Source of the DNA: Sterolibacteriaceae bacterium
GTDB taxonomy: Bacteria > Pseudomonadota > Gammaproteobacteria > Burkholderiales > Rhodocyclaceae
Assembly: GCA_043738385.1 (NCBI GenBank)
Contig: JAYUGL010000167.1
Span: 348-64,347, forward strand
DNA: 64,000 bases
Direction of reading: 5' to 3'
Notes under the pieces: generated by a model
What the model was told of the DNA's origin: nothing
What the model saw: the letters and a program-made list of their open reading frames with translations, nothing else
Databases searched by the model: none
Translations under genes and position numbers: made by a program
In this document: piece after piece, positions 1-64,000 of the stretch
Numbering within the stretch: position 1 is the stretch's first letter
Layout: the number at the start of each line of letters is the position of its first letter

Positions 1-878
1 TCCTCAACCATGGTTGGCCGTGGACGTTTTGGGACATGAACAAAATCATTGGGCCGCTCAGCGATCCCGCCGCTTACGGTGGCGACCCTGCCGATGCGTT
101 CGACGTGATCGTGCCCTCCCTGCCCGGCTATGGCTATTCGACGCCGCTGGCGAACACCGGCCTGAATTTCTGGCGCACCGCCGACCTCTGGGTGCAACTG
201 ATGCAGGAGACGCTCGGCTACAAGCGCTTTGCTTCCTACGGCGGCGACTGGGGCTCGCTGATCACCGCGCAGCTTGGTCACAAGCATGCCGACAAGTTGT
301 ATGGCATTTACGTCAGCCTGCCACTGCCGCTCGATCTTTTCTTCGGAACGCTGCCGGGTGCAGATCAATACGCCCCGGACGAACAGGGATGGCACGCCGC
401 CAACGAGCTTTTCTTCGCTACCGAAAGTGGATACTCAGCCCTCCAGGCAACCAAACCGCAGACGCTGGCCTACGGCTTGAATGATTCGCCGGTGGCGCAA
501 TGCGCCTGGATTCTTGAAAAGCGCCGTACCTGGAGCGATTGCGGCGGCAACGTGGAAAGCGTGTTCAGCAAGGACGAATTGCTGACGACCATGATGCTCT
601 ACTGGGCAACCGGCAGCGGCGGCAGTTCGGCGCGCTACTACTACGAGTGCACCCACAACCCGTGGAAGCCTTCCCATGACCGTTACCCGTGGGTGGAAGC
701 GCCGACCGGCGTTGCCGTGTTCGAGAACGAGATCTTGCGGCTACCGAAGTCCTGGTCGGAACAGAACTACAACTTGAAAAGCTGGCGACGCTTTCCGCAG
801 GGCGGCCATTTCGCGCCCATGGAGCGGCCCGACATCATCGTCTCCGAACTGCGGGAGTTCTTTCGGCCGCTGCGCTGA
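1..878 (+). CDS. Epoxide hydrolase-like alpha/beta hydrolase, 5' end outside window
   Basis: The frame of ORF 36..878 stays open back to base 3 (LNHGWPWTFWD precedes the listed Met). The HGWP oxyanion motif, GGDWGS nucleophile elbow and C-terminal GGHFAPMERP form the epoxide-hydrolase signature. Confidence 0.85.
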   Translation, partial: LNHGWPWTFWDMNKIIGPLSDPAAYGGDPADAFDVIVPSLPGYGYSTPLANTGLNFWRTADLWVQLMQETLGYKRFASYGGDWGSLITAQLGHKHADKLYGIYVSLPLPLDLFFGTLPGADQYAPDEQGWHAANELFFATESGYSALQATKPQTLAYGLNDSPVAQCAWILEKRRTWSDCGGNVESVFSKDELLTTMMLYWATGSGGSSARYYYECTHNPWKPSHDRYPWVEAPTGVAVFENEILRLPKSWSEQNYNLKSWRRFPQGGHFAPMERPDIIVSELREFFRPLR

Positions 879-1013
879 GCACTACAGCCACGCTGAAGGA
901 TGGCAATACCTTAGCCAAGGGCGCGAAATCCGGGATCAGAGAATATTTCGTTCTGGCGCAATTTGCCTTATCATGTACAAAATATTGCACACTATTTTGT
1001 TCTAAGGGTTGCC

Positions 1014-1304
1014 ATGGGAATTTCTTCAAACGATGTGGTGCCGTTCTCGCAGGCCCGCGCGAATCTCTCTGAATTGGCCGAGCAGGTCAAAGCGGGTGCT
1101 GAAAAGATCATCACCAAAAACGGGGAGAGCTATGTCGCGTTGATTGATGCGCGGCGTCTCGATCACTATCATCAACTGGAACGGGCCCGCATTCACCTGC
1201 TGCTGATCGATGAGGTCGAAAAGGGTTTGTCCGACATGGAGGCCGGTCGCGTCACCGATGCCAAGGCGGCTCTGCGGAAGATCAAAAAGCGCCGCCTGAG
1301 ATAG
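1014..1304 (+). CDS. Type II antitoxin, Phd/YefM family
   Basis: Within ORF 963..1304. The internal ATG at 1014 (MGISSNDVVPFSQARANLSELAEQV...GESYVALID) gives a typical ~96-aa Phd/YefM-like protein. It ends 9 nt upstream of the toxin-like ORF. Confidence 0.7.
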   Translation: MGISSNDVVPFSQARANLSELAEQVKAGAEKIITKNGESYVALIDARRLDHYHQLERARIHLLLIDEVEKGLSDMEAGRVTDAKAALRKIKKRRLR

Positions 1305-1313
1305 CGGATCGGA

Positions 1314-1691
1314 ATGGCAAACCGCAACAAGATCGTTGTCCGGTTTACGGGCAACTTCGAGGCCAACCTGACATTGATCGAGGCATTCTGGATCGAGAAC
1401 GAGCACCCTCAAGGTTTTGATCGTCTGCTCGATGAATTGGGAGAGACGGTCATTCCCAACCTTGAACGCTTTCCTGCCATGGGAAGACCATTCCTCAAGA
1501 ACCAGGCAGAGTCCGTCGAAGCATTGGCCCGACTGGAAAAAATCGAATCGCGTATTACCAAGCTGGATGGCAAAGGCGAATTGCGTGAATACGTGATGGA
1601 TGAGTATCTCGTCCTTTACGCAGTCCTGAAATCGGCGATCCATCTACTTGCCATCAAGCACCAAAAGCAGTTGGCGTTTGATTTTATCTAG
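1314..1691 (+). CDS. Type II toxin, ParE/RelE superfamily (tentative)
   Basis: 125-aa ORF immediately downstream of the Phd-like antitoxin. Size, position and the C-terminal EYLVLYAV...AIHLLAIKHQKQ pattern fit ParE/RelE-fold toxins. The exact family cannot be resolved by eye. Confidence 0.55.
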   Translation: MANRNKIVVRFTGNFEANLTLIEAFWIENEHPQGFDRLLDELGETVIPNLERFPAMGRPFLKNQAESVEALARLEKIESRITKLDGKGELREYVMDEYLVLYAVLKSAIHLLAIKHQKQLAFDFI

Positions 1692-1738
1692 ACAGGCTAG
1701 AGCGAATATTGGCGCAACTTCTATAAGAAGAGCGTTAG

Positions 1739-2599
1739 TCATAATGAATTAAAGAAATCTTTGTCGATGAAAACCTCTTCAACAACTCGTGTTCTGACCT
1801 CCACTCCTATTCGCAATTCCTTCAATTTCTGTGCAAGAGTTTCACCATCTATGAGATCAATTGGTGGGGCACCATCACGCTGTGCCTCTATCCGCGCATC
1901 CTTGGTGAAAGTTCCAGTAGTAATCAATAACCCTTTGTCGGCCCTGCCAACCATGGCTCCCCTGAAATCTCTTACAACAGAAGCAGAAACGCTTCCTTGA
2001 TATCGTTTGCTCTGGAAGATCACATGAAAGGAAAGCAAGCCACCCAGTCTCACGACACCTTTTCCGTCAATGCCGCCGTCCCCTGATTTGCCTGTCACCT
2101 CAACTTGAATAAAGCCAGATTCACGCAATAATCTTTGGCACAACCGCTCAAAGGCATCTGGGGAAATTGATTTGACAACCTCCAGAATGTTGTCTTCCCA
2201 TGACAACTCCTCCAAATCATCTTCCAAAGACAAAACGTGGGGTTGTGCCGCTTCATCAGGCATCTTTTTTTCTGACTGGCGATCAAGCGCAAGAACAAAT
2301 TTCTTTACTTGTGCTGGATCGACTGTTGTCGTATTTCTACCTACGGTAGTCAGAGACCACACACCCCTGCTGCTATTTTCCAGTATTCCGAAGCGCTTCA
2401 AATAGTTTCTCGCCCAAGCCAATCGATAACTTAGTTTCGTTCTATTACCACGATGTATCTCAGCAATCTCAGCCTCCGTGAGTTTGAGGAACTCCGCAAC
2501 TTTGTCCTCTTGCTCCTCAACATTCGCCGATCCACCAAGCGAATGAATTGCCTCCAAAAGAGGTTGGAATAGTTCGTCATATCTTGGAATCGTCGTCAT
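1739..2599 (-). CDS. mrr: Mrr-type restriction endonuclease (type IV, modification-dependent)
   Basis: N-terminal Mrr_N-like winged helix (IPRYDELFQPLLEAIHSLGGSA) and C-terminal Mrr catalytic core (GDGGIDGKG ... VIFQSKRY, i.e. D...QxK). The gene is visibly AT-richer than its flanks. Confidence 0.8.
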   Translation of the reverse strand: MTTIPRYDELFQPLLEAIHSLGGSANVEEQEDKVAEFLKLTEAEIAEIHRGNRTKLSYRLAWARNYLKRFGILENSSRGVWSLTTVGRNTTTVDPAQVKKFVLALDRQSEKKMPDEAAQPHVLSLEDDLEELSWEDNILEVVKSISPDAFERLCQRLLRESGFIQVEVTGKSGDGGIDGKGVVRLGGLLSFHVIFQSKRYQGSVSASVVRDFRGAMVGRADKGLLITTGTFTKDARIEAQRDGAPPIDLIDGETLAQKLKELRIGVEVRTRVVEEVFIDKDFFNSL

Positions 2600-2605
2600 A
2601 AACTC

Positions 2606-5600
2606 TTAGAGAATCGGCGCCAGCCAGCGCTCCGCCTCGGCAACGCTCATGCCGCTGCGCTGCGCCCAGTCTTCAAGCTGGTCGCGGCCGATCTTGCTCA
2701 CCGCAAAGTAATGCGCCTCCGGGTGGGCGAGGTAGAAGCCCGCCACCGCCGCGGTCGGCGTCATGGCGAAATTTTCGGTGATATTCATGCCGACTTTATT
2801 CGTCACGTCGAGCAGGCGGAACAATTCGCCCTTGACCGTATGGTCCGGGCAGGCTGGGTAGCCGGGGGCGGGGCGGATGCCGCGATATTGTTCGGCGATC
2901 AAAGCCTCGTTGCCGAGTTGCTCATCAGCCGCATAACCCCAGTACTCCTTGCGCACCCGCTCGTGCAGCCACTCGGCGCACGCTTCGGCAAGCCGGTCGG
3001 CAATCGATTTCAGCATGATGGCGCGGTAGTCGTCTTGCGCGGCCTCGAATTCGGCGAGCTTTTTTTCGATGCCGATGCCCGCAGTGACGGCGAAAGCGCC
3101 CGCGTAGTCGGCGGCGCCGCCTTGTTCTTCAATACGCGGCGCGACAAAGTCGGTGAGACATTCGTTGGGCTTGCCCTCGGGTCGCTGATGCTGCTGGCGC
3201 AGTCCGCGCCACGTGGCCAGCACTTTGTCGCGCGACTCATCCTGAAACAGCGCGATGTCGTCGCCCACTGCGTTGGCGGGGAAGATGCCGAATACCGCAT
3301 TGGCCTTCAGCCACTTGCGCTGGATGACTTGCTCCAGCATTTCCTTGCCGTCGCGAAACACGTTGCGCGCGGCTTCGCCGACGATCGCGTCATCGAGGAT
3401 CTTCGGATAGGCGCCGGCCAGATCCCAGGTCTGGAAAAACGGACCCCAGTCGATGTACTTCGCCAGCGTGGCGAGATCGACATTGCGCAGCACGGTGACG
3501 CCGGTCTTGTACGGCTTCACCGGCGCGTAGACGAGCTTGGCGCGGTTGGCGCGCGCGGTGGCCAGTGACACCAGCGTCACGCCTTTCTTGTTGGCATGCT
3601 GGATGCGCACTTTCTCGTAGTCCGCCGCCACTTCAGCCTTGTAATCGGCGGCATGATCGATGGAAAGCAGCTTGGTCACCACACCCACGGCACGCGAGGC
3701 GTCGGGCACGTAGACCACCGGCGACTGGTAATTGGGCGCGATCTTGATGGCGGTGTGAGCACGCGAAGTCGTCGCACCCCCGATCAGCAGTGGCACGATG
3801 AAACCCTGGCGCTGCATTTCTGCCGCGACATGGCTCATTTCTTCGAGCGAGGGCGTGATCAATCCTGACAGGCCAATCACGTCGACGCCATGCTCGCGCG
3901 CGGCGTTGAGAATTTTTTCGGTCGCCACCATCACGCCAAGGTCGATCACTTCGTAGCCATTGCAGCCCAGCACTACGCCGACGATATTCTTGCCGATGTC
4001 GTGCACGTCACCCTTGACCGTGGCCATGATGATGCGGCCCTTGGAAGTGACGCCGGTGCGGATTTTTTCCGCCTCGATGTAGGGCAACAGATGGGCCACC
4101 GCCTGCTTCATCACGCGCGCCGATTTCACCACCTGGGGCAGAAACATTTTGCCGGCGCCGAACAGGTCGCCGACCACATTCATGCCGGCCATCAGCGGCC
4201 CCTCGATCACGCCCAGCGGCGGACCGCCCGCGGCTTCAACTGCCGCGCGACACTCTTCGGTGTCGGCCACCACGTACTCGGTGATGCCCTTGACCAGCGC
4301 ATGTTCAAGACGTTTTTCAACCGTCCATTCGCGCCAGGCCAGATCCTGCACATTTTCCTTGGCCTGGCCCTTCACCGTTTGCGCAAATTCGACCAGTGCT
4401 TCACCGGCACCAGGATTGCGATTCAACACCACATCCTCGACCTTCTGCTTCAACGCCGGATCGAGATCGTCGTAAACGCCCAGCTGGCCGGCGTTGACGA
4501 TGCCCATGGTGAGCCCGGCCTGGACCGCGTGGTAGAGGAACACGGTGTGGATCGCCTCGCGCACCGGGTCGTTGCCGCGGAACGAGAAGCTCACATTTGA
4601 AACGCCGCCGCTGGTCTTGGCATATGGCAGATTGGCCTTGATCCATTTTAGTGCTTCGATGAAATCCACCGCGTAGTTGTCGTGCTCGGGGATGCCCGTG
4701 GCGATGGCGAAGATGTTGGCATCGAAGATGATGTCCTCGGCCGGAAAGCCGTCAGCGACCAGCAGGTCATAAGCCCTCTGGCAGATGGTGGTCTTGCGCG
4801 CGTAGGTGTCGGCCTGACCCTGCTCATCGAAGGCCATCACAATCACCGCTGCGCCATAACGGCGGGCGAGGCGCGCTTGTTCGAGGAACTTGACTTCGCC
4901 TTCCTTCATCGAAATCGAGTTGACGATGCCCTTGCCCTGCACGCACTTGAGGCCCGCCTCGATCACTTCCCACTTCGAGGAATCGAGCATGATGGGCACC
5001 CGGCTGATGTCCGGCTCGGCGGCAATGAGCTTGCAGAAACGCTCCATCGCCGCTTTGGAATCCAGCATGGCTTCGTCCATGTTGATATCGATGATCTGCG
5101 CGCCATTCTCCACCTGGCTGCGCGCCACGGCCAGCGCGGCGTCGAAACGGCCTTCGAGGATCATGCGGGCGAAGGCCTTGGAGCCGGTGACGTTGGTGCG
5201 CTCACCGGCATTGACGAAGAGGTTGTCGGCGTCGATGTTGAATGGCTCCAAACCGGATAAGCGCAGCTTGCGTTGCGGCGCTACTGGCGTGCGTGGCTTG
5301 ACGCTGGCCAATGCATCGGCGATGGCCTTGATGTGCTCGGGCGTGGTGCCGCAGCAACCGCCGGCGATGTTGATCAAGCCCTGCTTGCCCCAGTCGCCGA
5401 TCTCGCCGGCCAGCGCTTCGGCGGTTTCATCGTAGCCGCCGAAGGCATTGGGCAGCCCGGCGTTGGGGTGGGCGGAGATGAAACAATCGCAGACGCGGGA
5501 AAGCTCCTCCACATATTGACGCAACTCCTTTGCGCCGAGCGCGCAATTGAGACCGAAGGACAGCGGCCGTGCGTGGGCCAGCGAATTCCAGAAGGCTTCC

Positions 5601-6280
5601 GCCGTCTGGCCGGAAAGAGTGCGGCCCGAGGCGTCGGTGATGGTGCCGGAAATCATGATCGGCCAACGCCGTCCGGCGGCATCGAAAAATTGCTCGATGG
5701 CGAACAGCGCCGCTTTGGCGTTGAGCGTGTCGAAGACCGTCTCGACCAGAATCAGATCGGCACCGCCCTCGACCAGACCCTTGACCGACTCGGTGTAGTT
5801 GTCCACCAGTTCGTCGAAACTGATGTTGCGGAAGCCTGGGTCATTGACATCGGGCGACAGCGACGCGGTACGCGACGTCGGGCCCAGCACGCCAGCGACG
5901 AAGCGCGGCTTGTCGGGTGTGGAGAACTTGTCGCAGGCTTCCCGCGCCAGCTGTGCGCCGACGACGTTCAATTCATAAGCGATGTCCGCCAGCCCGTACT
6001 CCGCCTGCGAGACGCGGGTGGCGTTGAAGGTGCTGGTCTCGATGATGTCGGCACCGGCGGCCAGATACCCCTCGTGGATACCGCGGATCACGTCGGACTG
6101 GCTCAACAGCAGCAGATCGTTGTTGCCCCTCACGTCCTTGCCGTGAGTGGCAAAGCGCGTGCCGCGGTAGTCGGCCTCGGTGAGATTGTGCCGCTGCACC
6201 ATGGTGCCCATTGCGCCGTCCAGAATGAGGATGCGGCGACGAAGAAGCTGGGTAATCTCTTGGGTACGGTCTGGTTGCAT
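2606..6280 (-). CDS. metH: Cobalamin-dependent methionine synthase
   Basis: Full-length MetH architecture: Hcy-binding ([10 protein letters not shown]), pterin-binding, B12-binding DxHxxG (GDVHDIGKN) and a C-terminal AdoMet reactivation domain. Start moved from the listed 6316 to ATG 6280 (MQPDRTQEI). Confidence 0.97.
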
Positions 6281-6291
6281 AAGCTGATTCC

Positions 6292-6333
6292 AAAAAAGCA
6301 AAACCCGTTCGACCAAATGAGCGGAACGGGTTT
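6292..6333 (-). terminator. Intrinsic-terminator-like hairpin inside the metH leader (possible attenuator or expression platform)
   Basis: Minus strand reads AAACCCGTTC-(13 nt loop)-GAACGGGTTT followed by tgcTTTTTTgg. The U-run ends 11 nt before the metH ATG. No upstream minus-strand gene is present for it to terminate. Confidence 0.5.
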
Positions 6334-6408
6334 GTTTAACGCGTCTCGCTTTAGCCGCACTTGTAAAGCGCCCGCAAGCTGAAACTCAAATCGGCGCTAT
6401 GGGGCGGA

Positions 6409-6437
6409 ACCATACCTGCCAATACCAGCGATGTCAA
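6409..6437 (-). promoter_or_regulatory. Candidate sigma70 promoter of metH
   Basis: Minus strand: TTGACA (6437-6432), 17-nt spacer, TATGGT (6414-6409). This predicts a ~125-nt leader. Confidence 0.5.
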
Positions 6438-6508
6438 ACGGTGCCCGTGACGCCGCAAGTCGCCGACGCCAGGCAAACCGGCGGGACGACACGAGTCAGG
6501 CTGGTCAA

Positions 6509-6537
6509 TTGATTCTTCCTACCGGCTCGGATATGAT
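6509..6537 (+). promoter_or_regulatory. Candidate sigma70 promoter of the vapBC-like operon
   Basis: TTGATT (6509-6514), 17-nt spacer, TATGAT (6532-6537). An AAGGAG RBS precedes the ATG at 6567. Confidence 0.5.
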
Positions 6538-6566
6538 ATGTACTACCGTCCTACAAGGAGATCCAC

Positions 6567-6824
6567 ATGCCATTGTCCGTTCGTTTGTCGCCCAAGGAAA
6601 ATGCGCTGTTGGAAGCCGCCAGCCGACAAACCGCGCGCAGCAAAAGCGAACTGGTGCGCCAAGGTGTGCGTGAACTATGCCAGCGTCTGGCGCGGGGCGA
6701 AAAGACCCCCTATGACCTGGGCAAAGGATTGTTCGGGGCCGGCTCGCTGGGTGCCACACCGACCGACCCGGTTAAACGCGCCGTATGGGAGAAGCTGCGT
6801 GCCAAGCATGGCCGCTTGGGTTGA
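6567..6824 (+). CDS. Ribbon-helix-helix (CopG-like) antitoxin
   Basis: 85 aa. MPLSVRLSPKENALLEAASRQTARSKSELVRQGV is a typical RHH N-terminus. It overlaps the downstream PIN gene by 17 nt. Confidence 0.7.
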   Translation: MPLSVRLSPKENALLEAASRQTARSKSELVRQGVRELCQRLARGEKTPYDLGKGLFGAGSLGATPTDPVKRAVWEKLRAKHGRLG

Positions 6825-7215
6825 CACGGGATTTCTCGTCGCCCTGTTCGCCGGAGATGACCGCTACCATGCATCGGCGGTCGATTTTCTCAAGGGGGCA
6901 GGAAACATTGAGTTTCACACGATCTGGCCGGTAATCTCCGAAGCCAGCTTCTTTCTCGACAACGCCGGCAAGGCGGCCATGCTGGAGTGGCTAGAAGAAG
7001 GGGCCATCCTGTTCCATGAAATCGGCCTGGGCGACCTGCCAGCGATTCGCGCCACGCTGAAAAAATACCGTGACCTTTCGCCCGACTTCACTGATGCGGC
7101 GCTGGTCACGCTGGCGGGTATCCACGGCATCACCAAGATCGTGACCGTGGATGTGCGGGATTTCTCGGCATACCGAACTCGTGACGGGAAGTCTATCGAG
7201 CGGCTGTGGTTGTAA
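6808..7215 (+). CDS. vapC: PIN-domain toxin, VapC-like
   Basis: Internal ATG at 6808 of ORF 6538..7215. It carries the VDTGFLVALF..D N-terminal acidic motif and the DFTDAALVTLA motif of PIN ribonucleases. The upstream part of the listed ORF overlaps the antitoxin and is not protein-like. Confidence 0.8.
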   Translation: MAAWVDTGFLVALFAGDDRYHASAVDFLKGAGNIEFHTIWPVISEASFFLDNAGKAAMLEWLEEGAILFHEIGLGDLPAIRATLKKYRDLSPDFTDAALVTLAGIHGITKIVTVDVRDFSAYRTRDGKSIERLWL

Positions 7216-7264
7216 TTAACACCTGCTTTCATCGCGTTTTTGCACGGCTTGGGGCACAAGCAGG

Positions 7265-8791
7265 CTACCCAAAATTCTTCAAATACCGCTCGCGCAACAC
7301 GTTCTTCTGTACCTTGCCCATCGCGTTGCGCGGCAGGTCATTGACGAGGAACACCCGCTTGGGTAATTTGAAATTGGCGATGCTGCCCTTCAGCGCGGCG
7401 GCAATGCTGCTTTCGGAGAGCGCCGCGCCCACCGCGTTGTTCCGCCGCACCACCACCGCGGTCACTGCTTCACCAAAGTCCGCATGCGGCAAACCGATTA
7501 CCGCGGACTCTGCGACGCCCGGCAAGGCGTCGATCATGTCCTCTATTTCCTTGGGGTAAACATTGAGGCCACCGGTAATAACCAAGTCTTTGGAGCGACC
7601 GACGATGCTGATGTAGCCGTCGCTATCCCTCTGTCCCATGTCGCCGGTCTTGAACCAGCCGTCGGTGGTGAATTCTTCTTTTGTCTTTTCCGGCATCCGC
7701 CAGTAGCCCGAAAATACATTATCCCCGCGCACCTGGATGCTGCCGATCTTGCCCGGCGCGCAAGCGTGACCGCTGTCATCGACGATGCGCACTTCGGTGC
7801 AAGGCAACGAAAATCCGACCGTGCCGCCGCGCCGCTCGCCCGCGTAGGGGTTGGACGTGAACATGCCGCCTTCGGTCATGCCGTAGCGTTCGAGGATGGT
7901 ATGGCCGGTACGTGAAATGAATTGGTCAAAGGTTTCCCTGAGCAGCGGCGCCGAGCCGGAAATGAACAGGCGCATGTTGGCGCAGCGTTGCCCGGTAAAC
8001 TCCGCTTCGGCGAGCAGACGCACGTAATAGGTCGGCACGCCCATGAATACGGTGGCCTGCGGCATTAGTTGCAGCGCGCGTTTGGCGTCGAACTTGGCTT
8101 CGAAGAGCATCGCCGAACCGTTCAGCAGCGCACAATGAGTGGCGATGAACAGGCCGTGAACATGAAATGTCGGCAACATGTGCAACAGCACGTCGCCTTT
8201 ATGGAAGTGCCAGAATTTGTGCAGCGCCTGAGCATTCACCGCAAGATTGCGATGGGTCAGCATCGCGCCCTTGGAACGACCGGTGGTACCGGAGGTGTAG
8301 AGAATGGCGGCGAGATCGTCGCCTTTACGCGCGATGGTGCTGAACCTGTCGGCATAGGGCGCGGCGGCATTGATCAACGAGCCGCGTCCCTCATCGTCCA
8401 GTTCCAGCACATGCGCCACGCCGATTTTTGCCGCAAGCTCGGCCGCCAATGTGCGCGATTGCGGGCGACATACCAATAGGCCGGGTCGGGCGTCGCCAAG
8501 AAAGTATTCGAGCTCATACCGTTGATAGGCCGGGTTCAGCGGCAGGAACACCATGCCGGCACGCAGCGTGGCGAGGTAGAGTACCAGCGCCTCAGGCGTT
8601 TTTTCCACCTGCGCGGCCACGCGGTCGCCGGGTTGCAGACCGAGGGCGATGATCAGGTTGGCGATGCGTGCACTGGCACGTTGGACATCTCGATAGGTCC
8701 ATATCCTGCCATCGGACAGGATCATGCACGGAGCATCGGGGTTCTGCGGAAATCCCGCTGCAAGGAGACTGTAGAGGTTCTCGTTATTCAT
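7265..8791 (-). CDS. matB: Malonyl-CoA synthetase-like AMP-forming ligase (MatB family)
   Basis: RVAAQVEKTPEALVLYLATLRAGMVFLPLNPAY...YFLGDARP closely mirrors MatB. AMP-binding motif ILYTSGTTGRSKGA. Start placed at ATG 8791 (MNNENLY); the listed 8803 is a TTG. Confidence 0.8.
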   Translation of the reverse strand: MNNENLYSLLAAGFPQNPDAPCMILSDGRIWTYRDVQRASARIANLIIALGLQPGDRVAAQVEKTPEALVLYLATLRAGMVFLPLNPAYQRYELEYFLGDARPGLLVCRPQSRTLAAELAAKIGVAHVLELDDEGRGSLINAAAPYADRFSTIARKGDDLAAILYTSGTTGRSKGAMLTHRNLAVNAQALHKFWHFHKGDVLLHMLPTFHVHGLFIATHCALLNGSAMLFEAKFDAKRALQLMPQATVFMGVPTYYVRLLAEAEFTGQRCANMRLFISGSAPLLRETFDQFISRTGHTILERYGMTEGGMFTSNPYAGERRGGTVGFSLPCTEVRIVDDSGHACAPGKIGSIQVRGDNVFSGYWRMPEKTKEEFTTDGWFKTGDMGQRDSDGYISIVGRSKDLVITGGLNVYPKEIEDMIDALPGVAESAVIGLPHADFGEAVTAVVVRRNNAVGAALSESSIAAALKGSIANFKLPKRVFLVNDLPRNAMGKVQKNVLRERYLKNFG

Positions 8792-8807
8792 GGCGCTGAT
8801 CAATCAT

Positions 8808-8853
8808 CCCAAAATGGAAAACCCCGCTCGGCGATCAGCAGAACGGGGTTTTC
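8808..8853 (-). terminator. Rho-independent terminator candidate after the RND exporter gene
   Basis: 10-bp stem GAAAACCCCG/CGGGGTTTTC (8817-8826 / 8844-8853) followed on the minus strand by cATTTTggg. It lies 21 nt downstream of the stop at 8874. Confidence 0.45.
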
Positions 8854-8873
8854 TACCTGCCAGGAAAGATTTT

Positions 8874-11267
8874 CTAGGCTGTCTTGGCGGCTTTGGGTTG
8901 CAGCAAGAACGTCGCCAGGCTGGGAACGATGATCAACGCGCCGAGCATGTTCCAGAGGAACATGAAGGCCAGCAAGATTCCCAAGTCGGCCTGGAACTTG
9001 ATCGGCGACCAAGCCCAAGTGATCACGGCGGTCGCCAGCGTTACACCGATCAGCGCCACAACCTTGCCGGTAAATACCAGGGCGCCGCTATAGGCGTCGC
9101 GGACCGACATGCCTTGGCGTTGCAAGGCCAGGAATACCGTCAACAAATACAACGAATAGTCGACCCCGATGCCAACCCCCAGGGCCACCACCGGCAAGGT
9201 GGCGACCTTGACGCCGATGCCCAGCATCACCATCAGGGCTTCACCCAATATGGAGGTCACGATCAGCGGCAGCACCGCCACGACCACGGCACGCCAACTG
9301 CGGAAGGTGATGAAGCACAACACGATCACCGCCGCATAGACGTACAACAACATGGTGCGGTTGGCCTTGGCCACCGAGATGTTGGTGGCCGCCTCGATGC
9401 CCGAGGATCCAGCGGCAAGGAGGAACTGGTAATTGGCGGTATTGTGTTTCGCGGCGAAGTCTTCGACAGTGTTGACGACGCGCGTCAGTGTCTCCGCCTT
9501 GTGATCAGAGAGGTAGGCGATCACCGGCACCACCGAACGGGCTTCGTTGAACAGTTCCGGGTTGGAATTGAAAACATAGTCGATGGCATCGGCGACGACA
9601 TAGTTGTCGCGGTTGATGGTCACCCACCTGGGCGAGCCTTCGAAGCCGGCCGCCGAGTAAGTCCGCGCCAGACTTGCCGGCGATACTGTGGTCTGAACGC
9701 CGGGCACGTCACGCAGGATGTCCTCCAACCTATCCATTTCCAGAATGGTCTGATAGCTGACCACACCATAATCTTTGGGAGTGGTGACGATGACCGCGAG
9801 CTGATCGCTGGAGAGTGCGTAGTGCTTGGTGACAAAGGCGTTGTCGAGGTTGTAGCGGGAGTCGACGCGCAGCTCGGGGGCGCCAGGATCCAGATCGCCG
9901 ATCTTGAGGTTCTCGCCGATCTTCAACGCGACCCCGGTGAGGATCAAGGTAACGATAATCACGCCGATAGCCCAGGGCCGGCTGGTGAAACGGCTTAGCA
10001 CGCGCACCAACGGGTGGTCGCCTTCGGCGGACTTGAGGGTGCGGGCGGCGGCCTTGGCACTGACGCTGGTATAGGACAGCAGGATGGGCAGCAGGATCAG
10101 GTTGGTGAAGATCAGCACGCCTACGCCAATGCTGGAAGCGACGGCCAGGCCGCGGATGACGGGAATGTCGATCACGGCCAGCACACCGAAGCCGACGGCA
10201 TCGGCCAGCAGCGCGGTGAGACCGGCGAGAAACAGGCGGCGGAAGGTATAGCGCGCGGCGACGTACTTGTGCGTGCCGCGGCCAATGTCTTGCATGATGC
10301 CGTTCATCTTCTGCGCGCCGTGGGAGACGCCGATGGCGAAAATCAGGAAAGGCACCAGCACCGTGTAAGGGTCGAGCACGAAGCCGAGCATGCGCATCAG
10401 ACCGAGCTGCCAGGAGACGGCGACGACGGAACAAATGACGACCAGCAGCGTGCTGCGCACGCAGCGGGTGTAGAAAAAGATCAACGCAGCGCAGATCAGG
10501 GCGGCGTAAGTGAAGTAGGTGAATACCTGAATCAAACCATGGATCAGATCGCCCACGATCTGGGCAAAGCCAACGATGTGGATTCGGACACCCTTGGCCT
10601 GATATTCTTCACGGATAACATCCACCGCGTCGTGGAAGGCGCGGTAATTGAGCTCCTTGCCGGTGACGGGATCGCGATCCAGCAACGGCACGACGATCGT
10701 GCTGGAGCGCTGATCGTTGGACACCAGCGAACCGATGATGCCGGCGCGTTGGATATTGTTGCGCAGGGCCTCGATGCTCTCGGGGGAGCCGTTATAGGTG
10801 TCGGGCATGACCGGGCCGCCCTTGTAGCCTTCGGCGGTGATCTCGGTCCAACGCACCACCGGCATCCACAGCGACTTCATGTACGAGCGGTCAACGCCGG
10901 GCACCAGGAAGACCTTGTCGTTAATGTCGCGCAGGACCTCAATATAGTGGGCATCGTAGATGTCGCCCTTTTCGCTTTCGACAGCGATCCGCACCGAGTT
11001 GCCCAGACCGCGCAAGTTGGTTTGATTGGCGAAATAGTTTTTGATGAAGGGCTGCGACTGCGGCATCATCTTTTCGAAGCTGGCATTGACCTCCAGCTTG
11101 GAGGCCTGATAGCCCAGCAGGACCGTCACCAGCGCGCAAATGATCACCAACACCAGGCGATTATTGAAGATAAGGCGTTCCAGGAAATTGCCGGAGCGCG
11201 CATCGAAGTCTTCCCGCCGCGGCACGACGGGCATTGAATTGATTTGGTTTTCGCTGGGGATGTCCAT
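8874..11267 (-). CDS. RND-superfamily (MMPL/HpnN-like) exporter
   Basis: 797 aa with two blocks of ~6 hydrophobic helices separated by large soluble loops. It is the last gene of the DUF1302-DUF1329-BNR-RND quartet. Confidence 0.8.
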   Translation of the reverse strand: MDIPSENQINSMPVVPRREDFDARSGNFLERLIFNNRLVLVIICALVTVLLGYQASKLEVNASFEKMMPQSQPFIKNYFANQTNLRGLGNSVRIAVESEKGDIYDAHYIEVLRDINDKVFLVPGVDRSYMKSLWMPVVRWTEITAEGYKGGPVMPDTYNGSPESIEALRNNIQRAGIIGSLVSNDQRSSTIVVPLLDRDPVTGKELNYRAFHDAVDVIREEYQAKGVRIHIVGFAQIVGDLIHGLIQVFTYFTYAALICAALIFFYTRCVRSTLLVVICSVVAVSWQLGLMRMLGFVLDPYTVLVPFLIFAIGVSHGAQKMNGIMQDIGRGTHKYVAARYTFRRLFLAGLTALLADAVGFGVLAVIDIPVIRGLAVASSIGVGVLIFTNLILLPILLSYTSVSAKAAARTLKSAEGDHPLVRVLSRFTSRPWAIGVIIVTLILTGVALKIGENLKIGDLDPGAPELRVDSRYNLDNAFVTKHYALSSDQLAVIVTTPKDYGVVSYQTILEMDRLEDILRDVPGVQTTVSPASLARTYSAAGFEGSPRWVTINRDNYVVADAIDYVFNSNPELFNEARSVVPVIAYLSDHKAETLTRVVNTVEDFAAKHNTANYQFLLAAGSSGIEAATNISVAKANRTMLLYVYAAVIVLCFITFRSWRAVVVAVLPLIVTSILGEALMVMLGIGVKVATLPVVALGVGIGVDYSLYLLTVFLALQRQGMSVRDAYSGALVFTGKVVALIGVTLATAVITWAWSPIKFQADLGILLAFMFLWNMLGALIIVPSLATFLLQPKAAKTA

Positions 11268-11297
11268 GGAATCGTGTTTGCTAGGAGGTTATTTCAA

Positions 11298-12410
11298 TCA
11301 GCGTGGTGTTGTCGCCGTCGCGTCGCGCGGCGTCTCTATTCTGAGACCTTCGATTCCGGTGACAACAAAGGTATCAGGACCCACTGCAGCGATCCCGGTA
11401 GTCCGCATCGGTTTGCTTTGCGGCAGCAGCCGGACATTTTTTCCAGTCTTGTCGAGCAGCAGGAATTGCCCGGCGGCATTGATCAGGACGAAGCCCTCGC
11501 CATCGGAACGGGCAATGCCAGCGGCGATGGTCTGCTCGCTAAGCAGGGGCACGGCTTCCCAATGCTTGCCGAGGTCACCGCTGCGGTAGATCGTGCCGCG
11601 CAGGCCGTAGGCGATCAGGGTGTCGTCGATGCCGGCGATGCCGAAGAAGCTGCCGTTGTAGCCGGTGTCGGTCTTGGTGAAGTAACCGCGGCTCCTGTCG
11701 AGCCGGTAGATCTGACCGTGCTCGCCAAAGACGTACAGTTCTTTGCCGATACCGCGTATTCCATTGAGGTTGAGCCTTTCCTTGTTGTCGATGCGATGCA
11801 ACCAGGGTTCCCAACTCTTGCCGCCGTCACGCGTGGCGATCAACATGCCATAGGATCCCACCGCATAGCCGGTGTTGCTGTCGTCAAACCAGACATCGAG
11901 CAGCGGCAGCGCGGGACCCGCCTTGTAGTTGACTCCCATGGTGGTCAATTCTGCAGCGCCATCCGCCCCCATCTTGGTGTAATACGCGGTAAACGCCTCG
12001 CCGGCGATGCGGCCGTCAAGTTGCTTGGTCCACGTTTTGGCGCCATCGGCGGTATGGAGCACCACGCCGTCGTGGCCCACCGCCCAGCCGTCGTTAGCAG
12101 TAGGAAACTGGACTGCAAGCAGGTCACTTTGCACCGGGACTTGGCCCTGGACCCAGGTCTTGCCCTGGTCATCGGAAACGATGACCAGGCCGCGCGAACC
12201 CACCGCCACCAGTCGCGGGCCGGCATGCGCAATCGCCTGCAGCGTGCGCGTGGACAGGGACTTTCGCATATCCGCCGGGGTGTCCAGCGGATCCTGGAAT
12301 TTGACTTCAGACAGCGCCGGTACTGAAACCAGCGCCAGGGAAAAACAGCACACCGTGAGCCACAGCCGATACAGCTTGCGGGCCGGATTTATTGTATTGA
12401 CGCCTGACAT
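11298..12410 (-). CDS. BNR/Asp-box repeat protein, Ycf48-like beta-propeller
   Basis: Signal peptide after ATG 12410. Repeated Asp-box motifs: SDDQGKTW, TADGAKTW, TRDGGKSW, SGDLGKHW. Confidence 0.75.
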   Translation of the reverse strand: MSGVNTINPARKLYRLWLTVCCFSLALVSVPALSEVKFQDPLDTPADMRKSLSTRTLQAIAHAGPRLVAVGSRGLVIVSDDQGKTWVQGQVPVQSDLLAVQFPTANDGWAVGHDGVVLHTADGAKTWTKQLDGRIAGEAFTAYYTKMGADGAAELTTMGVNYKAGPALPLLDVWFDDSNTGYAVGSYGMLIATRDGGKSWEPWLHRIDNKERLNLNGIRGIGKELYVFGEHGQIYRLDRSRGYFTKTDTGYNGSFFGIAGIDDTLIAYGLRGTIYRSGDLGKHWEAVPLLSEQTIAAGIARSDGEGFVLINAAGQFLLLDKTGKNVRLLPQSKPMRTTGIAAVGPDTFVVTGIEGLRIETPRDATATTPR

Positions 12411-12477
12411 GGCGCGAGCCCCTTCTAGAAAAACCAAATTGGACGCGGGATTTTACAAAACAAGCCTTGCGCTAACC

Positions 12478-12513
12478 AAAAAAATGCGGCCGGCCGACCG
12501 GCCGGCCGCATTT
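12478..12513 (-). terminator. Strong rho-independent terminator between the DUF1329 and BNR genes
   Basis: Perfect 14-bp GC-rich stem (12482-12495 / 12500-12513) with a 4-nt loop, followed on the minus strand by a run of 7 T. It starts 8 nt after the DUF1329 stop. Confidence 0.8.
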
Positions 12514-12521
12514 AGGTCAGC

Positions 12522-13952
12522 TTAACGTACGCCCGACGCAGCAACCGACTGCGGAGTGAAATTCAACTTGCCCTCGCAGCAGTCACTATTATTCCAGGCG
12601 CGCAACAAATTGCCCGGCTTATTCACATCCACGTTGATGAACATGAAGTTGCCCTTGATGATGTCGTAGGTGGTCCAGGAGTCAACACTCGCGCCACCGG
12701 TATCGTAGTGGGCGAAGAGGTTGTTTTGCTGGACACGATACAGATTGCCGGCATTGTCGTACTGGTCGGCACCGACGATGGCCCAGGAATCCTCATCGAC
12801 ATAGAAGGTACGTTTCGAGTAGATATGCCGAGCGCCCGGCTTGCGTATCGCTTCAACGACCCAGACGCGGTGCTTTTCCCAACGCACTATATCGGGATTG
12901 ACAAACTTCGTCTTGAACATTTCCTCTGTTTTTGCGGTGCTGGTGGATTTATAGCTGTTGTAGTTGACGATCAGTTCCTTCTTGCCGAGCAGCTTGAAGT
13001 CATAGCGGTCGAGACGACCGACATAGCCGAAAATCTCGTCCCAGAAGATCACGCCGCCGTAGCTGGCGATTGGCACGTCATAGGCAAATTCCGGTGCCAT
13101 CCGCACCCGACGCTGACCGGGCGTATAGAACCAGACCTTCTGTCCGCCGTCTTCACCGCGCGCGGTGTAGAAGTTGAGGAACACGATGCCGGCCGACGTC
13201 GGCGGTGCGGTCAACACCGCATTAAAACCGAATACCGCGTCACCCGGAATCTCCTTGCGGATCGGCTTGGTCTTGTTCTCGTCATACCAAGCGTGGACAA
13301 AATACTCGTCAACGCTAGGCAGGTTCGTGCGGTTGCCCGCGGTATCGACCAAGTAGCCCTGATTCTTGCGGTGCGTAATGGTGGGCGCAAAGTGGGTGAA
13401 GTGATTCCAGATTACTTCCGCTCCGGTCTTGGGGATTGGGAACGGTACACCCGGAAAAGCATTATTGCCTTCGTCAGCACCGAGCAGATTGTCGCCATAG
13501 ACCGGCCCTCCGAGCTTCGCCGTGGTGGCATTCTTGATCGTGTTGGCCAACACCCAGGGCGAATAACGCGCCGTGCGATGGCTAGGATAGACATCGACGC
13601 GGTAGCCCGGATACAGCTTGATCATCGCCTTGGTTCCAGCGCCGAGCAGGGCGTCATACTGGGCGACGTTCTTGGCATCGATCGAGTACAGCGGCTTTTC
13701 GTTGGCATACGGATCCACGTAAAACTGGTTCTTGTTGGGATCGTAGCTCGGCACATCCTTCATGGCCAGACCGCCGGTGTAGGCCGGAATCGAACCGTCG
13801 GCATTGCCGGCTTTTTCGGCGCCAAACTCGGTCAGCGTGGTGCCCAATTGCTTGGCTTCTTCGGCCGAAACCGCCGCCAGCGCCGACGACATACCCAGTG
13901 TCGCTAGCCCAGCCGCCATCAGCAGGCTCAGAACTGTCTTGTTACTTACCAT
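12522..13952 (-). CDS. DUF1329 family periplasmic (LolA-like) protein
   Basis: Signal peptide plus LTEFGAEKAGNADGSIPAYTGG near the N-terminus, typical of DUF1329. Adjacent to DUF1302. Confidence 0.75.
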   Translation of the reverse strand: MVSNKTVLSLLMAAGLATLGMSSALAAVSAEEAKQLGTTLTEFGAEKAGNADGSIPAYTGGLAMKDVPSYDPNKNQFYVDPYANEKPLYSIDAKNVAQYDALLGAGTKAMIKLYPGYRVDVYPSHRTARYSPWVLANTIKNATTAKLGGPVYGDNLLGADEGNNAFPGVPFPIPKTGAEVIWNHFTHFAPTITHRKNQGYLVDTAGNRTNLPSVDEYFVHAWYDENKTKPIRKEIPGDAVFGFNAVLTAPPTSAGIVFLNFYTARGEDGGQKVWFYTPGQRRVRMAPEFAYDVPIASYGGVIFWDEIFGYVGRLDRYDFKLLGKKELIVNYNSYKSTSTAKTEEMFKTKFVNPDIVRWEKHRVWVVEAIRKPGARHIYSKRTFYVDEDSWAIVGADQYDNAGNLYRVQQNNLFAHYDTGGASVDSWTTYDIIKGNFMFINVDVNKPGNLLRAWNNSDCCEGKLNFTPQSVAASGVR

Positions 13953-13974
13953 GGTTTTCTCCTAGTGGTACTTT

Positions 13975-15804
13975 TTAGAATGAAGTCTTGTATTGCAACT
14001 CGACCCAACCGCGGTCATTCACGCCCACCGGACCGGCACCGCCGAAACCGTTATAAAACGCTCCAGGGGGGGCCGTCCCAAAAACAGGGCCAGTTGGCAA
14101 GTTGCCGGTGGTATTGGTGCGCCAATGATTGCCGTTGTAGGACAGCGTGAGCTGATGCTTCTGCTGATAAATGGCCCGCAGCCCAACCGAGTAGATGTTG
14201 GTGCCTTCCTGGTAGAAGGCGCTCGCACGATACGCCGGGTTGCCATGGACGCCATAGGTGTAGGAAATCGGCGCCTCCAGATCAACCCCGGCCCAGACCT
14301 GCTGCCACTGCGGAATAAACAACATTGCGATCGCCAGCGAGTTCTTGGTGGCGCAGCCATCCCTATCTCTGCCACCGCTTGCGGCACCGGTGGGATTACA
14401 AATGAAGTTCCCTGCAGAGTCTTTACGGCCCACAAAGCTCGCCTGATCTCCATTGTCGGTGACGCTGTTCAGATGCGTGAAGGAAAACTCGGCCAGCAGA
14501 ATGCCGGAATCCCACAGCTTCATATCCCCAATCGAGTTGCCACCCAACTGGACAAAGGTGTTGCCGATCAAGTTGGTGATATTGCCTCGGGCACCCAGTC
14601 CATCGGGACCCGCAAGAAAGGAGCTGGCGAGCTCCGTGTGACGACGGGTGCTCAATTCCCAGCCGGTGCTGATCAGGCCAAAGGTCTTTTCAAAGCTGAT
14701 ACCGACCAGCTTGGTCTTTTGCGCAGCGGTGTTGTAGATGCTAAAGAAAGGGATCGAAGTTCCGTTTGTGTTCTTAAGCGATTGCTGGCCACCGGACACG
14801 TTAAGCAGCGGATAGGGATCCACTTCGTCCAACTGCCGGTAGTAGAAACCCATATCGCCACCAATTAATGGCACGTCAGACCAAGTCAGTTTCAAACCGT
14901 AGTTGTGGTTGTTGTTTTGGGGTTGGGCATTGCCGTGGTTACCAACAAAGCAACCAATCTTGTACGCATCAAGACCTAAGGCTCCAGTCAAAAATGCGTT
15001 CCCATTGTTGCAAGGCCCCACGGGACCGTTGTAAAGAACGTCGAAGAAGCCAAAATAAGTGCCGGCTTCAGGGTAGAGATTCTGGCGATATTCAAGAAAG
15101 TATTCCGCCGTGAGCGAGACGTTCTTCGTCAGATCGGCCGACACCAGGATCTGGTTGCGCGGGAGGAACAGTTCCTTGACCTCGGAACCCGGCTGCGTGA
15201 ACGCTTTGTTGAAATCGATTGGCGACTGTGAATAGGCAATATTGGAGAACGCGAAGAAGAATGCATTACCCCAGTATTGCGTCAGGCGGCCGACCTTGGC
15301 GTAAACTTTATGGTCTAAAATTTCGGTGTTGTAGAAGACAAAGCCGTCCAGCCAGTCCCCGCCCTGGACAAAATAGTGCTTGGTTGTGTTGGTGTAGGTG
15401 TCATTCGTGTAGGGATGAGACCCGGCGGCCGCGTATGCGGGATTCTGGGCGACGTGGTCAGTGTAGTTGAAATCCTTCCAAATCGAGGCCGACATGCGGA
15501 AGCCCATATTGCCCTGGTAAGTTCCCTGAAACTCCATCAGATCCTGAACGCGGTTGGTGACCATGTCACCCTTGTGCTGAAACTTGTAGTCACCGGCCTG
15601 AAAGAACGGGGCGTTACCAATTTTGCTGTTGATCTCCTGCGCCCGCCAACCCATGGTCCATTGCACGGTGTTGTCGAACTGCATTTCCCAATCCGGACCT
15701 GCATCCACTTTGAAAGCGTGCGCGGTGCCTGCCGTGCATACGGCCGCAACCGCCAATGTCAGCGCCTTCAACGAAAATCGGTTCCCTTTTTTAGTACCCC
15801 TCAT
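13975..15804 (-). CDS. DUF1302 family outer-membrane-associated protein
   Basis: 609 aa with a signal peptide, aromatic/Gly-rich beta-rich composition and a C-terminal ...YKTSF. GGAGAA RBS upstream. Canonical partner of DUF1329. Confidence 0.75.
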   Translation of the reverse strand: MRGTKKGNRFSLKALTLAVAAVCTAGTAHAFKVDAGPDWEMQFDNTVQWTMGWRAQEINSKIGNAPFFQAGDYKFQHKGDMVTNRVQDLMEFQGTYQGNMGFRMSASIWKDFNYTDHVAQNPAYAAAGSHPYTNDTYTNTTKHYFVQGGDWLDGFVFYNTEILDHKVYAKVGRLTQYWGNAFFFAFSNIAYSQSPIDFNKAFTQPGSEVKELFLPRNQILVSADLTKNVSLTAEYFLEYRQNLYPEAGTYFGFFDVLYNGPVGPCNNGNAFLTGALGLDAYKIGCFVGNHGNAQPQNNNHNYGLKLTWSDVPLIGGDMGFYYRQLDEVDPYPLLNVSGGQQSLKNTNGTSIPFFSIYNTAAQKTKLVGISFEKTFGLISTGWELSTRRHTELASSFLAGPDGLGARGNITNLIGNTFVQLGGNSIGDMKLWDSGILLAEFSFTHLNSVTDNGDQASFVGRKDSAGNFICNPTGAASGGRDRDGCATKNSLAIAMLFIPQWQQVWAGVDLEAPISYTYGVHGNPAYRASAFYQEGTNIYSVGLRAIYQQKHQLTLSYNGNHWRTNTTGNLPTGPVFGTAPPGAFYNGFGGAGPVGVNDRGWVELQYKTSF

Positions 15805-16066
15805 TGCTCTTCTCCTTTTTCACGAATTTGGTTCACGTTTACTCAACAAACGCTTGTTGGACGGATGGTGAAACGGTGGCGATGGTAATTCAACTTCCAG
15901 CGACTTGAAATAGTTAATTTCGTTAACTGTGTTGTTTATACCACACTGTATTCGAACACTACCATGACGCATGGAAAAATTACGGCGTGGTATGAAGACG
16001 GTACGGCACGGTAGCATGCGAATCAAATACGCCATGTTTTAACGCTAACCAGTGACCAATCAACAT

Positions 16067-17203
16067 TCACAGCCCCATGTCCTTGGCGATGATGCTGCGC
16101 AGAATTTCGTTGGTGCCGCCGCCGACCATGCCGTGCTTGGCCTCGCGGAAATAGCGTTCCATGTCGTATTCGGGCAGTTGCGCGTAACCGCCCAGCGCCT
16201 GCATGCCATTGAAGGCAATTTTGAACAGGGTTTCCGAAGTGATCAGCTTGGCCATCGTGACTTCCTTGACCGCCCGCTCGCCGCGCGCCATCTTGCTCGC
16301 GGCGGAATAGACCATCAGCCGTGCGGCTTCGAGTTCCGCCTCGTTTTGCGCCATGCGGTGCTTGAGCACCTGAAATGACGACAAGGTCTTGCCGAACTGC
16401 TTGCGGTCCTTGGTGTAGCGGATCGTGTCGTCCAGCGCGGTACGCGCACTGCCGACCTGTGACGCGGCGATGCTTAGCCGCTCATATTCGAGGTGTTCGC
16501 CGATGTACTGCCAGCCTTTGCCCACTTCGCCGAGAATTGCGTCTTGTGGAATCCGCATGTTGTCCATGAAAAACTCGGTGGTACCGAGGCTCTTGCGGAC
16601 GATGGTGTTCATCTTCTTGATGTCCAGCCCCGGTGTCGTGTTGGGCACCAGGAACAGGCTGAAGCCGTTGTAACGATCCTGGCTGGTGCGGGCCAGAATC
16701 GCGATGGTCGCGCCCGGCAATTGCGCCCCGGAACACCACACCTTGTTGCCGTTCAATACCCATTCGTCGCCTTCAAGGCGCGCTGTGGAGCGCGCCGATG
16801 CGGCGTCTGAACCTGAGCCGGGTTCGCTGATGGAAATTGAAAACTTGGCGTCGCCTTTCAGAAAGGGGGGCAGGTATCTTTGTTTCTGCGCCGGCGTTCC
16901 GTGCCGCGAAATATTGGTCGCGGTGAACATCGACGTCATGATGCAGGCCGCAGTATCGAGACTGTGCTTGCCGATGGCCTCGCAGAAGATCGCGAACATG
17001 ATGGGATCGGCGGCAACGCCGCCATCCTCCTCCGGCACCATCAACCCCAGCCAGCCCTGGTCGGCCATTTTCTTGTACACCGCTTCGGGAAAGTCCCGAT
17101 TGGCGTCATGCTCGCGGGTATATTCGCGACTCACTTCTTTCTCCATGAAAGAGTGCATCGTGTCGTGCCACAAACGCTGTTCTTCAGTGAAGCTGAAATC
17201 CAT
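16067..17203 (-). CDS. Acyl-CoA dehydrogenase
   Basis: Internal ATG 17203 (MDFSFTEEQRLW...) of ORF 16067..17395. ACAD motifs SISEPGSGSD and C-terminal GGGTNEILRSIIA. Confidence 0.9.
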   Translation of the reverse strand: MDFSFTEEQRLWHDTMHSFMEKEVSREYTREHDANRDFPEAVYKKMADQGWLGLMVPEEDGGVAADPIMFAIFCEAIGKHSLDTAACIMTSMFTATNISRHGTPAQKQRYLPPFLKGDAKFSISISEPGSGSDAASARSTARLEGDEWVLNGNKVWCSGAQLPGATIAILARTSQDRYNGFSLFLVPNTTPGLDIKKMNTIVRKSLGTTEFFMDNMRIPQDAILGEVGKGWQYIGEHLEYERLSIAASQVGSARTALDDTIRYTKDRKQFGKTLSSFQVLKHRMAQNEAELEAARLMVYSAASKMARGERAVKEVTMAKLITSETLFKIAFNGMQALGGYAQLPEYDMERYFREAKHGMVGGGTNEILRSIIAKDMGL

Positions 17204-17366
17204 GAACTTTCCTTTTGCGAATCGTTGTGTTGACGCCAGTTGCCGCAACCTTATGGTACGGCTGAGGGTGCGACAGGCCGGGCTGGCAATGCGGTGGGTG
17301 TATTTTGCTTGTATTCGTCGCAGCCTCAAAGCGCTGCTTGACGATGCATGGTTTCGCACCTGTGGT

Positions 17367-17408
17367 TTGACAAACAACAATGTTGCGAAGTACATTAAAA
17401 CAAATGTT
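17367..17408 (+). promoter_or_regulatory. Candidate promoter with two AACA-N-TGTT palindromes (possible TetR operators)
   Basis: TTGACA (17367-72), 18 nt, TACATT (17391-96). Palindrome CAACAaTGTTG (17375-85) lies in the spacer and AACAaaTGTT (17399-408) lies just downstream of the -10. Confidence 0.4.
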
Positions 17409-17471
17409 AGTTGGGTTGATTTATGTTGTCAAGCCGACCAAGACTCATTCGATAAAAATCAGAATTCACTC

Positions 17472-19214
17472 ATGATCTTAACTCCATCGCAACGGCGGAA
17501 ATTGCTTGAGGCGCGCTATCCGGCATGGAAGCCGATGACCATTTCTCAGGCGCTGGATGCGGCGGCGGCCGAGTTCGGCACCAGACCGTTGGTCATTACG
17601 GATGAGCGGAACTACAGCTACCAGGACATCCAGCGTTGGTCGCGACGCCTTGCTTCAGGCTTGATCGCGCGCGGCGTACGCACGGGCGATCATGTTGCAA
17701 TCGTTCTGGCCAACTACCCGGAATATGTCGCGGTCAAATATGCTTTAGCGCGGGTCGGCGCGGCGGCGGTGCCGATCAACTACCTGCTGAGACGCCAGGA
17801 GTTGCGCTACGTGCTGGCGCAATCGGATACCACCGTGCTCATCACCATGAATCGGCTGCGCGACCACGACTATCTGGATGACCTGGATGAAATCGCGCCG
17901 GGCTGGGAAACCGGTGGTGGCGGTTCTCACCTGCCCGTGTTGCGTGACGTCTTTGTGTTTTCCACGGATGGCGAGCGGCGCTCGGGCACCGCGGATCTCG
18001 ACGATCTGGCGCGGCTGGCCACGGCGCTGAGCGATGCCGAGCTGGCGCACCGCGAAGCAAACGCTGACCCTGACTCTCTTTCCGACGTGATCTATACCTC
18101 CGGAACCACGGGCCGCCCCAAAGGGGTCATGCTCAGCCACGACATGATTCTGCGCGCGGCGTATGCCTCGGTCTACACCCGCGCGTTTGAAGACGGCCGC
18201 CGCATTCTTTTTTCGCTACCGATGTATCACGTCTTCGGCTATGTGGAATGTTTGATCGCTTGTGCCTTCAGCGGCGGCGCGATCATTCCGCATGTCGCTT
18301 TCGACGCCGAGCAAATGATCGCGGCAGCCGAACGCCATCACGCCAGTGAAATCGTTTGCGTGCCGGTCATGACGCTCAAGCTGCTGGAGGTGGTGCGCCA
18401 GCGCGGTTTCGATCATTCCAGCCTGATCGCCATGTTCAACTCCGGCGGTGCGTCGCCGGCGACGATCTGGCAGGAGATCCGCGATGTGCTAGGCGCGCGC
18501 GAGATTCTCACCGGCTACGGCATGACCGAAACGACCGCTTCGACGACGTGCACATTTCCGGAAGGTCCGGACGACAAGCTGCTCACCACCAATGGACGAC
18601 TCAAGTACGCGGGGGTCGCGGGCGATCCCGCGCTCGATGGGCTGCTTGCCTTGTATAAGACAATCGATCCGGAAACCGGCGCCGACCTGCCGGTTGGAAT
18701 GCCTGGCGAGCTGGTGGCGCGCGGGCCCATCGTCACCGCCGGTTACTATAAAAAGCCGGAGGAAACTGCGGCGGCATTCAACGCGGCAGGCTGGTTGCAT
18801 ACGGGTGATGTTGGCATCGTCGACGCAGAGGGTTACCTGACGCTGACCGGGCGCATCAAGGAGACCTATCGTTGTGGCGGCGAGATGGTCATGCCGCGTG
18901 AAATCGAGGAACTCGTCAGCGAGCATCCGCTGGTCGGTCAAGCCTTTGTCATCGGCATCCCCGATGCGAAGATGGGTGAGATTGGCTGTGTCTGCATCGT
19001 CCCTGCTGGAGAGCAGCGCCCGGCGCCACAGGAAATCGTCGATCTGTGCGCCCGCCGCCTGGCGCGTTTCAAGGTACCCGGTCATGTACTCTTCCTCTCC
19101 GCGCAGGAGATTCCTTACACGGCAACCGGCAGGGCGCAGAAATTTCGCCTTGCCGAGATTGCCCAGCAGCAACTGGTTGCCATGGGCAATCCGCCCGCCT
19201 TGCGCCCGTCTTGA
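17472..19214 (+). CDS. AMP-dependent acyl-CoA synthetase
   Basis: Internal ATG 17472 (MILTPSQRRK) of ORF 16686..19214. Motifs YTSGTTGRPKGV, GYGMTE, HTGD. The upstream 786 nt of the listed ORF is antisense to the ACAD gene. Confidence 0.85.
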   Translation: MILTPSQRRKLLEARYPAWKPMTISQALDAAAAEFGTRPLVITDERNYSYQDIQRWSRRLASGLIARGVRTGDHVAIVLANYPEYVAVKYALARVGAAAVPINYLLRRQELRYVLAQSDTTVLITMNRLRDHDYLDDLDEIAPGWETGGGGSHLPVLRDVFVFSTDGERRSGTADLDDLARLATALSDAELAHREANADPDSLSDVIYTSGTTGRPKGVMLSHDMILRAAYASVYTRAFEDGRRILFSLPMYHVFGYVECLIACAFSGGAIIPHVAFDAEQMIAAAERHHASEIVCVPVMTLKLLEVVRQRGFDHSSLIAMFNSGGASPATIWQEIRDVLGAREILTGYGMTETTASTTCTFPEGPDDKLLTTNGRLKYAGVAGDPALDGLLALYKTIDPETGADLPVGMPGELVARGPIVTAGYYKKPEETAAAFNAAGWLHTGDVGIVDAEGYLTLTGRIKETYRCGGEMVMPREIEELVSEHPLVGQAFVIGIPDAKMGEIGCVCIVPAGEQRPAPQEIVDLCARRLARFKVPGHVLFLSAQEIPYTATGRAQKFRLAEIAQQQLVAMGNPPALRPS

Positions 19215-19478
19215 ATCAGGCGGCGAGAATCGCCAAAAGAGGCAAGCTCAATCGACAAACGGGGATTGTTGTCGTAAAGAAGTCTGAGCATGTGGGCCGC
19301 CATCCAAGCGTTTAATTTTGCGACCCAACCCGCCTCTTCCCCATCTATAGCGTGTTGACACGGTGTTCCGTTAACGCGTAAAGTCGAAAAAAACAATCGA
19401 TTGTTTATCGCATCTCATGCGGATGTAATAACCTCGACAATCAGCGACAAACTTTCAAACTTTGGAGGAGGGCAAATA

Positions 19479-20717
19479 ATGAGCACACCGGGCAAGAATG
19501 ACGAATTGGGTAAGGCGCCGACCAAGGAGGAACTGATCGCGCGGTTCGGTCGCGACATATTCAACGACTTCGACTACAACGATCCAATGTTCAACATCAA
19601 ATTCGACGAGACCCTGGAGGCACATCTGGCGCACTGCCCGGTGGCCCATAGCAAGGTCGGCACCGGCTACTGGTGGGTGAGTCGCAATGAAGACGTGCGC
19701 CGCGTCGGACAAGACTGGAAGACCTTCTCCAGCGCCAAGGGTTACCAACCGAACCGGCCCGAGGGACTGCCACTGCTCATGCCGGAAGAGAGCGACCCGC
19801 CCATCCATACCGCGTGGCGAGACGCCATCAATCCGCATCTCAGCCCGAAGGCCGTCGCCAGCTATGAGGCAAGGGTGCGCGAGGATGTGAATACGCTGAT
19901 CGACCGCTTTATCGACAAGGGTGAGTGTGAATTCATCAGCGAATTCGGCGCTCTGCTGCCGGGATGGGCCTTCTTCAAGAACGTTCTCGGGGTGCCGGTT
20001 GACGACTTGTCGCTGTTGGTCGATGGTGTCGAGCAGGGCACATTCGGCCCGGTCGACGGCCGCGCGGGGCACTTTGCCAAGGTGTTCGAATACCTCAACA
20101 AGTACCTCAAAGTGCGCGCCAAGCAGCCGCCGCGCGGCGACATGGTCGACACCATCCTTGCTGGCGTGACCTACGAAGGCGGCCAGGCCGCTTCATGGGA
20201 AGACAAGGTCAGCATCCTGGTTGACCTGACTTTCGGCGGCATCGCCACCACGACTTACGTGATGGCTTCGGCGATTCATTATCTCGCCACCAATCCGGCC
20301 GATCTTGAGACGCTGGTCAACAACCCCCAGATGATTGCAAACGCCATGGAGGAATTCACGCGTGTCTTCCCGCCAATCGTCGGCCTGGGACGTACCTGCA
20401 CGCGCGACGTCGAAGTGGCCGGCACGCAAATGAAGGAAGGCGACTTTGTGATGCTGGCCTATTCGGCCAGCTCGCGCGACCCGCGTGTCATCGACAACCC
20501 GAACAAGGTCGATATTGCACGCAATAATGTTCTGCACTCGACTTTTGGCGTTGGGAAACATCGCTGCGTTGGATCCCACCTCGCGCGCCTGGAATTGCTT
20601 GCGACATTGGAGGAGTGGATCAAGCGTATCCCGAAGTTCTCCGTGAAACCGGGAACGGCTCCCACTTATGAGACCGCCTTTCTGCGTTCAATGCGCAAAC
20701 TTGAACTGGCATTCTGA
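19479..20717 (+). CDS. Cytochrome P450
   Basis: Haem-thiolate loop [14 protein letters not shown], ExxR (EEFTR) and I-helix [18 protein letters not shown] before ATG 19479. Confidence 0.92.
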
Positions 20718-20721
20718 TCCT

Positions 20722-21510
20722 ATGTCCCTCGTCGCCGCCAGGTTCGATCAATACCGTAGTCGCTATCAGAACATCAAGCTGGAGCGTGAAGACGGCATCC
20801 TCACGCTGACCTTGCAGACCAAGGGGGCTGGCTTCGTCTGGAGCGCCCTTGCCCACGAGGAACTGGGTTACTGCTTCACCGACATTGGCGCAGACCGTGA
20901 GAACAAGGTCGTCATCATGACCGGTACCGGGGACAACTGGTGCGCCGAGATTGACGCCGGCAGCTTCAAGTTGAGCACCGCCGACGACTGGGATCTGACG
21001 ATTTATGATGGTCGCCGTCTCCTGATCAACCTGCTTGATATCGAGGTTCCGGTCATCAGTGCGGTTAACGGGCCGGCGCGGATACATCCCGAAATCCCGG
21101 TGCTGTCGGACATTGTCATCGCCTCAGAGACGGCCGTGTTCCAGGATGCGCCGCATTTCATGTCCGGCATTGTGCCGGGCGACGGCGCACACGTGGTGTG
21201 GCCACACGTTCTTGGCGCGAACCGGGGCCGTTATTTCCTGCTCACGGGGCAGGAGCTTGACGCTCGTACCGCGCTTGAGTACGGGGCAGTGAATGAAGTG
21301 GTGGCGCCATCCAAGCTCATGACGCGGGCAAAAGAACTTGCAACGATGATTGCCGCCAAACCGCCGCTGACGAGGCGTTACAGTCGCATTGCGCTGACCC
21401 AGCGTATCAAGCGACTAATGCACGAAGGTCTCGGCTACGGATTGGCAATCGAAGCGCTTGCGGCGATCGACCATTTGCCGACCGAGGGCCGAATGAAATC
21501 GGCAAAATAG
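20722..21510 (+). CDS. Enoyl-CoA hydratase/isomerase (crotonase) family protein
   Basis: Internal ATG 20722, 5 nt after the P450 stop. Crotonase-like layout (LTLTL...VVIMTGTGD...ISAVNGPA). Confidence 0.7.
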
Positions 21511-21558
21511 GTCGCACCCTTCCCGAAAAAACGGATTCAAGCAACGAGGAGAAATGCA

Positions 21559-21759
21559 ATGAAAGCAAAAATCGACGGTGAACTCTGCTCCGGTCACGGC
21601 CGCTGCGGGGCGTTGGCGGCGAGCGTCTATACTCTTGACGACAACGGTTACAACGCAGAACGTGGCAAAATAATCATCATCAAACCAGGAAGCGAGAGCG
21701 CTGCCCGGTTGGGTGCCGAAATCTGCCCAGAACGCGCCATTACGCTTATTGAGGACTAA
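21559..21759 (+). CDS. Small ferredoxin (3Fe-4S type, P450 partner)
   Basis: 66 aa with CSGHGRC ... CPERA cysteine spacing, typical of P450-associated ferredoxins. Confidence 0.8.
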   Translation: MKAKIDGELCSGHGRCGALAASVYTLDDNGYNAERGKIIIIKPGSESAARLGAEICPERAITLIED

Positions 21760-21765
21760 CACATC

Positions 21766-22725
21766 ATGTCAGCGCTTCGATTTGATGGCCGAGTAGCGCT
21801 GGTCACCGGTGCTGGTGGCTCGATTGGTCGGGCCCACGCGATGCTGCTGGCTGCGCGTGGTGCAAAGATTGTGGTCAATGACTACAACATCACCGTTGCC
21901 GGCGAGCCAGGAAAACCTGGAGAGAACCCGGGCGAAAAGGTTGCCGCGGAACTTTGCGCCATGGGGGCTGAAGCGATCTTCAATGGCGACAGCGTCGCAA
22001 ATCCAGAAGGTGCCGGGCGCATGGTTCAGGCAGCGCTGGATAAATTCGGTCGCTTGGACATTGTCGTCAATAACGCAGCGATCGCGGTTTGCAATTTCGT
22101 TCATGAGGAACCCGGACCTTTGTACGAGCGCAACATGAAGATTCTGCTCGAAGGGTCGATGTTCGTCGTGCGCGCCGCCTGGGAACAGATGAAGAAACAG
22201 CAGTTCGGCCGGATCCTGAATACCAGCTCCGGATCCATCTTCGGCTTCAATCAGCCCGACGGCAACTGGTGGGGTTCCTACGTGATTGCCAAATCAGCGG
22301 TCGTCGCTTACACGCGCCAGCTCGGCGGCTATGGCGAGCAGTTCGGCATCAAGGCCAACGCCATTCTGCCGCTGGCCTACAGCCGCCAGAACTGGGATCT
22401 GCTGAAAGGCACTCCGGAAGGCGACTTCATGGAGAAGTACACACCGCCAGAAATGGTCGCCACGGCGTCCGGCTATCTGCTGCACGAAGAGTGCCCCATC
22501 AGCGGCGCTGCGTTCAGTGTCAGTGGTGGCCGCATCGCCCGAATCGTCTATGCAGAGCCGCTGGGCTACCACCATCCGCAACTCACCCCTGAGGATGTTC
22601 GTGATAATTGGGCCCAGGTCATGGGTCAGGTTGGTAGTGATTTCCGACTGAGCGAGTTTTTTGAAGTGCCCAGTCTGTGGCAGGAATCTGCATTGATGCG
22701 GGCTGCCGGCGTGGGTAAGGACTGA
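21766..22725 (+). CDS. Short-chain dehydrogenase/reductase, MFE-2-like hydroxyacyl-CoA dehydrogenase type
   Basis: TGAGGSIG Rossmann motif, NNAA, YVIAK (YxxxK). Confidence 0.8.
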   Translation: MSALRFDGRVALVTGAGGSIGRAHAMLLAARGAKIVVNDYNITVAGEPGKPGENPGEKVAAELCAMGAEAIFNGDSVANPEGAGRMVQAALDKFGRLDIVVNNAAIAVCNFVHEEPGPLYERNMKILLEGSMFVVRAAWEQMKKQQFGRILNTSSGSIFGFNQPDGNWWGSYVIAKSAVVAYTRQLGGYGEQFGIKANAILPLAYSRQNWDLLKGTPEGDFMEKYTPPEMVATASGYLLHEECPISGAAFSVSGGRIARIVYAEPLGYHHPQLTPEDVRDNWAQVMGQVGSDFRLSEFFEVPSLWQESALMRAAGVGKD

Positions 22726-22773
22726 CCGGCGTATCGAGCAGGCGGTTGGATGCATCCGCGTTTTGGATGCAAC

Positions 22774-22810
22774 AAGGGGATCGTCAACTGCGACGATCCC
22801 CTTCTGCTTT
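22774..22810 (+). terminator. Rho-independent terminator candidate between convergent SDR genes
   Basis: Perfect 12-bp stem AAGGGGATCGTC/GACGATCCCCTT (22774-22785 / 22792-22803) followed by ctgcTTTTg. Confidence 0.6.
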
Positions 22811-22831
22811 TGCGGCTGAATGCGGCTACCG

Positions 22832-23572
22832 CTATAAGGAGGTATAGCCTCCATCGATCAGAATGGTCGAACCGGTGATGAACGAGGACTCGTCACTGGC
22901 GAGGAACAACGCCAGATTCGCCACTTCCGATGCCTCGGCCATGCGGCCCATGGGCGTTGCCTTGTAAACCACATCGAGCGCCGCCTGATCCATGCCGGCG
23001 GTCATGCCGGTTTTGATGGCACCAGGCAGGATGGCGTTCACGCGGATTTTCTTGCCCGCATATTCCGTTGCCGCTGCCTTGGTCATCATGACCACCGCCG
23101 CCTTGGCACCACAGTAGGCAATTTCGGCATGGAACGCGACGACGGACGCCATTGATGCTGTATTAACGATGGATCCACCGCCCTGCTTGAGCATGAGGGG
23201 AATGGCGTAGCGGATGCCGAGAAATACGGAGCGGGCATTAACGGCCATTACCTGGTCATAGCCCTCCTCGGAATATTCCCCCGCGAGGTTCATTTCGCCG
23301 ATGATCGACGCGTTGTTGTAGAGAACGTCGAGTCGGCCGAATTCGGCAACCGCCTTGGCCAGCATCGCCTGCACGTCCTTGCCTTTGGAAACATCGGCGT
23401 GAAAGGGCAGACAGTTGGCGCCAATACGCTTGGCCACATCTTCCTGCTTGCCCGAAATATCCACGGCGATGACCCTGGCACCTTCGCGGCAAAACAGCTC
23501 TGCAGAGGCAGCACCAATACCCGACCCCGCGCCGGTAATGACGGCCACCTTTCCCGCAAGTCTTGCTGCCAT
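22832..23572 (-). CDS. Short-chain dehydrogenase/reductase (FabG-like)
   Basis: TGAGSGIG, NNAS, YCGAK catalytic YxxxK. 246 aa. Confidence 0.9.
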   Translation of the reverse strand: MAARLAGKVAVITGAGSGIGAASAELFCREGARVIAVDISGKQEDVAKRIGANCLPFHADVSKGKDVQAMLAKAVAEFGRLDVLYNNASIIGEMNLAGEYSEEGYDQVMAVNARSVFLGIRYAIPLMLKQGGGSIVNTASMASVVAFHAEIAYCGAKAAVVMMTKAAATEYAGKKIRVNAILPGAIKTGMTAGMDQAALDVVYKATPMGRMAEASEVANLALFLASDESSFITGSTILIDGGYTSL

Positions 23573-23613
23573 TTCTCTTCTTCTTTTTAGTGTTGAATAA
23601 ACCGACTCGGTTT

Positions 23614-24834
23614 TTATCCCTTGCCCAGGCGTTCAATCGCAAAGGCGTCATAACCGACCTCGCGCAAGATTTCAACGGAGTGCTCGCCAAGTTTTGGCGG
23701 TGGCCGACGGATGCCACTCCCTGTCGGGTCCACCGGTAGCCGGAGTTGCGGCATGCCTTCTGCCCATCCCAAAGACTGCGGGTCAATGAGAAGATTCCGT
23801 TCCTGCGTGACTGCCATAGCGAGACTGGCACGAACGTCATTCACCCGACCCACAGAAATCCCGGCACGGCCCAGCCGATCCAGCCAGGCGTCCACCGGCT
23901 CCGTGGCAAACAGATCTGCCAGCATTGTGTCCAGCTCCTCGCGATGCTCCAGGCGTGCGGGCATTGCGCTGAATCGCGGGTCACTTTCAAACCCATCCAG
24001 CCCCAGAGTGCGGCACAAACGCACAAACTGTGGGTCACTTGCGGTTGCCAGCATGAAGGCGCCATCTGAGGCTTCAAACACGCGATAGGGTGCGGCACTT
24101 GGCGCGCCAGAGCCGAGCTTCTCGGGCGGATTGCCGGTCGCCAGGAAGCCGAGGACTTGGTGATTCATCAGGGTGAATGCCGAGTCCAGCAGTGAAGGAC
24201 GCACATATTCACCTTGGCCACCTGCCGCCCGCCGCGTAAGGGCCGCCATGATCCCGATGGCGCCCCACATGCCGGTGGTGAGATCCAGCACCGAGGGCGC
24301 AAGCCTGACTGGAGGCGTTTCAGGATGGCCGGTGAAACTCATCAGACCGGACACCGCTTGCACCAGCGCATCGTAGCCGGGCATCTTCGAGCCCAGCGGT
24401 CCGTCGCCGAAGGCGGAGATGGTGCAAAGGATGATGCGAGGATTGCGCGTGCGCAAGTGTTCAAAAGTGAGTTGAAGTTTTTCCGCCAACCCAGGCGGAA
24501 AGCTTTCAACCACTACATCAGCCGTCTCCACCAGCTTGAGCAGAGCCTCGCGGCCTTCAGCCGACTTGATGTCCAGCAATACGCTGCGCTTGTTGCGATT
24601 GACGGCGATGAACACCGTGGCCTCGTCACCCCAGCGCGGCGGCAGGGCACGGGTGTCGTCTCCGCTGGGCGGACGTTCAACCTTGATGACATCGGCGCCC
24701 ATGTCGCCCAGAATCATCGATGCGAATGGGCCGGCGATATTGGTTGCCAAGTCGAGTACGCGCAAACCAGGATACGTGCTGTTCAGCAAGATGAACTCCG
24801 CTGTAGCACTTGCCCCTTGCGGTCGGGGGTCCAC
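23614..24834 (-). CDS. Family III CoA-transferase (CaiB/BaiF-like)
   Basis: LRVLDLATNIAGPFASMILGDMGADVIKVE N-terminal signature. The listed GTG start overlaps the upstream gene by 52 nt, so a downstream TTG at 24789 is an alternative start. Confidence 0.8.
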   Translation of the reverse strand: MDPRPQGASATAEFILLNSTYPGLRVLDLATNIAGPFASMILGDMGADVIKVERPPSGDDTRALPPRWGDEATVFIAVNRNKRSVLLDIKSAEGREALLKLVETADVVVESFPPGLAEKLQLTFEHLRTRNPRIILCTISAFGDGPLGSKMPGYDALVQAVSGLMSFTGHPETPPVRLAPSVLDLTTGMWGAIGIMAALTRRAAGGQGEYVRPSLLDSAFTLMNHQVLGFLATGNPPEKLGSGAPSAAPYRVFEASDGAFMLATASDPQFVRLCRTLGLDGFESDPRFSAMPARLEHREELDTMLADLFATEPVDAWLDRLGRAGISVGRVNDVRASLAMAVTQERNLLIDPQSLGWAEGMPQLRLPVDPTGSGIRRPPPKLGEHSVEILREVGYDAFAIERLGKG

Positions 24835-25100
24835 AACTTGTCGACGGTCTGTCGAACCTCAACTTCGCGGACCCCGGGTATTTGCATGACCGCATCTTGT
24901 ATGTACTGGCGCATCCCGCGGAAATGAACACAACCCGGGTCGGTCAGGCACAGCGTGACGGACACGCGCCCGTCTGCAATCTCCAGGGCATCCACCAAAC
25001 CCATTTCACAAATGTCGATGGGACTGCGCATGAGTAGGCTGCAGGGCTCCTGCACGGTGCGCAACTGCTCCAGGACCATGGCTTGCGTGATCGGGGTCAT
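24783..25100 (-). CDS. DUF59 / MIP18-family (PaaD-like) small protein
   Basis: Internal ATG 25100 (MTPITQAMVLEQLRTVQEP...) gives ~105 aa with the DUF59-like core (IDICEMGLV...VSVTLCLT..GC). ATGA overlap with the amidohydrolase stop. Confidence 0.6.
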   Translation of the reverse strand: MTPITQAMVLEQLRTVQEPCSLLMRSPIDICEMGLVDALEIADGRVSVTLCLTDPGCVHFRGMRQYIQDAVMQIPGVREVEVRQTVDKLWTPDRKGQVLQRSSSC

Positions 25101-26182
25101 GACAGCGGCTTGGCCACCTTTCCAGCACGGAGGAGGTGCCACGGCTTCACCTCGCCGCGCGCGCGTCCCAATGCGAACTCGTCATTCCGGGTGCCCTGAA
25201 TTAACGCCTCTGGATTGATGCCGTGCAGCCTCATGGCGTTACGGCCAAGGATATTGAGCCGGTCTTCTGCCGTGATTTGGCGCAGACCGAACTCCTGGAC
25301 ATGAGCCTCCGGGAATTCATAGTTCAGGAACGCATCGATCAGCGGCGACGGGTGCCCAAGGTTGTTGCCGCTGGCGAACAGGAGTCGGTCGGAGCCGCAC
25401 TCGGTAATCAACCTGCCAAGAATCTTGGCGAACACCCGCGGCTTCACAAGGATGTATTGAAACGTCGTTTCCAGGGTCAGGTAGAGGTTACGGTGGCACT
25501 TGAGCAACTCAATGGTTTCATCGAGGAACGCGATCGCGCCGTGCACCATTTCAAACTGAATATCCGGAAATCTTGCAAGTGGCGAGTCAAAATCATCGAC
25601 CGCGAATGCCCATTTCGGTGCCGGTGCGAGCCACAAGGACTTGTGCACGGCCACGTGCCTGATGCCCAGGTCCCGTGCCGCCTCCAAAAGTGGCGTGGCG
25701 AAGTCAGGGCCATCGAGCTTCCACCCTTGGGCCTTGCCGTCGTAATAGAACGCGGGGTAGAGCTTGATGCCGTCCACCTTCAGTTCCTTGACTTGGCGCT
25801 CGACGTCAGCAATTGCGGTTTCGATGATGGGGGTATCGACCGTGCCGTAAAGCTTGAATCGGTTCGGGTGCCGGTCGCGAAACGCCGCCGCCTTGTCCGG
25901 ATCGGTGATAAAGCTCAGGCCGAAGCCGAGGTTGGGGAGCGCATGAATGACGGCGAAGTCTACGGGGGATTCGACAAACTCTGCATGCGCGATGACGTCC
26001 CAGGATATGTCGGTGAAAAACTCCTCATCGTTCAGCACATAGTCGCGGTGTGCTTCGTCGACCGACAGTTTGTGGGAACCGTGAACTGCAGCAATGGCGT
26101 CGGGGGCATCGCGGTTCTGGTTCTCCGGTGACATGTTCCATGGGTGAACCACGGCATCGACGATGACGATGTCGTTGATCAC
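25097..26182 (-). CDS. Amidohydrolase-2 family TIM-barrel metal hydrolase/decarboxylase-like protein
   Basis: 361 aa. N-terminal IVIVDAVVHPW and later HV..H / D motifs resemble amidohydrolase_2. GTG start overlaps the upstream stop by 4 nt. Confidence 0.6.
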   Translation of the reverse strand: MINDIVIVDAVVHPWNMSPENQNRDAPDAIAAVHGSHKLSVDEAHRDYVLNDEEFFTDISWDVIAHAEFVESPVDFAVIHALPNLGFGLSFITDPDKAAAFRDRHPNRFKLYGTVDTPIIETAIADVERQVKELKVDGIKLYPAFYYDGKAQGWKLDGPDFATPLLEAARDLGIRHVAVHKSLWLAPAPKWAFAVDDFDSPLARFPDIQFEMVHGAIAFLDETIELLKCHRNLYLTLETTFQYILVKPRVFAKILGRLITECGSDRLLFASGNNLGHPSPLIDAFLNYEFPEAHVQEFGLRQITAEDRLNILGRNAMRLHGINPEALIQGTRNDEFALGRARGEVKPWHLLRAGKVAKPLS

Positions 26183-27006
26183 GAGTCGCTTTCCTTGTCG
26201 AGACGGTTGTATTCAGGTTCGCGCTTCTCGAGCGCAGCGTTGACGCCCTCAGGCAAGTCAGCCCCATGATAAAGCGCCGCTGCACCCCAGAAGCTGGTGT
26301 TCATGGAGGTGATCAAATCCATGTGCCAACTCTGTCGAAGCTGATGTTTGGTGGCCTCCAGCGCCAGGCGCGAATATTTCGCGATCCTTGCGGCCAGTTC
26401 GACAGCGGCGGGAATCAACTGCTCGTGCTCGACCACACGGTTAACAAGGCCCATGCTCAATGCCCGTTCGGCGTCGATGAGATCCCCGGTAAATGCGAGC
26501 TCGGCGGCCAGACCGGACCCAATCAGGCGAGGCAGGAAGTAACTGCCGCCATTGCCGGGGTTCAATCCGAGCTTGATATAGGTTTCGCCCATCTTGGCCT
26601 TTTTGGAAGCGATGCGCATGTCACAGGCAAGCGCAAAGTCGAAGCCGCCGGCGGTAGCACCACCGTTGATGGCCGCGATGATGGGCAGACGACACGTCAC
26701 CAGGCGCTGCGTGACAGGAAACAGAACACGGGCGTTGTAGGGCTCATGTTCCACTTGCAGACGCTCTTCCAGGAAATGCTTGAACCCATGGAGATCAGCG
26801 CCAGCGCAAAATTGCTTGCCCGCACCGGTGATGATCAGTACGCGAACGCGCATATCCGATTCCAGTACGGCAAGCGTGGCGAGGAGATCTCGCGCCATTT
26901 CGGGGACGACTCCGTTGCCGGACTCGGGCCGATTCAGCGTCAACATGACGACGCCATCCGCCACCGTCTCGTAATAGACGGTTTCGAGTTCTACCCGGTT
27001 GCTCAT
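26179..27006 (-). CDS. Enoyl-CoA hydratase (crotonase)
   Basis: Internal ATG 27006 (MSNRVELETVYYE...) of ORF 26179..27294. FCAGADL and GGATAGGFDFALACD crotonase motifs. The Arg/Pro-rich N-terminal extension of the listed ORF is not protein-like. Confidence 0.85.
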   Translation of the reverse strand: MSNRVELETVYYETVADGVVMLTLNRPESGNGVVPEMARDLLATLAVLESDMRVRVLIITGAGKQFCAGADLHGFKHFLEERLQVEHEPYNARVLFPVTQRLVTCRLPIIAAINGGATAGGFDFALACDMRIASKKAKMGETYIKLGLNPGNGGSYFLPRLIGSGLAAELAFTGDLIDAERALSMGLVNRVVEHEQLIPAAVELAARIAKYSRLALEATKHQLRQSWHMDLITSMNTSFWGAAALYHGADLPEGVNAALEKREPEYNRLDKESDS

Positions 27007-27017
27007 GATGTTCTTTC

Positions 27018-28196
27018 CTAGTTGGCCTTTTGCAGGATCGTGGTCACGGCCAGCGCATACATTCCGCCCAGCCAACCGCCACCATTCACCGCCATGCCGA
27101 GACGCGCGCCTGCCACTTGCCGGCTGCCGGCGCGCCCGCGTAACTGCATGCATATCTCGACCACTTGGGCACAACCGGTCGCGCCCAGCGGGTGTCCGCG
27201 GCTGAGTAAGCCACCACTGACGTTGACGGGATGGGCACCGCCCAGAGCGGTCGCGCCGCGCCGCAGCAGATGATGGGCCTGGCCTTCTTCGCAAAGACCG
27301 ATCTCGGAATACTGAAGCAACTCCGCCGGCGCCGCCGCATCGTGCAGTTCGAAAAGGTCAAGATCGCCGGGGCCAACGCCCGCTTCGGCGTAGGCGGCAG
27401 CCGCTGCTCCGACGACAGGGCTTTTTGGATGGTTCTTTCCCTGGCCGGCGATTTGCGATGTCACCAGATGCACCAAGTCTCCCTTGAGGCGGCGTGCGTA
27501 TTCCTCCGAACACACCACGAGTGCCGCAGCACCGTCGGTCGTTGGAGAACACATGGGCAGCGTCAGGGGTGAAACAATCATGCGCGCCGCCAGCACTTCC
27601 TCGACGGTCTGCGGCTTGCGCAAATGAGCCAGCGGATTCAGCGCCGCATGATTGCGGTTCTTGACGGCAACCAGGGCAAAGTCACTCGGATGCGCTTGAT
27701 ATCGGTCAAGGAAGGCTTGCGCCTCGCCCGCGTAGTAGTCCATGAGGATCGAGTTGGTTGCGAGTTTCCCTGGCTCCGATTCGCCGATTTCCTCGATGTC
27801 GGTGGATCCGCGCAATGCGTTGAAGGGCCGCGACTTGTCGGGGTGGTTCAGTTGTTCAACACCCACCACCAGCACGACTTCCGCACGCCCGCCGCTGATC
27901 GCCTCGAATGCAAGGTTCAGCGCCGAACCGCCCGAGGCACAGGCATTCTCGACATTGATGAGTGGCACACTACTCAGTGCGTGATAGCGCAGCGCAATCT
28001 GGCCGCGAATCATCTCCTGCTGTGAGACGATACCTGCCGCCGCATTGCCGAAGAAAATTTTGTCGACGTCTTCCAGGGGCACGCCGGCATCGGCCATGGC
28101 TTCATCAATCGCCGCGACCGCTAGGCTGCGAACACCGCGGCCCAACTGCTTTCCGAACGGCGTCATTCCGACGCCGGCAATCATTACCTTGTTCAC
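27018..28196 (-). CDS. Thiolase-like protein (SCP-x / lipid-transfer type)
   Basis: VENACASGGSAL active-site Cys region and C-terminal SRGHPLGATGCAQ. Confidence 0.85.
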   Translation of the reverse strand: MNKVMIAGVGMTPFGKQLGRGVRSLAVAAIDEAMADAGVPLEDVDKIFFGNAAAGIVSQQEMIRGQIALRYHALSSVPLINVENACASGGSALNLAFEAISGGRAEVVLVVGVEQLNHPDKSRPFNALRGSTDIEEIGESEPGKLATNSILMDYYAGEAQAFLDRYQAHPSDFALVAVKNRNHAALNPLAHLRKPQTVEEVLAARMIVSPLTLPMCSPTTDGAAALVVCSEEYARRLKGDLVHLVTSQIAGQGKNHPKSPVVGAAAAAYAEAGVGPGDLDLFELHDAAAPAELLQYSEIGLCEEGQAHHLLRRGATALGGAHPVNVSGGLLSRGHPLGATGCAQVVEICMQLRGRAGSRQVAGARLGMAVNGGGWLGGMYALAVTTILQKAN

Positions 28197-28198
28197 GA

Positions 28199-29788
28199 TT
28201 ATCCTTTCTTGGGCAATTGCGGTCCGCCGCCACCGATACGTCCTTCATATCCCTTCCAATAGGTCTCGCGAATCTCTCGGCGCATGACCTTGCCGTAGCC
28301 GCTGACCGGAAGTGCATCAACAAAATCCACACTCTTCGGTTTTTTGTAGCCGGCCATGTGACGCCCGCAGTGTTCGATTATTTCCTCTGCCGTCACCTGC
28401 ATTCCAGGCTGCCGGACAACCACCGCATGAACCGCCTCGCCCCAGTATTCATGGGGAATGCCGAACACCACCACGGTAGCGACCGCCGGGTGCAAAACGA
28501 TGACCTCTTCCACCTCGCGTGGATAGACATTGTTGCCGCCGCTGATGATCATGTCTTTGGCGCGATCGAGCAGGAACAGGTATCCCTTGTCGTCAAACAT
28601 GCCGATGTCGCCGGTATGCAACCAGCCGTTGCGCATGGCTTCCGCCGTGGCTTCCGGATTGTTCCAGTAGCCGGCCATGACAATATCGCCGCGAGCAACA
28701 ACTTCTCCCGCTTGCCCAGGCGGCAATTCATTATCGTTTTCGTCAACGCAGTGTGCCTCGACATCGGTGCGTATGCTTCCCGCCGAACCAATACGTGGGT
28801 CATTCATGTTGAGCAATCGCGAGTGTTCGGCAGCGTTCATTCCGGTAATCGTGATCGGCGCTTCGCCCTGTCCATAGATCTGGGCGAATACCGGTCCAAA
28901 AGCCTTGATGGCATTGCGCAGATGCTCGACATAGATCGGCGCACCGCCGTAGCAAATCGCGCGCAGGCTGGAAAGATCGTAGGTGCCGGGTTTGAACTCT
29001 TCCAGCATCTTGATGATCTGCGTAGGGGCAAGGAAAGCAATCTTTGATGCCTTCATGCGTTCGATCATGGCGAACAGGACATCCGGCTCAAAGCTCTTGC
29101 TTTCCAGAACAGCATTCGTTGCGCCGCGTGCGACGACGGGTAGAGCAACGATACCGCTGCCATGCGACATCGGCGCAGCGTGGATCACGACCTCGCCGGG
29201 CTGGATGTTGTAGACATCGGCGAGGTAGTTCATCACCACCACGCGGATGGTGCGATGGGTCCAGATCGCACCCTTCGGCCGTCCGGTGGTGCCCGAGGTG
29301 TAGAACAACCAGCTGGGATCGGTGGCCAGGACGTCCACGGGCGCCGCAAGACTTGCGCCCGGATTGAGTAGCGTGTCGTACAACGATGCGCCCTCGGCGG
29401 GCTCCAGGCAGACGCGGTGTTCGAGGCCGGAGAACTCGGCGATATGTTCGACGATGCCGTCCTGATATTCCGCGCCGTGCACCAAAACCTTCGCGCCGGA
29501 ATTGGAAACAATGTAAGCCATTTCCCGCGCGTGGAGCCGTGCATTGACCGGGACCACCACCAGCCCGGCGGCGAAGCAGCCATAGATGGTTTCGAGAATT
29601 CGCGGACTGTTCGCGAGACAGAAGGCCACCCGGTCGCCCGCCTTCAGGCCGAGCGACAGCAGATTGCCACCAATCGAAAGGGCCCGCGCGTAAAACTCGC
29701 GATAGGTGATCTGCTCGGCGCCATGCACCAGCGCGAGCGTCTCCGCATGCTGCCGTGCGGATTTTTGCAAGAATGCGCAGGTATTCAT
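28199..29788 (-). CDS. AMP-dependent acyl-CoA synthetase
   Basis: Internal ATG 29788 (MNTCAFLQKSARQ). Motifs FYTSGTTGRPKGA, YGQGE, HTGDIG. Confidence 0.85.
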   Translation of the reverse strand: MNTCAFLQKSARQHAETLALVHGAEQITYREFYARALSIGGNLLSLGLKAGDRVAFCLANSPRILETIYGCFAAGLVVVPVNARLHAREMAYIVSNSGAKVLVHGAEYQDGIVEHIAEFSGLEHRVCLEPAEGASLYDTLLNPGASLAAPVDVLATDPSWLFYTSGTTGRPKGAIWTHRTIRVVVMNYLADVYNIQPGEVVIHAAPMSHGSGIVALPVVARGATNAVLESKSFEPDVLFAMIERMKASKIAFLAPTQIIKMLEEFKPGTYDLSSLRAICYGGAPIYVEHLRNAIKAFGPVFAQIYGQGEAPITITGMNAAEHSRLLNMNDPRIGSAGSIRTDVEAHCVDENDNELPPGQAGEVVARGDIVMAGYWNNPEATAEAMRNGWLHTGDIGMFDDKGYLFLLDRAKDMIISGGNNVYPREVEEVIVLHPAVATVVVFGIPHEYWGEAVHAVVVRQPGMQVTAEEIIEHCGRHMAGYKKPKSVDFVDALPVSGYGKVMRREIRETYWKGYEGRIGGGGPQLPKKG

Positions 29789-29798
29789 CGCGTGTTCA

Positions 29799-30200
29799 CT
29801 AAGACTTGGCGTGTTTGAACCAGGCACACGCGCGTCGCTCTATCTGCTGCGGAGGCACCGGCGCGAACTCGACGCTGTCGTCGCACTTGTAGCTTTGCCA
29901 GTCACCATCCGGGTCGGCTACCAACCGCGCCAGCAACTGAACACCTTCTTCGAGTTTGATGACGCCAAGCGCATAGGGCAGGTCTTGCTCGAAACCCTCG
30001 GGGGCTCCCACGCGCAAGACCGTAAAGCTGTGCAGCACTCCCCGCCCGGCGGACTTGTGCCAGCCCAGCGAAAGCGATTGGCAATGCGGGCAGGCGTGAC
30101 GCGGATACAGGTTAAGTCCGCTGCAGTCATTGCACTTCTGCACCAGCAATTCGCCGCGGGTCAGGCCCGCGCGAAATTCGTCACGAATCGGGTTGCTCAT
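29799..30200 (-). CDS. DUF35 OB-fold / zinc-ribbon protein (thiolase partner)
   Basis: Cys4 ribbon CNDCSGLNLYPRHACPHC followed by an OB-fold-like segment. Start overlaps the upstream thiolase stop by 1 nt (TAATG). Confidence 0.8.
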   Translation of the reverse strand: MSNPIRDEFRAGLTRGELLVQKCNDCSGLNLYPRHACPHCQSLSLGWHKSAGRGVLHSFTVLRVGAPEGFEQDLPYALGVIKLEEGVQLLARLVADPDGDWQSYKCDDSVEFAPVPPQQIERRACAWFKHAKS

Positions 30201-31429
30201 TATTTTCCTCCCTTTGCGGCCCGCTCAAGGAGCAGTACCTGCGCATCCATGTAGCTGCCACCGGAGCCGCCGACGACGCAGCGCTGCACACCTGGTATCT
30301 GGCGTTCAGGTTCGGCCCGCCACAGCAATTGGCGTACGCCTTCGACCAGCAAGGCGGTACCGCCGCCCACGCCAGTGTGGCCGGCCGACAACATGCCACC
30401 ATTGGTGTTGCAGGGCAGCTTGCCGCCAGGGTCGGCGACACCGGAAGCAAACCAGCGCGCACCCTCACCGGGCTTGCAGAACCCCAGGCCCTCCACGGCA
30501 CTGGTGATCACGGCGGTATAGGTGTCGTAGATCTGGGCGATCTGCGCATCCTCGGGACCCCAGCCTGACTGCTCGTAAGCGCGTTTGGCCGCCGTGGCCC
30601 AACCCAGCGCACCAAGATCGGGCTCCTGGCCTATGCTGTAGTGGCTAACGCAGCCGCCCGAGCCCGCTACCCGCACCGTGGTGTCCAGACCGCGCTGCTT
30701 GGCGTTTTCGGCACTGGTCATCACAAAGGCCACCGCGCCGTCTGCCAGCATTGGACACTCCAGGGCATGCAAGGGATCAGCGACCATTTTTGAGGCCAGC
30801 ACCTTTTCCACGGTCAAGGGTTTACCGTAGTACATGGCATTCGGATTGAGCTGGGCCCACTTGCGCAAGGTCACGCAGACCGAGGCCATGGCCTCGGGGC
30901 TCGATTGGGTCGCGTGCATGTAGCGCCGTGTGATCAAGGCGCCGATGGCATTGAACTGCAGGCCCGTGGGCATCTCCCATTCGTTGGGGATGCCGTACTT
31001 GCTGAGCATGTTCACCATCGCGTTCACGTCGGCCGAGCCCCAGCGCTCGCACTGCAAGACCAGCACAGTACGTGCGTGGCCGGAGGCGATCAGGCCCGAG
31101 GCAATGCGCACCGCGTTATCGCTGGTGGAGCCGCCAGAATGCACCATAAAGTTCGACTTCAGGTGCCCGATCAATCCCAGTTCTTCAGTCATGCGCGAGA
31201 AGATGAGGTCGGCCTGGTCGACAGCAGAGTGCAAACATGGGATCAGCAAAATCGTGTCGACATCGCGCGGCACCATTTGCGCATCGGCCAGTGCGCGCAA
31301 AGCGACGTGGGTGAGATCGCCAATAAAATCGCGATCAGGGTAGCGTCCGGAAGGCAGCTCGCCGATGCCAATGAACACCGGGTCGTTAGGTGATTTTGCG
31401 TTTACATTCATGGGCCAGGTGTCACTCAT
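30200..31429 (-). CDS. Thiolase-like protein (SCP-x type, DUF35-associated)
   Basis: 409 aa with thiolase-fold length and C-terminal NTNGGMLSAGHTGVGGG. It sits directly upstream of DUF35, as in known SCP-x thiolase/DUF35 pairs. Confidence 0.8.
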   Translation of the reverse strand: MSDTWPMNVNAKSPNDPVFIGIGELPSGRYPDRDFIGDLTHVALRALADAQMVPRDVDTILLIPCLHSAVDQADLIFSRMTEELGLIGHLKSNFMVHSGGSTSDNAVRIASGLIASGHARTVLVLQCERWGSADVNAMVNMLSKYGIPNEWEMPTGLQFNAIGALITRRYMHATQSSPEAMASVCVTLRKWAQLNPNAMYYGKPLTVEKVLASKMVADPLHALECPMLADGAVAFVMTSAENAKQRGLDTTVRVAGSGGCVSHYSIGQEPDLGALGWATAAKRAYEQSGWGPEDAQIAQIYDTYTAVITSAVEGLGFCKPGEGARWFASGVADPGGKLPCNTNGGMLSAGHTGVGGGTALLVEGVRQLLWRAEPERQIPGVQRCVVGGSGGSYMDAQVLLLERAAKGGK

Positions 31430-31916
31430 TACCCGTTCCTTTTTGTGTTTGGCGCCGCGCCAGCATAATCTGCAGGAATGTCATGACTTCTTCCTCCTTT
31501 TGATTGCGTACTGAATAGTTGACATGCAAGGTGCCGTATTTCGGATTGCTTCCGGCACTGAGTTCGACAACCTCGGCATGGACCTTAACGGTATCGCCCG
31601 GGAGCACCGGCTTCAATGCGCGCAGGCTCTTGATCTCCAACAATGCGACGATCGCGTTGCCGTAAAAACCACTCATCCCTACCAGCCCGACCGCGATGGC
31701 GAAGGTCAGCGGGCCGTGTGCGATCCGCGTGCCAAAGCGGGTGGATTTTCCAAATTCTTCGTCAATGTGCAGCGGATAATAATCGCCGGTCAGTCCAGCG
31801 AAGGTCGTCAGGTCGCCAATGTCCACCGTGCGTCCGCGCGTCACCATCAAATCGCCAAGGATGAAATCGTCGAAAGCCTTATCTTGCGGATCGTTCAAAG
31901 TGCGTCCAGCACGCAT
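31422..31916 (-). CDS. MaoC-like (R)-specific enoyl-CoA hydratase, hot-dog fold
   Basis: Internal ATG 31916 (MRAGRTLNDPQ...). The FAGLTGDYYPLHID MaoC dehydratase motif is present. Confidence 0.8.
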   Translation of the reverse strand: MRAGRTLNDPQDKAFDDFILGDLMVTRGRTVDIGDLTTFAGLTGDYYPLHIDEEFGKSTRFGTRIAHGPLTFAIAVGLVGMSGFYGNAIVALLEIKSLRALKPVLPGDTVKVHAEVVELSAGSNPKYGTLHVNYSVRNQKEEEVMTFLQIMLARRQTQKGTGNE

Positions 31917-31927
31917 GTTCTTCCCCC

Positions 31928-31943
31928 AAACAATCATTTGTTT
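31928..31943. promoter_or_regulatory. Palindrome AAACAA-tcat-TTGTTT upstream of the MaoC-led operon (candidate operator)
   Basis: Perfect 6-bp arms 12 nt upstream of ATG 31916. It shares the 10-mer ACAATCATTT with the region just upstream of the TetR start (reverse complement at 32756-32765). Confidence 0.35.
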
Positions 31944-32073
31944 AAGCAAGTTAGGATACCTGAGACAGGACTGCCACGTCAACTTGGGTAAGGCGGCGTA
32001 ACGGGCGTCGCGGGTGCGAGACTGAACTTAATAGTACGGTGCGGAATGTCGAAAGCCGCGTGCTTTTTTTCAG

Positions 32074-32751
32074 TCAAACGGACTTCGTTGATGGCTGGTT
32101 CGCGGTGGTTTTTTTGTGCTTTCTCGTTTGCGCTGCGGCGTCCGATGGCGCAGATTCATACCCGCCAGCACACAAGCCGTGCAGCAGATAATCTGCAAGC
32201 TTTTCACCAATTTCCTCGGCTCCGGCAGGCCCGTGCGGTGAGTACCATTCCGGTGTCCAATTGAGGGCGCCCAGAATCGTGAATACCGCGATCCGGCCAT
32301 CAATCTTGGGGCTGAAATCCCCATTTTTGATGCCGTCATCCATGATTCTCTCGAAAATCTTCTGGTAGCGACGGCGTTTGTCCCTGGCACGTGGAAGATT
32401 CTGCTCGCTGAGAAAGCGCCATTGGTGGAACACCACGAGTGCGCGCTCCGGGTTTTCGGCGGCAACAGCAACGTGCGCCTTGATCGCAGTACGCATGCGC
32501 AGCGCGGCGGACTCTGTCGACGCGGCAAGCGGCCCTTCGATTGCGAGGAATCTTTCGATGCCGGATTCGACAAGTTCGACGAGCAAGGTTTCCTTGCCGT
32601 CGATGTGCGCATAGAGGCTGCCGGGCAACATGGCCACGGCGTTGGCGATATCGCGCATCGTCGTGCCCGGATAGCCCTGCGTGCTGAAAAGCCGCATTGC
32701 TGCCTCGAGAATGGCTTCCCGCGGGTGGAGCGAGTCTTGTGGTGCGCTCAT
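32074..32751 (-). CDS. TetR-family transcriptional regulator
   Basis: Internal ATG 32751 (MSAPQDSLHPREAILEAAMRLFSTQGYPGTTMRDIANAV...) carries the TetR HTH. About 225 aa. Confidence 0.85.
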   Translation of the reverse strand: MSAPQDSLHPREAILEAAMRLFSTQGYPGTTMRDIANAVAMLPGSLYAHIDGKETLLVELVESGIERFLAIEGPLAASTESAALRMRTAIKAHVAVAAENPERALVVFHQWRFLSEQNLPRARDKRRRYQKIFERIMDDGIKNGDFSPKIDGRIAVFTILGALNWTPEWYSPHGPAGAEEIGEKLADYLLHGLCAGGYESAPSDAAAQTRKHKKTTANQPSTKSV

Positions 32752-32995
32752 TTGAAAATGATTGTCATAAAAATAACCGACATCGTGGATGTAGCGAGAC
32801 CACGCTGGATAAACCAACGCACAACGCGTATCGATCCTTGATCTCTCGCACCACAACGCGGCTCAAATACGTGATGATTTCAGATTATAACGGACTCTCC
32901 CAGACGTAAAACAAACGCTTGCAAGCACTGCCGTCGCTTAGTAATCAGCATCCCAAGTCCTTCTTGCCTGATTTGGATCGACCAAAGTAGGGCAC

Positions 32996-34174
32996 TTACC
33001 ACCGGCTGGCCATGCTTGCCATTTGGATGACCAAGGCCAGCAGCGCGAGCCAGATCAGCGTGGCACCCATCGCGCGCAAGCGCCCCAGGTTATACGTCAA
33101 GCGGAAAGCGCCCCAGGCGCCGACCACCCACAGCACGCTCATGAGCCAGACCAGCGCGGCGAGCGTCGCCATGCCGATCGTCGGGCCCTGCATCGTGCTG
33201 TCCAGCAGTGTCTGTGCCAGCAGGGCGCGCTCAGCGAGTGGCTGCGGCAACCGGAAAATGGCGAGGTATCGGGTAAACACCTCGGCATCGACCAACTGCG
33301 CGCCCAGCACAATCATCAGCGCCCCCGCACAGAAACCTAGCCACGCGCCACCGTAGATGTAGGAGAAGATCAGCGTTACCTGCCGGAATTCAGTACGTGC
33401 GCCGCACAATCGCCATGCCAGGGTCAGCGGTACCGACACCAGTGTGATCAGGATCAGGCCAAACAGCACGCCGACAAGGAGCCAGGAGATGGCGTCCGAT
33501 ACGCCGACACCGATGACCAGGGCAAGGTTTCCCAGCAGCAGGCAGGCGAAAAGGAACAGGAAGGCGCGCACATGATCGAGGGTGCGCCCGGTCTGGCGCC
33601 GCGCAATCAGGCGCCGTGGATGCGTCGCCAACTCCAGCATGTCGAGAGCGAAGCGCGAAAACACATCCATCGCCTCGCTGTTGCCAGAAGGCGATGGCGG
33701 CGCTTCCGTCTCGATGGCAAATTGCGCTTGCAGGCTGCCAATCAAGCGGTTGGCATCGTCGCGCCAACGCGATTCCATCAACTCGACGGCCTGGCAACGC
33801 GAGAAGGCCTGTAGTGACGTCGGCAGCGCCTCGGCTGGCGGCATTTTTGCTCCAGCGACCAGTATTGGAATCACCGGCACCTCAGCGCGAAACGCTGCTT
33901 CGATCTCGAGGCGCACAAAGTCGCCCTGGTCGTCCAGCCGACGCCTGCCCTGAGAGTCGCGTGCATCGGCCCAGTCGGGGCCGACCACGGCGAGAACCAC
34001 GGTCGAGACGCTGATCGCGCTATTGATGGCATCGGCGAAATCCGCGCCGGCGATGATCGAATCGTAGTCGCGAAACACGCGCTGCGGGCCGAAGTACTGC
34101 TCCAGCTGGTCGGCGAGCCGGCCGGTGGCGCTCAACGCGTCCTGCCGCCGGTAGGATAGAAATATGTCGGACAT
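32996..34174 (-). CDS. TIR-domain protein fused to a multi-pass membrane domain (TIR-A)
   Basis: N-terminal TIR (IFLSYRRQD, GRLADQL, VFRDYDSI, DFVRLEIEAAF, VIPILV), then at least 5 hydrophobic helices (Yip1-like by eye). AGGAGG RBS present. Confidence 0.8.
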   Translation of the reverse strand: MSDIFLSYRRQDALSATGRLADQLEQYFGPQRVFRDYDSIIAGADFADAINSAISVSTVVLAVVGPDWADARDSQGRRRLDDQGDFVRLEIEAAFRAEVPVIPILVAGAKMPPAEALPTSLQAFSRCQAVELMESRWRDDANRLIGSLQAQFAIETEAPPSPSGNSEAMDVFSRFALDMLELATHPRRLIARRQTGRTLDHVRAFLFLFACLLLGNLALVIGVGVSDAISWLLVGVLFGLILITLVSVPLTLAWRLCGARTEFRQVTLIFSYIYGGAWLGFCAGALMIVLGAQLVDAEVFTRYLAIFRLPQPLAERALLAQTLLDSTMQGPTIGMATLAALVWLMSVLWVVGAWGAFRLTYNLGRLRAMGATLIWLALLALVIQMASMASRW

Positions 34175-34321
34175 GTCGAGGGCCTCCTGACGCTGATTGC
34201 TGCGGCGCGAATGGCATGAAAGTCGAATCCATCACGGCGCTTCCCGCGTTATGAAACCCCCGCTGCATCCGTTACTTGATGGTGCCGCGCTGCGTGCCGG
34301 ACGCCATCAAAAACCGTGCGA

Positions 34322-35548
34322 TCACGGAAACGTTTCCGAGCCGTCCGGCTCATAGTGCGGCACTTTGTTCATCTCGTGGCGAAACTTCGATAACTCGTAA
34401 TACATGCGCCGCCGCGCGCGGCTTTGATTGCCCAGCGGACGATGCTCCGCCAGGCAATGCCAAGGGTTATACGACAGGCGTTTGGCGAAAGCCATCTGCT
34501 CGGGCGAGTTGAATTTCTGTCTGGGAATTCGTAGCGTGGCGACCGACACACGCGGTGAAAGTTTCTCGGGCCAAAGGACACCCGCATGTTCGATCGGCAT
34601 GAGATGCGAATCGGTCTGTAACTGAACGCGTACGTCGAGTTCCACATCCTCTTGGTCGAGCGCCGCGACCATGGCGTTGCGCAGGTAGTCGTCGGGCGGA
34701 CGAAACGGCAGGCGCGGGATTGGCGTCTTCTTTTTCGACACGGGCCAGAACGAGTACTGCATGGCTTGCCCTTCCCCCAACAGATAGGGCACACAACTGA
34801 AATACGGCGCCTCAAACGGACTGCTCTGCGTTTTGATCCAAAGCCCCTGCATGATCAAGTCCAACATGTGTGGACGCTTGAAGTTAATGAAGTGGAAAAG
34901 CGAGGCATTCTTCAAACTCCACGTCTGCAGATGGGCGTTTGCGTAAGTGTCGGGGGTGACAAACGTCGGCGGCGACACGCCAAACATGTCCTGCGTGAAC
35001 TTTTCCTCGTCCATGAGCTTGGGACCCGGCACATCCATCAGCTTGACGCTGATGCTCATGAACCCCACGTCGTCTATATCCGGAGTGACATACGGGCCGG
35101 GGCCGGAGAAACGCACCCAGGCCGGATACGATCTGGGCGCGGCGAAGATGCCATGGCGAAAATGGGGCGGCAGATCGTCATGCACGATGAGTTCGGCGCG
35201 CACGATGCCCTGGGTTTTGGTGTTGCCGCCACGTTCGAAGCCCCCGGGCTTCCACAGCCCGCTCATCTGCTGCTTGAAGGTCGTGATGATCGACTCAAGG
35301 TTGGCCTCTTCGTCAGGCAACAGCTTTTCCTCGGCAATCTTCAGGCCTTCGTCAGTCCGTTGCCAGTTGATTAGGGCCGTGGTCAGGCGCGATAGGGCAT
35401 CGCGAAGCACGGCATCGAAGGCGGGGCGAATGAAAGGATCTATTCGCCGCTCCATTTGCACCAGGAACATCGACGTATTGCTGATCCAATTCAACAGGGC
35501 CGAGCCAGCATTGGCTCGCGGTACCGAGCGACTCGTGTTTGAATCCAT
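34322..35548 (-). CDS. Catalase-related haem protein (non-canonical catalase family)
   Basis: ATG 35548 preceded by GAGAGG. ERGGNTKTQG...VRFSGPGP and C-terminal NPWH..HRPLGNQSRARRRMY resemble catalase-core / catalase-related peroxidase motifs, including the proximal Tyr region. Confidence 0.6.
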   Translation of the reverse strand: MDSNTSRSVPRANAGSALLNWISNTSMFLVQMERRIDPFIRPAFDAVLRDALSRLTTALINWQRTDEGLKIAEEKLLPDEEANLESIITTFKQQMSGLWKPGGFERGGNTKTQGIVRAELIVHDDLPPHFRHGIFAAPRSYPAWVRFSGPGPYVTPDIDDVGFMSISVKLMDVPGPKLMDEEKFTQDMFGVSPPTFVTPDTYANAHLQTWSLKNASLFHFINFKRPHMLDLIMQGLWIKTQSSPFEAPYFSCVPYLLGEGQAMQYSFWPVSKKKTPIPRLPFRPPDDYLRNAMVAALDQEDVELDVRVQLQTDSHLMPIEHAGVLWPEKLSPRVSVATLRIPRQKFNSPEQMAFAKRLSYNPWHCLAEHRPLGNQSRARRRMYYELSKFRHEMNKVPHYEPDGSETFP

Positions 35549-35559
35549 GGCAACCTCTC

Positions 35560-37074
35560 TCAATGTGACATCGCGAGATAGCGTAAAGCGCGTATGCCTG
35601 GCAACAAAAAGTACGCCCCGCCTCGCACGGTGACAAACGACGGAAGCGCTGTCAGTCGTTTGTCAGGGCCATCGGACTGAGGTATCGAGAACACATCGGT
35701 GCGAGTTCCATCAGGGCCTGGTTGACGCTGCCCCAGCAGCGGGTCACCTTCACCGGCAAGGCCGTCGAACTTGGTTCCGGCGATCCATGCGCTTTGCACA
35801 AACTCGAACTGCCGGGCAATGTTCGCCACCAAACAAACAAAGTGCAGGCCGGACTCATCGCCTTGGGGCGTATCGGCCAATGCTTGAGGCAGGGACGCCG
35901 TGGCGCCGTACTTCCGACCGCGGCGCAGCAGCCGGTGGAATCGCGTGGATGCAACATGATCATTTTCCAGCGCTTCGGCGTCGAAGCCCAGCGTCCGGAT
36001 AAGTCGCGAAAACATTCCTGGATTGCCGGGTGGCAGATCAGCGTTGCGCGGATTGCTCCGGCGGATATGCGCACCCAGCGGGCAACGCAAGCCTTGGAGA
36101 TCGGATTGGTAGGTAAATGCGTTTGCGTCGATATCCGGCTTTTCACTGTTACCCGCGATTATCTCGTTCGTGCGTCCAACCAGCGGCTCGCCGCTCAGCG
36201 TTCGGCCCACCATGGCCGCGGCCAAGCTTTCACGCAATGCCGCCTCGCCGCCGGCTTGCTGGTCAATGTAACGCCAAAAACCTTGTATGTCCTGTCGCAA
36301 CTGTCGCATCACAAGGTAGCTACCATTTCGACCCAGGTCAGCCTGCTTCGGCACGTCCTCCGCCCGCGGAAGTGCGGCGGCTGCGTCATGCCGTGGGTCC
36401 AGCAACGGCCGATCAGTGTAGCCACCGTACTCGTTTGGATAGCCCAGCAGGAACTCGCCGAGGCAGGCGAGATTTGTATAGGCATATTGTTCTTCGTCGC
36501 AAATGCGTCGCTCGCGATCCCAATCAAGCTTTGGTTGAGAAATGCCATCCTTGAAGCCGAAGGGTTCGAAGTCATCTATTTCAGCCGTCCCCAGGCAGGC
36601 CAGTTCTTCAAAACCTGCGCTGCACTGAGCTTGTACCAACCGTAGATAGCCGTCCAGTGTTCCAGACGTCGCATAGAGCATGATGAGAACGTGAGGCACG
36701 CAATGCTTGGCGCCCCAATCCCACTGACCAGGATCGCTGGCAGCCACATCGCCCAAACGCCGCGAACGACCGGGATCGCTGCTCATACCAGCGACATACT
36801 CGTTCGAGAAACTATCAACGATGTCTTGCGCGACACCCAACGCGAGCAACCCTTCGCTGGTGAGCGCCACCTGTAGAGCAGTCGGCGGTAGAGGATTCGC
36901 GGTCACTGCACTGGTTACGGGCGCCGCCGCCAGCCAGGCGCGCGCGGCATCACGATCCTTGATCCGCAACAGTAGAAAGCTCGCCTTGGTGAGATGTTTG
37001 AATCCGAATCTCAGCAGCCCCTGCATGTCATCCAGTTCCAGGGACCCGGCATCGCCTTCCGTTCGCATGTTCAT
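35560..37074 (-). CDS. Dyp-type peroxidase
   Basis: N-terminal DDMQGLLRFGF, GxxDG motif FGFKDGISQP and C-terminal FVCLVANIARQFEFVQ are typical of Dyp peroxidases. ATGA overlap with the upstream gene. Confidence 0.75.
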   Translation of the reverse strand: MNMRTEGDAGSLELDDMQGLLRFGFKHLTKASFLLLRIKDRDAARAWLAAAPVTSAVTANPLPPTALQVALTSEGLLALGVAQDIVDSFSNEYVAGMSSDPGRSRRLGDVAASDPGQWDWGAKHCVPHVLIMLYATSGTLDGYLRLVQAQCSAGFEELACLGTAEIDDFEPFGFKDGISQPKLDWDRERRICDEEQYAYTNLACLGEFLLGYPNEYGGYTDRPLLDPRHDAAAALPRAEDVPKQADLGRNGSYLVMRQLRQDIQGFWRYIDQQAGGEAALRESLAAAMVGRTLSGEPLVGRTNEIIAGNSEKPDIDANAFTYQSDLQGLRCPLGAHIRRSNPRNADLPPGNPGMFSRLIRTLGFDAEALENDHVASTRFHRLLRRGRKYGATASLPQALADTPQGDESGLHFVCLVANIARQFEFVQSAWIAGTKFDGLAGEGDPLLGQRQPGPDGTRTDVFSIPQSDGPDKRLTALPSFVTVRGGAYFLLPGIRALRYLAMSH

Positions 37075-38369
37075 AGCAACCTCAACCAGGATAGCGCTTG
37101 TGCATCGGTCATCGTGGCTTGTTCCAGACCTTCGCGAATGCGCTGGTTGCGTTCCATATCCAACGCGGTCAGTCCGGGATAGGCCTTGTACCAGACCTGA
37201 CTCGGTATCTGGTGCCGGCGCTGGTAATACTTGAAGCGCTGTTCATGGCGCGCGCCGCGCTTTATCAACCAATCCGTACGTGGCCAACCGATACCGTTGC
37301 TAAACACCAGGTTCAAACCCCATGCCACTTTGTTGATGAAGTCGTCCATGTACGCCTCGTGGCTGCCATCGTAATTGCTCGTGAACACAATCCGCGCCTT
37401 GTTGTCGATAAACACCCAGCGTGCAAAGTGTATGGTGCGCACGCGCCCCAGATGGCCACGATTAAAGATTTGGCGGGATGCGTAGTTGATCAGCACCAGT
37501 ACCACCGTCCCCACCCAGCGCCGAAATAGCCCCGGCTTCACCGAGCCCAGTGCCGAGAATTGGTTTGACACGTCACGATCCTCCAGCCGCCGCAACGCCT
37601 GTAGCGCTTGCGGATCAGGACGCGGACAGACCTCGGGATCATTTTTCTCGCGCGTGCGCAGTAGGACGATGATAAACGGTAGCATCACCAGCAAGATTGG
37701 CGATATAAGCAGCCCCGCAAGCGGCAGCGCAATTGCGTTCAGGAGTTTCGCCATCTGCCAATCCAGTGACGTGGGTTCCGGTTTCGTCAACACCAGCCGG
37801 CCGGCGCGCAGCTCGGCATCCACGAATGCGATGAGATCGCGTCTAACCCGCTGCGCATCCGCAGGCGACGCAAACCTATCGCGTGGTACTTGAGCGCAAA
37901 GCGCGCGTTGCAGAATGCTCTCTTGCCTGACCTGCATCACGGTGCGACCCACCCAGTTCACGTAGTTGGCCGCTACAGGCACGTCATGCGACAACATCCA
38001 GGCCAGCAGGTCGCCTCCTGCATCGAAGTCTTCGCAATGAGCAAATATTCTGCGCAACCCCGCATCGGCGCGCCGCGACAAATTCGCGAGCAACTCCTGC
38101 GATGGCCCGTCGCAGTCCCCCATGAATACAAGTTGCTTGGGAAAATTCGGCGCCTGCATGCCATGGGCCGCATAGTCAACGAGCGTGGCATCCTCGAGCA
38201 CAACCAGGCGCGCGAAATGCAGCCGGTCAAATTCACCAAACGGCAGCAACGCGTTGCGTGGGTCAGCCATGCCGGGCGCAGAGTTCATGCTATCCAATAC
38301 CGCGCGCAAGTCAGCCTCGCGCCCCTTCGCGATTGCCGCCACCACCATGAAAGGCGATTGGGGCGTCAC
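37071..38369 (-). CDS. Hypothetical protein with one central hydrophobic segment
   Basis: 432 aa with protein-like composition, translationally coupled to Dyp. An N-terminal FDRLHFARLVVLED segment is reminiscent of Dyp-like ferredoxin folds. Central LLISPILLVMLPFIIVLL helix. Confidence 0.55.
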   Translation of the reverse strand: MTPQSPFMVVAAIAKGREADLRAVLDSMNSAPGMADPRNALLPFGEFDRLHFARLVVLEDATLVDYAAHGMQAPNFPKQLVFMGDCDGPSQELLANLSRRADAGLRRIFAHCEDFDAGGDLLAWMLSHDVPVAANYVNWVGRTVMQVRQESILQRALCAQVPRDRFASPADAQRVRRDLIAFVDAELRAGRLVLTKPEPTSLDWQMAKLLNAIALPLAGLLISPILLVMLPFIIVLLRTREKNDPEVCPRPDPQALQALRRLEDRDVSNQFSALGSVKPGLFRRWVGTVVLVLINYASRQIFNRGHLGRVRTIHFARWVFIDNKARIVFTSNYDGSHEAYMDDFINKVAWGLNLVFSNGIGWPRTDWLIKRGARHEQRFKYYQRRHQIPSQVWYKAYPGLTALDMERNQRIREGLEQATMTDAQALSWLRLL

Positions 38370-38372
38370 AAC

Positions 38373-38804
38373 TTAGAATTGCAGGCAGAAGTCGATCAGC
38401 CGCGTCTTGGACCAGTACACCTTGCCCAGATAAAAGCCGGGCCCGATGAGCCGGATTTCGTCGCGTACCCAGTGTGCCAGCAGCGAAGTCTCGGAGTAAT
38501 CCAGCACGATGCATTCTTTGTCGTCGAGCCAACTCTTGCCTTTGTATACCTTGGCAACTATAGCCTCAAGCCCGAACGCCAGGATTTTGTTTTTCAGCAC
38601 ACCTTTTTGTGCGTCGAACACTTTGCCCTGCCATCCGAAGTGATTAATGATCTCGGCGATATTTGCCGTGTACGCCGTTCCCGGCGCGATGATCGCCGTA
38701 CCCTTGGCCTGGCCATTCGGAATGTCGCCCACCGGGCTGGCCTTAAACAGATCGTCGAGTTGAACCTGTGACATCGATATCAGTTTTGCTGCGTCGTATT
38801 CCAT
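38373..38804 (-). CDS. Hypothetical small protein
   Basis: ORF 38373..38840. AGGAG is followed by ATG candidates at 38810 and 38804. No recognisable motif. Lies 3 nt upstream of the next gene. Confidence 0.5.
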   Translation of the reverse strand: MEYDAAKLISMSQVQLDDLFKASPVGDIPNGQAKGTAIIAPGTAYTANIAEIINHFGWQGKVFDAQKGVLKNKILAFGLEAIVAKVYKGKSWLDDKECIVLDYSETSLLAHWVRDEIRLIGPGFYLGKVYWSKTRLIDFCLQF

Positions 38805-38866
38805 TGCCATCTCCTGAGTTGAAATCCCGCTGTAAAACAACCAAACGCGCGCTCAAGCACGGTGCA

Positions 38867-40717
38867 TCAGTGCGCTCTTGCCGCGTCACGCAAAATCACG
38901 TCGCCCGCCTTCTCGGCGATCATGTAGACCGCGCTCACAACAAAGAAACCCGGGGTGCGCGGAAACACCGAAGCGTCGGCCACCCGCAGCCGGCGAACAC
39001 CGTGGACCGAGAAATTGCTGTCGAGCACTCCGTTTTCGCTGGCTGGACCGATGGCGCAAGAGCACGATGCGTGGTGGCCCCATGCCGTATCGCGCACATA
39101 GTCAGCCAGTTCTGCATCGGTCTGGACGGCGGCTCCGGGCGTCTTCTCCTCGGCGATCAGTCCACCGGCAATCAAGGGAGCCGTCATGCTGCGCACGAAT
39201 TTGATCCCATTCACGACAGCTTGAAGGTCCTCGCCGGCCGAATCGTTGCCCTCCTCAAAATAGTTGAAGTTCACCAGCGGCATGTCACGCGGATCGGCAG
39301 ACCGCAACGTAACCGCGCCGGCGCGGTTTTTGGTATGTGCCTTTAATACCGCCCATGTCAGATAGTCGTGATGGGCGCTGATCAACTTTGAAAAGCCGGT
39401 GAAGTAACCTTCGAACCGCGACAGCAGCGCCATGCAAAAAATGTCTGGTTCCGGTGCCGTCGGCCGTGAGCGGCACGCTACGGCGATGGCCGCGCCGTTG
39501 GAGGTGTACATGCCGGAACGTGATTCATGCCACAGCCGCCACAAAGGATCGCCGTGATCGAAGCGCGCGCCCTGCAAAACCTTCCATGGCTGATGCATGC
39601 GATGTGTCACCGCCACCTCATAGCGGTCTTGAAGGTTGCGCCCGACTCCTGGCAAATCTACCCGCACGGGGATGCCGTGCGCATTCAATTCCCTGGCCGG
39701 GCCAATACCGGACAACATCAACAACTGCGGCGTATTGAAGGCGCCACCACACAGAATGACTTCCCGCCGCGCACGCACCTCCCGAAGATCGCCTGCCTGC
39801 GTATTCGGCGTTGCGTGTGCTCTGTACAAGTGCTTACCTTTGAGATACTCGACGCCCGCCGCGCTGCCATCGCTGGCAAAGATCACCCGCGTAACCAACG
39901 CATCAAGTTCTATGTGCAACTTACCCGGATGAGCAGCGGCCACTTTCAGCAGGCGCTCACGTGCGCCGACGCGGCGGTGGTCATGGGTGGACATCGGTGT
40001 ATAACAAATGCCCTGGTAGCTGCGCCGCCCCCATCGGCGTGCGTTCGGGTCGCCCCTACTCCACAACCAGCGCAACACGCGCGCAAGGGGTAGCGGAAGG
40101 CCGCTCACAAAGCTACGCGCAGTGCCTGTTACCGTTTTGAGCAATTCGTCATCGGCCAGTGCCTCGTGCGGCATGGCCCGCTCGGTACGCAGCCATCCGT
40201 CCCAGCCGTGTCCCGACAAGTCAAAGCCGATGCGCCGCAACGCGCGCCACAATGGCCGGTGATGACAGGCTTCCAGCCTTTGGGCGTAGCGACGCATGTG
40301 CGATGCGCGCCAGGAATGATCACCGGTGACTTGTGCGATGTGGTTCCAGTCCGATTCGTGCGGCAACATGAATATCATCGCGTTGTGAGCCGTGCATCCA
40401 CCCAGCGCAGCCGCGCGCGGATACAGCACGCCCTGCCCCCGCTCATACTTTGGGTCACGCGCCTGCCGTTGCTCATCGGCATAGTGCCGAACCTTGAAGC
40501 CCCAGCTCATGGCAGGGTTCTCACAGGCAAAGGCATGAAAAGCCGGCACTTCGTAGTCATCCGGCAAACGCTCCGCAATGGCGGCAAGCGGATCGCCGCC
40601 GGCTTCGAGCACGAATACCCGCATACCCGCTGCCACAAGTCGCGACGCCAATGTACCACCCCCCGCGCCCGAACCGACGATGACGTAGTCCCATTCGAGT
40701 CTCGCTTCGCCGGCCAT
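38867..40717 (-). CDS. GMC-family FAD oxidoreductase
   Basis: DYVIVGSGAGGGTLASRL FAD fold, plus C-terminal GHHASCSCAIG and LRVADASVFP GMC signatures. Confidence 0.9.
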   Translation of the reverse strand: MAGEARLEWDYVIVGSGAGGGTLASRLVAAGMRVFVLEAGGDPLAAIAERLPDDYEVPAFHAFACENPAMSWGFKVRHYADEQRQARDPKYERGQGVLYPRAAALGGCTAHNAMIFMLPHESDWNHIAQVTGDHSWRASHMRRYAQRLEACHHRPLWRALRRIGFDLSGHGWDGWLRTERAMPHEALADDELLKTVTGTARSFVSGLPLPLARVLRWLWSRGDPNARRWGRRSYQGICYTPMSTHDHRRVGARERLLKVAAAHPGKLHIELDALVTRVIFASDGSAAGVEYLKGKHLYRAHATPNTQAGDLREVRARREVILCGGAFNTPQLLMLSGIGPARELNAHGIPVRVDLPGVGRNLQDRYEVAVTHRMHQPWKVLQGARFDHGDPLWRLWHESRSGMYTSNGAAIAVACRSRPTAPEPDIFCMALLSRFEGYFTGFSKLISAHHDYLTWAVLKAHTKNRAGAVTLRSADPRDMPLVNFNYFEEGNDSAGEDLQAVVNGIKFVRSMTAPLIAGGLIAEEKTPGAAVQTDAELADYVRDTAWGHHASCSCAIGPASENGVLDSNFSVHGVRRLRVADASVFPRTPGFFVVSAVYMIAEKAGDVILRDAARAH

Positions 40718-40734
40718 CGCGCCTAAGGATTGAC

Positions 40735-43251
40735 TCAGAACGTCTTTATGAAGGCGATCAGGGCACGCTTATCCGCGTCGCTTAACTCTGGTTCTGTTGC
40801 GAAGGCTTTTTCGTCGCTGCTCAAGCCGTCCTGCTTGTTGAATTCGGCGGTACCGAAATAGTGACCGCGATTGACCACAAAGTCCGGGCATTTGCTGAGC
40901 TTCAGCATCGGTTCACGCAGGTTCGCGAACCTGGCGCGCAGTTCGTCATCACTCGCACCCGCCGGCGCTGTGGCCAGATCCACTTTCAGCTTGACGAGCA
41001 ACTCGCCGACATCCTTCACGTGCGCGACCTTGTCCGCGAGGCTGTCGCTCTCGGCACGTAACTTGAGATTTGCGAGCAAGTTGACCGGCACGCCCTTCGG
41101 AATCGGTCCGAGCACGATATCGCCACCCGCATCGACCAGCCACGGGAACCAGCGATGCAATGTGCTCTGTAGCGGCTGCAGGGCCTCGGGTACATAGCCG
41201 CGTGGAATCGTCACGTTGCTGCGTTCAGTGGTCCGATCGATGGTGCCGAGAACCTTGTTGCCCAGCACGGAGTCGCGCTCGCGCTTTTCAGGCCACAACA
41301 TCTGCTCGATCGACGCCTCGAAAACCTTGACGCGGGCATCCACTGAAGGACTGGCATCGAAGGGGCCGACGCTATTGTTCAGCAGAAACGGCGCCGTGGA
41401 CCAGATGCTGATGAGCGAGGGAACGCGCGTGTAGCCGCGCCCACCTGCCGGCATCGCGTACGGCACCAGTGCGCCGGTGTACGGATCGCTCAATGTCACC
41501 GTTCCCACCGAGGGCAATTGTTTGTACGTGTGGGACGAGAAGTTGTCCCAGATATTACCGGCAAGCGCATTCGTGGCCAGCGGGCTGCACACGTTGGTGC
41601 GCAGCAAGGTTGCCGGAATTCGCGCATCGGTCGAGAGATAGTTACCCTGCAGGAAGTCAGGTGCCTGCACGATCTTCCGCATCTGCGCCTTGTAATCATC
41701 GGTTTGTGTCCACGTCCAGTAACGCTTGAAGCACCCAAGGTAACCGGCGCCCATGCATTGGGTAAGCTTCAGATCGTCCGGAGGGCTAGGCGCTTTGCTC
41801 GAATGACATCGGGCGCACGTATCCGCGAACACGTTCTTGCCCTGCGCCAGCATTGCCGAGCCGTCGGCAAGATATTTGTCGCCACCGGGCGCGTCCTTAA
41901 GCCGGTCTGGTTGCGCCGCCTTGAGGAAAAACAGCGCCGTGTTCGGTGTGCCCGCTTCGGTCGCTTGCCAATAGGTGGAGTTCTTCTGGGCGGTGGCAAT
42001 TTCAATCGGCGAAATGTCCTTGCCGCCAACCACCGGATTGAAATGCCGTAACCACTCTTCGCTGTAGACGCCAATGTTCATGTAGACGCGATTGAGTGCT
42101 CCAAGCAGCCCCACCGAGTCGGCGCCGTCCTTCAATACATGTGGCGTAAGCACAATGGCGTCTTGCTTGGCATAGAAATCAAGCAACGGACCACTGGTCA
42201 GAAAATCATTGAACTGTTTGTTATTGAGTTCACCGCCGGCCAATGTTTCCCGGCCAATTTTTTTGGCCATGCCCATGCGTGCCACGAAATCATAGAGGGC
42301 GTTCATGGTGCGCGGATTATTGATGCCATCGGTCGAAATGAGAGAGGTGTCCATTGAGCCGGGGCGATAGGTGTGCGCGAGCTGATACATGTAGTTCGTG
42401 CGACCCTCCGGCTTGTTGGAATTAAAGATGAATAACCGGTCCACCCACATGTATTGCGAGCCCACCGAAGAACTCAAGTTGGCAAACTTTGGATTGGCGG
42501 GGTCTACCGGCGGGTTAACCGGACTGGGGCCAATATGGCAAAAGCCGCATGCCATGCCGATACGGTAGGGTCGCACCAAATCCTTGCGGTTGTAGTAACC
42601 GGGGTCGGAGTAATAGCGTTCCGGATCCCACGCTTTGGCGGCCTTCGCGTCAAAATCCGGGTTCGGAAACAAGCGCAGGCCCATGACCCCCGTGGAATAT
42701 CCGTAGAACGACCCTACCGGCTGAGTCGTGCCGTCTCCCAAGGGTTTGCCCCTCGCACCAATGGCAACGCCCGGATACTTGCTTTCGTTTTCAAACGGAT
42801 CCGGCGCGCAATCCTTGCCGCGCACATCGAGCCACAGGCCGCGGCGATTCTTGTCTGGCCCCTTTGCAGGCTCAAAGCAGGGCTCGTTGACAAGCCCGAG
42901 GTAATTCCAGCGACTGGTCCGGGAGTAACCGAGGCTGGGGTGTGAACTAATGATCTTCAACAGGTCGAACGCACCGAAGGTGTACTCGGTCATGGCGTTC
43001 CAGAGGCGATCGTTGCCACCGCTCCAGACATTCCACATGTTACGGCCCTTGATCTCTTCAGCCGTGAGGGTCACTCCGCCATCCATGTCGTGGAAATAGT
43101 CTTCCGACGCGTGCTGGAACGAAGTCACGTCACGACCGGCGCGTTTCGCCTCGTCAAGCACCGCTACGGATTGTGTCTGCTTGGAACAGCCTGTGAAAAG
43201 CAGGCCGGCGAGGAGGATCAGGGTTGCCGATATCCAGAGTTTTCGGATCAT
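40735..43251 (-). CDS. Lipoprotein with two CxxCH haem-c motifs (cytochrome-c-peroxidase-like, large)
   Basis: ATG 43251 gives MIRKLWISATLILLAGLLFTGC (lipobox). CGFCH at nt 42535-42549 and GKNVFADTCARCH at nt 41803-41817. Confidence 0.7.
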   Translation of the reverse strand: MIRKLWISATLILLAGLLFTGCSKQTQSVAVLDEAKRAGRDVTSFQHASEDYFHDMDGGVTLTAEEIKGRNMWNVWSGGNDRLWNAMTEYTFGAFDLLKIISSHPSLGYSRTSRWNYLGLVNEPCFEPAKGPDKNRRGLWLDVRGKDCAPDPFENESKYPGVAIGARGKPLGDGTTQPVGSFYGYSTGVMGLRLFPNPDFDAKAAKAWDPERYYSDPGYYNRKDLVRPYRIGMACGFCHIGPSPVNPPVDPANPKFANLSSSVGSQYMWVDRLFIFNSNKPEGRTNYMYQLAHTYRPGSMDTSLISTDGINNPRTMNALYDFVARMGMAKKIGRETLAGGELNNKQFNDFLTSGPLLDFYAKQDAIVLTPHVLKDGADSVGLLGALNRVYMNIGVYSEEWLRHFNPVVGGKDISPIEIATAQKNSTYWQATEAGTPNTALFFLKAAQPDRLKDAPGGDKYLADGSAMLAQGKNVFADTCARCHSSKAPSPPDDLKLTQCMGAGYLGCFKRYWTWTQTDDYKAQMRKIVQAPDFLQGNYLSTDARIPATLLRTNVCSPLATNALAGNIWDNFSSHTYKQLPSVGTVTLSDPYTGALVPYAMPAGGRGYTRVPSLISIWSTAPFLLNNSVGPFDASPSVDARVKVFEASIEQMLWPEKRERDSVLGNKVLGTIDRTTERSNVTIPRGYVPEALQPLQSTLHRWFPWLVDAGGDIVLGPIPKGVPVNLLANLKLRAESDSLADKVAHVKDVGELLVKLKVDLATAPAGASDDELRARFANLREPMLKLSKCPDFVVNRGHYFGTAEFNKQDGLSSDEKAFATEPELSDADKRALIAFIKTF

Positions 43252-43491
43252 TGCAGATCTCCTTTTTCTCTTTCGTTGGAAAAACTGGAAGTTCAAATGG
43301 ACCCTTTAATAGTATCTTCGAGCGAGACAGGTGCAGTCAACCGTTTTCGTTTTGCAAAAGAAGGTCCAAACGTCCTGTGCGGCTGGTAACACTGGATCAA
43401 AACAGCATAGCCGCGTATGATAAATTCAGACGTGTGGGATTTTCGTGGGGTTGGGTTTCCTGTTCGTCCTGTCGGTTTAAAAGAGACGATC

Positions 43492-43517
43492 GTTTCGGGG
43501 AAAGGTTTCGGGGAAAG
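43492..43517 (+). repeat. Perfect tandem duplication of a 13-mer (GTTTCGGGGAAAG x2) ending 5 nt upstream of a start codon
   Basis: 43492-43504 and 43505-43517 are identical. Each copy contains a GGGGAAAG Shine-Dalgarno-like core. Confidence 0.9.
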
Positions 43518-43522
43518 CGCCG

Positions 43523-44566
43523 ATGATGCTGAAACGCGAGAAGTGCCCGTTTTTCCTTGTCTTTCTGCTACCGATGGTGGCGGCGTGCGGCGTGACTCCG
43601 CAAACAGCTGACAATCCCCGGATGACTTCTGCCTGTCAGGTCGAGCGGTCGGCCAGCCCAAGATCGGCGGCGCCGAGCAGCGGATTCTCGATGACCTTTG
43701 GCGGCTTGGGCGCGAGCGGCGGCGGTTCCCGTCCGCAGCGGGGTGAATGCGACGGCCCATGCCCCAGGGACAGCGCCGGTTCCCGCAGCAGCGTGGGAGC
43801 GGGCTTGTCCCTCAACCTCGGCGAACTGTTTCGGCACCTGTCCACACCCGAGTTACCAAACCGGTTGTTCGACGAAGGTCCCCGCTTCGAAGATGCCTTC
43901 AGCATGGCCTGCATCCCGGTACGCGGTTTTGTTCGCGGTGGTTGGCCCCTGGTCATCGATTATCAGGCGGAACCGGGGACCGTTGCTTCGGTGGAAATTC
44001 ACGTCGAAGGGCAGGATCCGGTGGTGTTGCCTTTGCCCAGCGGTAGTCAACGGAATGTACTCAAACTGAAGCTGCCCGAACGGCTGGGTGACAAGCTCAC
44101 CACGGCCTTGTTCCTGGTGCGCGGGGTCAAAGACCAGCCGGGTGCGCCGGTACTCGGCCGGGTTCAGGTGTTCGGGCTGGGCGCCGGACCGCGGGCCGTG
44201 GGCTCGGTCGCCATCGACCAGGTGGACTTCAAGCCGGGGGTAGTGCATCTCGGCAAGAAGGAGACCGCCCGCTTCAGCTTTTATTCCCGCTCCGACTTCA
44301 ATCGGGCCGTGGCCGAGATCATGCGGGTGGACAATCAAAACGGTGACCTTCAGGTACGCTTGGCCCGATCCATTCCATTGGAAGGCGGGGTGGCAGCCGG
44401 TACTTGGGTTGGCCGCCAGGAAGCGCGCCTCTGGGACGGTACCGACGCCAATCGGCAGGCTTCTCTGGGCCAGCACCTGATGCAGGTCCGGGCCTGGCTC
44501 GGCGCCCAGGAGGGTGGCGACTGGGTTGCGGCTTGGTCGGCCGGGTCGGTGGAGGTTGCGCGCTGA
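43523..44566 (+). CDS. Lipoprotein with C-terminal Ig-like (FlgD_ig-like) domain
   Basis: Signal peptide plus lipobox (LLPMVAAC). The C-terminal WDGTDANRQASLGQHLMQVRAW resembles FlgD-type Ig-like domains. The stop is 4 nt before the next ATG. Confidence 0.6.
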   Translation: MMLKREKCPFFLVFLLPMVAACGVTPQTADNPRMTSACQVERSASPRSAAPSSGFSMTFGGLGASGGGSRPQRGECDGPCPRDSAGSRSSVGAGLSLNLGELFRHLSTPELPNRLFDEGPRFEDAFSMACIPVRGFVRGGWPLVIDYQAEPGTVASVEIHVEGQDPVVLPLPSGSQRNVLKLKLPERLGDKLTTALFLVRGVKDQPGAPVLGRVQVFGLGAGPRAVGSVAIDQVDFKPGVVHLGKKETARFSFYSRSDFNRAVAEIMRVDNQNGDLQVRLARSIPLEGGVAAGTWVGRQEARLWDGTDANRQASLGQHLMQVRAWLGAQEGGDWVAAWSAGSVEVAR

Positions 44567-44570
44567 CGCG

Positions 44571-46118
44571 ATGTTTGCTTCGGTACTCCGCTACCGCTGG
44601 CTGCGCGCGCTGCGGGCCCGTTGGCCATGGGCCGTGGGCCTCTTGCTGGTCATCCTTTCTGGCCAGTTCGCGCTAACTTCGCCACGCAGTGGCGTAGATC
44701 TCGCCGCCATCGGCGTGCTAAAGCCGGTGCCAGGCCAAGCCATCGCCCTGCGCGGCTTGGCGACGGAAGGTAATATCCTCACCTATACGGCGGGCGCGGA
44801 AGGCGGCCTCGATCTCCGCTTCGAACGAGCCCGCTTGGCGCCGGAAACCCTGGCACTGCTCAGCCACCTTGGCATCGTCGCGCCAACCGGTGAGGCGCCC
44901 GTGAGTTGGATCACCCGTGCCGAGCCTGGGATCGGCAAGGAAACCAAGTCGCGTTTCGAGGTGACGGCAGCTGACCCCAACCGGCTTCCGGACATCTTCG
45001 TATTGCGCGTTCTCCCCGGCGCCACCCCGCGCCAGGCGCGCCTCGAAATGGTCTCCAGCGGTGCGCCGCTGGCGGTAATCCTGTCCTTGCCGTGGACCGG
45101 CGCGGACCATGCGCCCCGCAAGATCCTGCGGCTCGGCGCGACCGACCTGGTCCTCCCGGGAACCCTGCCGATCAAGCTGCTGGTGCCAGCCGATGCACGC
45201 TGGCGGGCGATCATCTCGCTGCCTGAGCAGCCCGTACCATCCGCCGCGCTAATCTTCGGGGCCTTCTCCGAACGAGATGGTGGCGGGCTGGCGGCAGCTG
45301 CGCTCGGCCTGGAGCCGGTGCCCGGAGCGTCAGCCTTCCTTGCCTGCGGTACCGCGGCGGGAAGTCTCTTGTGGCGTGCTGCCAGCCGATTGGCCGCTGG
45401 CGCCTGCCCGCCGACCGATCATGCCATCCAGGTACGTTCCCTGACCTTGCGTGCGGATGGTGCAGACTTGGTCGTTGGCGGCAACGCCTGGGTACTAAAG
45501 GATAGCCAGCCCCTTGGCGAGGACCTTCTCGTGCACCTGCGCCGGCAGCCTATATGGTGGGCTTTGCTTCTCCTGGCGGATGGACTGCTCCTCGCCTGGG
45601 CCCTGCTTGCCCTGCTGCCCGGGCCCCGCCGCATTGATCTGCGCGGTGTCTTCATCAGCTATCGGCGTGCCGATAGCGGGCCCCGTGTCGGGCGACTTTA
45701 CGACCAACTGGTGGCGAGACTGGGCGCCGAGAAGGTGTTCATTGATCTCGAGTCGATCCCCGCGGGGACCGACTTTAAGCACTTTATCGCTGACAGCCTG
45801 AGCAAGGTGGACGTGGTTCTGGCGGTGATTGGCCCGCATTGGCTCGACTTGAGGGATGGCAGCGGTCAGCGTCGGCTGGATGCGGAGAACGATCTGGTGC
45901 GCCGGGAGATAGCCGCCGCCCTCGCTGGCGGTCTTCGAGTGATCCCGGTGGTGGTGGGCGGCGGTTCGATGCCGACTGCGGGACAGTTGCCTGCCGACCT
46001 CGCCGCCCTGGCCGGCCGCAATGCCGCAGAGATCGGCGACCGCCAGTTTCTGCGCGACGCCGACGATCTGATTGATCAGATCGAATACGCCCCCCTGCGT
46101 TCCGGTTCAGCAAGTTGA
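44571..46118 (+). CDS. Membrane protein with extracytoplasmic domain, second TM and C-terminal TIR domain (TIR-B)
   Basis: ATG 44571. N-terminal anchor WPWAVGLLLVILSG, ~290-aa hydrophilic region, TM IWWALLLLADGLLLAWALLALL, then TIR (VFISYRRAD, GRLYDQL, DLVRREIAAAL, VIPVVV). Confidence 0.8.
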   Translation: MFASVLRYRWLRALRARWPWAVGLLLVILSGQFALTSPRSGVDLAAIGVLKPVPGQAIALRGLATEGNILTYTAGAEGGLDLRFERARLAPETLALLSHLGIVAPTGEAPVSWITRAEPGIGKETKSRFEVTAADPNRLPDIFVLRVLPGATPRQARLEMVSSGAPLAVILSLPWTGADHAPRKILRLGATDLVLPGTLPIKLLVPADARWRAIISLPEQPVPSAALIFGAFSERDGGGLAAAALGLEPVPGASAFLACGTAAGSLLWRAASRLAAGACPPTDHAIQVRSLTLRADGADLVVGGNAWVLKDSQPLGEDLLVHLRRQPIWWALLLLADGLLLAWALLALLPGPRRIDLRGVFISYRRADSGPRVGRLYDQLVARLGAEKVFIDLESIPAGTDFKHFIADSLSKVDVVLAVIGPHWLDLRDGSGQRRLDAENDLVRREIAAALAGGLRVIPVVVGGGSMPTAGQLPADLAALAGRNAAEIGDRQFLRDADDLIDQIEYAPLRSGSAS

Positions 46119-46248
46119 TTTGCGCGTGCGCCATAAAAAGTTTCACTGCGAGATGCAAATCGTTCCTGACGCTGCTGATGCATAGAGGATTTGTTGGGGC
46201 TTCACCTCCGCCAAGTTGCTCAAGTTGACGCACACAACGCATGCCATT

Positions 46249-46278
46249 GGAAAACGCAGCGTCGAAAACGGACGCTGC
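46249..46278 (-). terminator. Terminator candidate in the convergent gap between TIR-B and TIR-C
   Basis: 8-bp stem GCAGCGTC/GACGCTGC (46256-63 / 46271-78) with a 7-nt loop, followed on the minus strand by GTTTTCC. Confidence 0.35.
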
Positions 46279-46384
46279 TCAAAAGGAAAAATCGACGTTG
46301 AAGGCTCGCGCATTGCGAGCGCGGGGACGAAGGCAGAAAAAGCAAACGTAAAGAAGACGGCCACGGCAAAAGCGCCGACAGTGC

Positions 46385-47191
46385 CTACATGCACTTCGAT
46401 TGCCACTGCGAGCCGCCGGCAGGGCAATAGCCGGCGCAGGCTGCGGCTTCGTGATATCCGGAAGCGCATTGCGGATTCGGTTGGCTGACTCCCAGGGCCA
46501 CATATCCCCAGCAACCGCATGCCGACGTCGGCATGCCGCTGGCCAGCCCAACCTGTTGCGGCGGCAACTGCTGATTGGGTGGCGTGGACGATTGCTCAAT
46601 GAGGAGTCCGATTACGATCAGCCCGACGAAGATGCCGCCAATCCAGGCCAGCGTTTTCACCAGCTTTGACGATGGCGGAGTCGAGGGCGGCGACGGCACC
46701 CTATTGTCGCCCCCGGGGGTCGGGATGGGGCGCAACCCCAAGCTCTCCAGCGCCGCAGCCAGTTGCTGCACGTCGTAATCCCAGCGCTCGTCCGACAAAG
46801 TGAGCGCCTGACGCCGGGCCAGCGGCTTGAGGTCCTCGGGCAGGTCTGCGTCAACGGGTGACGCGGCGCCTTCCACCAGCACCGGAATCACCCGGATGCC
46901 GCGCTTGAGCGCGGCCGCGATTTCCAGCCGAATCCAGTCATTGGGGAGGTGCAGCCGACTCTGATCTCCGCTATCGCCGGCCCAGCGGCGGCCGATGACG
47001 GCCAGCATGACCGAGCACGACGAGAGCGCACCCTCGATGGCTTCGACGAAGTCAACACCGGGCTGGATGGTCTCGACGTCGCGGAATATCTGCGCCTTGC
47101 CGAAACGCCGCTCCAGGCTGTCGGCCAATCGCCCGGCAGCACTCTGGCTGTCCTGGCGCCGGTAGCTGATGAAAATGCCTGACGCTGCCAT
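46385..47191 (-). CDS. TIR domain, single TM, Cys-rich tail (TIR-C)
   Basis: IFISYRRQD, GRLADSL, DWIRLEIAAAL, VIPVLV. TM LAWIGGIFVGLIVIGLLI. The last ~44 aa contain 6 Cys. Confidence 0.8.
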   Translation of the reverse strand: MAASGIFISYRRQDSQSAAGRLADSLERRFGKAQIFRDVETIQPGVDFVEAIEGALSSCSVMLAVIGRRWAGDSGDQSRLHLPNDWIRLEIAAALKRGIRVIPVLVEGAASPVDADLPEDLKPLARRQALTLSDERWDYDVQQLAAALESLGLRPIPTPGGDNRVPSPPSTPPSSKLVKTLAWIGGIFVGLIVIGLLIEQSSTPPNQQLPPQQVGLASGMPTSACGCWGYVALGVSQPNPQCASGYHEAAACAGYCPAGGSQWQSKCM

Positions 47192-47347
47192 TGTTATCGC
47201 CTTTCGTTGAACACTGAATCGTCATGCCTGTCTTTGATGCTGTGTAGCACTACAGCCCGTGTCCTGTTGTCGATCATTCGGCCCAGCTTCTAGCCTGAGC
47301 CCATGCTACCTGCGGCATATTTCAATGTAAACCGCGGGTCGTCGCGC

Positions 47348-48517
47348 TCACACGAATCCGGCGAAATGGGCCGGCTGCACCTGCTTCGCGGCGGCTTGGC
47401 CGACCTTCTGGATCTCGGCTATGTATTGCACCGAATCCAGCATCTGGACGTGGTTCGGATCGACCTCCGCGAGACCCAAAGCGTCGAGGCCCGCGCGGCT
47501 CAGGTCCGCGTCATAACGCAGGTAGGTGAACAGCTTGGCGCCGGTCCAGTTGCTCTGGTCGCCGGGTTGTACCAAGAGGCCGCCGATCTCGCGATCAATC
47601 GGCCCGCCCGCGCGGCATGCGCCGAGCATCCGACACGCCGTGTCCCAGCCGGCAGCGGCGGCATTCATCAGCGCCGCCGGAATATTCTTGACGTGATCGA
47701 GCAGCCATAGATCATCGGCCTTCAGTTCCGGCCTGGCCATCGCCGCGCCGCCCGTGCCGACCGATACGATCAGCAGCTTGTCCGCGCCTGTGGGCCAATT
47801 CACCTTGTACGGCGCCGTAGTGGCCATCTGGAAGGCGAGAAAAGCTGGGTTGTTGTAGGTCGTCACACCGCCGTCTACAAATACGAACTGATACTCGTTT
47901 GGCGTACCTTCGGCGAAAGTCACCACTTCGGGCGGAAAGAACGTCGGTGCTGCCGTGCTGGCCCGCACCAGTTGCCATAGTGGCAGGTTGAGGTTGCAGT
48001 CTTTGCGATCAGCCTGGTTGTACTTGCCCAGCGGATTGTTGAACACCGGCCAGGGCGAATCAGTGGTGTGGTTGCGCAGCACCATCATCAGCAGGGTGCG
48101 CAGGTTCGCGTCGCCCAGCGTGGCGGGTGGCACGTTGTCAGCATGGCCAAGCGCGCGGTTGAGTTCAGTGCGCAGCTTTCCGGCCAACGGCTCATCGTTG
48201 TAGCTATAGCGCAGACGCTTGAAGAGGCTGGCCTTGTCGAACATCTGCTCGCCGCTACCAACGTAGAACGCGCGAATCCTGTCCATCGACATGCCGGCAG
48301 AGATGCAGGCGGCGATGATGGCGCCGGTGCTGGTGCCGCAAACGAAGTCGAAGTAATCGGCAAGCACCAGATCTGGCTTGCCGCACTGTTCGCGCAGTTG
48401 CGCTTCGATCCGCGCCAGGATTTCGACACTCATCAGGCCGCGGATGCCACCGCCATCGCAGGCGAGGATCTTCTTGGGGCCGGCGGACTGCATGCGCTTC
48501 AGGACCTGCTCGTTCAT
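47348..48517 (-). CDS. Patatin-like phospholipase
   Basis: DGGGIRG oxyanion loop, GTSTG nucleophile elbow and FVDGGV Asp motif. GGGAGA RBS. Confidence 0.9.
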   Translation of the reverse strand: MNEQVLKRMQSAGPKKILACDGGGIRGLMSVEILARIEAQLREQCGKPDLVLADYFDFVCGTSTGAIIAACISAGMSMDRIRAFYVGSGEQMFDKASLFKRLRYSYNDEPLAGKLRTELNRALGHADNVPPATLGDANLRTLLMMVLRNHTTDSPWPVFNNPLGKYNQADRKDCNLNLPLWQLVRASTAAPTFFPPEVVTFAEGTPNEYQFVFVDGGVTTYNNPAFLAFQMATTAPYKVNWPTGADKLLIVSVGTGGAAMARPELKADDLWLLDHVKNIPAALMNAAAAGWDTACRMLGACRAGGPIDREIGGLLVQPGDQSNWTGAKLFTYLRYDADLSRAGLDALGLAEVDPNHVQMLDSVQYIAEIQKVGQAAAKQVQPAHFAGFV

Positions 48518-48538
48518 GTCATTCTCCCAATACGTGTC

Positions 48539-50104
48539 TCAGGCGGACGGTCCGCCCGGCGCAACCGTGAACAACGCCTCGAACACTTCGCGTGCCTTGG
48601 CGGTATTCATGCGGCCAGCTTCCAGCCAAAGGAAACGTCCGCAGGGCGCGGCGCCAATATCGGCGGCGGCGGTCTGCCGGTCGGTTTTGTCATCGTAAAG
48701 CACAACGACACGACGCAGGTTCGCGACCTTGACCAAGACGCTCAGTTCGTAGCGGCAACCGTGGTTCTGCGATTGAAAGCCGCGCAGGTCCATGAGCACG
48801 ACGTCGCAGCGATTCACCAATGCGGTCAGCGCGGACTCCCAGGTCGTGTCGCGGCAGTAGCACTCGTTCACTCGATAGCGACCGTCCGGGTCGGGCTTGA
48901 GGTCGAAATTGGCCAGACGCTGCGGCACGTCGGGTTCGCTGTTGATGAAGCGTTTGCCCAGTTGCCCGTCGAGAAAAGTGAACAGGTCATCCGGATCGAG
49001 GGTACGGCTGACAAGGTCGGTGCCAGCGATCAGCATGGTGTTGCCGGTGAAGCGCCAGCGCTCGATCACCTGATCGAACAAGGCCTCCAGCTGCGCGTCA
49101 TGCTGAAAGACCCGCAGCACCAGCAAAGTGGCCGGGTTGTCTTCCCGCGGCCGCCAGATCGTCAGCACCCACCAGCCGACGGGGATCCAGAGCCACGGGA
49201 TCAACAAGCTCAGGCCGCTGGTGCCGACACCGGCAAATGCGGGAACGGCATTGCCCATGAGGATGACAAACCAATAGATGGCGAAGAGATAACCGAGATC
49301 GGAGAAACGCTTGTTGCGGTAAGCGCCGGCCATGCGACGACCTAGCGCGAACACCGGCCATGCAAGCAGCGCCCAGGGTGCCAGGGCGCAGAACAGCATC
49401 GTGCCCTTGACGCCGAAGACGTCGACCAATGGCGCCACAACCTGCCAGCTCGTGTTCACGTTGGTGCTGAGGGCCTGGAGCGCGAGGATCGAGGCACTGG
49501 AAAGAACCAGCGCCGGCGGCAACAGATAAGGCGCCACGGCCCGAATGCGACCACTGGCACTGATGATCAGTGTAATGATGAGTGGCACGCCCATCTCGGT
49601 GGACAACCAGCCGACGACCGCTAGCAGCGATTGCTGGGCATTGGAACGCAGCATCACGAGCACGATCATGATCACGAGATATATTGCGATGCCACCCAGC
49701 ACCCGGCCCCAGGGCCAGCGCAGGGTCAAGCCCCAGGCCAGCACCATCGGCCAGCCATAGACCGCGCCGAGCAGCAGTAGCCGATTGACCGAGAACGCCT
49801 TGACCTGAACGATCAAGGCAAACCACGCTTGCGTCAGCGCCACCAACACGCAAACCCCGGTCAGCGCCACCAGAAGGCGCATGGTCACGCGGCGATTTGC
49901 CGCGAGGTCCAACCGCGCTGGCATCCGCGGCGGCAAGGCCAACACCTCGGTAACGCCCGCACGCGCGACATCAGGCGCGGCCCCGCCACGCATCAGGATC
50001 ACCATGCGCCGTCGGTACAACCCGGCCACCACCCACGCAAGGCTGGCGGCGAGGAATACACCCAACATCAGGGCGACGAATAGGTGGCCGCTTTGAATTC
50101 CCAT
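48539..50104 (-). CDS. Multi-pass membrane protein with a C-terminal soluble alpha/beta domain of unknown function
   Basis: About 10 hydrophobic helices over the first ~320 aa, then a ~190-aa domain (LLVLRVFQHD...CDVVLMDLRGF...VVVLYDD) with alternating strand/helix character. No motif recognised. Confidence 0.6.
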   Translation of the reverse strand: MGIQSGHLFVALMLGVFLAASLAWVVAGLYRRRMVILMRGGAAPDVARAGVTEVLALPPRMPARLDLAANRRVTMRLLVALTGVCVLVALTQAWFALIVQVKAFSVNRLLLLGAVYGWPMVLAWGLTLRWPWGRVLGGIAIYLVIMIVLVMLRSNAQQSLLAVVGWLSTEMGVPLIITLIISASGRIRAVAPYLLPPALVLSSASILALQALSTNVNTSWQVVAPLVDVFGVKGTMLFCALAPWALLAWPVFALGRRMAGAYRNKRFSDLGYLFAIYWFVILMGNAVPAFAGVGTSGLSLLIPWLWIPVGWWVLTIWRPREDNPATLLVLRVFQHDAQLEALFDQVIERWRFTGNTMLIAGTDLVSRTLDPDDLFTFLDGQLGKRFINSEPDVPQRLANFDLKPDPDGRYRVNECYCRDTTWESALTALVNRCDVVLMDLRGFQSQNHGCRYELSVLVKVANLRRVVVLYDDKTDRQTAAADIGAAPCGRFLWLEAGRMNTAKAREVFEALFTVAPGGPSA

Positions 50105-50146
50105 ATCAACCGTCCCCGGGTTCAGCCACGCGTCTCGATATCGACC

Positions 50147-51088
50147 TCACGACGAACCGCCATCTCGCTTGGCGACGAACTCCACCGGCGTATGCACCGA
50201 ATACCCGCCGCTGATTTCCAGTGTGAAACGTATGCTTTCGGGCGTTACCTGACCGATGTAGTGATGCGTCACCTCCTTCGGTTCCCCGCCGCTGCTGATC
50301 GACTCCAGGCTGCGTGTCACGAAGCTCAGCCACTCGCCCTCCAGCTTTGCCTGTTCTATCGTCAGACGGCCCCCTTCGAATGAGGCCGTGCCGTGCAGCG
50401 CATTGGCCAGGTATTTGAACTCGAACACTTCGTCATACTGGTCGCCCCAGTCGTACTTCACCCGCGCGCTCCAGCGCCCGCTGAGATCCACTGCGGCTTG
50501 GTGCGCCACCGGGGTGCTTGTCGATGTTGCTGGAACAAAGCGCAATGCCGCAAACACACCGACCACGACAATCGCAACGGCCGCGACAATCAGGCGCGCT
50601 CGGCCGAAGCCAGGCTTTGCGTCGTGGGCTTCCGGCGACAACTCCCTCAATCTCGCCACCAGCCGCTCGACATCCGTCCGCCAGTCGGCATCGGACAACA
50701 CCATGGCCTGGTGGCGCGCCAGGCTGGCGATGGCATCGGGCAGATCCTCGCCAGCCGGCATTGCCGCGCCGCCCAACAGCAAGGGGATGACCGGCTTGCC
50801 GGACGCGAGCCCGGCAGCCACCTCGCGGCGAACAAAATCGTCCGGCGCATCGAGTCGTCGCCCGCCGTCGGCGCCGGCCTCCAGCCAGTGGGGTCCGATC
50901 ATCACCAGCATCGCGTGGGCGGACTGCAATTGTCTGTTGATGGCCTCGACGAAGTCCTCGCCGGGCTGAATGTCGTCCACATCGCGGAACACGCTGCCGA
51001 CCCCGAAGGCCGTCTCAAGCGCATCCGCCAGGCGGCCGGCGAAACCGGCGTTGTCGTCGCGACGATAGGAAAGAAAGAATCTGGGCAT
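50147..51088 (-). CDS. TIR domain, single TM, ~120-aa extracytoplasmic beta-rich domain (TIR-D)
   Basis: Internal ATG 51088 (MPRFFLSYRRDD). GRLADAL, DFVRREVAAGL, VIPLLL. TM LIVAAVAIVVVGVFAALRFV. The upstream part of the listed ORF overlaps the previous gene. Confidence 0.8.
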   Translation of the reverse strand: MPRFFLSYRRDDNAGFAGRLADALETAFGVGSVFRDVDDIQPGEDFVEAINRQLQSAHAMLVMIGPHWLEAGADGGRRLDAPDDFVRREVAAGLASGKPVIPLLLGGAAMPAGEDLPDAIASLARHQAMVLSDADWRTDVERLVARLRELSPEAHDAKPGFGRARLIVAAVAIVVVGVFAALRFVPATSTSTPVAHQAAVDLSGRWSARVKYDWGDQYDEVFEFKYLANALHGTASFEGGRLTIEQAKLEGEWLSFVTRSLESISSGGEPKEVTHHYIGQVTPESIRFTLEISGGYSVHTPVEFVAKRDGGSS

Positions 51089-51102
51089 GGAGAGAAACAG
51101 CG

Positions 51103-52464
51103 TTACCCGTTTTGCCCAAGATCCGCGGCGCCGAGGCAAGCGATTTCGGCCAACGACGACTGCACAGCCTTGATCTGGGTCGCGCTCGTTTCGAGCATCC
51201 AGGCGGGCACGTTCAACGCCCATGCTTCCGCCTGCCACTTGGCTGCCGCAGCGGTATCACCCAGCCCCACGGCCGCTTCGCGCAGCGTGGCGACAATCCA
51301 AAAGCGTTTCTCGGCATCGATATCCTTATCGAGCAGCGGTTGCGCGTACTGAATCACCAGGCGCCGGGTGCGTTTTGCCAGCACCGCGTCGGTCATGCCT
51401 TCGTCCCGGTCACCGGCCTTTAGCGCCTTCAAAGCCCGCATGTCCAGCAGATGGGCCAGATTGATGCCGTTGTAGTAGTCCTGCTTGAGATGGAAACCGC
51501 GCTCGCAGGCGGCGATGCTCTCATCGAGGTCCTGTTCCTGGTGGTTGAGATCCCACAGGCGCTTGTGGATGGCGCCCCACAAGCCCAGCGTTTCCGGATC
51601 GTTGGTGGTCGCCGGCGAGAGCTCGCGCAGGATGTCCTTGGCCGCCAGGAGCGCCGCGTCGGGCGTCGGCTGTTGAGACTTGTAGGTGGCGAGCGCGAGC
51701 TGCTGAATGACGAAGCTATCGTTGGGTCGTTGCTTGCGCACTTCCTCAAGCAACCGCTGGGCATTGGCGAAGTCCCCGGAACCGATCCTGCCCAGGGCAT
51801 CATCGAGGACCGACTTGGCGCTCGCGGCTTCCGGTTCCGGGCCTTCAGCGCAGGTGCCGGGGGACAGCTGCGGAGGCCGCATGCGCGCGACGATCGGGGT
51901 CAGGTGGTCTGCAACTGCTGGCCCGGTGCCTCCCGCCGCCACGGCGGCGGGAGGCACCGGGCGGGGCTTTTCCAGCTCCGGTGGAATCAGGTCGGGCAGG
52001 AAGGTATACACCGGGCTATCAATCTCCCCGCTCGCCAGGATGTCGGCGATGGCCTGCTTCAGGTCATCGCGGAAGCGCTTCGCCTCTTGCGCGCCGATGT
52101 CCTCGCCCAGATGCTTGTAGCGGCGAATGGCGATGTGGCCGACATCGAAGGGGTTCTTGAACTGTTCCTCGGCAACGATGATCGTGGCGCGATGTCGCAA
52201 ACCATAGCGGATGCCCAGCTCAAAGGCAGCGTTGACGTTGTAGGTGGATAGATCCGCGATGACCAGATCGGCCTGATACAACTGCCGGTACATCGGCGTA
52301 TCGATGGTGCCGGAGTGCGGAATCTCGTCGGCACGCAGGCATGCCAGACCCGCCGCTTCCACCGCCTCTTTGATGATGGCATAGGAAGCGTCAAGGTCGA
52401 GTACGCGCCCGTCGGTGAAATCGGTCTTCTTGCCAAAGCCCTGGACAACAAAACAAGTAGCCAT
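51103..52464 (-). CDS. TIR-like / nucleoside-deoxyribosyltransferase-like N-terminal domain + TPR-like helical domain (DUF4071-like)
   Basis: ATG 52464 with a GGAGG RBS 5 nt upstream. CFVVQGFGKKTDFTDGRVLDLDASY...DLVIADLS...ELGIRYG N-terminal fold, then a ~250-aa helical repeat region. Confidence 0.65.
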   Translation of the reverse strand: MATCFVVQGFGKKTDFTDGRVLDLDASYAIIKEAVEAAGLACLRADEIPHSGTIDTPMYRQLYQADLVIADLSTYNVNAAFELGIRYGLRHRATIIVAEEQFKNPFDVGHIAIRRYKHLGEDIGAQEAKRFRDDLKQAIADILASGEIDSPVYTFLPDLIPPELEKPRPVPPAAVAAGGTGPAVADHLTPIVARMRPPQLSPGTCAEGPEPEAASAKSVLDDALGRIGSGDFANAQRLLEEVRKQRPNDSFVIQQLALATYKSQQPTPDAALLAAKDILRELSPATTNDPETLGLWGAIHKRLWDLNHQEQDLDESIAACERGFHLKQDYYNGINLAHLLDMRALKALKAGDRDEGMTDAVLAKRTRRLVIQYAQPLLDKDIDAEKRFWIVATLREAAVGLGDTAAAAKWQAEAWALNVPAWMLETSATQIKAVQSSLAEIACLGAADLGQNG

Positions 52465-52490
52465 CAACGGTCCTCCAAATTCGACAACAC

Positions 52491-53060
52491 TCAGGCAACT
52501 GCCTGCTTCAGGCCGGTCTCGTAGATCCACTGCCCGCTGCGCGGATCGCGGATGTAGCTCAACTGCTGGCGCCGGTTGGCGCCCTGTCCGGGCGCTTTCA
52601 CCGAGATATGCACCCATCCCGAGTTGGGCCCCTGACGCGGATCGAAGCATTCACAGATGATCTGATCATAGTCGGCAAGGTTGTCGCGCGCCCACTTGGC
52701 CAGTTCCAGTGTGCTCTTGCCGGGGATCTCGACGTCGCAGGCGCAGCCCCGCGTGTGCTGGCTGGTGCTGATCCAGCCAGCCGGCTTTTGTTTCAACGCG
52801 CGCTCGGTCGCCTGGCTGCGGAAAACGCTGTTGGGCGCAAAACTGCCGAACTTGTCGCGCAACACCTGCAAAACATTTCGCGCCAGATACACCGCCGCTT
52901 GCAGTTCGGCGTCGCCGGGAAATCCATTGTCAATACCGAGCCGACTGGCGACTTCGGACTTGGTGAGTTCAAAGACGTGAAAATTCGGCGCGACGAGGTC
53001 TTGCAGGTCCAGCGCCCGGAGCGTGATCTTGTCGAGCGGCGTGGTGGATCGGTCGGTCAT
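52491..53060 (-). CDS. Peptidase M15 (D-Ala-D-Ala carboxypeptidase/endolysin-like) zinc hydrolase
   Basis: Internal ATG 53060 (MTDRSTTPL). Hx6D (HTRGCACD) and distal WVHISV His motifs of the M15 family. The listed ORF's Arg-rich N-terminal extension overlaps the upstream giant gene. Confidence 0.7.
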   Translation of the reverse strand: MTDRSTTPLDKITLRALDLQDLVAPNFHVFELTKSEVASRLGIDNGFPGDAELQAAVYLARNVLQVLRDKFGSFAPNSVFRSQATERALKQKPAGWISTSQHTRGCACDVEIPGKSTLELAKWARDNLADYDQIICECFDPRQGPNSGWVHISVKAPGQGANRRQQLSYIRDPRSGQWIYETGLKQAVA

Positions 53061-53085
53061 GACGGTCTCCCTGGGTCTGTCCGGA

Positions 53086-56000
53086 TCACAGTGCGGCGCG
53101 GACCGACTTGATGGCCTCGGCCGCTGGCAAAGATGCGATGCCGGCGAGTTCGGCCACGAAGTCCAGGTGTTCCAGCACCGACGCGTATTCGCGCGGGCTG
53201 GCGCCACGTTGTGCCGCGGCCCGGTAGCGCGCAACGATCCTGCCCACCGACTGCGTCGCCGCGTTGCCTGTCTGCAAGAGCAAGCGCGCCAGTTCGCAAT
53301 CGGCCTCGCCGACGGCATCCCAGAAGTTGGGGTTCGCCTCCTTACGCGCTGTGGCGATGGCAATCATGCGCTGGCATTGGTCGTCGACAATGCTCCGCCA
53401 ATGGTCACTGCGCGTGCGATCGAGGACGGCGACGAATACCGTGGCAATGGCCCAGTTGGAGAACGGGTAGGGATTCTCGTTGTTGCCCCGCTTGAAGGCC
53501 TGGTGGTAGTAGCTGGCCATATTGACCAGCGCCTCGAAACGCGGTGTCGCGTCGTCGCACACCCAGGCCAGGCGCTTGCAGGCGCCGCCGAGGAGATTGA
53601 GCCGCTCGACCGTCGGCGCGCGCTGGCAGATCACATCCAGTTCCCTGACGGCGTGCTCAATGTCCGCGACGAGACCGCGGCGATCCGCCGCCTTGCCGCG
53701 CTTGCTGGCGCGCAGAGCCTGCCAGCGCTGACCGCAGAGCCGCACCTGGAAGTTGGCGCACTGCTCCACCGCGCGCAGCGGACAATCACCGAGATCAGCA
53801 TGCAACGCCTTGTTCAGCCATTCCACACCCTTGGCATACTCGCCGGTTTCGCCCCAAGCGAAGCCGGCGGCGGCGGCGACGTCGGCACGCGCGGCCCACT
53901 CCCCGCGTTGCGCTTCCGGAGCGCCTGCCAGCAGTGCGTCGATCGTTGCCCGCATGCGCGCCACAGCCTCCACGTCCTCGCCTTTTTCCTTCATCTGCAT
54001 GCGAATCGATTCGCGATGGTTGTCGAGTTCGGCGACCAGCTCGGCCGGTGCCAGGAAGCTGGGCTGCGACGGCCGCGCGGAACCTTCGCCGCGGAGGCGG
54101 TAGCCATGGTCGCCGTAGCATTGATATGCGCCCCAGGTATTCACCTCGGGAAAGCTGGCCCAGACCGCGGCGCGCGCCGCTTTCACCGCTTCGCCAAAAG
54201 TCATGGGGCAGTCGGGGTCAAGCATATGCCGGTAGAAACTCTCGGCAAACGCGCCCGCCGCCCCGTCGTCAACCGCCCAGCCCGCCGCCACCACCGCCTT
54301 GACCCCCATATTGATGAACTGTACGCCCAGATTCGCCGCCAGCGCACTGTATTCGCCGTGTCCTTCGGCCTGCGTCTTGCCCAGGTGACAGCAGTTGATG
54401 AACACGAGCTCCGGCACCCAGCGCATCTGTTCGATATCGCCCGGCGTCAGGAAGGTGTTCTTGCCGATGACCATGCCCGACACGCGCCGCTCCGGTTTGG
54501 AACTGGCCGTGATGTCCTGAACGGACTGCGCTCCGTCATCGTGAGCAGCTCCGGTGTCGTCGTTCAGGACGAATTCGTGCTCGCCGTGGCCGGCCAGGTG
54601 CAGGATGCGCCAGGCATCCTTGTGCAGTCCGTCCATCAGATCTTCGGCGTTCTCATCGATGCAGTCCCTGACCCGGAAGCCGCGCCGGCTGAGCAGGGCG
54701 GACACTTTCTGCGCCTCGTCCCGTGCGCCGGGCAGTTCCGGAAACTCGCGCCAACCGCCGAGGTCGGGATTGCCTACGACGAACGCCGTGGCTTCGGTCG
54801 CGTGATGGGGGTTGAGCCGGAACTGGGGCGTCTTCAACTGGCGGATCAGGCCCGCGCTCACCGCCGGCGGACGTCCGCTCTGGCTCCAGCGATCCTCGAT
54901 CAATTCCCACGGATAGCGCGCGGAGACTTCGTCTACCAACAGGACCATGTCGGTCTGTTGGGGCGCAAGTTCCTTGAGCTGATTGGGCAGCAGCATCTCG
55001 AACAGCGTCTTGGCCACTTCCGAATTGCTGGCCGGCGAGCGTGAGGCCTGGCGAATGAAATCCTCGGCGAACCGCAATTGGCCCGTGGCATGGGTAATCT
55101 CGGCGCGGGCGCGGTCGGTCGCCGAGATGAAGCGCAAGCCGCCATCGCCTTTCTCTTCGATGATCTCCAGCCGGCCCCACCAACCCGGCGCATCGTCGTA
55201 GCGCAGGCGACGGCGACAGCCCTGACCTTCCTCGACCACCCCGGCGCTCCAGTTGACCGCAGTCGCCAGTTGACCGTCCGCCAGGAGTGCTTTGAGGGCC
55301 TTGGCGGCGGCAAGCGCGGCGTCCTCGAAAACGTCCACGAACTCGATCCTGTCAACCAGCACCTTGTCCGCCAGTTCAGCCTTCTCAAGTCGCTCGTTGG
55401 CGAGCACGGCACCGCGCAGGATGACTTCGACACAATCCCGCACGCTCGTGCCGCCCGGGCCGGAGCCGACCAACAGGCAGGAAACCGCCGCCGAACGCAC
55501 ACCGCCGCTAGGGCCGAAACGCGCATCGGGCCACCGGGCCACCTGTAGCGCGTAGTCGAGCAGCGCGGCGCACACCGTGGTCTGGAGCACCGTGGTGGAC
55601 AGGCTGCCGACTTGGCCGAGACCGATGACGATGGCACCGCCGGGCTTGCCGCTCGGCTGTTCGTTGAAAAAGACGGCATGCGTTCCGGGCTGGCCGGGGT
55701 AGAGCCCGAGCCCCAGACTCTTCGTCAAAACGCGGCCGAGCCGCCCGTCCAGCGCAGCTTCGGCATTGACGATGACGTCGCCCAGGTAGTGGCCGACCAG
55801 CACCGGGTATCTGGCGTAGGAGAGATCGCCATGCACGACGCTGACCTGGATCCTCGGTGTCGTCATCTGATCGGCGGCATCCTCGACCGGCGCGCCGGGG
55901 CCAAAGCCCATGCTGCGCATGTCGCGCTGGTCGGGAATGCTGTCGGTCGGCGGCAGCGTGGGCATAACGAATTTTTCGGCGCCGGTCGTTGCGGCGCGCG

Positions 56001-58590
56001 CGCCACCGGGCGGCGTGGCGGGCAGCAGCGATGTCTTGCCGGTCATCAGCAAATCAAGGTAGCCCGGCAGGACGCGCTTCTGGGTGCACAAGGCGTCGTG
56101 CGCGGTATCCTCCGCATACCAGACCGGCACGTCGGGCAGAAAGCCCGATTTCCAGCTCACCGTGCCATCGCCGCATGGGGTGGCGAGAAACTCCAGGCGC
56201 TTGCGTCCCGCCAGCAGTGGATCCTCGTAGTCGGCTACCTGGTAGTCGATCACGGTCGCATCCTGGCAGCCGGCGACGTAGATCATGAACTTGGGGTCGG
56301 CGGGTGCCGCTTTGAGCAGCGCCCAGGTATCGCGCGCCTGTTGCAGCACCGCCTCGTCCGTCACCGGCCAACGGGCACTCAATGCCTTCCTGAGATCCTG
56401 CCACAGCGCGCGCTGCGCGAAATCCCGACTGTCGTCATCGAAGGGCAGAAGTTCCACCAGCCCGGGAAACGCGCGTACCAGATCGATGATTTCATCGGTG
56501 TCGTGCGTCATGTCGAGCAGGCTGAGGTTCGCCTCGGTCGCGTTGTAACCTGTCAGCCAGCGCACCGCTTCGTAGGAGCCGCGGTTGGGTGTACCGAGCA
56601 TCAGGAAGCGGCTGTTCGGCAGCGCCTGGATGCGCCGCCACAGCGCCGCGCCGCGGCTGCCGTCGACGATCATGGCACGCGTCACCAGGCCGCCCATCGA
56701 GTGAGCGACGATGTGTACCGGCTGCTGAGTGCGCTCGATCTCCGGCAACCAGGTCTCCAATTTGTCGGCGAGTTTCGCCGCCGCATCGCGCACCGACAGC
56801 CGCCAGTCATAGGGGAATATCTCGACGCGATGGCTGCGCGCGAGGAATTCCAGTAGCGGGCCGTAGAAATCGTCGAGCAGATCGACCGGCTCGACGCCGG
56901 CTACGTCCATATGAATCTTCGCCAGCCCGCCCCGCAACAAGCTCCAGTAGTTCAACCAGACACCCTCGCCCTGAACGTTCAGAGCACTACCCATGGTCCC
57001 TGGCAGCACTACCGCCAGCGGCCGTGGTTCGGCGGCGGTGCGACTGCGACGCACGGCAGCGCGCCAGCGCGGCTCTGCCTGCGGCGCTTCCTGAATCGGC
57101 TGGAAACCGCCGTCGTCATCGTCGGCCCGGGTGAGGCCCGCCACCAGCCAGCGCACGCTCTTGTCGTTGGCGAAATAGCTGAAGTGACTAACGTTGGCGC
57201 CCTTGTCTAACTGGAAGCGCGCACCCTTCTCCGGACGACGCAAGCCACCGGCCATGGAGCCGGTGTTCACCACCAGGTCGTGATCGGCGCCATAGAACCA
57301 GTCGGTGGCCAGCAGCTTGACCTGGCTCCACAAGCCCTCGCCCTCGATGTCGCCGGCGATGACGCTCAAGTCGGCGCTTGTCACCAGCGCCGGATGCAGC
57401 AGCAGGCGCGTCAACGCGGAACCCGGCATCATGGCTTCAAGCCCTGGCAGCGTGCGCGGATCGGTGCGTTCCTTTACCACCGCCAGCATGAAGTCGGCAA
57501 CATCGCCGACGAGACCGTCGCCACTCAGGAAATTCAGCACCGACAGCCAACGGTCGAGCCGCCCAGAAGCCAGCGTGGTGCCGCGCGCCGGACAGGCCAC
57601 GCGTACGAAACGACCAACCTTCAACTGGCGGTCGTCAAGTTCGTTCAATAGTTGTTGCAGGTTCTTGCGGTCGGCTTGGTAGCCCAAATCGCGCGCCTTG
57701 GCATCATTCGCCGCCAGCGGTCCGAGGTCCAGTTGCCGGGCGATGGTCCGGTCGGCGGCGAAGAGCGTCTGTAGCAGTTCCGGACGTAGCAGGTCGTTCG
57801 CGCGATCGCGCTGGCCGAGGCAAAGCAGCTCGCCGACCAGGCCGCCGCGCGAATGACTGACGAGATGAATCTCGGCGCCCTTCGGCAGCCGCTGCACCAG
57901 ATCCAGCGCGTTGCGGATCGGGCTTTCCGTCATGCTGCGATGCTCCCACGCAAAGACCCGATCGCCATATTTCTCGGCCAGCGTGCGGCGTGCGGCAGCG
58001 CCGACGGCACCGTTCCACAGCTTGCCGAAGCTGCCCTCGCAACTCGACGCGGTGCCATGCAGGAAGACCAGGACCGGCTTGTCCGTGGCGATGCGCGCGT
58101 TTTTTTCGGTCGGCGAAAGCGCAAAAGTATCGCCGAGTGCGCAACGGTAGAGTCCCGGTGCCCTGCCTTTGAGCATTTTTTCTTCAAACGCCCGGCCGAT
58201 GGCGCCGGCCGCCTTTTCTTTCAGATCCACGCCGAAGAACTCGAGCGCCTTGATGCCCAATCCCATCCACCCGCGCTGGCCGCGGGCGCCTGCCCGGGCG
58301 CCGCGCGCCGACGGCTGGAGCTCGATTTCCCAGGCATCGCCGCCATCGCGGCGCACCTCCTTGCGGCCGCTTTCGCGGATCAGATCGTCGGCACGCGTCC
58401 ACAGCACGAAGCCGTTGTCGAGCTCGACCTTCACCACCTCGTCGCTGTGCGCCTCGATCTCCTCGGCGGTCGCGCCCCGCGCAGCGCCAGGCACCACGCG
58501 GCGGTGGCTGGTGATGACGACCGCCTTGCTGGTGGCCGGCGCGGTAGCCGATGACTGTTGGGTGCCACGGATGCGATAGCTGATGGTCAT
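53086..58590 (-). CDS. 1,834-aa multidomain protein: two lipase-type alpha/beta hydrolases + central alpha/beta insert + CHAT (caspase-like) protease + C-terminal helical repeats
   Basis: ATG with AGGAG RBS. SHSRG (Ser247) with DHDLVV/SHF. AHSMGG (Ser631) with GDGTV and AHD (LCAT/PGAP1-like). CHAT dyad HLAGHG (His1335) and FINCCHLG (Cys1400/1401). Residues ~1510-1834 are helical. Confidence 0.85.
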   Translation of the reverse strand: MTISYRIRGTQQSSATAPATSKAVVITSHRRVVPGAARGATAEEIEAHSDEVVKVELDNGFVLWTRADDLIRESGRKEVRRDGGDAWEIELQPSARGARAGARGQRGWMGLGIKALEFFGVDLKEKAAGAIGRAFEEKMLKGRAPGLYRCALGDTFALSPTEKNARIATDKPVLVFLHGTASSCEGSFGKLWNGAVGAAARRTLAEKYGDRVFAWEHRSMTESPIRNALDLVQRLPKGAEIHLVSHSRGGLVGELLCLGQRDRANDLLRPELLQTLFAADRTIARQLDLGPLAANDAKARDLGYQADRKNLQQLLNELDDRQLKVGRFVRVACPARGTTLASGRLDRWLSVLNFLSGDGLVGDVADFMLAVVKERTDPRTLPGLEAMMPGSALTRLLLHPALVTSADLSVIAGDIEGEGLWSQVKLLATDWFYGADHDLVVNTGSMAGGLRRPEKGARFQLDKGANVSHFSYFANDKSVRWLVAGLTRADDDDGGFQPIQEAPQAEPRWRAAVRRSRTAAEPRPLAVVLPGTMGSALNVQGEGVWLNYWSLLRGGLAKIHMDVAGVEPVDLLDDFYGPLLEFLARSHRVEIFPYDWRLSVRDAAAKLADKLETWLPEIERTQQPVHIVAHSMGGLVTRAMIVDGSRGAALWRRIQALPNSRFLMLGTPNRGSYEAVRWLTGYNATEANLSLLDMTHDTDEIIDLVRAFPGLVELLPFDDDSRDFAQRALWQDLRKALSARWPVTDEAVLQQARDTWALLKAAPADPKFMIYVAGCQDATVIDYQVADYEDPLLAGRKRLEFLATPCGDGTVSWKSGFLPDVPVWYAEDTAHDALCTQKRVLPGYLDLLMTGKTSLLPATPPGGARAATTGAEKFVMPTLPPTDSIPDQRDMRSMGFGPGAPVEDAADQMTTPRIQVSVVHGDLSYARYPVLVGHYLGDVIVNAEAALDGRLGRVLTKSLGLGLYPGQPGTHAVFFNEQPSGKPGGAIVIGLGQVGSLSTTVLQTTVCAALLDYALQVARWPDARFGPSGGVRSAAVSCLLVGSGPGGTSVRDCVEVILRGAVLANERLEKAELADKVLVDRIEFVDVFEDAALAAAKALKALLADGQLATAVNWSAGVVEEGQGCRRRLRYDDAPGWWGRLEIIEEKGDGGLRFISATDRARAEITHATGQLRFAEDFIRQASRSPASNSEVAKTLFEMLLPNQLKELAPQQTDMVLLVDEVSARYPWELIEDRWSQSGRPPAVSAGLIRQLKTPQFRLNPHHATEATAFVVGNPDLGGWREFPELPGARDEAQKVSALLSRRGFRVRDCIDENAEDLMDGLHKDAWRILHLAGHGEHEFVLNDDTGAAHDDGAQSVQDITASSKPERRVSGMVIGKNTFLTPGDIEQMRWVPELVFINCCHLGKTQAEGHGEYSALAANLGVQFINMGVKAVVAAGWAVDDGAAGAFAESFYRHMLDPDCPMTFGEAVKAARAAVWASFPEVNTWGAYQCYGDHGYRLRGEGSARPSQPSFLAPAELVAELDNHRESIRMQMKEKGEDVEAVARMRATIDALLAGAPEAQRGEWAARADVAAAAGFAWGETGEYAKGVEWLNKALHADLGDCPLRAVEQCANFQVRLCGQRWQALRASKRGKAADRRGLVADIEHAVRELDVICQRAPTVERLNLLGGACKRLAWVCDDATPRFEALVNMASYYHQAFKRGNNENPYPFSNWAIATVFVAVLDRTRSDHWRSIVDDQCQRMIAIATARKEANPNFWDAVGEADCELARLLLQTGNAATQSVGRIVARYRAAAQRGASPREYASVLEHLDFVAELAGIASLPAAEAIKSVRAAL

Positions 58591-58637
58591 GACAGGCGCT
58601 CCTCGTTCAAATTCGGTGGGTCCGCCGGACGGCGTGG

Positions 58638-59429
58638 TCAGGTGAACACGTCGAATCGGCGGGCGGCCGCGCTGCCGAATATCTGCGGGTGCTGCGGCAG
58701 TTTGCTGGAAGGCAGGTAGGCACTGATCAGTTTGAACCAGTCGTCATAATTGGACGGCGCGTCCTCGCGCAGCGTCTTCAGCGCGTAGTAGGTGAAGGCG
58801 CCGTTAGGCCGGCCATGGAAGCGCGTATCCCAGCTGTATTCGGAATCCTCGGCGCCAGCCAAAAGCAGATCGCCGCCGCTGCGCTTGAATCCGTGCACCA
58901 GGGTCTTTGGCCGCTTCGCGGTTGCAGGCAGCTTGCCCGCCGGCATCCAGTCCTGCAAGGGCATGTAGCGGGCGCGCGGCATGCCGGGGGCGGGGTCGGT
59001 TGCATCGCCGCGGGTTACCGAACCGGAGTGGCAGCTGTCGGAGAGCAGCAGGACGCGCACGCCATTCGCGCGCCGGTCGAAAAGTTGATGGATCTCGTCA
59101 TCGAGCAGTGGCCCCGCGCTGCTGATATCCCAGGGGCAGAGACCCTCATCACGGCCATCGGGCTCATCGCCGGAACTGTCCGGCACCCAGGTGCCATGCC
59201 CGGAGTAGGTGATGACCACGGTATCGCCTGACGACACGCCGGAGATCGCCGCGCCGATTAACGCCGCCATGTTAGCCTTGGTGGCCTGGCCGTCGAGCAA
59301 CTTGGTAATGGTGAAGCCGCGCTTGGCGAGTTCCGTCGCCCAGTCATTGGCATCGTTGACGCAGCCGGACAAATCGTTCTGGGTGCCGGGATAGTCGTTG
59401 ATGCCTATGCAAAGTGCCTTCTTCGCCAT
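58638..59429 (-). CDS. Caspase-like peptidase (C14 family, metacaspase/orthocaspase type)
   Basis: ALCIGINDY, His motif YSGHG (His78, nt 59196-59198) and Cys motif LSDSCHSG (Cys133, nt 59031-59033). AAGGAGGA RBS. Confidence 0.9.
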   Translation of the reverse strand: MAKKALCIGINDYPGTQNDLSGCVNDANDWATELAKRGFTITKLLDGQATKANMAALIGAAISGVSSGDTVVITYSGHGTWVPDSSGDEPDGRDEGLCPWDISSAGPLLDDEIHQLFDRRANGVRVLLLSDSCHSGSVTRGDATDPAPGMPRARYMPLQDWMPAGKLPATAKRPKTLVHGFKRSGGDLLLAGAEDSEYSWDTRFHGRPNGAFTYYALKTLREDAPSNYDDWFKLISAYLPSSKLPQHPQIFGSAAARRFDVFT

Positions 59430-59480
59430 GTTGTGTCCTCCTTGGGGCAGGCTTGTGCCACGGACCGACGCACTGTTGGT

Positions 59481-59509
59481 AATCTAGCGATGCAAACAAC
59501 TTTGGTCAA
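59481..59509 (-). promoter_or_regulatory. Candidate internal sigma70 promoter upstream of the caspase-like gene
   Basis: Minus strand TTGACC (59509-04), 17 nt, TAGATT (59486-81), inside an AT-rich 138-nt gap. A 6-bp inverted repeat GTCACG-cc-CGTGAC lies just upstream. Confidence 0.45.
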
Positions 59510-59567
59510 TGATACTGATACGTAAATATTGGTTTGTCACGCCCGTGACTTATCGGACCCACCGGCA

Positions 59568-60389
59568 TCAGAGGCTTCTGGTGTCGATCCAGCAGACCCG
59601 GCCGCTGCGGCGTTTGACTTCTTCGACCATATGGCCGGTGCCACCGGCGCCCTCGGTACCCGCGCCGTTCCAAAGGCAGACGAGACTTACCTTGTCCGGG
59701 CCGCAGACGAGGGCGGTATAGAGCAGCCAGAGATTGCAACGCTCGTAGGGGTAGTCCTCGCTGCTGCCGCGCGGCGGCTGGCCCAGCACCTCCGGTGCGG
59801 CGCGCGGGGGTGCCGCCAGCGCGGCTCTCGACGCCAGGTAACGGCGGTGCCAATCTTCGCCGCAGCCAACCACGGAGGCCGCGATGAACTCCGGTTCGGC
59901 AAAGGGTTGCAGCCAGAACACCTTCACGCCACGTTGCCGACAGGCTTCGGTGAACAGCAGGTCGCCGCCGCATGCGCCCTGCGTCAGCGCGAGATCTTGC
60001 GACCCGGCAGCGAGCCGTTCGAGCGCTTCGGCAATTCTTTGCGCCGCCTGCGCTACCTTGTTGGCGGGAAAACGTGGCGTCGGCCGATCGGGGGCATCGA
60101 TCATATGGCCACTGAACACGAAGACCTGCCTGGGCTGCCAGGTTTCTGCGGCGCGATTCGGAACAGCGGTCCCTTGCCGGCACAGGGCCTGCTCGCTCAG
60201 GCCCTTCGCATTGCCAGCGTTGATAACCAAGGCACGTTCGAGCAGTTCGAGCGCGAACGCGTAGTGCCCCGCCGCACGTAACGCCGCGGCCGCCTCGATC
60301 CAAGTATCGGCGCGAAGCTCCGCTGCCGGCGCCTCGTCGGCGAGCAGCAGCAGATCACCGATGCGGTTCGCCGAGCGGGCGAGACCCAC
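59568..60389 (-). CDS. Hypothetical protein with SLOG/LOG-like Rossmannoid domain (tentative) and short N-terminal helical region
   Basis: This frame is the only protein-like one of three overlapping ORFs. VFVFSGHMID strand, TQGACGGDLLFTEA and GAGGTGHMVEE resemble the GGxxG / GGxGTxxE loops of LOG/DprA/SLOG folds. GTG start. Confidence 0.5.
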   Translation of the reverse strand: MGLARSANRIGDLLLLADEAPAAELRADTWIEAAAALRAAGHYAFALELLERALVINAGNAKGLSEQALCRQGTAVPNRAAETWQPRQVFVFSGHMIDAPDRPTPRFPANKVAQAAQRIAEALERLAAGSQDLALTQGACGGDLLFTEACRQRGVKVFWLQPFAEPEFIAASVVGCGEDWHRRYLASRAALAAPPRAAPEVLGQPPRGSSEDYPYERCNLWLLYTALVCGPDKVSLVCLWNGAGTEGAGGTGHMVEEVKRRSGRVCWIDTRSL

Positions 60390-60437
60390 CCGCGCGTGCC
60401 AGGAATCGTTCGTTGCGATCGTAGCCCCCTTCGGTGT

Positions 60438-61832
60438 TCAACTCCAGGCGCGATTGCCAAGCCCGGCGACGTAGTCGTTGATGAACTTCGCCCAGGCGTT
60501 CTTCTTCGCGAAGTCGAGCGTGCGGTAGAGGCCGCAGACCTTCTTCTTCGGGAAGTAGATCGAGGCGCCGTGCGAATGCGCCATCTTCGCGCCTTTCCAG
60601 CCCGATCGCAGGATCATCTGCGCCGCCGCCGCCTTCACCGCCGCACAGGCGGCCGAAACATCGGCAACGGTGACGAGCTTGGCCAGGCCGTCGCAAAGGT
60701 CAACCAGGTCGACGTAATCGTCGTAGGGTGACGAGTACTCCTGCACCCCGCCGCGTACCGACTGGAGCGCGGTGAAGACCTTCGCGTCGGTCATCGCCTT
60801 GCTGAGCGCGGCGCCGAGGCTATTCACGCCGGCGGCAACGGCATCGATCTTGGCAAGATCCGTGGCGGCGAAGGTGACGCCGGAATTAGCGCCATAAGAC
60901 GCGATGTACTGGGTAACGGCGAGCTTCGAAAGTTCGGCCGGAGACATGGCCGGATTCTTGGCCAGCGCGGTCAGGATGCGGTCGTAAGGCCAGCCTTCGT
61001 TTGGCTCTTCTTCCTGCGAACCCACGGTGTAGGCAGCGACGCCCTTAACCTGGTAGCCGACTTCGAGCATGCTCATCAGGCAGGCGTCGAAACCGAGGAT
61101 GTCGATCTTGCGGCCGAGCAGTTTCTTGATGTCGAGCATGACGCGCTTCATCTCGATGTTGTCGATGTAGTCCTGCGCCTGATCGTCGAAGGCGATGGCG
61201 CGCGACTGCGCCATTTTCTGAACCGTGGTCCGGAACAGCGCGCGACCGCCGCGTCGAATCGCCGCCCGTGCCTGCGCCAGAGGAACCGCGGCCGTCTTCT
61301 TGCGCCCGGCGCCCGCGCGCGCCGACACGCCGCCCTTGGCATCGAGCGTGTAGCCCTTGCGGATCACCGGCGGCGCGTTGCCACCGAAATAGTCGCCGCC
61401 GGCGGCATAAAGGTTCGAATCGTCCCAACCGGCGCCGTGGTTCCAGAGTACCGCCAGGTAATGCTGCGCCGGGTAGGTCTTGATGCCCCAGGTCAGAAAG
61501 TCCTTCAGGACCTTGGGGTCGCCCGTATTCGTCTCGCCCAGATCACCGACGACGTCGGCCGCGACCGGGGTACCCTTGCGCAGCAGATAGCGTTTCGTGG
61601 TTTCCTTGCTGCCCGCCCGATCAAACTGGGCAACGACGTTGATCGAGGCGCTGGAGCCGACCTTCTTCATCTCCAGCAGATCGGTCACTCCGGCGCCGTC
61701 GAGATTGTTGTCGCCGGCCAGATAGACCATGAGGGTCCAGCTGGCATTCGCTTTGGCTTTGGCCGGAGCCGCTTTTTTCGTCGTCGCTCTTCCTGCCGGC
61801 GTCTTTGTTGTCGTTGCGCGTGCCATAGTCAT
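60438..61832 (-). CDS. Clostripain-like cysteine peptidase (C11 family)
   Basis: WTLMVYLAGDNNL, His motif LWNHGAGW, Cys motif GFDACLMSMLE. N-terminal Lys/Ala/Thr-rich low-complexity segment. Confidence 0.85.
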   Translation of the reverse strand: MTMARATTTKTPAGRATTKKAAPAKAKANASWTLMVYLAGDNNLDGAGVTDLLEMKKVGSSASINVVAQFDRAGSKETTKRYLLRKGTPVAADVVGDLGETNTGDPKVLKDFLTWGIKTYPAQHYLAVLWNHGAGWDDSNLYAAGGDYFGGNAPPVIRKGYTLDAKGGVSARAGAGRKKTAAVPLAQARAAIRRGGRALFRTTVQKMAQSRAIAFDDQAQDYIDNIEMKRVMLDIKKLLGRKIDILGFDACLMSMLEVGYQVKGVAAYTVGSQEEEPNEGWPYDRILTALAKNPAMSPAELSKLAVTQYIASYGANSGVTFAATDLAKIDAVAAGVNSLGAALSKAMTDAKVFTALQSVRGGVQEYSSPYDDYVDLVDLCDGLAKLVTVADVSAACAAVKAAAAQMILRSGWKGAKMAHSHGASIYFPKKKVCGLYRTLDFAKKNAWAKFINDYVAGLGNRAWS

Positions 61833-61946
61833 TCTCCCTTACGGTTGGATGTGTGGATCATGCGTACTGCCGCCGGTTGACAATACTCTCACAACATATC
61901 GGCTTCAATGGATGATCGATGCCGACAATCGGTCGCCGGCACGTAA

Positions 61947-62326
61947 CGCCTCGCGAATACCCGCGGCACGGACGGACGGATCCTCCGCGCCGACGATGAT
62001 ACGTTTCTCCGGCAGAATGAAGATGACCACCAATTCGAATACGGTATCTTCCGCCACGGCTTGGTCCGCGCCTGCCGTGACGCGTGCGCATGGCGGTGCC
62101 CACCGGCATGGCGGCGAACTTCTGGGACGACCAGTTCCGTCTGCTCGTGAACGGCGTGCCGCGCGCGCCCGACTCGAACCTGAATCTGACGGTGGAGGGC
62201 GGCGCCGCATTGGACGGTGACGTCACCTTCGAAGTACCGGATACGGCGCAGTCGCTCACGCTTCGGATCCAGCATGGCGCGGACGCCGCGGCCGACCTGC
62301 CGCTGAAGATGGAACCGAAAAAATGA
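61947..62326 (+). pseudogene. Possible frameshifted gene remnant (beta-sandwich-like C-terminal fragment)
   Basis: Two adjoining protein-like stretches in different frames: ...ILRADDDTFLRQNEDDHQFEYGIFRHGLV, then ...NFWDDQFRLLVNGVPRAPDSNLNLTVEGGAALDGDVTFEVPDTAQSLTLRI. Both have G/C-rich third positions but no intact long ORF. Confidence 0.3.
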
Positions 62327-62445
62327 AACCCGCGTCTTCATCGCAATGCCCTTCGGCCCCAAGAAGGACGCCAACGGCCGACGATAACTTCAACCGCATC
62401 CAAGACGAGCGGCTCAAGGAGCGCTTGGTCGCCATCTGCGCGTAA
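62323..62445 (+). pseudogene. Decayed N-terminal fragment of a TIR-like/NDT-like gene (paralog of 51103..52464)
   Basis: RVFIAMPFGPKKDANG (frame 0) and DDNFNRIQDERLKERLVAI (frame 1) together mimic CFVVQGFGKKTDFTDG...LDLDASYAIIKEAV. Two frame changes are needed, and the reading frame stops after ~40 codons. Confidence 0.45.
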
Positions 62446-62511
62446 GTCTGCTGGCGCTCGGCGCTGCGGAATGAAGATTCATTGTCTTTAAGGCAGACGC
62501 AAATACTCGTC

Positions 62512-62538
62512 CGTAAAATCTTTCGCTATCCCGAAAGA
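62512..62538 (-). terminator. Weak terminator candidate downstream of the C1/hydrolase gene
   Basis: 7-bp stem TCTTTCG/CGAAAGA (62519-25 / 62532-38) followed on the minus strand by TTTTA. About 95 nt after the stop at 62634. Confidence 0.3.
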
Positions 62539-62633
62539 GGATCAGGTTCGAGGCGCAATACCGATGAGGTGGCTAATGTGAGCCTTCTATATGAGCGCGG
62601 TTAGCAGCAAAAATTACAACGCGTTGCGATGAA

Positions 62634-64000
62634 TCAGTAGCCAAGGTCATCGATTGGCACAGTCAGGGTGGCGCCCGGCGCATTGCCGAGAATCCGGTTA
62701 ATCGTGCGTTCGATGACCTCCTTGTTGTTGTCAAACGAGCCATGCGATGCGGGGATGGATTTTTTGCCGGTCGAGACCTGGTCACTGGTGACGACTTCGC
62801 ACGCAGGTCGCCCGTCGGCCTGCGCCGGCAGACCACTCACCCAGTTGCGCCAATCGCTCACCTGCGGCCAGTAGCTCTGCTGCCAGAGGTCGTCATCGGG
62901 ATGGGTGGCGTTGATCTCGACGCAATGCTGCAGGCCGGCAATCGGCGTCTTGCGTGCATCTTCGAAACCGCGACACACCAGGTAGAGCAGCGATTTGCCA
63001 TACGGCCCGGCGCTATCTTCTTTTTCGCGTTGGTCGGAGAGCACGTGCAGCCAGGTTTTACTGGCGGGCACTGACTTGGGTGTCACAAAGTGAAGGTTTG
63101 CGAAAGCGAGCGAGCAAGCGGGCGCAAACAAGGTGAGCGAGGCAGGTTTGATTTTTGCCTTCGCCATCATGTCGAGCAAATAACCATGGACAAACGAACC
63201 CGCCGAGTGGCCGACCAAATGAAATTCGGTGTCAGGATACTTCGCCTGCAACCACGCCATGTTTGCGACCATGAGATCCAGCGCGCAACCCTGGGCCTGC
63301 GCCCCTGCCGCGTTGTCTTTCATTTCATTCCAGATCCACCGGGCCGCGTGCGCGCTCGCTTCCAGCAGGTAGTCTTTCGCGTCGCCGAAGAATCCGGTGG
63401 CAATTTTTTCCGCCGGTGCTATGCCAAGTACATCCTGTAGTTTGGAAATGATGGTTTCCCAAGCGCCGGTGCGCCAGGTATAGAAAAGCGGGTAGACGCC
63501 GTTGGCAAGAAAATAGGGGGCCATCACCCGGATACGATTGATGGAGGATTCTTCGTCGTTAAGTCCACCGTGCGCATAGATCACGACCTTGCGCGCAGGT
63601 TTGGCGACCCCCTTGAGCCACTGGCCGATATTCTCTTTCATGATCAACTCAACCAGTCCTTCAGCGGTGCCAATATTGGGCATGCTCATGCGCACGAGTC
63701 CATTATTGCCGGCGACCAAAGTATGCTGGTACGCACGCTGTGTGGGCCACGGCGGTACACCAGCGGTACTCCCTTTGTCGCCGGCCTTGCTGTCACCGGA
63801 CAACAAGGAGGTACTGAGTTGCCGCGCCGGTGCGCTGGTGATGACCGCGGCGCCGGTAGGCTGGGTCGCCTGTGGTACGCCGAGCGAACACACCCAGGCA
63901 TCGGCGCCATTCACTGCCCAATCGGCGTAGGTCATGATCGCGAATCCGCTTGCACCCCATCCCTTGCCCCACGAGTTCTGCACCACGAAGCCGATTTCGT
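62634..64000 (-). CDS. Papain-like (C1) peptidase C-terminal end fused to an alpha/beta hydrolase (lipase/esterase-like); 5' end outside window
   Basis: The frame is open to base 64000 (..GFVVQNSWGKGWGASGF, the NSW catalytic-Asn region of C1 peptidases). Downstream: VVIYAHGGLND and nucleophile elbow VGHSAGSF. Confidence 0.75.
   Translation of the reverse strand, partial: EIGFVVQNSWGKGWGASGFAIMTYADWAVNGADAWVCSLGVPQATQPTGAAVITSAPARQLSTSLLSGDSKAGDKGSTAGVPPWPTQRAYQHTLVAGNNGLVRMSMPNIGTAEGLVELIMKENIGQWLKGVAKPARKVVIYAHGGLNDEESSINRIRVMAPYFLANGVYPLFYTWRTGAWETIISKLQDVLGIAPAEKIATGFFGDAKDYLLEASAHAARWIWNEMKDNAAGAQAQGCALDLMVANMAWLQAKYPDTEFHLVGHSAGSFVHGYLLDMMAKAKIKPASLTLFAPACSLAFANLHFVTPKSVPASKTWLHVLSDQREKEDSAGPYGKSLLYLVCRGFEDARKTPIAGLQHCVEINATHPDDDLWQQSYWPQVSDWRNWVSGLPAQADGRPACEVVTSDQVSTGKKSIPASHGSFDNNKEVIERTINRILGNAPGATLTVPIDDLGY

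Follow-up and report, generated by a model that had tools for sequence, protein, structure and literature searches.

The window analysed here, 64,000 nt of a Sterolibacteriaceae contig, carries a block of ten co-directional genes between about 46.4 and 61.8 kb, with gaps of no more than about 160 nt. The island to which this block belongs is 95% identical to that of a near-identical contig (L001) and is richer in GC than the flanking sequence; an rve fragment lies at the far edge of the L001 island. The ORF starts of the M15 peptidase, the TPR-S protein and the TIR protein at 50147 were too long (corrected lengths 189 aa, 453 aa, and 316 aa, respectively), and several long antisense ORFs of the window are artefacts.

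A sequence-only reading had described this region as a candidate undescribed, TIR-centred conflict or programmed-death system without an NTPase switch. Its TIR, patatin, CHAT, C14, C11, and M15 assignments are confirmed by Pfam profile and structure searches, every catalytic motif that it quoted is present, and all of the enzymes retain their catalytic residues. It was also right about the missing switch: no Walker A motif occurs within the real genes from 43.3 to 64 kb, no NTPase Pfam match was obtained across the full L001 island, and no NTPase recurs as a neighbour among 84 related loci.

The 1,834-aa protein, here called BIG (53086..58590, minus strand), is cytoplasmic, with neither a TM segment nor a signal peptide in a TM scan. 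It had been taken for a double-lipase/CHAT protein, and Pfam finds these domains together with a TPR-S. In order, it comprises an N-terminal region, DUF7379 (3.5e-32), an LCAT-like lipase (LCAT, 5.4e-9), a middle region, a CHAT protease (4.8e-24), and a C-terminal TPR-S (1.4e-11). The catalytic residues are Ser246 of the DUF7379 alpha/beta-hydrolase, Ser630 of the LCAT-like lipase, and His1334/Cys1399 of CHAT; these residues and their motifs are invariant in 13 homologs. More than 100 full-length homologs (54-95% identity) were found, and a collection of one genome per species yielded no fewer than 585 matching stretches.

All genes immediately around BIG are on the minus strand. The M15 peptidoglycan peptidase (52491..53060, start taken from L001; Peptidase_M15_3, 1.3e-6 for ORF 52491-53363) starts 25 nt past BIG. 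It is 34-41% identical to phage endolysins of Caulobacter and Stenotrophomonas across about 86-90% of its length, the scan found no signal peptide, and H102/D109/H151 are invariant across 22 sequences. On the other side, ending 47 nt before BIG, lies a free, metacaspase-like C14 peptidase of 263 aa (58638..59429; Peptidase_C14, 7.1e-24), with His78/Cys133 invariant across 27 sequences; its nearest solved structure is GSU0716 (3bij), followed by metacaspases. Next come a 273-aa protein with a short TPR and a YpsA-like SLOG domain (59568..60389) and a clostripain-like C11 peptidase without a signal peptide (60438..61832; Peptidase_C11, 1e-54). Pfam is silent on the SLOG protein, and its assignment was borne out by structure: the AlphaFold model (pLDDT 91.5) has YpsA (2nx2) as its top Foldseek match (E 5.8e-5, prob 1.0), followed by DprA, ShosA, MCP, and TRPM3, all of them SLOG-superfamily folds.

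Further along the same strand are a CapV-like patatin phospholipase (47348..48517; Patatin, 2.8e-23) and TM521 (48539..50104), a 521-aa membrane protein with about 8 TM helices and a cytoplasmic Rossmann-like domain in which Glu452 is invariant. PADLOC and NCBIfam hold no model for BIG, the SLOG protein, C11, or M15; the patatin matches the PADLOC CBASS phospholipase effector (2.3e-44) and scores 115 bits with NCBIfam CBASS_lipase, below the 200-bit cut-off. The cytoplasmic domain of TM521 is possibly deoxyribosyltransferase-like: Pfam gives a weak match to Nuc_deoxyrib_tr (E 0.05), and the Foldseek matches of its AlphaFold model (pLDDT 76) are not significant, the best-probability ones being PpnN and RCL. 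At the window edge, and open without a stop codon up to it, is the 3' part of a papain-like C1/GHSAG alpha/beta-hydrolase fusion (62634..64000, minus strand). The fusion proposed earlier can be seen whole in its 699-aa ortholog (L001:2139-4238), which carries the Q/C/H/N papain motifs and the GHSAG hydrolase; the Pfam C1 match is weak and below cut-off (E 0.0038), and L001 is the only other place where the fusion was seen.

Four TIR domains were found, as first reported, and all are TIR_2 in Pfam (E 3.1e-11 to 1.9e-16), SARM1-like, and conserved at the catalytic Glu. Two belong to the block (both minus strand). The first (50147..51097, 316 aa, start from L001; 1.2e-14 for ORF 50147-51238) has a single TM at ORF aa 217-235 and then an extracytoplasmic tail of approximately 125 aa. 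The second (46385..47191, 1.9e-16) has a TM at aa 180-198 and a Cys-rich extracytoplasmic tail; among solved structures it comes closest to the TIR of human SARM1 (3e-7), and the catalytic Glu is aligned between the two. On the plus strand, a third protein (44571..46118) consists of a TM, a periplasmic domain of approximately 290 aa, a second TM (aa 350-368), and a TIR (2.7e-13, aa 379-494 of ORF 44514-46118). The last, a paralog with an N-terminal TIR and 5 TM (32996..34174, minus strand; 3.1e-11), lies 9 kb away from the island and is 45-46% identical to TIR domains in the L001 island. Each of the four is a membrane protein, so the membrane sensing suggested earlier is a reasonable idea.

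The 453-aa protein encoded at 51103..52464 (minus strand, from ORF Met63) had been called TIR-like/TPR. The second half of that description stands, as TPR-S/MAP3K_TRAF_bd (1.7e-24 for ORF 51103-52650); the N-domain, annotated as a CMP hydrolase, is ThsI-type and not TIR proper, with an 'AFELG' motif whose ELG we take to denote the deoxyribosyltransferase/DNPH1 fold. Over 400 aa the protein is 37% identical (E 5e-83) to a ThsI-type effector of an E. coli plasmid (NZ_CP147111.1), whose TIR neighbour shares 56% identity with the type VIII ThsB of Yersinia, which has been validated by experiment. A TIR gene adjoins the ThsI-like gene in the window too, with a 5 nt gap, so the statement that the locus does not fit Thoeris is outdated. 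In type VIII Thoeris the signal is cADPR, and its authors proposed the TPR as sensor; a prediction of 2020 made TPR-S a sensor of signals derived from NAD, and computational catalogues already list assemblies centred on TPR-S, with TIR, YpsA-like SLOG, patatin, caspase, and TM proteins as partners. Given the ThsI homology, the adjacent TIR, and these assemblies, the kind of system is known. What is undescribed, out of a combination thought to be wholly so, is the giant effector BIG and its endolysin partner.

In the 85 BIG loci the hub is not TIR but BIG. M15 lies directly 3' of it in 42 loci and C14 directly 5' in 36, and gene positions are fixed, with C14 or TIR as the 5' neighbour and M15 as the 3' one. 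Other partners are SLOG (27 loci), TM521 (17, after M15), TIR (11, counted within 10 kb of BIG), patatin (7, with a TM521 homolog in six), and C11, which adjoins BIG or SLOG in 6 loci, among them loci of Geobacter and Methylomirabilis MAGs. The description "TIR-centred" is therefore not supported. Co-occurrence itself is clear: these families turn up repeatedly beside BIG in Beta- and Gammaproteobacteria, Desulfobacterota, and Methylomirabilis. A Geobacter MAG (L070), for example, has SLOG-patatin-TM521-TIR-C11-TIR-BIG with BIG at 43% identity, and the gene set is also found in Azonexaceae (L037/L040/L067) and Methylomirabilis (L079). The SLOG domain is 60-70% identical between phyla and frequently fused with TPR-S; in BIG loci it often forms the C-terminal part of a protein of approximately 700 aa (ThsI-like N-domain, TPR-S, SLOG). 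Reverse look-ups from TM521 and SLOG homologs land back in BIG clusters, and since partner families are rare (452 and 894 matches in 5.8 billion proteins), their adjacency to BIG is not chance. The block is a genuine multi-gene cluster of the conflict or cell-death type, as had been proposed, and not motifs piled up by chance. It is real and recurs among bacteria, with BIG and a phage-type enzyme that lyses the cell wall at its core, connected to Thoeris-type NAD-signalling parts.

Our tentative reading, which we place somewhat short of probable, is that the genes from about 46.4 to 61.8 kb form one operon-like conflict or programmed-lysis system with BIG as its hub. It looks like a candidate self-lysis or immune system, not a wholly new kind. 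The most likely function is that an NAD-derived signal is sensed by TPR-S, cytoplasmic proteases and lipases become active, and endolysin is released, with lysis as the result. The analysis establishes the domains, the conserved catalytic residues, the cytoplasmic or membrane placement of the proteins, the recurring neighbourhood, and the homology to ThsI and to phage endolysins; we infer the signal, the receptor, the trigger, and the order of events, which may be as follows. Membrane-anchored SARM1-like TIRs, with the TIR in the cytoplasm, a TM segment, and variable extracytoplasmic tails, would detect envelope disturbance or infection, perhaps joined by the ThsI-type glycosidase domain, and would turn NAD+ into an ADP-ribose-derived signal, for which canonical cADPR is the obvious candidate. 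This signal would be bound by TPR-S, both in the ThsI-like protein and in BIG, and the SLOG protein could bind or trim it and so set a threshold. Three proteases would then switch on, namely the CHAT domain of BIG, the neighbouring C14 caspase, and C11; the lipase domains of BIG and the patatin would attack the inner membrane, to which TM521 may contribute a lesion, and the cytoplasmic M15 endolysin would reach the peptidoglycan and lyse the cell, in altruistic death or abortive infection. A TIR within 10 kb is missing from most BIG loci, so a TIR signal cannot be obligatory, unless the generator lies elsewhere or is the ThsI-type domain.

Two comparisons count against this reading. The TIR beside the ThsI-like gene belongs to the TIR_2 clade, whereas validated type VIII ThsB belongs to the ThsB_TIR clade, and the two show no similarity (E 0.85). 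TPR-S (PF20308) is common to BIG, the ThsI-like protein, and a bona fide type VIII-type ThsI (1.5e-17), but the link between the first two is based on Pfam only, with BLASTP similarity absent (E 0.6) and a probability of 1.6% in a thin profile-profile comparison. The region may instead be a defence island in which small, independent systems lie side by side with no common signal, which we consider unlikely: a type VIII-like Thoeris pair (ThsI-like and TIR), a C14-BIG-M15 module, a TM521-patatin pair, stand-alone TIR NADases, and stand-alone C11 and C1/hydrolase toxins. The GC content and the rve fragment are in keeping with this, ThsI-type and TIR pairs function alone on plasmids, and related loci are modular, with BIG and M15 alone (L003), C14 and BIG alone (L005, L011-L013), or TIR and BIG alone (L062, L076). 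However, the rare families re-associate in differing order across phyla, ThsI-type, TPR-S, and SLOG domains are fused in one protein beside BIG at many loci, and the genes run in one direction with little space between them; when genes come together at random in defence islands, a partner set is not normally preserved at 43% identity.

Equally, the cluster could serve socially regulated autolysis or an envelope-stress death programme rather than a phage response, although we doubt it. In floc- or aggregate-forming bacteria, TIR receptors in the membrane would respond to cell-wall damage or muropeptides, and the lysis triggered by them might, for example, release matrix or eDNA or clear away damaged cells. 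TIR partners in related BIG clusters do carry extracytoplasmic PASTA repeats (five in L090, 3.8e-63; a TIR-TM protein with two in L070, 8.4e-26), five other loci have a TIR-TM-ectodomain protein directly 5' of BIG, and the TIR-TM-PASTA partners hint at cell-envelope sensing. The hosts are largely such floc- or aggregate-formers (Accumulibacter, Competibacter, Thauera, Dechloromonas, Lamprocystis), and many loci sit among housekeeping genes, as in Niveibacterium (L003). Against this, phage entry and lysis also perturb the wall, which makes PASTA sensing compatible with immunity; PASTA is absent from the ectodomains of the window's own TIR proteins, and the characterised relatives closest to the cluster (ThsI, CapV-like patatin, ThsB-type logic) all act against phage. 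Secreted or delivered antibacterial or anti-host toxins against competitors are very improbable: toxins of interbacterial conflict commonly contain lipase, papain-like protease, or M15 peptidase domains, but signal peptides and TM segments are absent from all of the enzymes here, neither the window nor the 84 loci contain secretion-system, Rhs/PAAR, or immunity-like genes, and the intracellular sensor domains TPR-S and SLOG speak against delivery.

One further gene accompanies the island. A predicted lipoprotein (43523..44566, plus strand), with a signal peptide, a hydrophobic N-terminus, and the lipobox VAAC, has no family match in Pfam and a counterpart only in L001, which is also the only match for the N-terminal part of the plus-strand TIR protein. 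The lipoprotein gene lies directly upstream of the gene for that protein, and the maximal ORFs of the two overlap.

The system is built around one protein of 1,834 aa (53086..58590, minus strand), here called BIG, in which Pfam recognizes a DUF7379 alpha/beta-hydrolase, an LCAT-like lipase, a CHAT domain, and a TPR-S domain. The same profile search placed TIR_2 domains in four proteins (three in the island and one outlier at 32,996-34,174) and found, within the island, a patatin, a TPR-S/MAP3K_TRAF_bd protein, an M15_3 peptidase, a caspase-like C14 peptidase, and a clostripain-like C11 peptidase. The TIR, CHAT, caspase, C11, patatin, and M15 assignments of the sequence-only reading are thus upheld. 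Nearly every real gene past 43.5 kb carries a conflict-type domain, and ten minus-strand genes run from C11 (61,832) to the TIR gene at 46,385 with gaps of 5 to ~160 nt.

The papain-like C1 end that the same reading described is the 3' part of a gene leaving the window. In L001, a relative whose contig is ~98% identical to the window over the aligned stretch and whose BIG is 95% identical, this protein has 699 aa with a C-terminal GHSAG hydrolase; the papain Gln/Cys/His/Asn motifs and the hydrolase are as proposed, and the Pfam C1 match is weak. The proposed absence of an NTPase proved correct: the real genes of the window island contain no Walker A motif, and Pfam detected no NTPase in the window island, in the complete L001 island, or among the recurrent neighbors of BIG at 84 loci.

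More than 100 full-length homologs of BIG (54-95% identity) are found in Rhodocyclales, Burkholderiales, Chromatiales, Azotobacter, and others, and a scan of one genome per species gave at least 585 BIG-matching stretches. Gene partners were counted by tblastn with every island protein at 80 BIG loci with 10-kb flanks and five more from an exact look-up; as many contigs end early, the counts for these 85 loci are lower bounds. The most frequent partners are M15 (42/85; directly 3' of BIG) and C14 (36/85; directly 5' of BIG), followed by the SLOG domain (27/85; 5' of C14/BIG, sometimes after M15) and TM521, a 521-aa membrane protein encoded at 48539..50104 (-) in the window (17/85; after M15). 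TIR genes were found at 11 of the 85 loci, occupying the slot directly 5' of BIG in five, patatin at seven (six of which also have a TM521 homolog), and C11, which adjoins BIG or SLOG, at six. The exact sequence of the window C11 protein has no database record, and the wider context was reached through the 95%-identical BIG homolog.

The full gene set recurs, in shuffled order, in distant lineages. Azonexaceae/Ferribacterium loci (L037, L040, L067) read ThsI-like/TPR-S/SLOG – C14 – BIG – M15 – TM521 – patatin – ThsI-like; a Geobacter MAG (L070; BIG 43% identical) reads SLOG – patatin – TM521 – TIR – C11 – TIR – BIG; and a Methylomirabilis locus (L079) reads C11 – BIG – ThsI-like … SLOG. Other loci consist of BIG and M15 only, amid housekeeping genes. 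Reverse look-ups from one TM521 homolog and one SLOG homolog each landed in a further BIG cluster, and that from a Nitrospira SLOG homolog did not. The partner families are very rare (452 and 894 matches among 5.8 billion proteins), and therefore their adjacency to BIG is not chance. Co-occurrence, which the sequence-only reading had proposed as a check, is thus seen around BIG across the 85 loci and several lineages, and it moves the center of the system: the reading was TIR-centered, but BIG is the constant element and TIR is present at only 11 of 85 loci. This is a real, modular system with BIG as its hub, C14–BIG–M15 as its core, and TIR as an optional partner. Three elements were found only in the 95% relative L001 and may be recent additions: the lipoprotein, the periplasmic portion of the TM-TIR protein, and the C1/hydrolase fusion.

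In Azotobacter chroococcum (L004; GCA_042682585.1), tandem BIG paralogs of 1,830 and 1,874 aa have a TIR gene between them and C14 in front, in a neighborhood with a group II intron reverse transcriptase, trypsin-like proteases, and an S8 protease. Pfam gave no matches in the N-terminal and middle regions of BIG, a sequence comparison of BIG with PDB chains returned no match, and none of BIG, the SLOG protein, C11, and M15 is modeled in PADLOC or NCBIfam. Literature searches on DUF7379, on CHAT with TIR and lipase, and on PASTA with TIR turned up no paper that describes DUF7379, the BIG architecture, this system, or TIR–PASTA proteins.

The link to known immunity is made by the ThsI-like/TPR-S protein (51103-52464, minus strand), whose relatives lie on plasmids of Enterobacteria, Acinetobacter, Pseudomonas, and Vibrio, each with TIR genes adjoining. 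It is 37% identical over 400 aa, across both domains (E 5e-83), to a ThsI-type protein (L086:3013-4221) of the Escherichia coli plasmid NZ_CP147111.1 that carries TPR-S PF20308, and this similarity marks it as a predicted type VIII effector (ThsI: CMP-hydrolase-like domain plus TPR-S). The TIR gene 50147-51097 (-) begins 5 nt past the ThsI-like stop codon, so that TIR and effector are adjacent in one predicted operon, with the order and spacing of NZ_CP147111.1. Type VIII Thoeris consists of a ThsB TIR and ThsI, described as “CMP hydrolase and TPR,” with canonical cADPR as the signal, and its authors propose the TPR domain as the sensor (bioRxiv 10.64898/2025.12.03.692087).

The likeness does not extend to the TIR. 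The plasmid TIR is 56% identical (2e-57) to the validated Yersinia type VIII ThsB TIR (sequence from Table S1 of Yirmiya et al., bioRxiv 10.64898/2025.12.03.692087), whereas the adjacent window TIR matches that protein by BLASTP only at E 0.85 and is SARM1-like TIR_2 with a TM segment and ectodomain; the ThsB_TIR clade is short and cytoplasmic. We therefore rejected it as a member of the type VIII ThsB cluster, whose validated sequences come from Yersinia and Pseudomonas. A second difference from type VIII is that the window pair stands inside a ten-gene block with the lipase/CHAT giant, an endolysin, C14, C11, patatin, and SLOG. The plasmid operon (260-7351, an IncP plasmid) reads ThsI-type – TIR – TIR – DUF4231 and lies beside tellurite-type resistance genes and a recombinase. 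Yirmiya et al. mention rare loci that combine Thoeris types VII and VIII, and the plasmid operon resembles these.

PF20308 is present in two window proteins, and TPR-S–SLOG fusions occur among the homologs. This domain, TPR-S, was reportedly predicted by Burroughs and Aravind in 2020 to recognize NAD-derived signals. Judged by its domains, the island is also a putative TPR-S-centered assembly, with TPR-S tied to TIR, SLOG, or effectors. Tpr-centered assemblies with TIR, YpsA-like SLOG, patatin, caspase, and TM partners have already been catalogued, and the window shares their TPR scaffold, the proposed NAD-signal sensor, and all of the partners named in the summary of that catalogue (Burroughs & Aravind 2020, J Bacteriol 202:e00365-20). 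According to their summaries, those assemblies and BcTir/Tpr (Liu et al., bioRxiv 10.1101/2023.05.26.542521) center on a ~400-aa glycosidase-TPR protein, whereas here the hub, ~1,830 aa long, joins two lipases, CHAT, and TPR-S and is partnered by an endolysin, a combination absent from the same summaries. The TPR-S of BIG appears only distantly related to that of the ThsI-like protein (BLASTP E 0.6; hhalign 1.6%).

The claim that the locus fits no Thoeris definition must accordingly be withdrawn, since a ThsI homolog (37%, 5e-83) with a TIR 5 nt on belongs to the Thoeris/TPR-S world. Of the broader claim of a new system, the parts that survive are that it is real, has several effectors, and lacks an NTPase; it is neither TIR-centered nor outside Thoeris/TPR-S. 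The kind of system is already known, and what differs is the giant hub fusion, the endolysin as a constant partner, and the SARM1-like TIR_2 membrane receptors.

A hydropathy scan showed all four window TIR proteins to be membrane proteins: TIR–TM–Cys-rich tail (46,385-47,191), TIR–TM–~125-aa tail (50,147), TM–290-aa periplasmic domain–TM–TIR (44,571, preceded by a lipoprotein gene), and the outlier TIR with five TM helices (32,996-34,174). In five other genera, the TIR gene that immediately precedes BIG follows the same TIR–TM–ectodomain plan. Among solved structures, the human SARM1 TIR is nearest to the window TIRs (3e-7), and the Glu of the window motif WIRLEIAAAL aligns with the catalytic Glu of SARM1, E642. 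Pfam found no matches in the window TIR ectodomains. In other BIG clusters, however, a TIR protein has five extracytoplasmic PASTA repeats (L090:9557-11638; E 3.8e-63), and another has a TM segment at aa 215-233 and two PASTA repeats (L070:3902-5647); by analogy, this layout would be that of a peptidoglycan-sensing receptor with TIR output. The L001 ortholog of the TIR at 46,385-47,191 appears as two overlapping tblastn pieces (L001:20,579-21,374) and is called at 163 aa, probably the result of a frameshift.

The degradative enzymes, by contrast with the TIR proteins, are cytoplasmic, as neither a TM segment nor a signal peptide turned up in the hydropathy scan of BIG, C14, C11, the C1/hydrolase fusion, patatin, M15, the SLOG protein, and the TPR-S protein. 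Across homologs, the catalytic residues of both BIG hydrolases, CHAT, C14, and M15 are invariant. M15 aligns with phage endolysins along almost its entire length, at 34-41% identity; C14 is a bare 263-aa metacaspase-like domain (closest solved relatives GSU0716 and metacaspases); and the patatin is CapV-like (PADLOC 2.3e-44; 115 bits against NCBIfam CBASS_lipase, cut-off 200).

The SLOG/LOG-like call of the sequence-only reading has no Pfam family behind it and was confirmed through structure prediction. An AlphaFold model of the protein (59,568-60,389), built from 28 homologs (pLDDT 91.5), matched YpsA in Foldseek (E 5.8e-5, prob 1.0), with DprA, ShosA, the Moco carrier protein (MCP), and TRPM3, all SLOG-superfamily folds, as the next matches. 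The motifs GACGGD and GGT.HM..E are conserved, and the predicted fold, Rossmann-like with Gly-rich loops, is that of the YpsA-like SLOG superfamily. TM521 has about eight TM helices, a Rossmann-like C-domain, and an invariant Glu. The whole protein had no significant Foldseek match, and the C-domain scored a probability ≤10.7% against SLOG, TIR, and ThsI-N profiles (local hhalign). A deoxyribosyltransferase-like C-domain is weakly suggested by a Pfam match at E 0.05, an RCL/PpnN match, and the invariant Glu, and should be treated only as a lead.

From the observed domains, active sites, topology, and linkage, we infer a signal, a receptor, an order of events, and a trigger, and the best-supported model runs as follows. 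Membrane TIRs would make an NAD-derived nucleotide; in loci without TIR, it would be made by the ThsI-type glycosidase domain, an activity reported, according to the summary of a preprint, for BcTpr. TPR-S domains would bind the nucleotide, and binding would set off CHAT and C14 proteolysis and turn the lipases and patatin against the inner membrane, after which the signal-less endolysin would reach the wall and lyse the cell. The role of the SLOG protein would be to bind or process the signal. Three observations weigh against this lysis model: most BIG loci have no nearby TIR, some are BIG and M15 alone amid housekeeping genes, and the TPR-S of BIG is only distantly related to that of ThsI.

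We consider it doubtful that independent systems merely share one island. A similarly small chance goes to a non-immune program of envelope stress or social autolysis, which is favored by the PASTA repeats on TIR partners at L090 and L070. Delivered toxins are an unlikely explanation because secretion signals are missing from the island enzymes, and the secreted-toxin reading was rejected on this ground.

Several other known systems share features with the island. Type IV Thoeris (TIR plus caspase-like ThsE, N7-cADPR; Rousset et al., bioRxiv 10.1101/2024.10.24.620036) also couples TIR signaling to caspase-family killing, but the window C14, set here against the published description of ThsE, travels with BIG (36/85) and mostly without TIR. 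In the NTPase-based VMAP (vWA-MoxR)/GAP1 systems of social and multicellular bacteria, a caspase-superfamily protease always accompanies an alpha/beta-hydrolase (Kaur et al., eLife 2020, PMC7159879); BIG fuses such a pair into one chain, but the island and the related loci lack any MoxR, vWA, GTPase, or STAND component. Phage holin–endolysin cassettes likewise need a membrane lesion for a signal-less endolysin, the M15 homolog here, to reach the wall; in the window, lipases or a regulated membrane protein would make this lesion rather than a holin, for which the only match was insignificant (E 0.0045).

The CapV-like patatin recalls CBASS, but the window has no CD-NTase: Pfam and PADLOC scans of all island proteins found no such cyclase, and the patatin falls below the CBASS_lipase cut-off (115 vs 200 bits), so the CBASS reading was rejected. 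BIG pairs a CHAT protease with a TPR sensor as does the type III-E CRISPR TPR-CHAT protein Csx29, with the differences that its TPR-S is C-terminal to CHAT and that the island has no cas genes; Craspase (gRAMP/Cas7-11 + Csx29) was rejected on the absence of cas domains by Pfam and of a PDB sequence match for BIG. Avs/STAND, vWA-MoxR ternary, and Lamassu readings were also rejected, as the Walker A and Pfam searches showed no STAND, AAA+/MoxR, SMC, or GTPase core. The Pfam profile search had no match to gasdermin families.

If the lysis model is true, Thoeris-like signaling gains a proteolytic and lipolytic cascade ending in endolysin lysis. More tentatively, BIG could be a widespread new class of single-polypeptide executioner (two lipases, CHAT, and an NAD-sensing TPR-S) that works with a captured phage endolysin toward full lysis, downstream of SARM1-like TIR–TM–ectodomain receptors, some with PASTA, and with no NTPase switch. 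If so, bacteria would have a Toll-like-receptor-style link from envelope or peptidoglycan sensing through TIR signaling to regulated death. Through the partners of TIR–TM–ectodomain layout, TIR–PASTA among them, extracytoplasmic sensing would be tied to bacterial TIR signaling, a point relevant to how SARM1- and TLR-type signaling arose in evolution. The BIG family extends to several hundred species or more, and many of these are MAGs annotated to wastewater- and sediment-associated taxa; it is large and experimentally untouched, and has so far been annotated only as “CHAT domain-containing protein.” It is important to remember, when annotating, that several “novel” TIR islands now fall within the recently enlarged Thoeris classification.

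The genes upstream of the island are metabolic (metH, an MMPL transporter, an acyl-CoA-ligase type enzyme, DUF1302, a GMC oxidoreductase, and an 853-aa cytochrome-c protein). G+C is ~59% up to ~44 kb and 62-66% across 44 to 62 kb, the step falling at the near edge (43,300-44,000). The far edge is visible in L001 alone, ~2 kb past the window edge, where an integrase-core (rve) fragment adjoins a CCP_MauG gene (L001:1,623-2,090). The G+C step and the rve fragment are consistent with horizontal acquisition. A promoter and terminator scan of 44-64 kb gave counts not above shuffled controls and is thus uninformative on operon limits.

Three ORFs had starts that were too long in the raw list, and L001 and homologs were used to correct them: M15 to 189 aa, the TPR-S protein to 453 aa, and the TIR at 50,147 to 316 aa. 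Four plus-strand ORFs (47,303-47,710, 48,068-49,345, 53,023-55,044, and 55,612-56,856) were rejected as genes; they are antisense within real genes, as is common for long ORFs in high-GC DNA. Conservation of the first elsewhere is only apparent, because it overlies the patatin gene, and the same holds for 53,023-55,044, which also overlies a real gene.

The outlier TIR-5TM gene is separated from the GMC oxidoreductase gene by three minus-strand ORFs of 413, 504, and 432 aa (34,322-38,369) that have no significant Pfam family and no co-occurrence with BIG elsewhere; the 504-aa ORF has weak DyP-peroxidase matches. The 853-aa cytochrome-c-motif protein (40,735-43,296) borders the island in both the window and L001, and a 28%-identical relative (L004:23,803-25,482) borders the Azotobacter BIG cluster, which may be coincidence or a loose association. 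Finally, comparison of window ~61,890-62,380 with L001:4,656-5,650 shows that ~0.96 kb is missing from the window. In L001, this stretch encodes a 220-aa protein with weak DUF4062 and nucleoside deoxyribosyltransferase matches (PADLOC PDC-S60, 3.6e-9), and in the window the deletion junction is spanned by a 161-aa ORF.

Follow-up and report, generated by a model that had tools for sequence, protein, structure and literature searches.

The four TIR proteins encoded in the window (the whole 64 kb stretch of DNA analysed here, a betaproteobacterial fragment from an uncultured, Rhodocyclaceae-like bacterium) are membrane-anchored with differing outward-facing modules, and two of them lie in an uncharacterised, recurring gene cluster beside a homologue of the Thoeris effector ThsI. 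Because the anchored TIRs adjoin a known TIR-signal-activated effector in a cluster that recurs, the locus suggests a defence system which senses trouble from outside the cytoplasm. Judged from sequence, there is an even chance that these proteins are periplasm-sensing, inner-membrane-anchored ThsB-like NADases of a Thoeris-like system.

Four TIR proteins and their membrane anchors

An earlier note on this DNA had described four paralogous, membrane-tethered TIR proteins that keep the context of a catalytic Glu. The open reading frames were found where it had placed them: TIR-A (32996–34174, minus strand), TIR-B (44571–46118, plus strand), TIR-C (46385–47191, minus strand) and TIR-D (50147–51088, minus strand). 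The start codons of TIR-B (ATG 44571) and TIR-D (ATG 51088) are those of the orthologues. Against the Pfam TIR_2 gathering cut-off of 28 bits, they score 44–61 bits (E 3.1e-11, 2.5e-13, 1.9e-16 and 8.6e-15 for TIR-A to TIR-D), and a six-frame hmmsearch with a profile built from them detected exactly these four in the window. Pairwise identities between the domains are 42–51%. The quoted motifs were all present, except that TIR-A reads VLAVVG where a sequence ending in IG had been given.

The proposed Glu codons (TIR-A, 33905–33907; TIR-B, 45906–45908; TIR-C, 46922–46924; TIR-D, 50822–50824) all translate to Glu, in the context D[FLW][VI]R[LR]E. The top PDB match was the SARM1 TIR domain (phmmer, E 3e-7). 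In the HMMER alignment, DWIRLEI (TIR-C) is paired with DWVHKEI (SARM1), so that the Glu of the DxVRxE motif falls on SARM1 E642 (residue count from the full-length chain), the catalytic Glu. All 83 of the non-orthologous relatives retain this residue.

Hydrophobic segments are present in all four proteins (Kyte–Doolittle), as had been claimed, and the outer modules do differ: a polytopic domain of five segments in TIR-A, 291 residues in TIR-B, a six-Cys tail in TIR-C and a 118-residue barrel in TIR-D. As a hydrophobic segment directly follows the TIR domain in 59 of the 83 relatives, membrane tethering is a property of this TIR subfamily. Topology was assigned by Kyte–Doolittle hydropathy and charge bias. 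Across 116 TIR-D orthologues, the TIR side averages 4.0 Lys and Arg residues and the opposite side 1.2; by the positive-inside rule the TIR domain would be cytoplasmic. Cysteines are a feature of the outer parts only (six in the 66-residue tail of TIR-C, two invariant Cys in the TIR-B ectodomain), the TIR domains having none or one. PASTA and LCCL are extracytoplasmic domains; since paralogues carry them after the transmembrane segment, the modules found there are predicted to lie outside.

TIR-A and TIR-B follow the same principle as TIR-C and TIR-D but form modules of their own. TIR-A is a solo gene, 10 kb apart from the other TIR genes. Its N-terminal TIR_2 domain (33725–34174) is followed by a polytopic, Yip1-like domain (32999–33589; hydropathy). 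The polytopic part has 84 representative clusters; among the 56 scanned, 32 carry an N-terminal TIR_2 domain and 11 match Pfam Yip1, a match which the TIR-A protein of the window did not itself give in the Pfam scan. TIR-B consists of an Arg-rich N-terminal signal-anchor (44571–44675; hydropathy), an orphan beta-rich ectodomain of 291 residues containing the two invariant Cys (44676–45548), a transmembrane segment (residues 327–352, 45549–45626; hydropathy) and a C-terminal TIR domain (45642–46085). Its full-length homologues form 11 clusters, one 98% identical and ten of orthologues at 37–76%. The ectodomain evolves faster than the TIR domain (45–47% against 69%, and 33% against 52% identity); its AF2 model is poor (pLDDT 56.6 for TIR-B) and Foldseek was uninformative.

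The stop codon of a secreted partner (43523–44566, plus strand; signal peptide with a VAAC lipobox) lies 4 nt ahead of the TIR-B start. The partner had no match in Pfam, PADLOC or NCBIfam. Two homologues of it (79% and 42% identity) are encoded directly 5′ of TIR-B orthologues, in contexts that are otherwise unrelated, and the partner's orthologue in L004 also has an N-terminal signal peptide. TIR-B and its partner are an independent two-gene cassette. No effector gene adjoins this cassette or TIR-A; therefore both TIRs probably kill, to judge from gene context, by their own NAD+ depletion.

The TIR-C/TIR-D gene cluster

TIR-D comprises a TIR domain (50639–51088), a transmembrane segment (residues 160–190, 50519–50611; hydropathy) and a conserved outer domain of 118 residues (50150–50503), modelled by AF2 as a nine-stranded beta-barrel (pLDDT 91.6). 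Foldseek gave weak matches (TM 0.5–0.6) to avidins, nitrobindin, lipocalins and the Cap15 barrel. The 737 homologues include more than 120 clusters with a full-length identity of 58% or higher. Diversification of the outer domains had been envisaged; the TIR-D barrel is as conserved as the TIR domain (median identity 67% and 70%) and is therefore no diversifying head. The linker between TIR and transmembrane segment is poorly conserved and Pro/Ser-rich.

TIR-D is the invariant member of the locus and TIR-C the variable-head member. TIR-C has its TIR domain at 46742–47191, a transmembrane segment at 46586–46666 (residues 176–202; hydropathy) and a tail of 66 residues with exactly six Cys at 46388–46585. 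In other genomes, TIRs 59–67% identical to TIR-C, often encoded in tandem, carry unrelated outer modules: two LCCL domains, three PASTA domains, a beta-rich domain of ~110 residues, an alpha/beta domain or the Cys6 tail of TIR-C itself. Genes with LCCL, PASTA and other heads adjoin TIR-D orthologues. Related TIR–transmembrane scaffolds elsewhere bear at least five unrelated outer modules, so the idea that one signalling domain is combined with alternative heads holds; what did not survive is its application to the four genes of the window as one repertoire, which is ruled out by the division into a recurring TIR-C/TIR-D locus, the TIR-B cassette and the solo TIR-A.

The co-directional locus occupies about 46385–58590 on the minus strand. 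Directly upstream of TIR-D, with its stop codon 14 nt ahead of the TIR-D start, lies the gene for the ThsI homologue (51103–52464; Pfam TPR-S, E 1.7e-24, and MAP3K_TRAF_bd). This protein has an N-terminal domain resembling NDT or ‘CMP hydrolase’ (about 51985–52464) and a TPR-S domain (about 51445–51774; Pfam). It is 37–38% identical over 400–426 residues (E 2e-88) to plasmid proteins of the same Pfam architecture, whose genes lie 4–6 nt upstream of TIR genes; the TIRs encoded there share 76% and 56% identity with validated ThsB TIRs of type VIII. The earlier note had contrasted a receptor repertoire with a single ThsB-type enzyme. That contrast fails: a full-length ThsI homologue is encoded next to TIR-D, and described Thoeris loci can themselves contain several TIR genes (type III; 10.64898/2025.12.03.692087).

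Between TIR-C and TIR-D are two further genes, both on the minus strand. One encodes a patatin-like phospholipase, a candidate effector (47348–48517; Pfam Patatin, E 2.8e-23), which matches the CBASS-type phospholipase effector of PADLOC (E 2.3e-44) and, at 115 bits, stays under the NCBIfam CBASS_lipase cut-off of 200; no signal-sensing domain is recognisable in it. The other encodes TM521 (48539–50104), a polytopic protein with ~7–8 hydrophobic segments and a C-terminal, NDT-like domain (48542–49147) predicted to be cytoplasmic. Its motif DVVLMDLRGFxxxNxGCxxEL contains an invariant Glu. TM521 has 895 homologues and belongs to no Pfam family; 13 of 17 members gave sub-threshold matches to Nuc_deoxyrib_tr (best E 1.6e-4). 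Of 29 informative metagenomic loci, 18 have it but no TIR, and it is therefore not a dedicated partner of the TIRs.

Upstream of the ThsI homologue on the same strand is a giant protein of 1834 residues (53086–58590; Pfam) with DUF7379, an LCAT-like lipase domain, a CHAT protease domain and TPR-S, a candidate for a second TPR-S-bearing receiver or effector. A caspase-like C14 peptidase gene (58638–59429, minus strand; Pfam Peptidase_C14, E 7.1e-24; NCBIfam caspase_w_EACC1 sub-threshold) lies co-directionally 47 nt upstream of it. Two TPR-S proteins are encoded in one co-directional array with gaps of 14–47 nt. Between the giant and the ThsI homologue lies a Peptidase M15-like gene (52491–53060, minus strand; Peptidase_M15_3, E 1.3e-6; inferred start ATG 53060). 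L011 and L035, the equivalent loci, lack it, and its membership in the system is uncertain.

Among 27 loci of close TIR-D orthologues, TM521 is encoded in 15, the patatin in 12 and ThsI in four, while 13 have two or more TIR_2 genes; the order TM521–patatin–TIR–TIR-D–TIR recurs. Nearly the whole island is present in L011 and L035, with the CHAT giant upstream of patatin–ThsI–TM521–TIR-D. The more distant homologues include solo genes (19 of the 48 barrel-bearing ones). G+C rises from about 0.57–0.61 over the preceding 10 kb to 0.62–0.67 from 44 kb; this rise suggests that the island was acquired. No phage, integrase or other classical defence genes (such as restriction or CRISPR genes) were seen among the genes of the window.

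Proposed signalling and alternatives

In the proposed mechanism, TIR domains at the cytoplasmic face would be coupled to a variable module in the periplasm or within the membrane, and TIR-D and TIR-C would be the signal-generating, ThsB-like components of the minus-strand locus; the two, TIR-D invariant and the TIR-C-like protein with exchangeable heads, may work as a pair. The trigger would be a cue from the envelope or periplasm, such as fragments of the cell wall or a phage attacking the envelope, that binds or perturbs the outer module. The tethered TIRs would then cluster in the membrane plane, and their self-association would complete the active site around the conserved Glu. NAD+ would be cleaved to a signal of the cADPR family, whose receivers would be the TPR-S domains in the CHAT-lipase giant and in the ThsI homologue, a putative NDT-like nucleotide hydrolase. 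Patatin and TM521 may serve as further or independent effectors.

This reading draws on TIR_2 membership, the alignment with E642 and the retention of that Glu among relatives, the charge bias, the Cys residues outside, the PASTA and LCCL heads of paralogues and the linkage to ThsI, as well as on the two TPR-S proteins of the array, the gene content and order that recur at TIR-D orthologues, the near-complete islands of L011 and L035 and the similarity to type III Thoeris TIRs. Counting against it are scores below the Thoeris cut-offs and the dissimilarity to validated type VIII ThsBs; the rarity of ThsI, the solo distant homologues and the often TIR-free TM521; and a patatin lacking a sensing domain, the absence of mobile or classical defence genes, a topology from hydropathy only and an uncultured source.

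A less probable reading, to which we still give some weight, is that each protein is its own sensor and effector: a cue would make the tethered TIR deplete NAD+ without a signal to others, leading to abortive infection or growth arrest, and patatin, TM521, ThsI and the proteases would be independent systems in one island. The solo genes, the lack of an effector gene beside TIR-A and the TIR-B cassette and the frequent isolation of TM521 fit this reading, as does SARM1, the closest solved relative, which works through destruction of NAD+. Single-protein TIR defence systems are known in E. coli (PMC11350192). However, the genes are tightly and co-directionally spaced (3–42 nt) in an order that recurs across genera, the ThsI homologue has the effector-then-TIR layout of type VIII operons, and the two TPR-S proteins of the array would be left without a signal source if the TIRs made none.

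It is improbable that the locus has no anti-phage role and serves in envelope stress, cell–cell signalling or programmed death in flocs or biofilms of an Accumulibacter/Propionivibrio-like host, with the TIR as an NAD-derived second-messenger cyclase or a non-catalytic scaffold. The conservation of TIR-D and TM521 (55–70% identity across orders) is unusual for arms-race genes, the locus lies on a chromosome and shows no mobile-element genes, and assemblages of caspase, CHAT and TIR are enriched in bacteria of multicellular habit (PMC7159879, PMC8195603). Yet the locus encodes a homologue of ThsI, an experimentally validated anti-phage effector family, and patchy presence, varying flanks among relatives and the G+C rise point the other way.

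Least probable is that the anchor restrains an inactive TIR until an island protease (caspase C14, CHAT or clostripain C11) releases it for oligomerisation and NAD+ destruction: three cysteine-protease genes in the co-directional array, caspase genes near the TIR-D orthologues of L009 and L025, the Pro/Ser-rich linker and amoeba TirC, whose toxicity is unleashed on removal of its transmembrane helix and for which proteolytic release was proposed (PMC13142454), would fit, but most orthologous loci lack proteases (caspase and CHAT each at one of the 48 loci of barrel-bearing homologues), and a mere tether would not need a highly conserved barrel or ligand-binding heads such as PASTA and LCCL.

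Comparison with known TIR systems

According to Yirmiya et al. (10.64898/2025.12.03.692087), type VIII Thoeris combines a ThsB TIR with the ‘CMP hydrolase-TPR’ effector ThsI, uses the canonical cADPR signal and occurs mainly in Pseudomonadota. The locus described here shares the full-length homologous effector, with TPR-S/MAP3K_TRAF_bd architecture in both, and the position of its gene directly upstream of a same-strand TIR gene. In contrast to the small, soluble ThsB, the adjoining TIR is of the TIR_2/SARM1-like type with a transmembrane segment and an outer beta-barrel, and a BLAST comparison with the validated ThsB TIRs of type VIII showed no similarity for any of the four (E > 0.004). The locus also adds a second TIR, the patatin, the polytopic NDT-like protein and the CHAT–TPR-S giant.

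Type III Thoeris, with several TIR proteins and a SLOG effector (P. aeruginosa L0872), likewise has several TIR genes in one locus. Of the named proteins in NCBIfam, its TIR4/ThcB4 proteins are closest to each of the four TIRs (E 3e-11 to 3e-6), in agreement with BLAST against the published TIR4 sequence (31–41% identity). However, the four score 26–43 bits against a family cut-off of 220, none reached a PADLOC Thoeris cut-off (ThsB matches being partial only), a scan of the neighbours (Pfam, NCBIfam) revealed no SLOG effector, and type III TIRs have no membrane anchor in the available part of their description.

SARM1, an animal NAD+ hydrolase, shares the box-1 sequence FISYRR, a BB loop of the pattern [ED]xIxxG that includes the Gly, and DW[VI]xxE with E642. 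Unlike the window TIRs, whose regulation would come from anchor and outer modules, it is soluble, mitochondria-associated and regulated by ARM and SAM domains; the second BB-loop residue (Lys or Arg in SARM1) is not conserved in the window TIRs.

TIR-B has the order of animal Toll-like and IL-1 receptors (ectodomain, single transmembrane segment, cytoplasmic C-terminal TIR). As in those receptors, many heads occur on one TIR across the class, and ligand-driven clustering is plausible. However, LRR or Ig heads are missing, TIR-A, -C and -D are inverted (N-terminal TIR inside, C-terminus outside), and the window TIRs are SARM1-like with an enzymatic Glu context, whereas TLR TIRs act as adaptor scaffolds. 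The Glu is also retained in TLR subgroup 3.2 (TLR1, 2, 6 and 10; PMC7075850). No evidence of common descent of the receptor architecture and the window proteins was found.

In Dictyostelium TirC, a single hydrophobic helix likewise tethers an active bacterial-type TIR NADase and controls its toxicity (PMC13142454), but this helix is N-terminal, an outer sensor domain is missing, and the protein is eukaryotic and derives from TIR-STING-type TIRs.

Among CBASS components, the patatin is closest to CapV-type lipases, although it scores under the CBASS_lipase cut-off and a CD-NTase is missing from the locus. The TIR-D barrel is weakly similar in fold (TM about 0.5) to the nucleotide-binding barrel of Cap15, which also combines a transmembrane part with a beta-barrel; the Cap15 barrel is cytoplasmic, whereas that of TIR-D is predicted outside the cytoplasm.

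TIR domains and their membrane segments

The window encodes four TIR proteins: TIR-A (32996–34174, minus strand, 392 aa), TIR-B (44571–46118, plus strand, 515 aa), TIR-C (46385–47191, minus strand, 268 aa) and TIR-D (50147–51088, minus strand, 313 aa). All pass the Pfam model TIR_2 (PF13676; 44.3, 51.0, 61.1 and 55.7 bits, respectively, cut-off 28) and belong to one subfamily. No fifth TIR gene was found in the window by six-frame search with a profile built from the four. The domains are 42–51% identical to each other. Recent tandem duplication was rejected, as they are nearer to genes from other genomes (53–70%) than to their window paralogues.

The sequence motifs which the earlier note had listed for these domains are all present, the single and trivial deviation being VLAVVG in TIR-A. 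The four codons it had assigned to the catalytic residue do encode Glu, lie within D[FLW][VI]R[LR]E and occupy an invariant column of the four-way TIR alignment. Among solved structures, the SARM1 TIR domain is the nearest relative (E 3e-7). In the HMMER alignment of TIR-C with SARM1 chains, DWIRLEI pairs with DWVHKEI and E90 falls on E642 (numbered by residue count along the full-length SARM1 chain), which is the catalytic residue of SARM1 (PMC7075850). The window TIRs thus have the D-[aromatic]-x-x-x-E context with Glu at the E642 position. Their BB-loop reads [ED]-[STD]-I-x-[AP]-G, keeping positions one and six of the SARM1 motif but not the second. The Glu is also kept in all 83 non-orthologous relatives of the TIR-B TIR domain. 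The four proteins are candidate NADase-type enzymes.

Membrane tethering of each TIR, likewise claimed from the sequence, agrees with hydropathy analysis, which finds hydrophobic segments in all four proteins. TIR-A has five. TIR-B starts with an Arg-rich N-terminal signal-anchor, followed by a 291-aa stretch, one transmembrane (TM) segment and the C-terminal TIR, and TIR-C and TIR-D each have a single TM segment C-terminal to an N-terminal TIR. Orientation was derived from charge bias: across 116 TIR-D orthologues, Lys plus Arg amount to 4.0 on the TIR side versus 1.2 on the far side. Cysteines occur only in the outer parts (the 66-aa TIR-C tail has six, and two in the TIR-B ectodomain are invariant), the TIR domains having none or one. 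Hydropathy, charge bias and Cys distribution together predict a cytoplasmic TIR. This topology is supported by paralogues with PASTA and LCCL modules beyond the TM segment, because these domains are extracytoplasmic. Tethering is a trait of the subfamily, a hydrophobic segment directly following the TIR in 59 of the 83 relatives of the TIR-B domain.

Gene context and exchangeable heads

The earlier note had treated the four TIRs as one set of alternative sensor heads on a common signalling domain. As a statement on the four window genes this does not hold: TIR-C and TIR-D share one locus, TIR-B stands apart with a secreted partner and TIR-A is 10 kb off. The TIR-C/TIR-D locus is co-directional on the minus strand and comprises, in order of transcription, a caspase (58638–59429), a giant lipase/CHAT/TPR-S protein (53086–58590), an M15 peptidase (52491–53060), a TPR-S protein homologous to the type VIII Thoeris effector ThsI (51103–52464), TIR-D, the polytopic 521-aa protein TM521 (48539–50104), a patatin (47348–48517) and TIR-C. 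The successive gaps are 47, 25, 26, 14, 42, 21 and 156 nt.

To analyse recurrence, a profile of the TIR-D barrel, the outer C-terminal domain (50150–50503, minus strand), was run against a single genome from each species. The 48 loci obtained are mostly from Betaproteobacteria (Rhodocyclales, Thiobacillaceae, Burkholderiales). Among the 27 loci with a close TIR-D orthologue, a TM521 homologue is present in 15, a patatin in 12 and a ThsI homologue in four, and 13 have between two and four TIR_2 genes. The usual arrangement, all on one strand, is TM521, patatin, TIR-C-like, TIR-D, TIR-C-like. In two loci (L011 and L035) nearly all of the window island is found again, with the CHAT-TPR-S giant among its genes. 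The more distant barrel-bearing homologues (19 loci, 39–46% identity) are solo genes.

The C-terminal 118 residues of TIR-D were modelled as a nine-strand meander barrel (pLDDT 91.6). It has no Pfam match even at E ≤ 5, and no family could be assigned by Foldseek, which returned weak, generic calycin/avidin-like barrels (avidins, nitrobindin, lipocalins and the Cap15 nucleotide receptor; TM-score 0.5–0.6, E ≥ 3.5e-3). Homologues of TIR-D number 737, and in over 120 clusters full-length identity is 58% or higher. Median identity is 67% for the barrel and 70% for the TIR, so that both are conserved to the same degree.

The TIR-C-like genes next to TIR-D orthologues behave differently. Their TIR domains are 59–67% identical to that of TIR-C, and the part after the TM segment is of at least five unrelated kinds: a double LCCL module with eight Cys, a triple PASTA module, a beta-rich domain of about 110 aa, an alpha/beta domain, and the six-Cys tail of window TIR-C, which has no relative among the loci fetched. 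One contig (L012) carries TIR-D, TIR-LCCL, TIR-PASTA and a fourth TIR in tandem. A single TIR-TM scaffold with swapped heads thus exists beside an invariant TIR-D, and the idea of alternative heads stands at the level of the gene family. Relationship of the beta-rich head (‘GxWxDAEGG’) to the TIR-D barrel was tried by hhalign and rejected.

TM521 has 895 homologues and no Pfam model. Its membrane part has some seven or eight segments and is joined to a cytoplasmic domain bearing the motif DVVLMDLRGFxxxNxGCxxEL. In 13 of 17 members this domain gives sub-threshold matches to Pfam Nuc_deoxyrib_tr (best E 1.6e-4), which fall around the catalytic Glu of that family; together with the motif, these matches suggest an NDT-like domain of the same kind as in ThsI. 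Profile–profile comparison with the TIR alignment was negative, and a profile search of the PDB returned spurious XRCC4 matches only. NDT-like domains are present in two proteins of the operon, joined to the polytopic part in one (48542–49147, minus strand) and to TPR-S in the other (51985–52464, minus strand), with D-[LV]-[VI]-x-x-D-L-...-N-x-[GA]-x-x-x-E-L in common. TM521 is often directly beside a TIR gene (gaps of 3–42 nt). When scanned from the TM521 side, 11 of 29 informative metagenomic loci contain a TIR; since the other 18 do not, we reject TM521 as a dedicated partner of TIRs. In Hydrogenophaga (L013/L014, 6350–11021), pgpA and thiL, genes normally adjacent in E. coli, are separated by an insertion that encodes a TM521 homologue and a soluble, unrelated TIR_2 protein; several metagenomic loci have TM521, without a TIR, apparently at the same spot.

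TIR-A is surrounded by metabolic genes. The family of its polytopic part comprises at least 84 representative clusters and has no member near the TIR-D orthologues of the 48 loci. As 32 of 56 scanned relatives carry an N-terminal TIR_2 and 11 match Pfam Yip1 (PF04893, best E 1.1e-9), TIR-Yip1-like is a recurrent architecture; window TIR-A itself has no Yip1 match at E ≤ 5. The block between TIR-A and the island (34322–43296, minus strand) contains large ORFs of 413, 432 and 155 aa without Pfam match, a GMC oxidoreductase and an 853-aa protein with a faint cytochrome-c motif. It flanks the TIR-B/TIR-C region also in metagenomic contig L001.

For TIR-B, eleven full-length homologue clusters were found among 5.8 billion, one of them at 98% identity and the other ten being orthologues at 37–76%, with a Propionivibrio MAG (75%) as the nearest named. 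The preceding gene (43523–44566, plus strand) codes for a secreted product, which has a signal peptide and, in the window copy, a lipobox. A homologue of this gene precedes the TIR-B orthologue in two otherwise unrelated contexts, and neither gene of the pair occurs at any of the 48 TIR-D loci. The ectodomain is 45–47% identical where the TIR is 69%, and 33% where the TIR is 52%, and so diverges faster. It is an orphan; an AF2 model from eight sequences was poor (pLDDT 56.6), with meaningless Foldseek matches (TM-score about 0.1). PADLOC 2.0, Pfam 2025 and NCBIfam 2026 contain no models for the TIR-D barrel, TM521 or the TIR-B cassette.

G+C content is 0.57–0.61 in the 10 kb preceding position 44 kb (0.53–0.62 in the whole left part) and rises to 0.62–0.67 between 44 and 62 kb, exactly at the start of the TIR/patatin/protease array. 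The left 44 kb encode housekeeping and lipid metabolism functions (MetH, acyl-CoA ligases, P450, thiolase). The G+C rise and the left-side gene content suggest that the array is an acquired island. No tRNA or integrase marks its border, and a promoter/terminator scan was uninformative. The M15-like peptidase (cell-wall D-Ala-D-Ala-type), whose gene separates the ThsI homologue from the CHAT giant, is missing from L011 and L035, which is of note given the peptidoglycan-binding PASTA heads on paralogous TIRs. Upstream of the giant, a further co-directional run (58638–63986, minus strand) begins with the C14 caspase, continues with a 273-aa protein with weak TPR signals, a C11 clostripain peptidase and a 161-aa ORF, and ends with a 450-aa protein with faint alpha/beta-hydrolase signals. 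This protease/lipase cluster of cell-death type may or may not be part of the same system. In two other loci (L012, 3722–6784; L008, 5055–6812), large WD40 beta-propeller proteins are encoded just upstream of TM521-patatin-TIR arrays, one of them carrying an N-terminal TIR and a ThsB_TIR match; they may serve the same systems as further sensors in the cytoplasm.

An effector shared with type VIII Thoeris

The gene located 14 nt upstream of TIR-D on the same strand encodes an NDT-like N-terminal domain with the motif ADLVIADLSTYNVNAAFELG, followed by a Pfam TPR-S domain (E 1.7e-24), a domain reportedly defined by Burroughs and Aravind in 2020. The N-terminal domain alone gives a weak Nuc_deoxyrib_tr match (E 0.22). 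The protein is 37–38% identical over 400–426 aa (E 2e-88) to plasmid-encoded ‘TRAFs-binding domain-containing’ proteins of the same Pfam architecture, whose genes sit 4–6 nt upstream of small TIR genes. These small TIRs share 76% and 56% identity with TIR sequences that Yirmiya et al. (10.64898/2025.12.03.692087) list for validated type VIII systems. The same preprint describes ThsI, the effector of type VIII, as ‘CMP hydrolase and TPR’, activated by TIR-made canonical cADPR, and the system as abundant in Pseudomonadota. From the ThsI homology and the neighbouring small TIRs it follows that the window holds the type VIII effector and arrangement with a different TIR.

Type VIII Thoeris pairs an NDT/‘CMP hydrolase’-like TPR(-S) effector, which the ThsI homologue matches, with a small soluble ThsB TIR; the window TIRs are membrane-anchored instead. 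They show no similarity (BLAST E ≥ 0.004) to the type VIII TIR sequences listed in that preprint. Nor do they belong to a recognised ThsB family: the NCBIfam model ThcB4 scores 26–43 bits against a cut-off of 220, PADLOC ThsB matches span only about 60 residues and Pfam ThsB_TIR does not match. They resemble TIR4 of type III Thoeris (E 3e-11 to 3e-5), far below the ThcB4 cut-off. Several TIR genes are common to type III and the window, but the SLOG effector is absent here, no SLOG domain being found among the neighbours scanned with Pfam, PADLOC and NCBIfam. CBASS has a CD-NTase beside its patatin effector; none is present among the window neighbours, and the window patatin reaches 115 bits with CBASS_lipase (cut-off 200). 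As judged from the genes, the system appears to work like Thoeris and to share the type VIII effector, with a TIR side that fits neither type VIII nor type III. We regard it as a putative Thoeris-like TIR signalling system with membrane-spanning sensors.

Possible mode of action

Domain identities, Glu alignment, hydropathy and charge bias, recurring gene linkage and ThsI homology are compatible with membrane-anchored, periplasm-sensing, ThsB-like TIR enzymes, the likeliest of the readings considered, which we regard as evenly balanced between true and false. An envelope cue would act on the outer module and cause the tethered TIRs to cluster in the membrane. Clustering would complete the active site because, to our knowledge, all characterised TIR NADases need self-association. 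NAD+ would be converted to a cADPR-family signal, to be read through TPR-S, present in both the ThsI homologue and the CHAT-lipase giant, and the patatin and TM521 may be further effectors or independent ones. An operon joining a TIR gene to an effector with a candidate product-reading domain (TPR-S) is found for TIR-D and not for TIR-A or TIR-B. As no effector gene lies beside them, TIR-A, and TIR-B together with its secreted partner, probably work through NAD+ depletion on their own.

In a more specific and less likely form of this scheme, TIR-D with its barrel would be the invariant helper of a trans-membrane receptor pair, and the head-swapping TIR-C-like protein its sensor. Periplasm-facing pattern sensors, with heads swapped among genomes, would cluster a cytoplasmic SARM1-like TIR across the inner membrane, and the NAD-derived product would switch on the TPR-S-gated effectors, the ThsI-like hydrolase and the CHAT-lipase. 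Hydropathy, charge bias and Cys distribution fit the TLR/IL-1R layout of outer head, single TM segment and cytoplasmic TIR; the heads found in paralogues include PASTA and LCCL, and none is of the LRR or Ig type.

It is somewhat unlikely that each TIR simply depletes NAD+ by itself, the neighbouring genes being merely co-located in the island. A role in signalling or cell death outside defence is improbable for a locus holding a Thoeris-type effector. Least credible is release of the TIR from a restraining tether by a protease, as proposed for amoeba TirC (PMC13142454), the island's peptidase genes notwithstanding.

Thoeris and other bacterial TIR systems are described as intracellular in the parts of the literature covered, which contain no description of a class of TIR-TM-head receptors. 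If the receptor-pair reading is correct, the system would be a bacterial counterpart of TLR-type cell-surface sensing and a Thoeris type able to detect an attack that has not yet reached the cytoplasm. A TIR sensor that spans the membrane and faces outward would add a new site at which bacterial immunity perceives attack, and would offer a testable parallel to the animal TLR layout, with a TIR most like SARM1. Papers of the Aravind group place TIR among the effectors of conflict systems in multicellular bacteria, and report other effectors with PASTA, OmpA or CHASE2 heads joined through TM segments. For an E. coli TIR+TM system (PMC11350192), the text is silent on whether TIR and TM are one protein. 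A Thoeris survey names phospholipases and TM proteins among effector types it leaves untested; its full tables may already list the window locus.

The analysis defines a recurring unnamed gene set, mainly from Betaproteobacteria and in many cases from uncultured environmental lineages, which is directly clonable and testable: TIR-TM-barrel, head-swapping TIR-TM-X, patatin lipase, polytopic NDT-like protein and sometimes ThsI. It ties to TIR biology two uncharacterised families with hundreds of members each and no Pfam model.

Other Thoeris-type genes were met in the loci fetched. On a 5.7-Mb genome contig (L007, 5516–8948), a TIR-TPR protein and a SLATT/DUF4231 membrane protein, which resemble a type VII Thoeris pair, are encoded divergently from the adjoining TIR-D orthologue, itself a membrane-anchored TIR. 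Klebsiella pneumoniae plasmid pB19293_6 (L015, 3513–6709) carries a type VIII-like ThsI+TIR pair and a pair of a second TIR with DUF4231 (SLATT). Both adjoin sul1, qacEdelta1, qnrB6 and a Tn3 transposase; Thoeris-type genes thus travel with a resistance region.

Follow-up and report, generated by a model that had tools for sequence, protein, structure and literature searches.

Does a tightly packed run of genes for proteases, lipases and TIR proteins work as one system, or is it a chance juxtaposition? The question is raised by nine ORFs on the minus strand (47348–61832) of the window, the whole 64,000-nt stretch of Sterolibacteriaceae DNA that was analysed; the first-pass annotation had proposed functional linkage, and its coordinates were reproduced. 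In our view the array is probably a composite immune or cell-suicide island, in which four recurrent blocks form one functional network: block A, the C11 peptidase and a YpsA-like SLOG protein; block B, the C14 peptidase, a giant dual-hydrolase/CHAT/TPR-S protein and the M15 peptidase, often with a 520-aa membrane protein; block C, a TIR-like/TPR-S protein and a TIR protein; block D, the membrane protein and a patatin phospholipase (with or without TIR).

Gene content of the array

All coordinates refer to the minus strand unless indicated. Gene 1 (60438–61832) encodes a clostripain-family (C11) cysteine peptidase of 464 aa (Pfam PF03415, E 1e-54); its likely start is the second ATG (61826). 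Gene 2 (59568–60389) encodes the YpsA-like SLOG protein, a helical N-terminal part joined to a SLOG domain. Neither a Pfam match nor a PDB sequence match was obtained for it; the best Foldseek match of its AlphaFold (AF2) model (pLDDT 80) was YpsA (2nx2, E 1.6e-5, TM 0.62 normalised to the target), followed by DprA and LOG. In its family alignment (A3) two motifs are invariant, GxGGD (but for slight variation at the first G) and GGT-x-H, and membership of the SLOG superfamily, with a Rossmann-like fold and glycine-rich loops, is supported by model and alignment. Homology extends 5' of the chosen GTG start; the true start may lie further upstream, perhaps at ATC 60419.

Gene 3 (58638–59429) encodes a caspase-like (C14) peptidase of 263 aa (PF00656, E 7e-24), and gene 4 (53086–58590) the giant protein of 1,834 aa (Pfam DUF7379, LCAT, CHAT, TPR-S), which combines two alpha/beta-hydrolase domains (DUF7379, LCAT-like) with a central domain and a CHAT protease and has TPR-S as its C-terminal domain. 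The giant has at least 458 relatives in species genomes and is the constant core of the neighbourhood. Gene 5 (52491–53060) encodes an M15-family zinc peptidase of 189 aa (PF08291, M15_3) with neither a signal peptide nor a hydrophobic segment.

Gene 6 (51103–52464) encodes the TIR-like/TPR-S protein (PF20308, E 1e-24; PF13281, MAP3K_TRAF_bd), in which an N-terminal alpha/beta domain (TIR-like or nucleoside-hydrolase-like) precedes the TPR-S domain. The N-domain gave weak profile matches to DNPH1/Rcl nucleoside hydrolases (E 0.5–0.8); the protein also gave a weak profile match to ASK1, and ASK1 (8qgy) was its top Foldseek match. The two TPR-S domains of the array were placed by Pfam at residues 1585–1715 of the giant and 231–340 of gene 6. 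Gene 7 (50147–51088) encodes the TIR protein (PF13676, TIR_2, E 9e-15), which has a single transmembrane segment and, C-terminally, an outer domain. Gene 8 (48539–50104) encodes a polytopic membrane protein of 521 aa, with about 8–9 hydrophobic segments in residues 1–316 and a conserved soluble C-terminal domain; it belongs to no Pfam family. Gene 9 (47348–48517) encodes the patatin-like phospholipase (PF01734), which resembles the CBASS CapV type; it scored 115 bits against NCBIfam CBASS_lipase, under the 200-bit cut-off, and matched the PADLOC phospholipase effector model (E 2e-44). No PADLOC or NCBIfam model recognises the array or attains its curated cut-off. Seven of the nine gene labels of the first-pass annotation were borne out by Pfam, and its SLOG-like label by the model and Foldseek match.

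An N-terminal hydrophobic segment is absent from the C11, C14, giant, M15 and patatin proteins (C11 has only one weak internal segment, residues 386–404), and these enzymes therefore appear to act inside the cell. This bears on a non-immune explanation, in which secreted or contact-dependent degradative enzymes would serve nutrition or attack on competitors. Proteases and lipases abound in the set, along with a cell-wall-type peptidase, and the neighbouring TIR proteins are membrane-anchored, as such a role might have it; but the enzymes carry no signal peptide, no secretion-system genes accompany them, and TIR, SLOG, TPR-S, CHAT, caspase and CapV-like patatin together are the domain set of intracellular signalling immunity. 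We consider a degradative role of this kind highly improbable.

Spacing, start signals and putative transcription units

With the start codons chosen earlier, the intergenic gaps of 48, 138, 47, 25, 26, 14, 42 and 21 nt were reproduced exactly: seven of eight measure 14–48 nt and one 138 nt, all genes lying on one strand. Gene calls made by others in two relatives of about 95.6% DNA identity (L105/L106) have the same starts, and give gaps of 48, 143, 47, 25, 26, 14, 42 and 21 nt. Most starts had been said to have a Shine-Dalgarno sequence, and, with the second ATG taken as the start of C11, an SD-like tetramer was indeed found at positions −16 to −4 before six of nine starts, the background over all positions of the region being 8% (binomial P ~2e-5); the SLOG, TIR (gene 7) and membrane-protein starts are without one in this interval.

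By consensus scan, which is weak evidence, no terminator-like site lies in any gap and only two minus-strand promoter-like sites occur in the 19 kb scanned. One of them (TTGACC-17-TAGATT, 59509–59481) lies in the 138-nt gap (59430–59567), the only one that had been thought roomy enough for a promoter. This gap is also a block boundary, and its position is occupied by two additional genes in L100/L103, where the giant is 78% identical. It folds no better than shuffled sequences (z +1.1) and has no stable structure; Rfam gave no matches. The other site (47331–47303) lies in the 156-nt gap after patatin (47192–47347), which is likely the 3' end of the array.

The same-strand run extends beyond nine genes. 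After the 156-nt gap follows an extra, membrane-tethered TIR gene (46385–47191; Pfam), frameshifted in L105/L106 and probably a separate transcription unit. On the other side, about 800 nt before C11, lies a gene (62634–63998+, minus strand, cut by the window end) in whose product the C-terminus of a papain-like (C1) peptidase precedes an alpha/beta-hydrolase; it has no Pfam match, a GHSAG elbow can be read in its hydrolase part, and a 699-aa gene has been called at the equivalent place in L109/L110. The spacer between (61833–62633, about 800 nt) holds overlapping doubtful ORFs and, on the plus strand, a 16-aa remnant of a TIR-like N-terminus (62334–62381), and is likely the 5' control region of the array.

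From the tight spacing we infer one to three transcription units as the most likely arrangement for the nine genes. We would place one promoter 5' of C11 and another, internal one in the 138-nt gap to drive C14 through patatin; translation of gene 7 may be coupled to that of gene 6. Short gaps alone are weak evidence of linkage, as is seen in L098, where the giant is followed after 18 nt by an unrelated gene for an Old Yellow Enzyme.

Recurrence and rearrangement of the blocks

Two neighbourhood surveys were made. In the first (80 species genomes, anchored on the giant, 46–68% identity), the gene immediately 5' of the giant was C14 in 31 of 71 loci, across lineages, and SLOG in 11; the gene immediately 3' was M15 in 44 of 74. 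The membrane protein (16 loci), TPR-S (12), TIR (9) and patatin (7) were also found on the strand of the giant, and partners shared the strand of the anchor in 147 of 151 locus-family cases. At most six of the eight partner families occurred together (L053, L057, L058, L089), in the order long SLOG-C14-giant-M15-membrane-patatin-TPR-S. From C14 to TPR-S, L058 has gaps of 3–38 nt or 4-nt overlaps on the raw longest-ORF map, on which a 104-nt SLOG/C14 overlap in that locus is spurious and the gaps of L053, L057 and L089 are artefactual. The second survey took the gene 8 membrane protein as its anchor in 80 metagenome loci. The partners were M15 (19), giant (18), SLOG (13), TPR-S (13), TIR (11) and patatin (9), and 143 of 148 partner HSPs shared the strand of the anchor; about half of the loci had none of the set. 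The loci are phylogenetically clustered, and these counts therefore overstate the number of independent events.

Further contexts were found through single genes. Homologues of C11 (82–86% identity) again have the SLOG gene after them, in three different contexts: C11-SLOG-TPR-S-patatin (L096), C11-SLOG-giant (L098) and C11-SLOG-x-x-C14-giant-M15-membrane (L100/L103; in L103 the packing is looser, with gaps of 191–206 nt). L096 and L098 have common flanks, one site holding TPR-S and patatin in the former vs the giant in the latter, a cassette swap. A gene 7 homologue (65% identity) stands in a membrane-patatin-TIR arrangement with three more TIR genes (L108). In independent loci, then, each of the nine families has further families of the set as neighbours, which supports the earlier claim of linkage; the outcome named beforehand as evidence against it, that every homologous locus would have its neighbours shuffled or missing, did not occur. 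As to gene order, sub-blocks are conserved (C11-SLOG, C14-giant-M15-membrane, membrane-patatin-TIR, patatin-TPR-S), but only near-identical relatives, whose DNA is about 95.6% and whose proteins are 85–99% identical, share the complete order.

This restriction weighs on the strictest reading, one obligatory nine-gene operon forming a fixed machine with every part needed. Order and gap lengths are the same in L105–L107 (save 143 vs 138 nt for one gap in L105/L106) and no internal terminators are predicted; these loci are not independent evidence, however, because their DNA is about 95.6% identical. No locus below about 85% identity retains all nine genes, and the 138-nt gap combines a promoter-like site with a gene insertion point. 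A fixed operon is accordingly given very little credence: the set is a mosaic of recurrent blocks without a fixed nine-gene unit, and combinations vary across many proteobacterial lineages, nearly always with close spacing and a single strand. Divergence from the 95.6%-identical relatives lies mainly in the TPR-S domain of the giant, in the gene 6 linker and in the TIR gene, a pattern that would be expected of immune sensors.

A mosaic could also arise if autonomous systems had accumulated side by side in a defence island, the tight spacing reflecting compaction and read-through. The blocks do occur apart: the giant stands alone in G005, C14-giant-M15 is without any TIR in most loci (a TIR gene within 10 kb is absent from about 70 of the 80 giant loci), and 12 of the 80 have no partner family, so the giant does not strictly need the others. 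TIR and TPR pairs are self-sufficient as defence in the literature, and composition varies even between strains with a common site (L096, L098). Against independence, the same few families, and not varied other defence genes, surround two independent anchors; they recur in many lineages with varying order and on one strand; the 14–48-nt gaps are too small to hold a promoter or terminator for each gene; a TPR-S domain is common to gene 6 and the giant; and a long TIR-like-TPR-SLOG fusion protein joins three domain types in one chain. Independent systems are a possibility we rate as rather unlikely, and the composite island of linked blocks is preferred.

Relation to known systems and putative pathway

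PF20308 is the TPR-S family of the nucleotide-signalling conflict systems that Burroughs and Aravind predicted, bacterial precursors of the ASK signalosome. As in those systems, TPR-S domains are linked here to TIR, TIR-like, SLOG, patatin and caspase partners, in operons of varying make-up (Pfam; neighbourhood surveys); no description of the C14-giant-M15-membrane core or of the C11-SLOG pair was found in the papers examined.

For genes 6 and 7, parallels are found in two anti-phage systems that have been tested. Type VIII Thoeris consists of TIR and ThsI (hydrolase and TPR) with a cADPR signal, and islands with several ThsB and several effectors are known (bioRxiv 10.64898/2025.12.03.692087); BcTir/Tpr is a phage-defence system of Bacillus cereus, and the work describing it also lists assemblies in which Tpr is accompanied by TIR, YpsA, patatin, caspase and TM genes (bioRxiv 10.1101/2023.05.26.542521). 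Like ThsB with ThsI and like BcTir/Tpr, genes 6 and 7 are an adjacent TPR-S protein/TIR protein pair, the TIR gene beginning 14 nt after its effector-like neighbour. Gene 6 resembles BcTpr, ThsI and ASK1 in architecture, with an alpha/beta N-domain followed by an ASK1-like TPR-S domain, and the YpsA/SLOG, patatin, caspase and TM genes of the published Tpr-centred assemblies are here too. Unlike type VIII Thoeris and BcTir/Tpr, the pair sits inside a nine-gene run and its TIR protein is membrane-tethered; kinship of its gene 6 N-domain with the 'CMP hydrolase' domain of ThsI is tentative, the best nucleoside-hydrolase matches having E ~0.5–0.8. Gene 6 has no NCBIfam match, the sole match of gene 7 is ThcB4, at 33 bits where 220 are required, and PADLOC gave only weak TIR matches, in libraries that may predate type VIII Thoeris. 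Type IV Thoeris (TIR and the caspase-like ThsE) likewise combines TIR and a caspase-family protease in one cluster, but here TIR and C14 are not adjacent, most C14-giant loci are without TIR, and C14 matched no Thoeris model. The three caspase-fold proteases, the giant lipase-CHAT protein and the M15 peptidase of the array are outside the described Thoeris types.

For C14 and the giant, comparison is offered by a caspase-like protease that activates an adjoining alpha/beta-hydrolase zymogen (bioRxiv 10.1101/2025.11.14.688446). By gene arrangement the two resemble LcCaspase/LcHydrolase of Lysobacter capsici, a caspase-like protease beside an alpha/beta-hydrolase death effector, C14 lying 47 nt 5' of the giant; unlike LcHydrolase, the hydrolase here is within a 1,834-aa fusion with its own CHAT protease and TPR-S tail.

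Most likely the array is a multi-effector system, akin to Thoeris, by which bacteria would resist viruses or destroy themselves. We infer its signal, its protease-substrate pairs and its defence phenotype as follows. Upon infection, the TIR and TIR-like domains would turn NAD+ into a cyclic ADP-ribose-type signal, to be read by the TPR-S domains (gene 6 and the C-terminus of the giant) and the SLOG domain. Cleavage by the caspase-fold proteases C14, CHAT and C11 would then release latent degradative effectors (the alpha/beta-hydrolases of the giant, the patatin lipase, the M15 peptidase and the membrane protein), which may jointly destroy the envelope of the infected cell.

That all nine genes form a single integrated death pathway, with parallel signal reading, a three-protease cascade and degradative effectors, is a bolder proposal and we hold it to be unlikely. 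If it were true, the cyclic ADP-ribose-type signals produced by TIR would have TPR-S, SLOG and the central domain of the giant as parallel readers, and would run through a C11, C14 and CHAT cascade to the lipases, the membrane protein and an M15 peptidase in the cytoplasm; the array would then be a multi-branch, apoptosis-like bacterial circuit whose blocks are swapped as cassettes between strains.

Gene content and spacing of the array

The nine minus-strand genes at 47348–61832 are not one fixed unit; they fall into four blocks, which turn up apart from one another and in changing combinations: C11 + SLOG; C14 + giant + M15 (+ membrane protein); TPR-S protein + TIR; membrane protein + patatin (+ TIR). 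Nine co-directional open reading frames, as reported in the first-pass annotation, were borne out by ORF listing and translation, and seven of the nine labels were confirmed by Pfam: Peptidase_C11; Peptidase_C14; the giant (53086–58590; 1,834 aa, with DUF7379 and LCAT-type alpha/beta-hydrolase domains, CHAT and TPR-S); Peptidase_M15_3; a TPR-S/MAP3K_TRAF_bd protein (gene 6, 51103–52464); TIR_2 (gene 7, 50147–51088); and patatin (gene 9). The SLOG-like gene had no match in the Pfam search, and its label is upheld by fold, the closest structures to its AlphaFold model (input of 12 homologues, pLDDT 80) being the SLOG protein YpsA (E 1.6e-5), then DprA and LOG; a PDB sequence search with the SLOG and TPR-S profiles gave no significant match for either, and fold comparison alone was informative. 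The membrane protein was recognized by eight or nine hydrophobic segments and has a soluble C-terminal domain. The run exceeds nine genes, with a same-strand TIR gene 156 nt downstream and a C1-peptidase/hydrolase gene about 800 nt upstream.

With the start codons chosen earlier, gaps of 48, 138, 47, 25, 26, 14, 42, and 21 nt were reproduced exactly. The same starts were chosen in third-party annotation of two metagenome contigs with DNA identity of about 95.6% (gaps of 48, 143, 47, 25, 26, 14, 42, and 21 nt). Shine-Dalgarno sequences at most starts were also found again, SD-like tetramers preceding six of nine starts versus a background of 8% (P about 2e-5). The site scan gave no terminator-like site in any array gap. 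Minus-strand promoter-like sites number only two in 19 kb, one in the 138-nt gap between SLOG and C14 (59430–59567), the other in the 156-nt gap after patatin (47192–47347). The 138-nt gap had been singled out as possible room for a promoter; it carries one of these promoter-like sites and is a block boundary, and on these grounds one to three transcription units are predicted, with an internal promoter before C14. Its structure was not unusual in a folding test, the Rfam search gave no match, and the relatives alignable across it are all at 96% identity, too close for phylogenetic footprinting to inform. Short gaps are weak evidence by themselves: an unrelated Old Yellow Enzyme gene lies 18 nt after the giant in the homologous locus L098, and gaps of about 200 nt occur within a conserved block in L103.

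Two ATG codons six bases apart are present at the C11 start (61826–61832), of which only the second lies at a normal distance from the AAGGGAGA ribosome-binding site; several C11 homologues are two residues shorter. C11 ends in a TGA stop that shares its reading frame with the SLOG ORF (60389–60440, minus strand), and the arrangement in locus L100 is alike. The 16 codons from this stop to the GTG at 60389 hold no ATG, GTG, or TTG, and across them the encoded peptide still resembles SLOG from loci L096 and L100. The true SLOG start may be the ATC codon at 60419, which has AAGGGGG in front of it, and read-through of the C11 stop to a C11-SLOG fusion is possible. A possible tenth small gene (61889–62374, minus strand) lies just upstream of C11, and L109 and L110 have a called gene of 147 aa at the corresponding position; this ORF had no Pfam match, is overlapped by a plus-strand ORF and may be spurious.

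Neighbourhoods and recurring blocks

The giant was matched in eight of 40 relatives of the window's genome, five of these being strong, essentially full-length homologues. Neighbours vary among its three annotated loci: the order is TIR-giant-M15 in G007, a solitary giant is flanked by housekeeping genes in G005, and the adjacent genes are unknown ones in G022. Within the genus no empty site was demonstrable, G001 and G002 having neither the giant nor the flanking haem-operon gene. An alignment of giant proteins was then used as query, giving 80 loci of at least 458 relatives in species genomes, onto which all window proteins were mapped by tblastn; these maps replaced greedy longest-ORF gene calling, which antisense shadow ORFs, characteristic of high-GC DNA, had distorted (families f5, f6, and f13). 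Directly upstream of the giant, on the same strand, C14 is found in 31 and SLOG in 11 of 71 loci with enough flank; a same-strand TIR gene lies upstream in some others. M15 is directly downstream in 44 of 74 loci. Other partners among the 80 loci are the membrane protein (16), TPR-S (12), and patatin (7), and the partner is on the giant's strand in 147 of 151 locus-family cases. Architectures in the giant-protein tree are clade-specific (SLOG-giant-M15; TIR-giant-M15-SLOG; C14-giant-M15; C14-giant-M15-membrane), so that raw locus counts overstate independent events.

Six of eight partner families occur in four Azonexaceae-type loci (L053, L057, L058, and L089; giant 51–52% identical), in the order long SLOG, C14, giant, M15, membrane, patatin, TPR-S. 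From C14 to TPR-S the genes of L058 are separated by 3–38 nt or overlap by 4 nt on a raw longest-ORF map distorted by shadow ORFs, on which a 104-nt SLOG/C14 overlap is spurious; longest-ORF gaps in the other three loci are artefactual. The closest named relative in this survey is a Hydrogenophilales MAG (L016), with C14-giant-M15-TIR-(STAND/TPR)-membrane-patatin.

An independent survey was anchored on the membrane protein. A metagenome scan with the single protein as query gave no match; an alignment query gave 224 relatives, of which 80 metagenome loci were surveyed. Partners were M15 (19 loci), giant (18), SLOG (13), TPR-S (13), TIR (11), and patatin (9), on the same strand in 143 of 148 partner HSPs; 36 of the 80 loci, many of them short, have none of the set. 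Among gene 7 homologues, one 65% identical stands in the context membrane-patatin-TIR, followed by three more TIR genes.

Neighbours are thus not shuffled or absent in all homologous loci, and the claim that the juxtaposition is not due to chance stands; as a claim of one nine-gene unit it does not, since the blocks recur separately. Gene order is conserved for sub-blocks in varied combinations, and the full nine-gene order was seen only in near-identical relatives (L105–L107). A fixed nine-gene machine, to which these relatives would conform, is poorly supported given the separate blocks, and we consider it very improbable. The chief alternative treats the blocks as self-contained systems that only happen to share an island: they occur separately, and most giant loci have no TIR genes. 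Set beside the partners' recurrence on a common strand, this reading is possible and rather unlikely. We rate the array instead as a probable combination of Thoeris-like/TPR-S conflict systems with protease-gated effectors.

C11-SLOG contexts, local divergence, and a possible island edge

C11 is found in none of the 80 giant-anchored loci, and its own homologues were traced instead. At 82–86% identity these have a SLOG gene directly next in three contexts: C11-SLOG-TPR-S-patatin (L096); C11-SLOG-giant (L098); and C11-SLOG-two small genes-C14-giant-M15-membrane (L100 and L103; giant 78% identical). The two extra genes of L100 sit at the exact position of the window's 138-nt gap. L096 (8617–15998) and L098 (8618–18681) are related contigs with common flanks: an opposite-strand TIR gene, a 445-aa gene, C11, and SLOG on one side, the Old Yellow Enzyme gene and a 91-aa gene on the other. 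Between them lie TPR-S and patatin in L096 and the giant in L098; as both flanks are common, these are alternative cassettes at one site.

Long fusion proteins (660–700 aa) with a TIR-like N-domain, a helical TPR-like region, and a YpsA-like SLOG occur in many loci, and often adjoin the membrane protein or C14 (L053, 6939–8918; L040, 10900–12885; and similar loci). The 273-aa SLOG of the window corresponds to a shortened form, matching residues ~181–260 and 462–659 of the long fusion. Insertion of C11 into an ancestral long TIR-like-TPR-SLOG gene was considered and rejected: the short SLOG directly after C11 is kept at 67–75% identity in three other contexts, and the sole detectable remnant (16 aa, ~62.3 kb) is on the opposite strand. 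This remnant, VFIAMPFGPKKDANGR (plus strand, 62334–62381), is of the TIR-like N-terminus seen in gene 6 and the long SLOG proteins; lying opposite the array, it does not represent an N-terminus lost from the SLOG gene.

In comparisons with the 95.6%-identical relatives, identity falls to 85–87% in the giant TPR-S domain (53312–53905), 72% in the gene 6 linker (51842–52111), and 84–87% in TIR gene 7 (50351–50941). Divergence chiefly at these sites suggests the pattern of immune-gene sensor parts, and diversifying selection or recombination in them.

The downstream TIR gene (46385–47191) is intact in the window and split by a frameshift in L105 (13907–14702) and L106 (13908–14399), where a 163-aa gene is called and the remainder is in another frame. 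Close relatives (L109, 1653–4238) have, upstream of C11 and beside a CCP_MauG gene, a fragment of an rve-type integrase and a C1-peptidase/hydrolase gene of 699 aa; a mobile island may have its boundary here. Across 44–62 kb of the window, GC content is 0.62–0.67 versus 0.53–0.62 in most flanking 2-kb bins.

Proposed mechanism and significance

The architecture of genes 6 and 7 is that of two experimentally tested anti-phage systems, BcTir/Tpr and type VIII Thoeris. In the former, a cADPR isomer is made by the Tpr N-terminal glycosidase, and a catalogue exists of Tpr-centred operons that also hold TIR, YpsA, patatin, caspase, and TM genes (bioRxiv 10.1101/2023.05.26.542521). In the latter, canonical cADPR from TIR activates ThsI, a hydrolase-plus-TPR protein, and multi-TIR, multi-effector islands were noted (bioRxiv 10.64898/2025.12.03.692087). 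Gene 6 has weak profile matches to ASK1 and DNPH1, with ASK1 as best fold match, which fits this architecture and is no proof of membership. C14 has a conserved position next to an alpha/beta-hydrolase protein, an arrangement comparable to the LcCaspase/LcHydrolase zymogen module, where cleavage frees a death effector (bioRxiv 10.1101/2025.11.14.688446). The patatin resembles CBASS CapV-type lipases, with a score under the curated cut-off.

In the mechanism that we propose, TPR-S and SLOG domains would sense a nucleotide signal and thereby control the caspase-fold proteases, whose action would set free the lipases, M15 peptidase, and membrane protein. The soluble enzymes have no N-terminal signal-like hydrophobic segment, C11 showing just a weak internal one, and cytoplasmic action is predicted from this; a role as secreted enzymes is poorly supported and highly unlikely.

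None of the PADLOC and NCBIfam models recognizes the array, and neither the C14-giant-M15-membrane core nor the C11-SLOG pair was found described in the literature searched. The giant family is very widespread (at least 458 species genomes; membrane partner in 224 metagenome loci), with no member of the giant/membrane-partner family matched by the curated defence models searched or found tested in that literature. The block map indicates likely positions of transcript boundaries and which sub-arrays to clone together: C14-giant-M15-membrane; C11-SLOG; TPR-S-TIR; membrane-patatin-TIR. The array would join TIR/NAD-derived nucleotide signalling, as in Thoeris, and proteolysis-gated death effectors in one transcription-sized package. 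If the blocks cross-talk, it would amount to an exceptionally complex bacterial counterpart of the caspase, TIR, and ASK1 circuitry of eukaryotic cell death.
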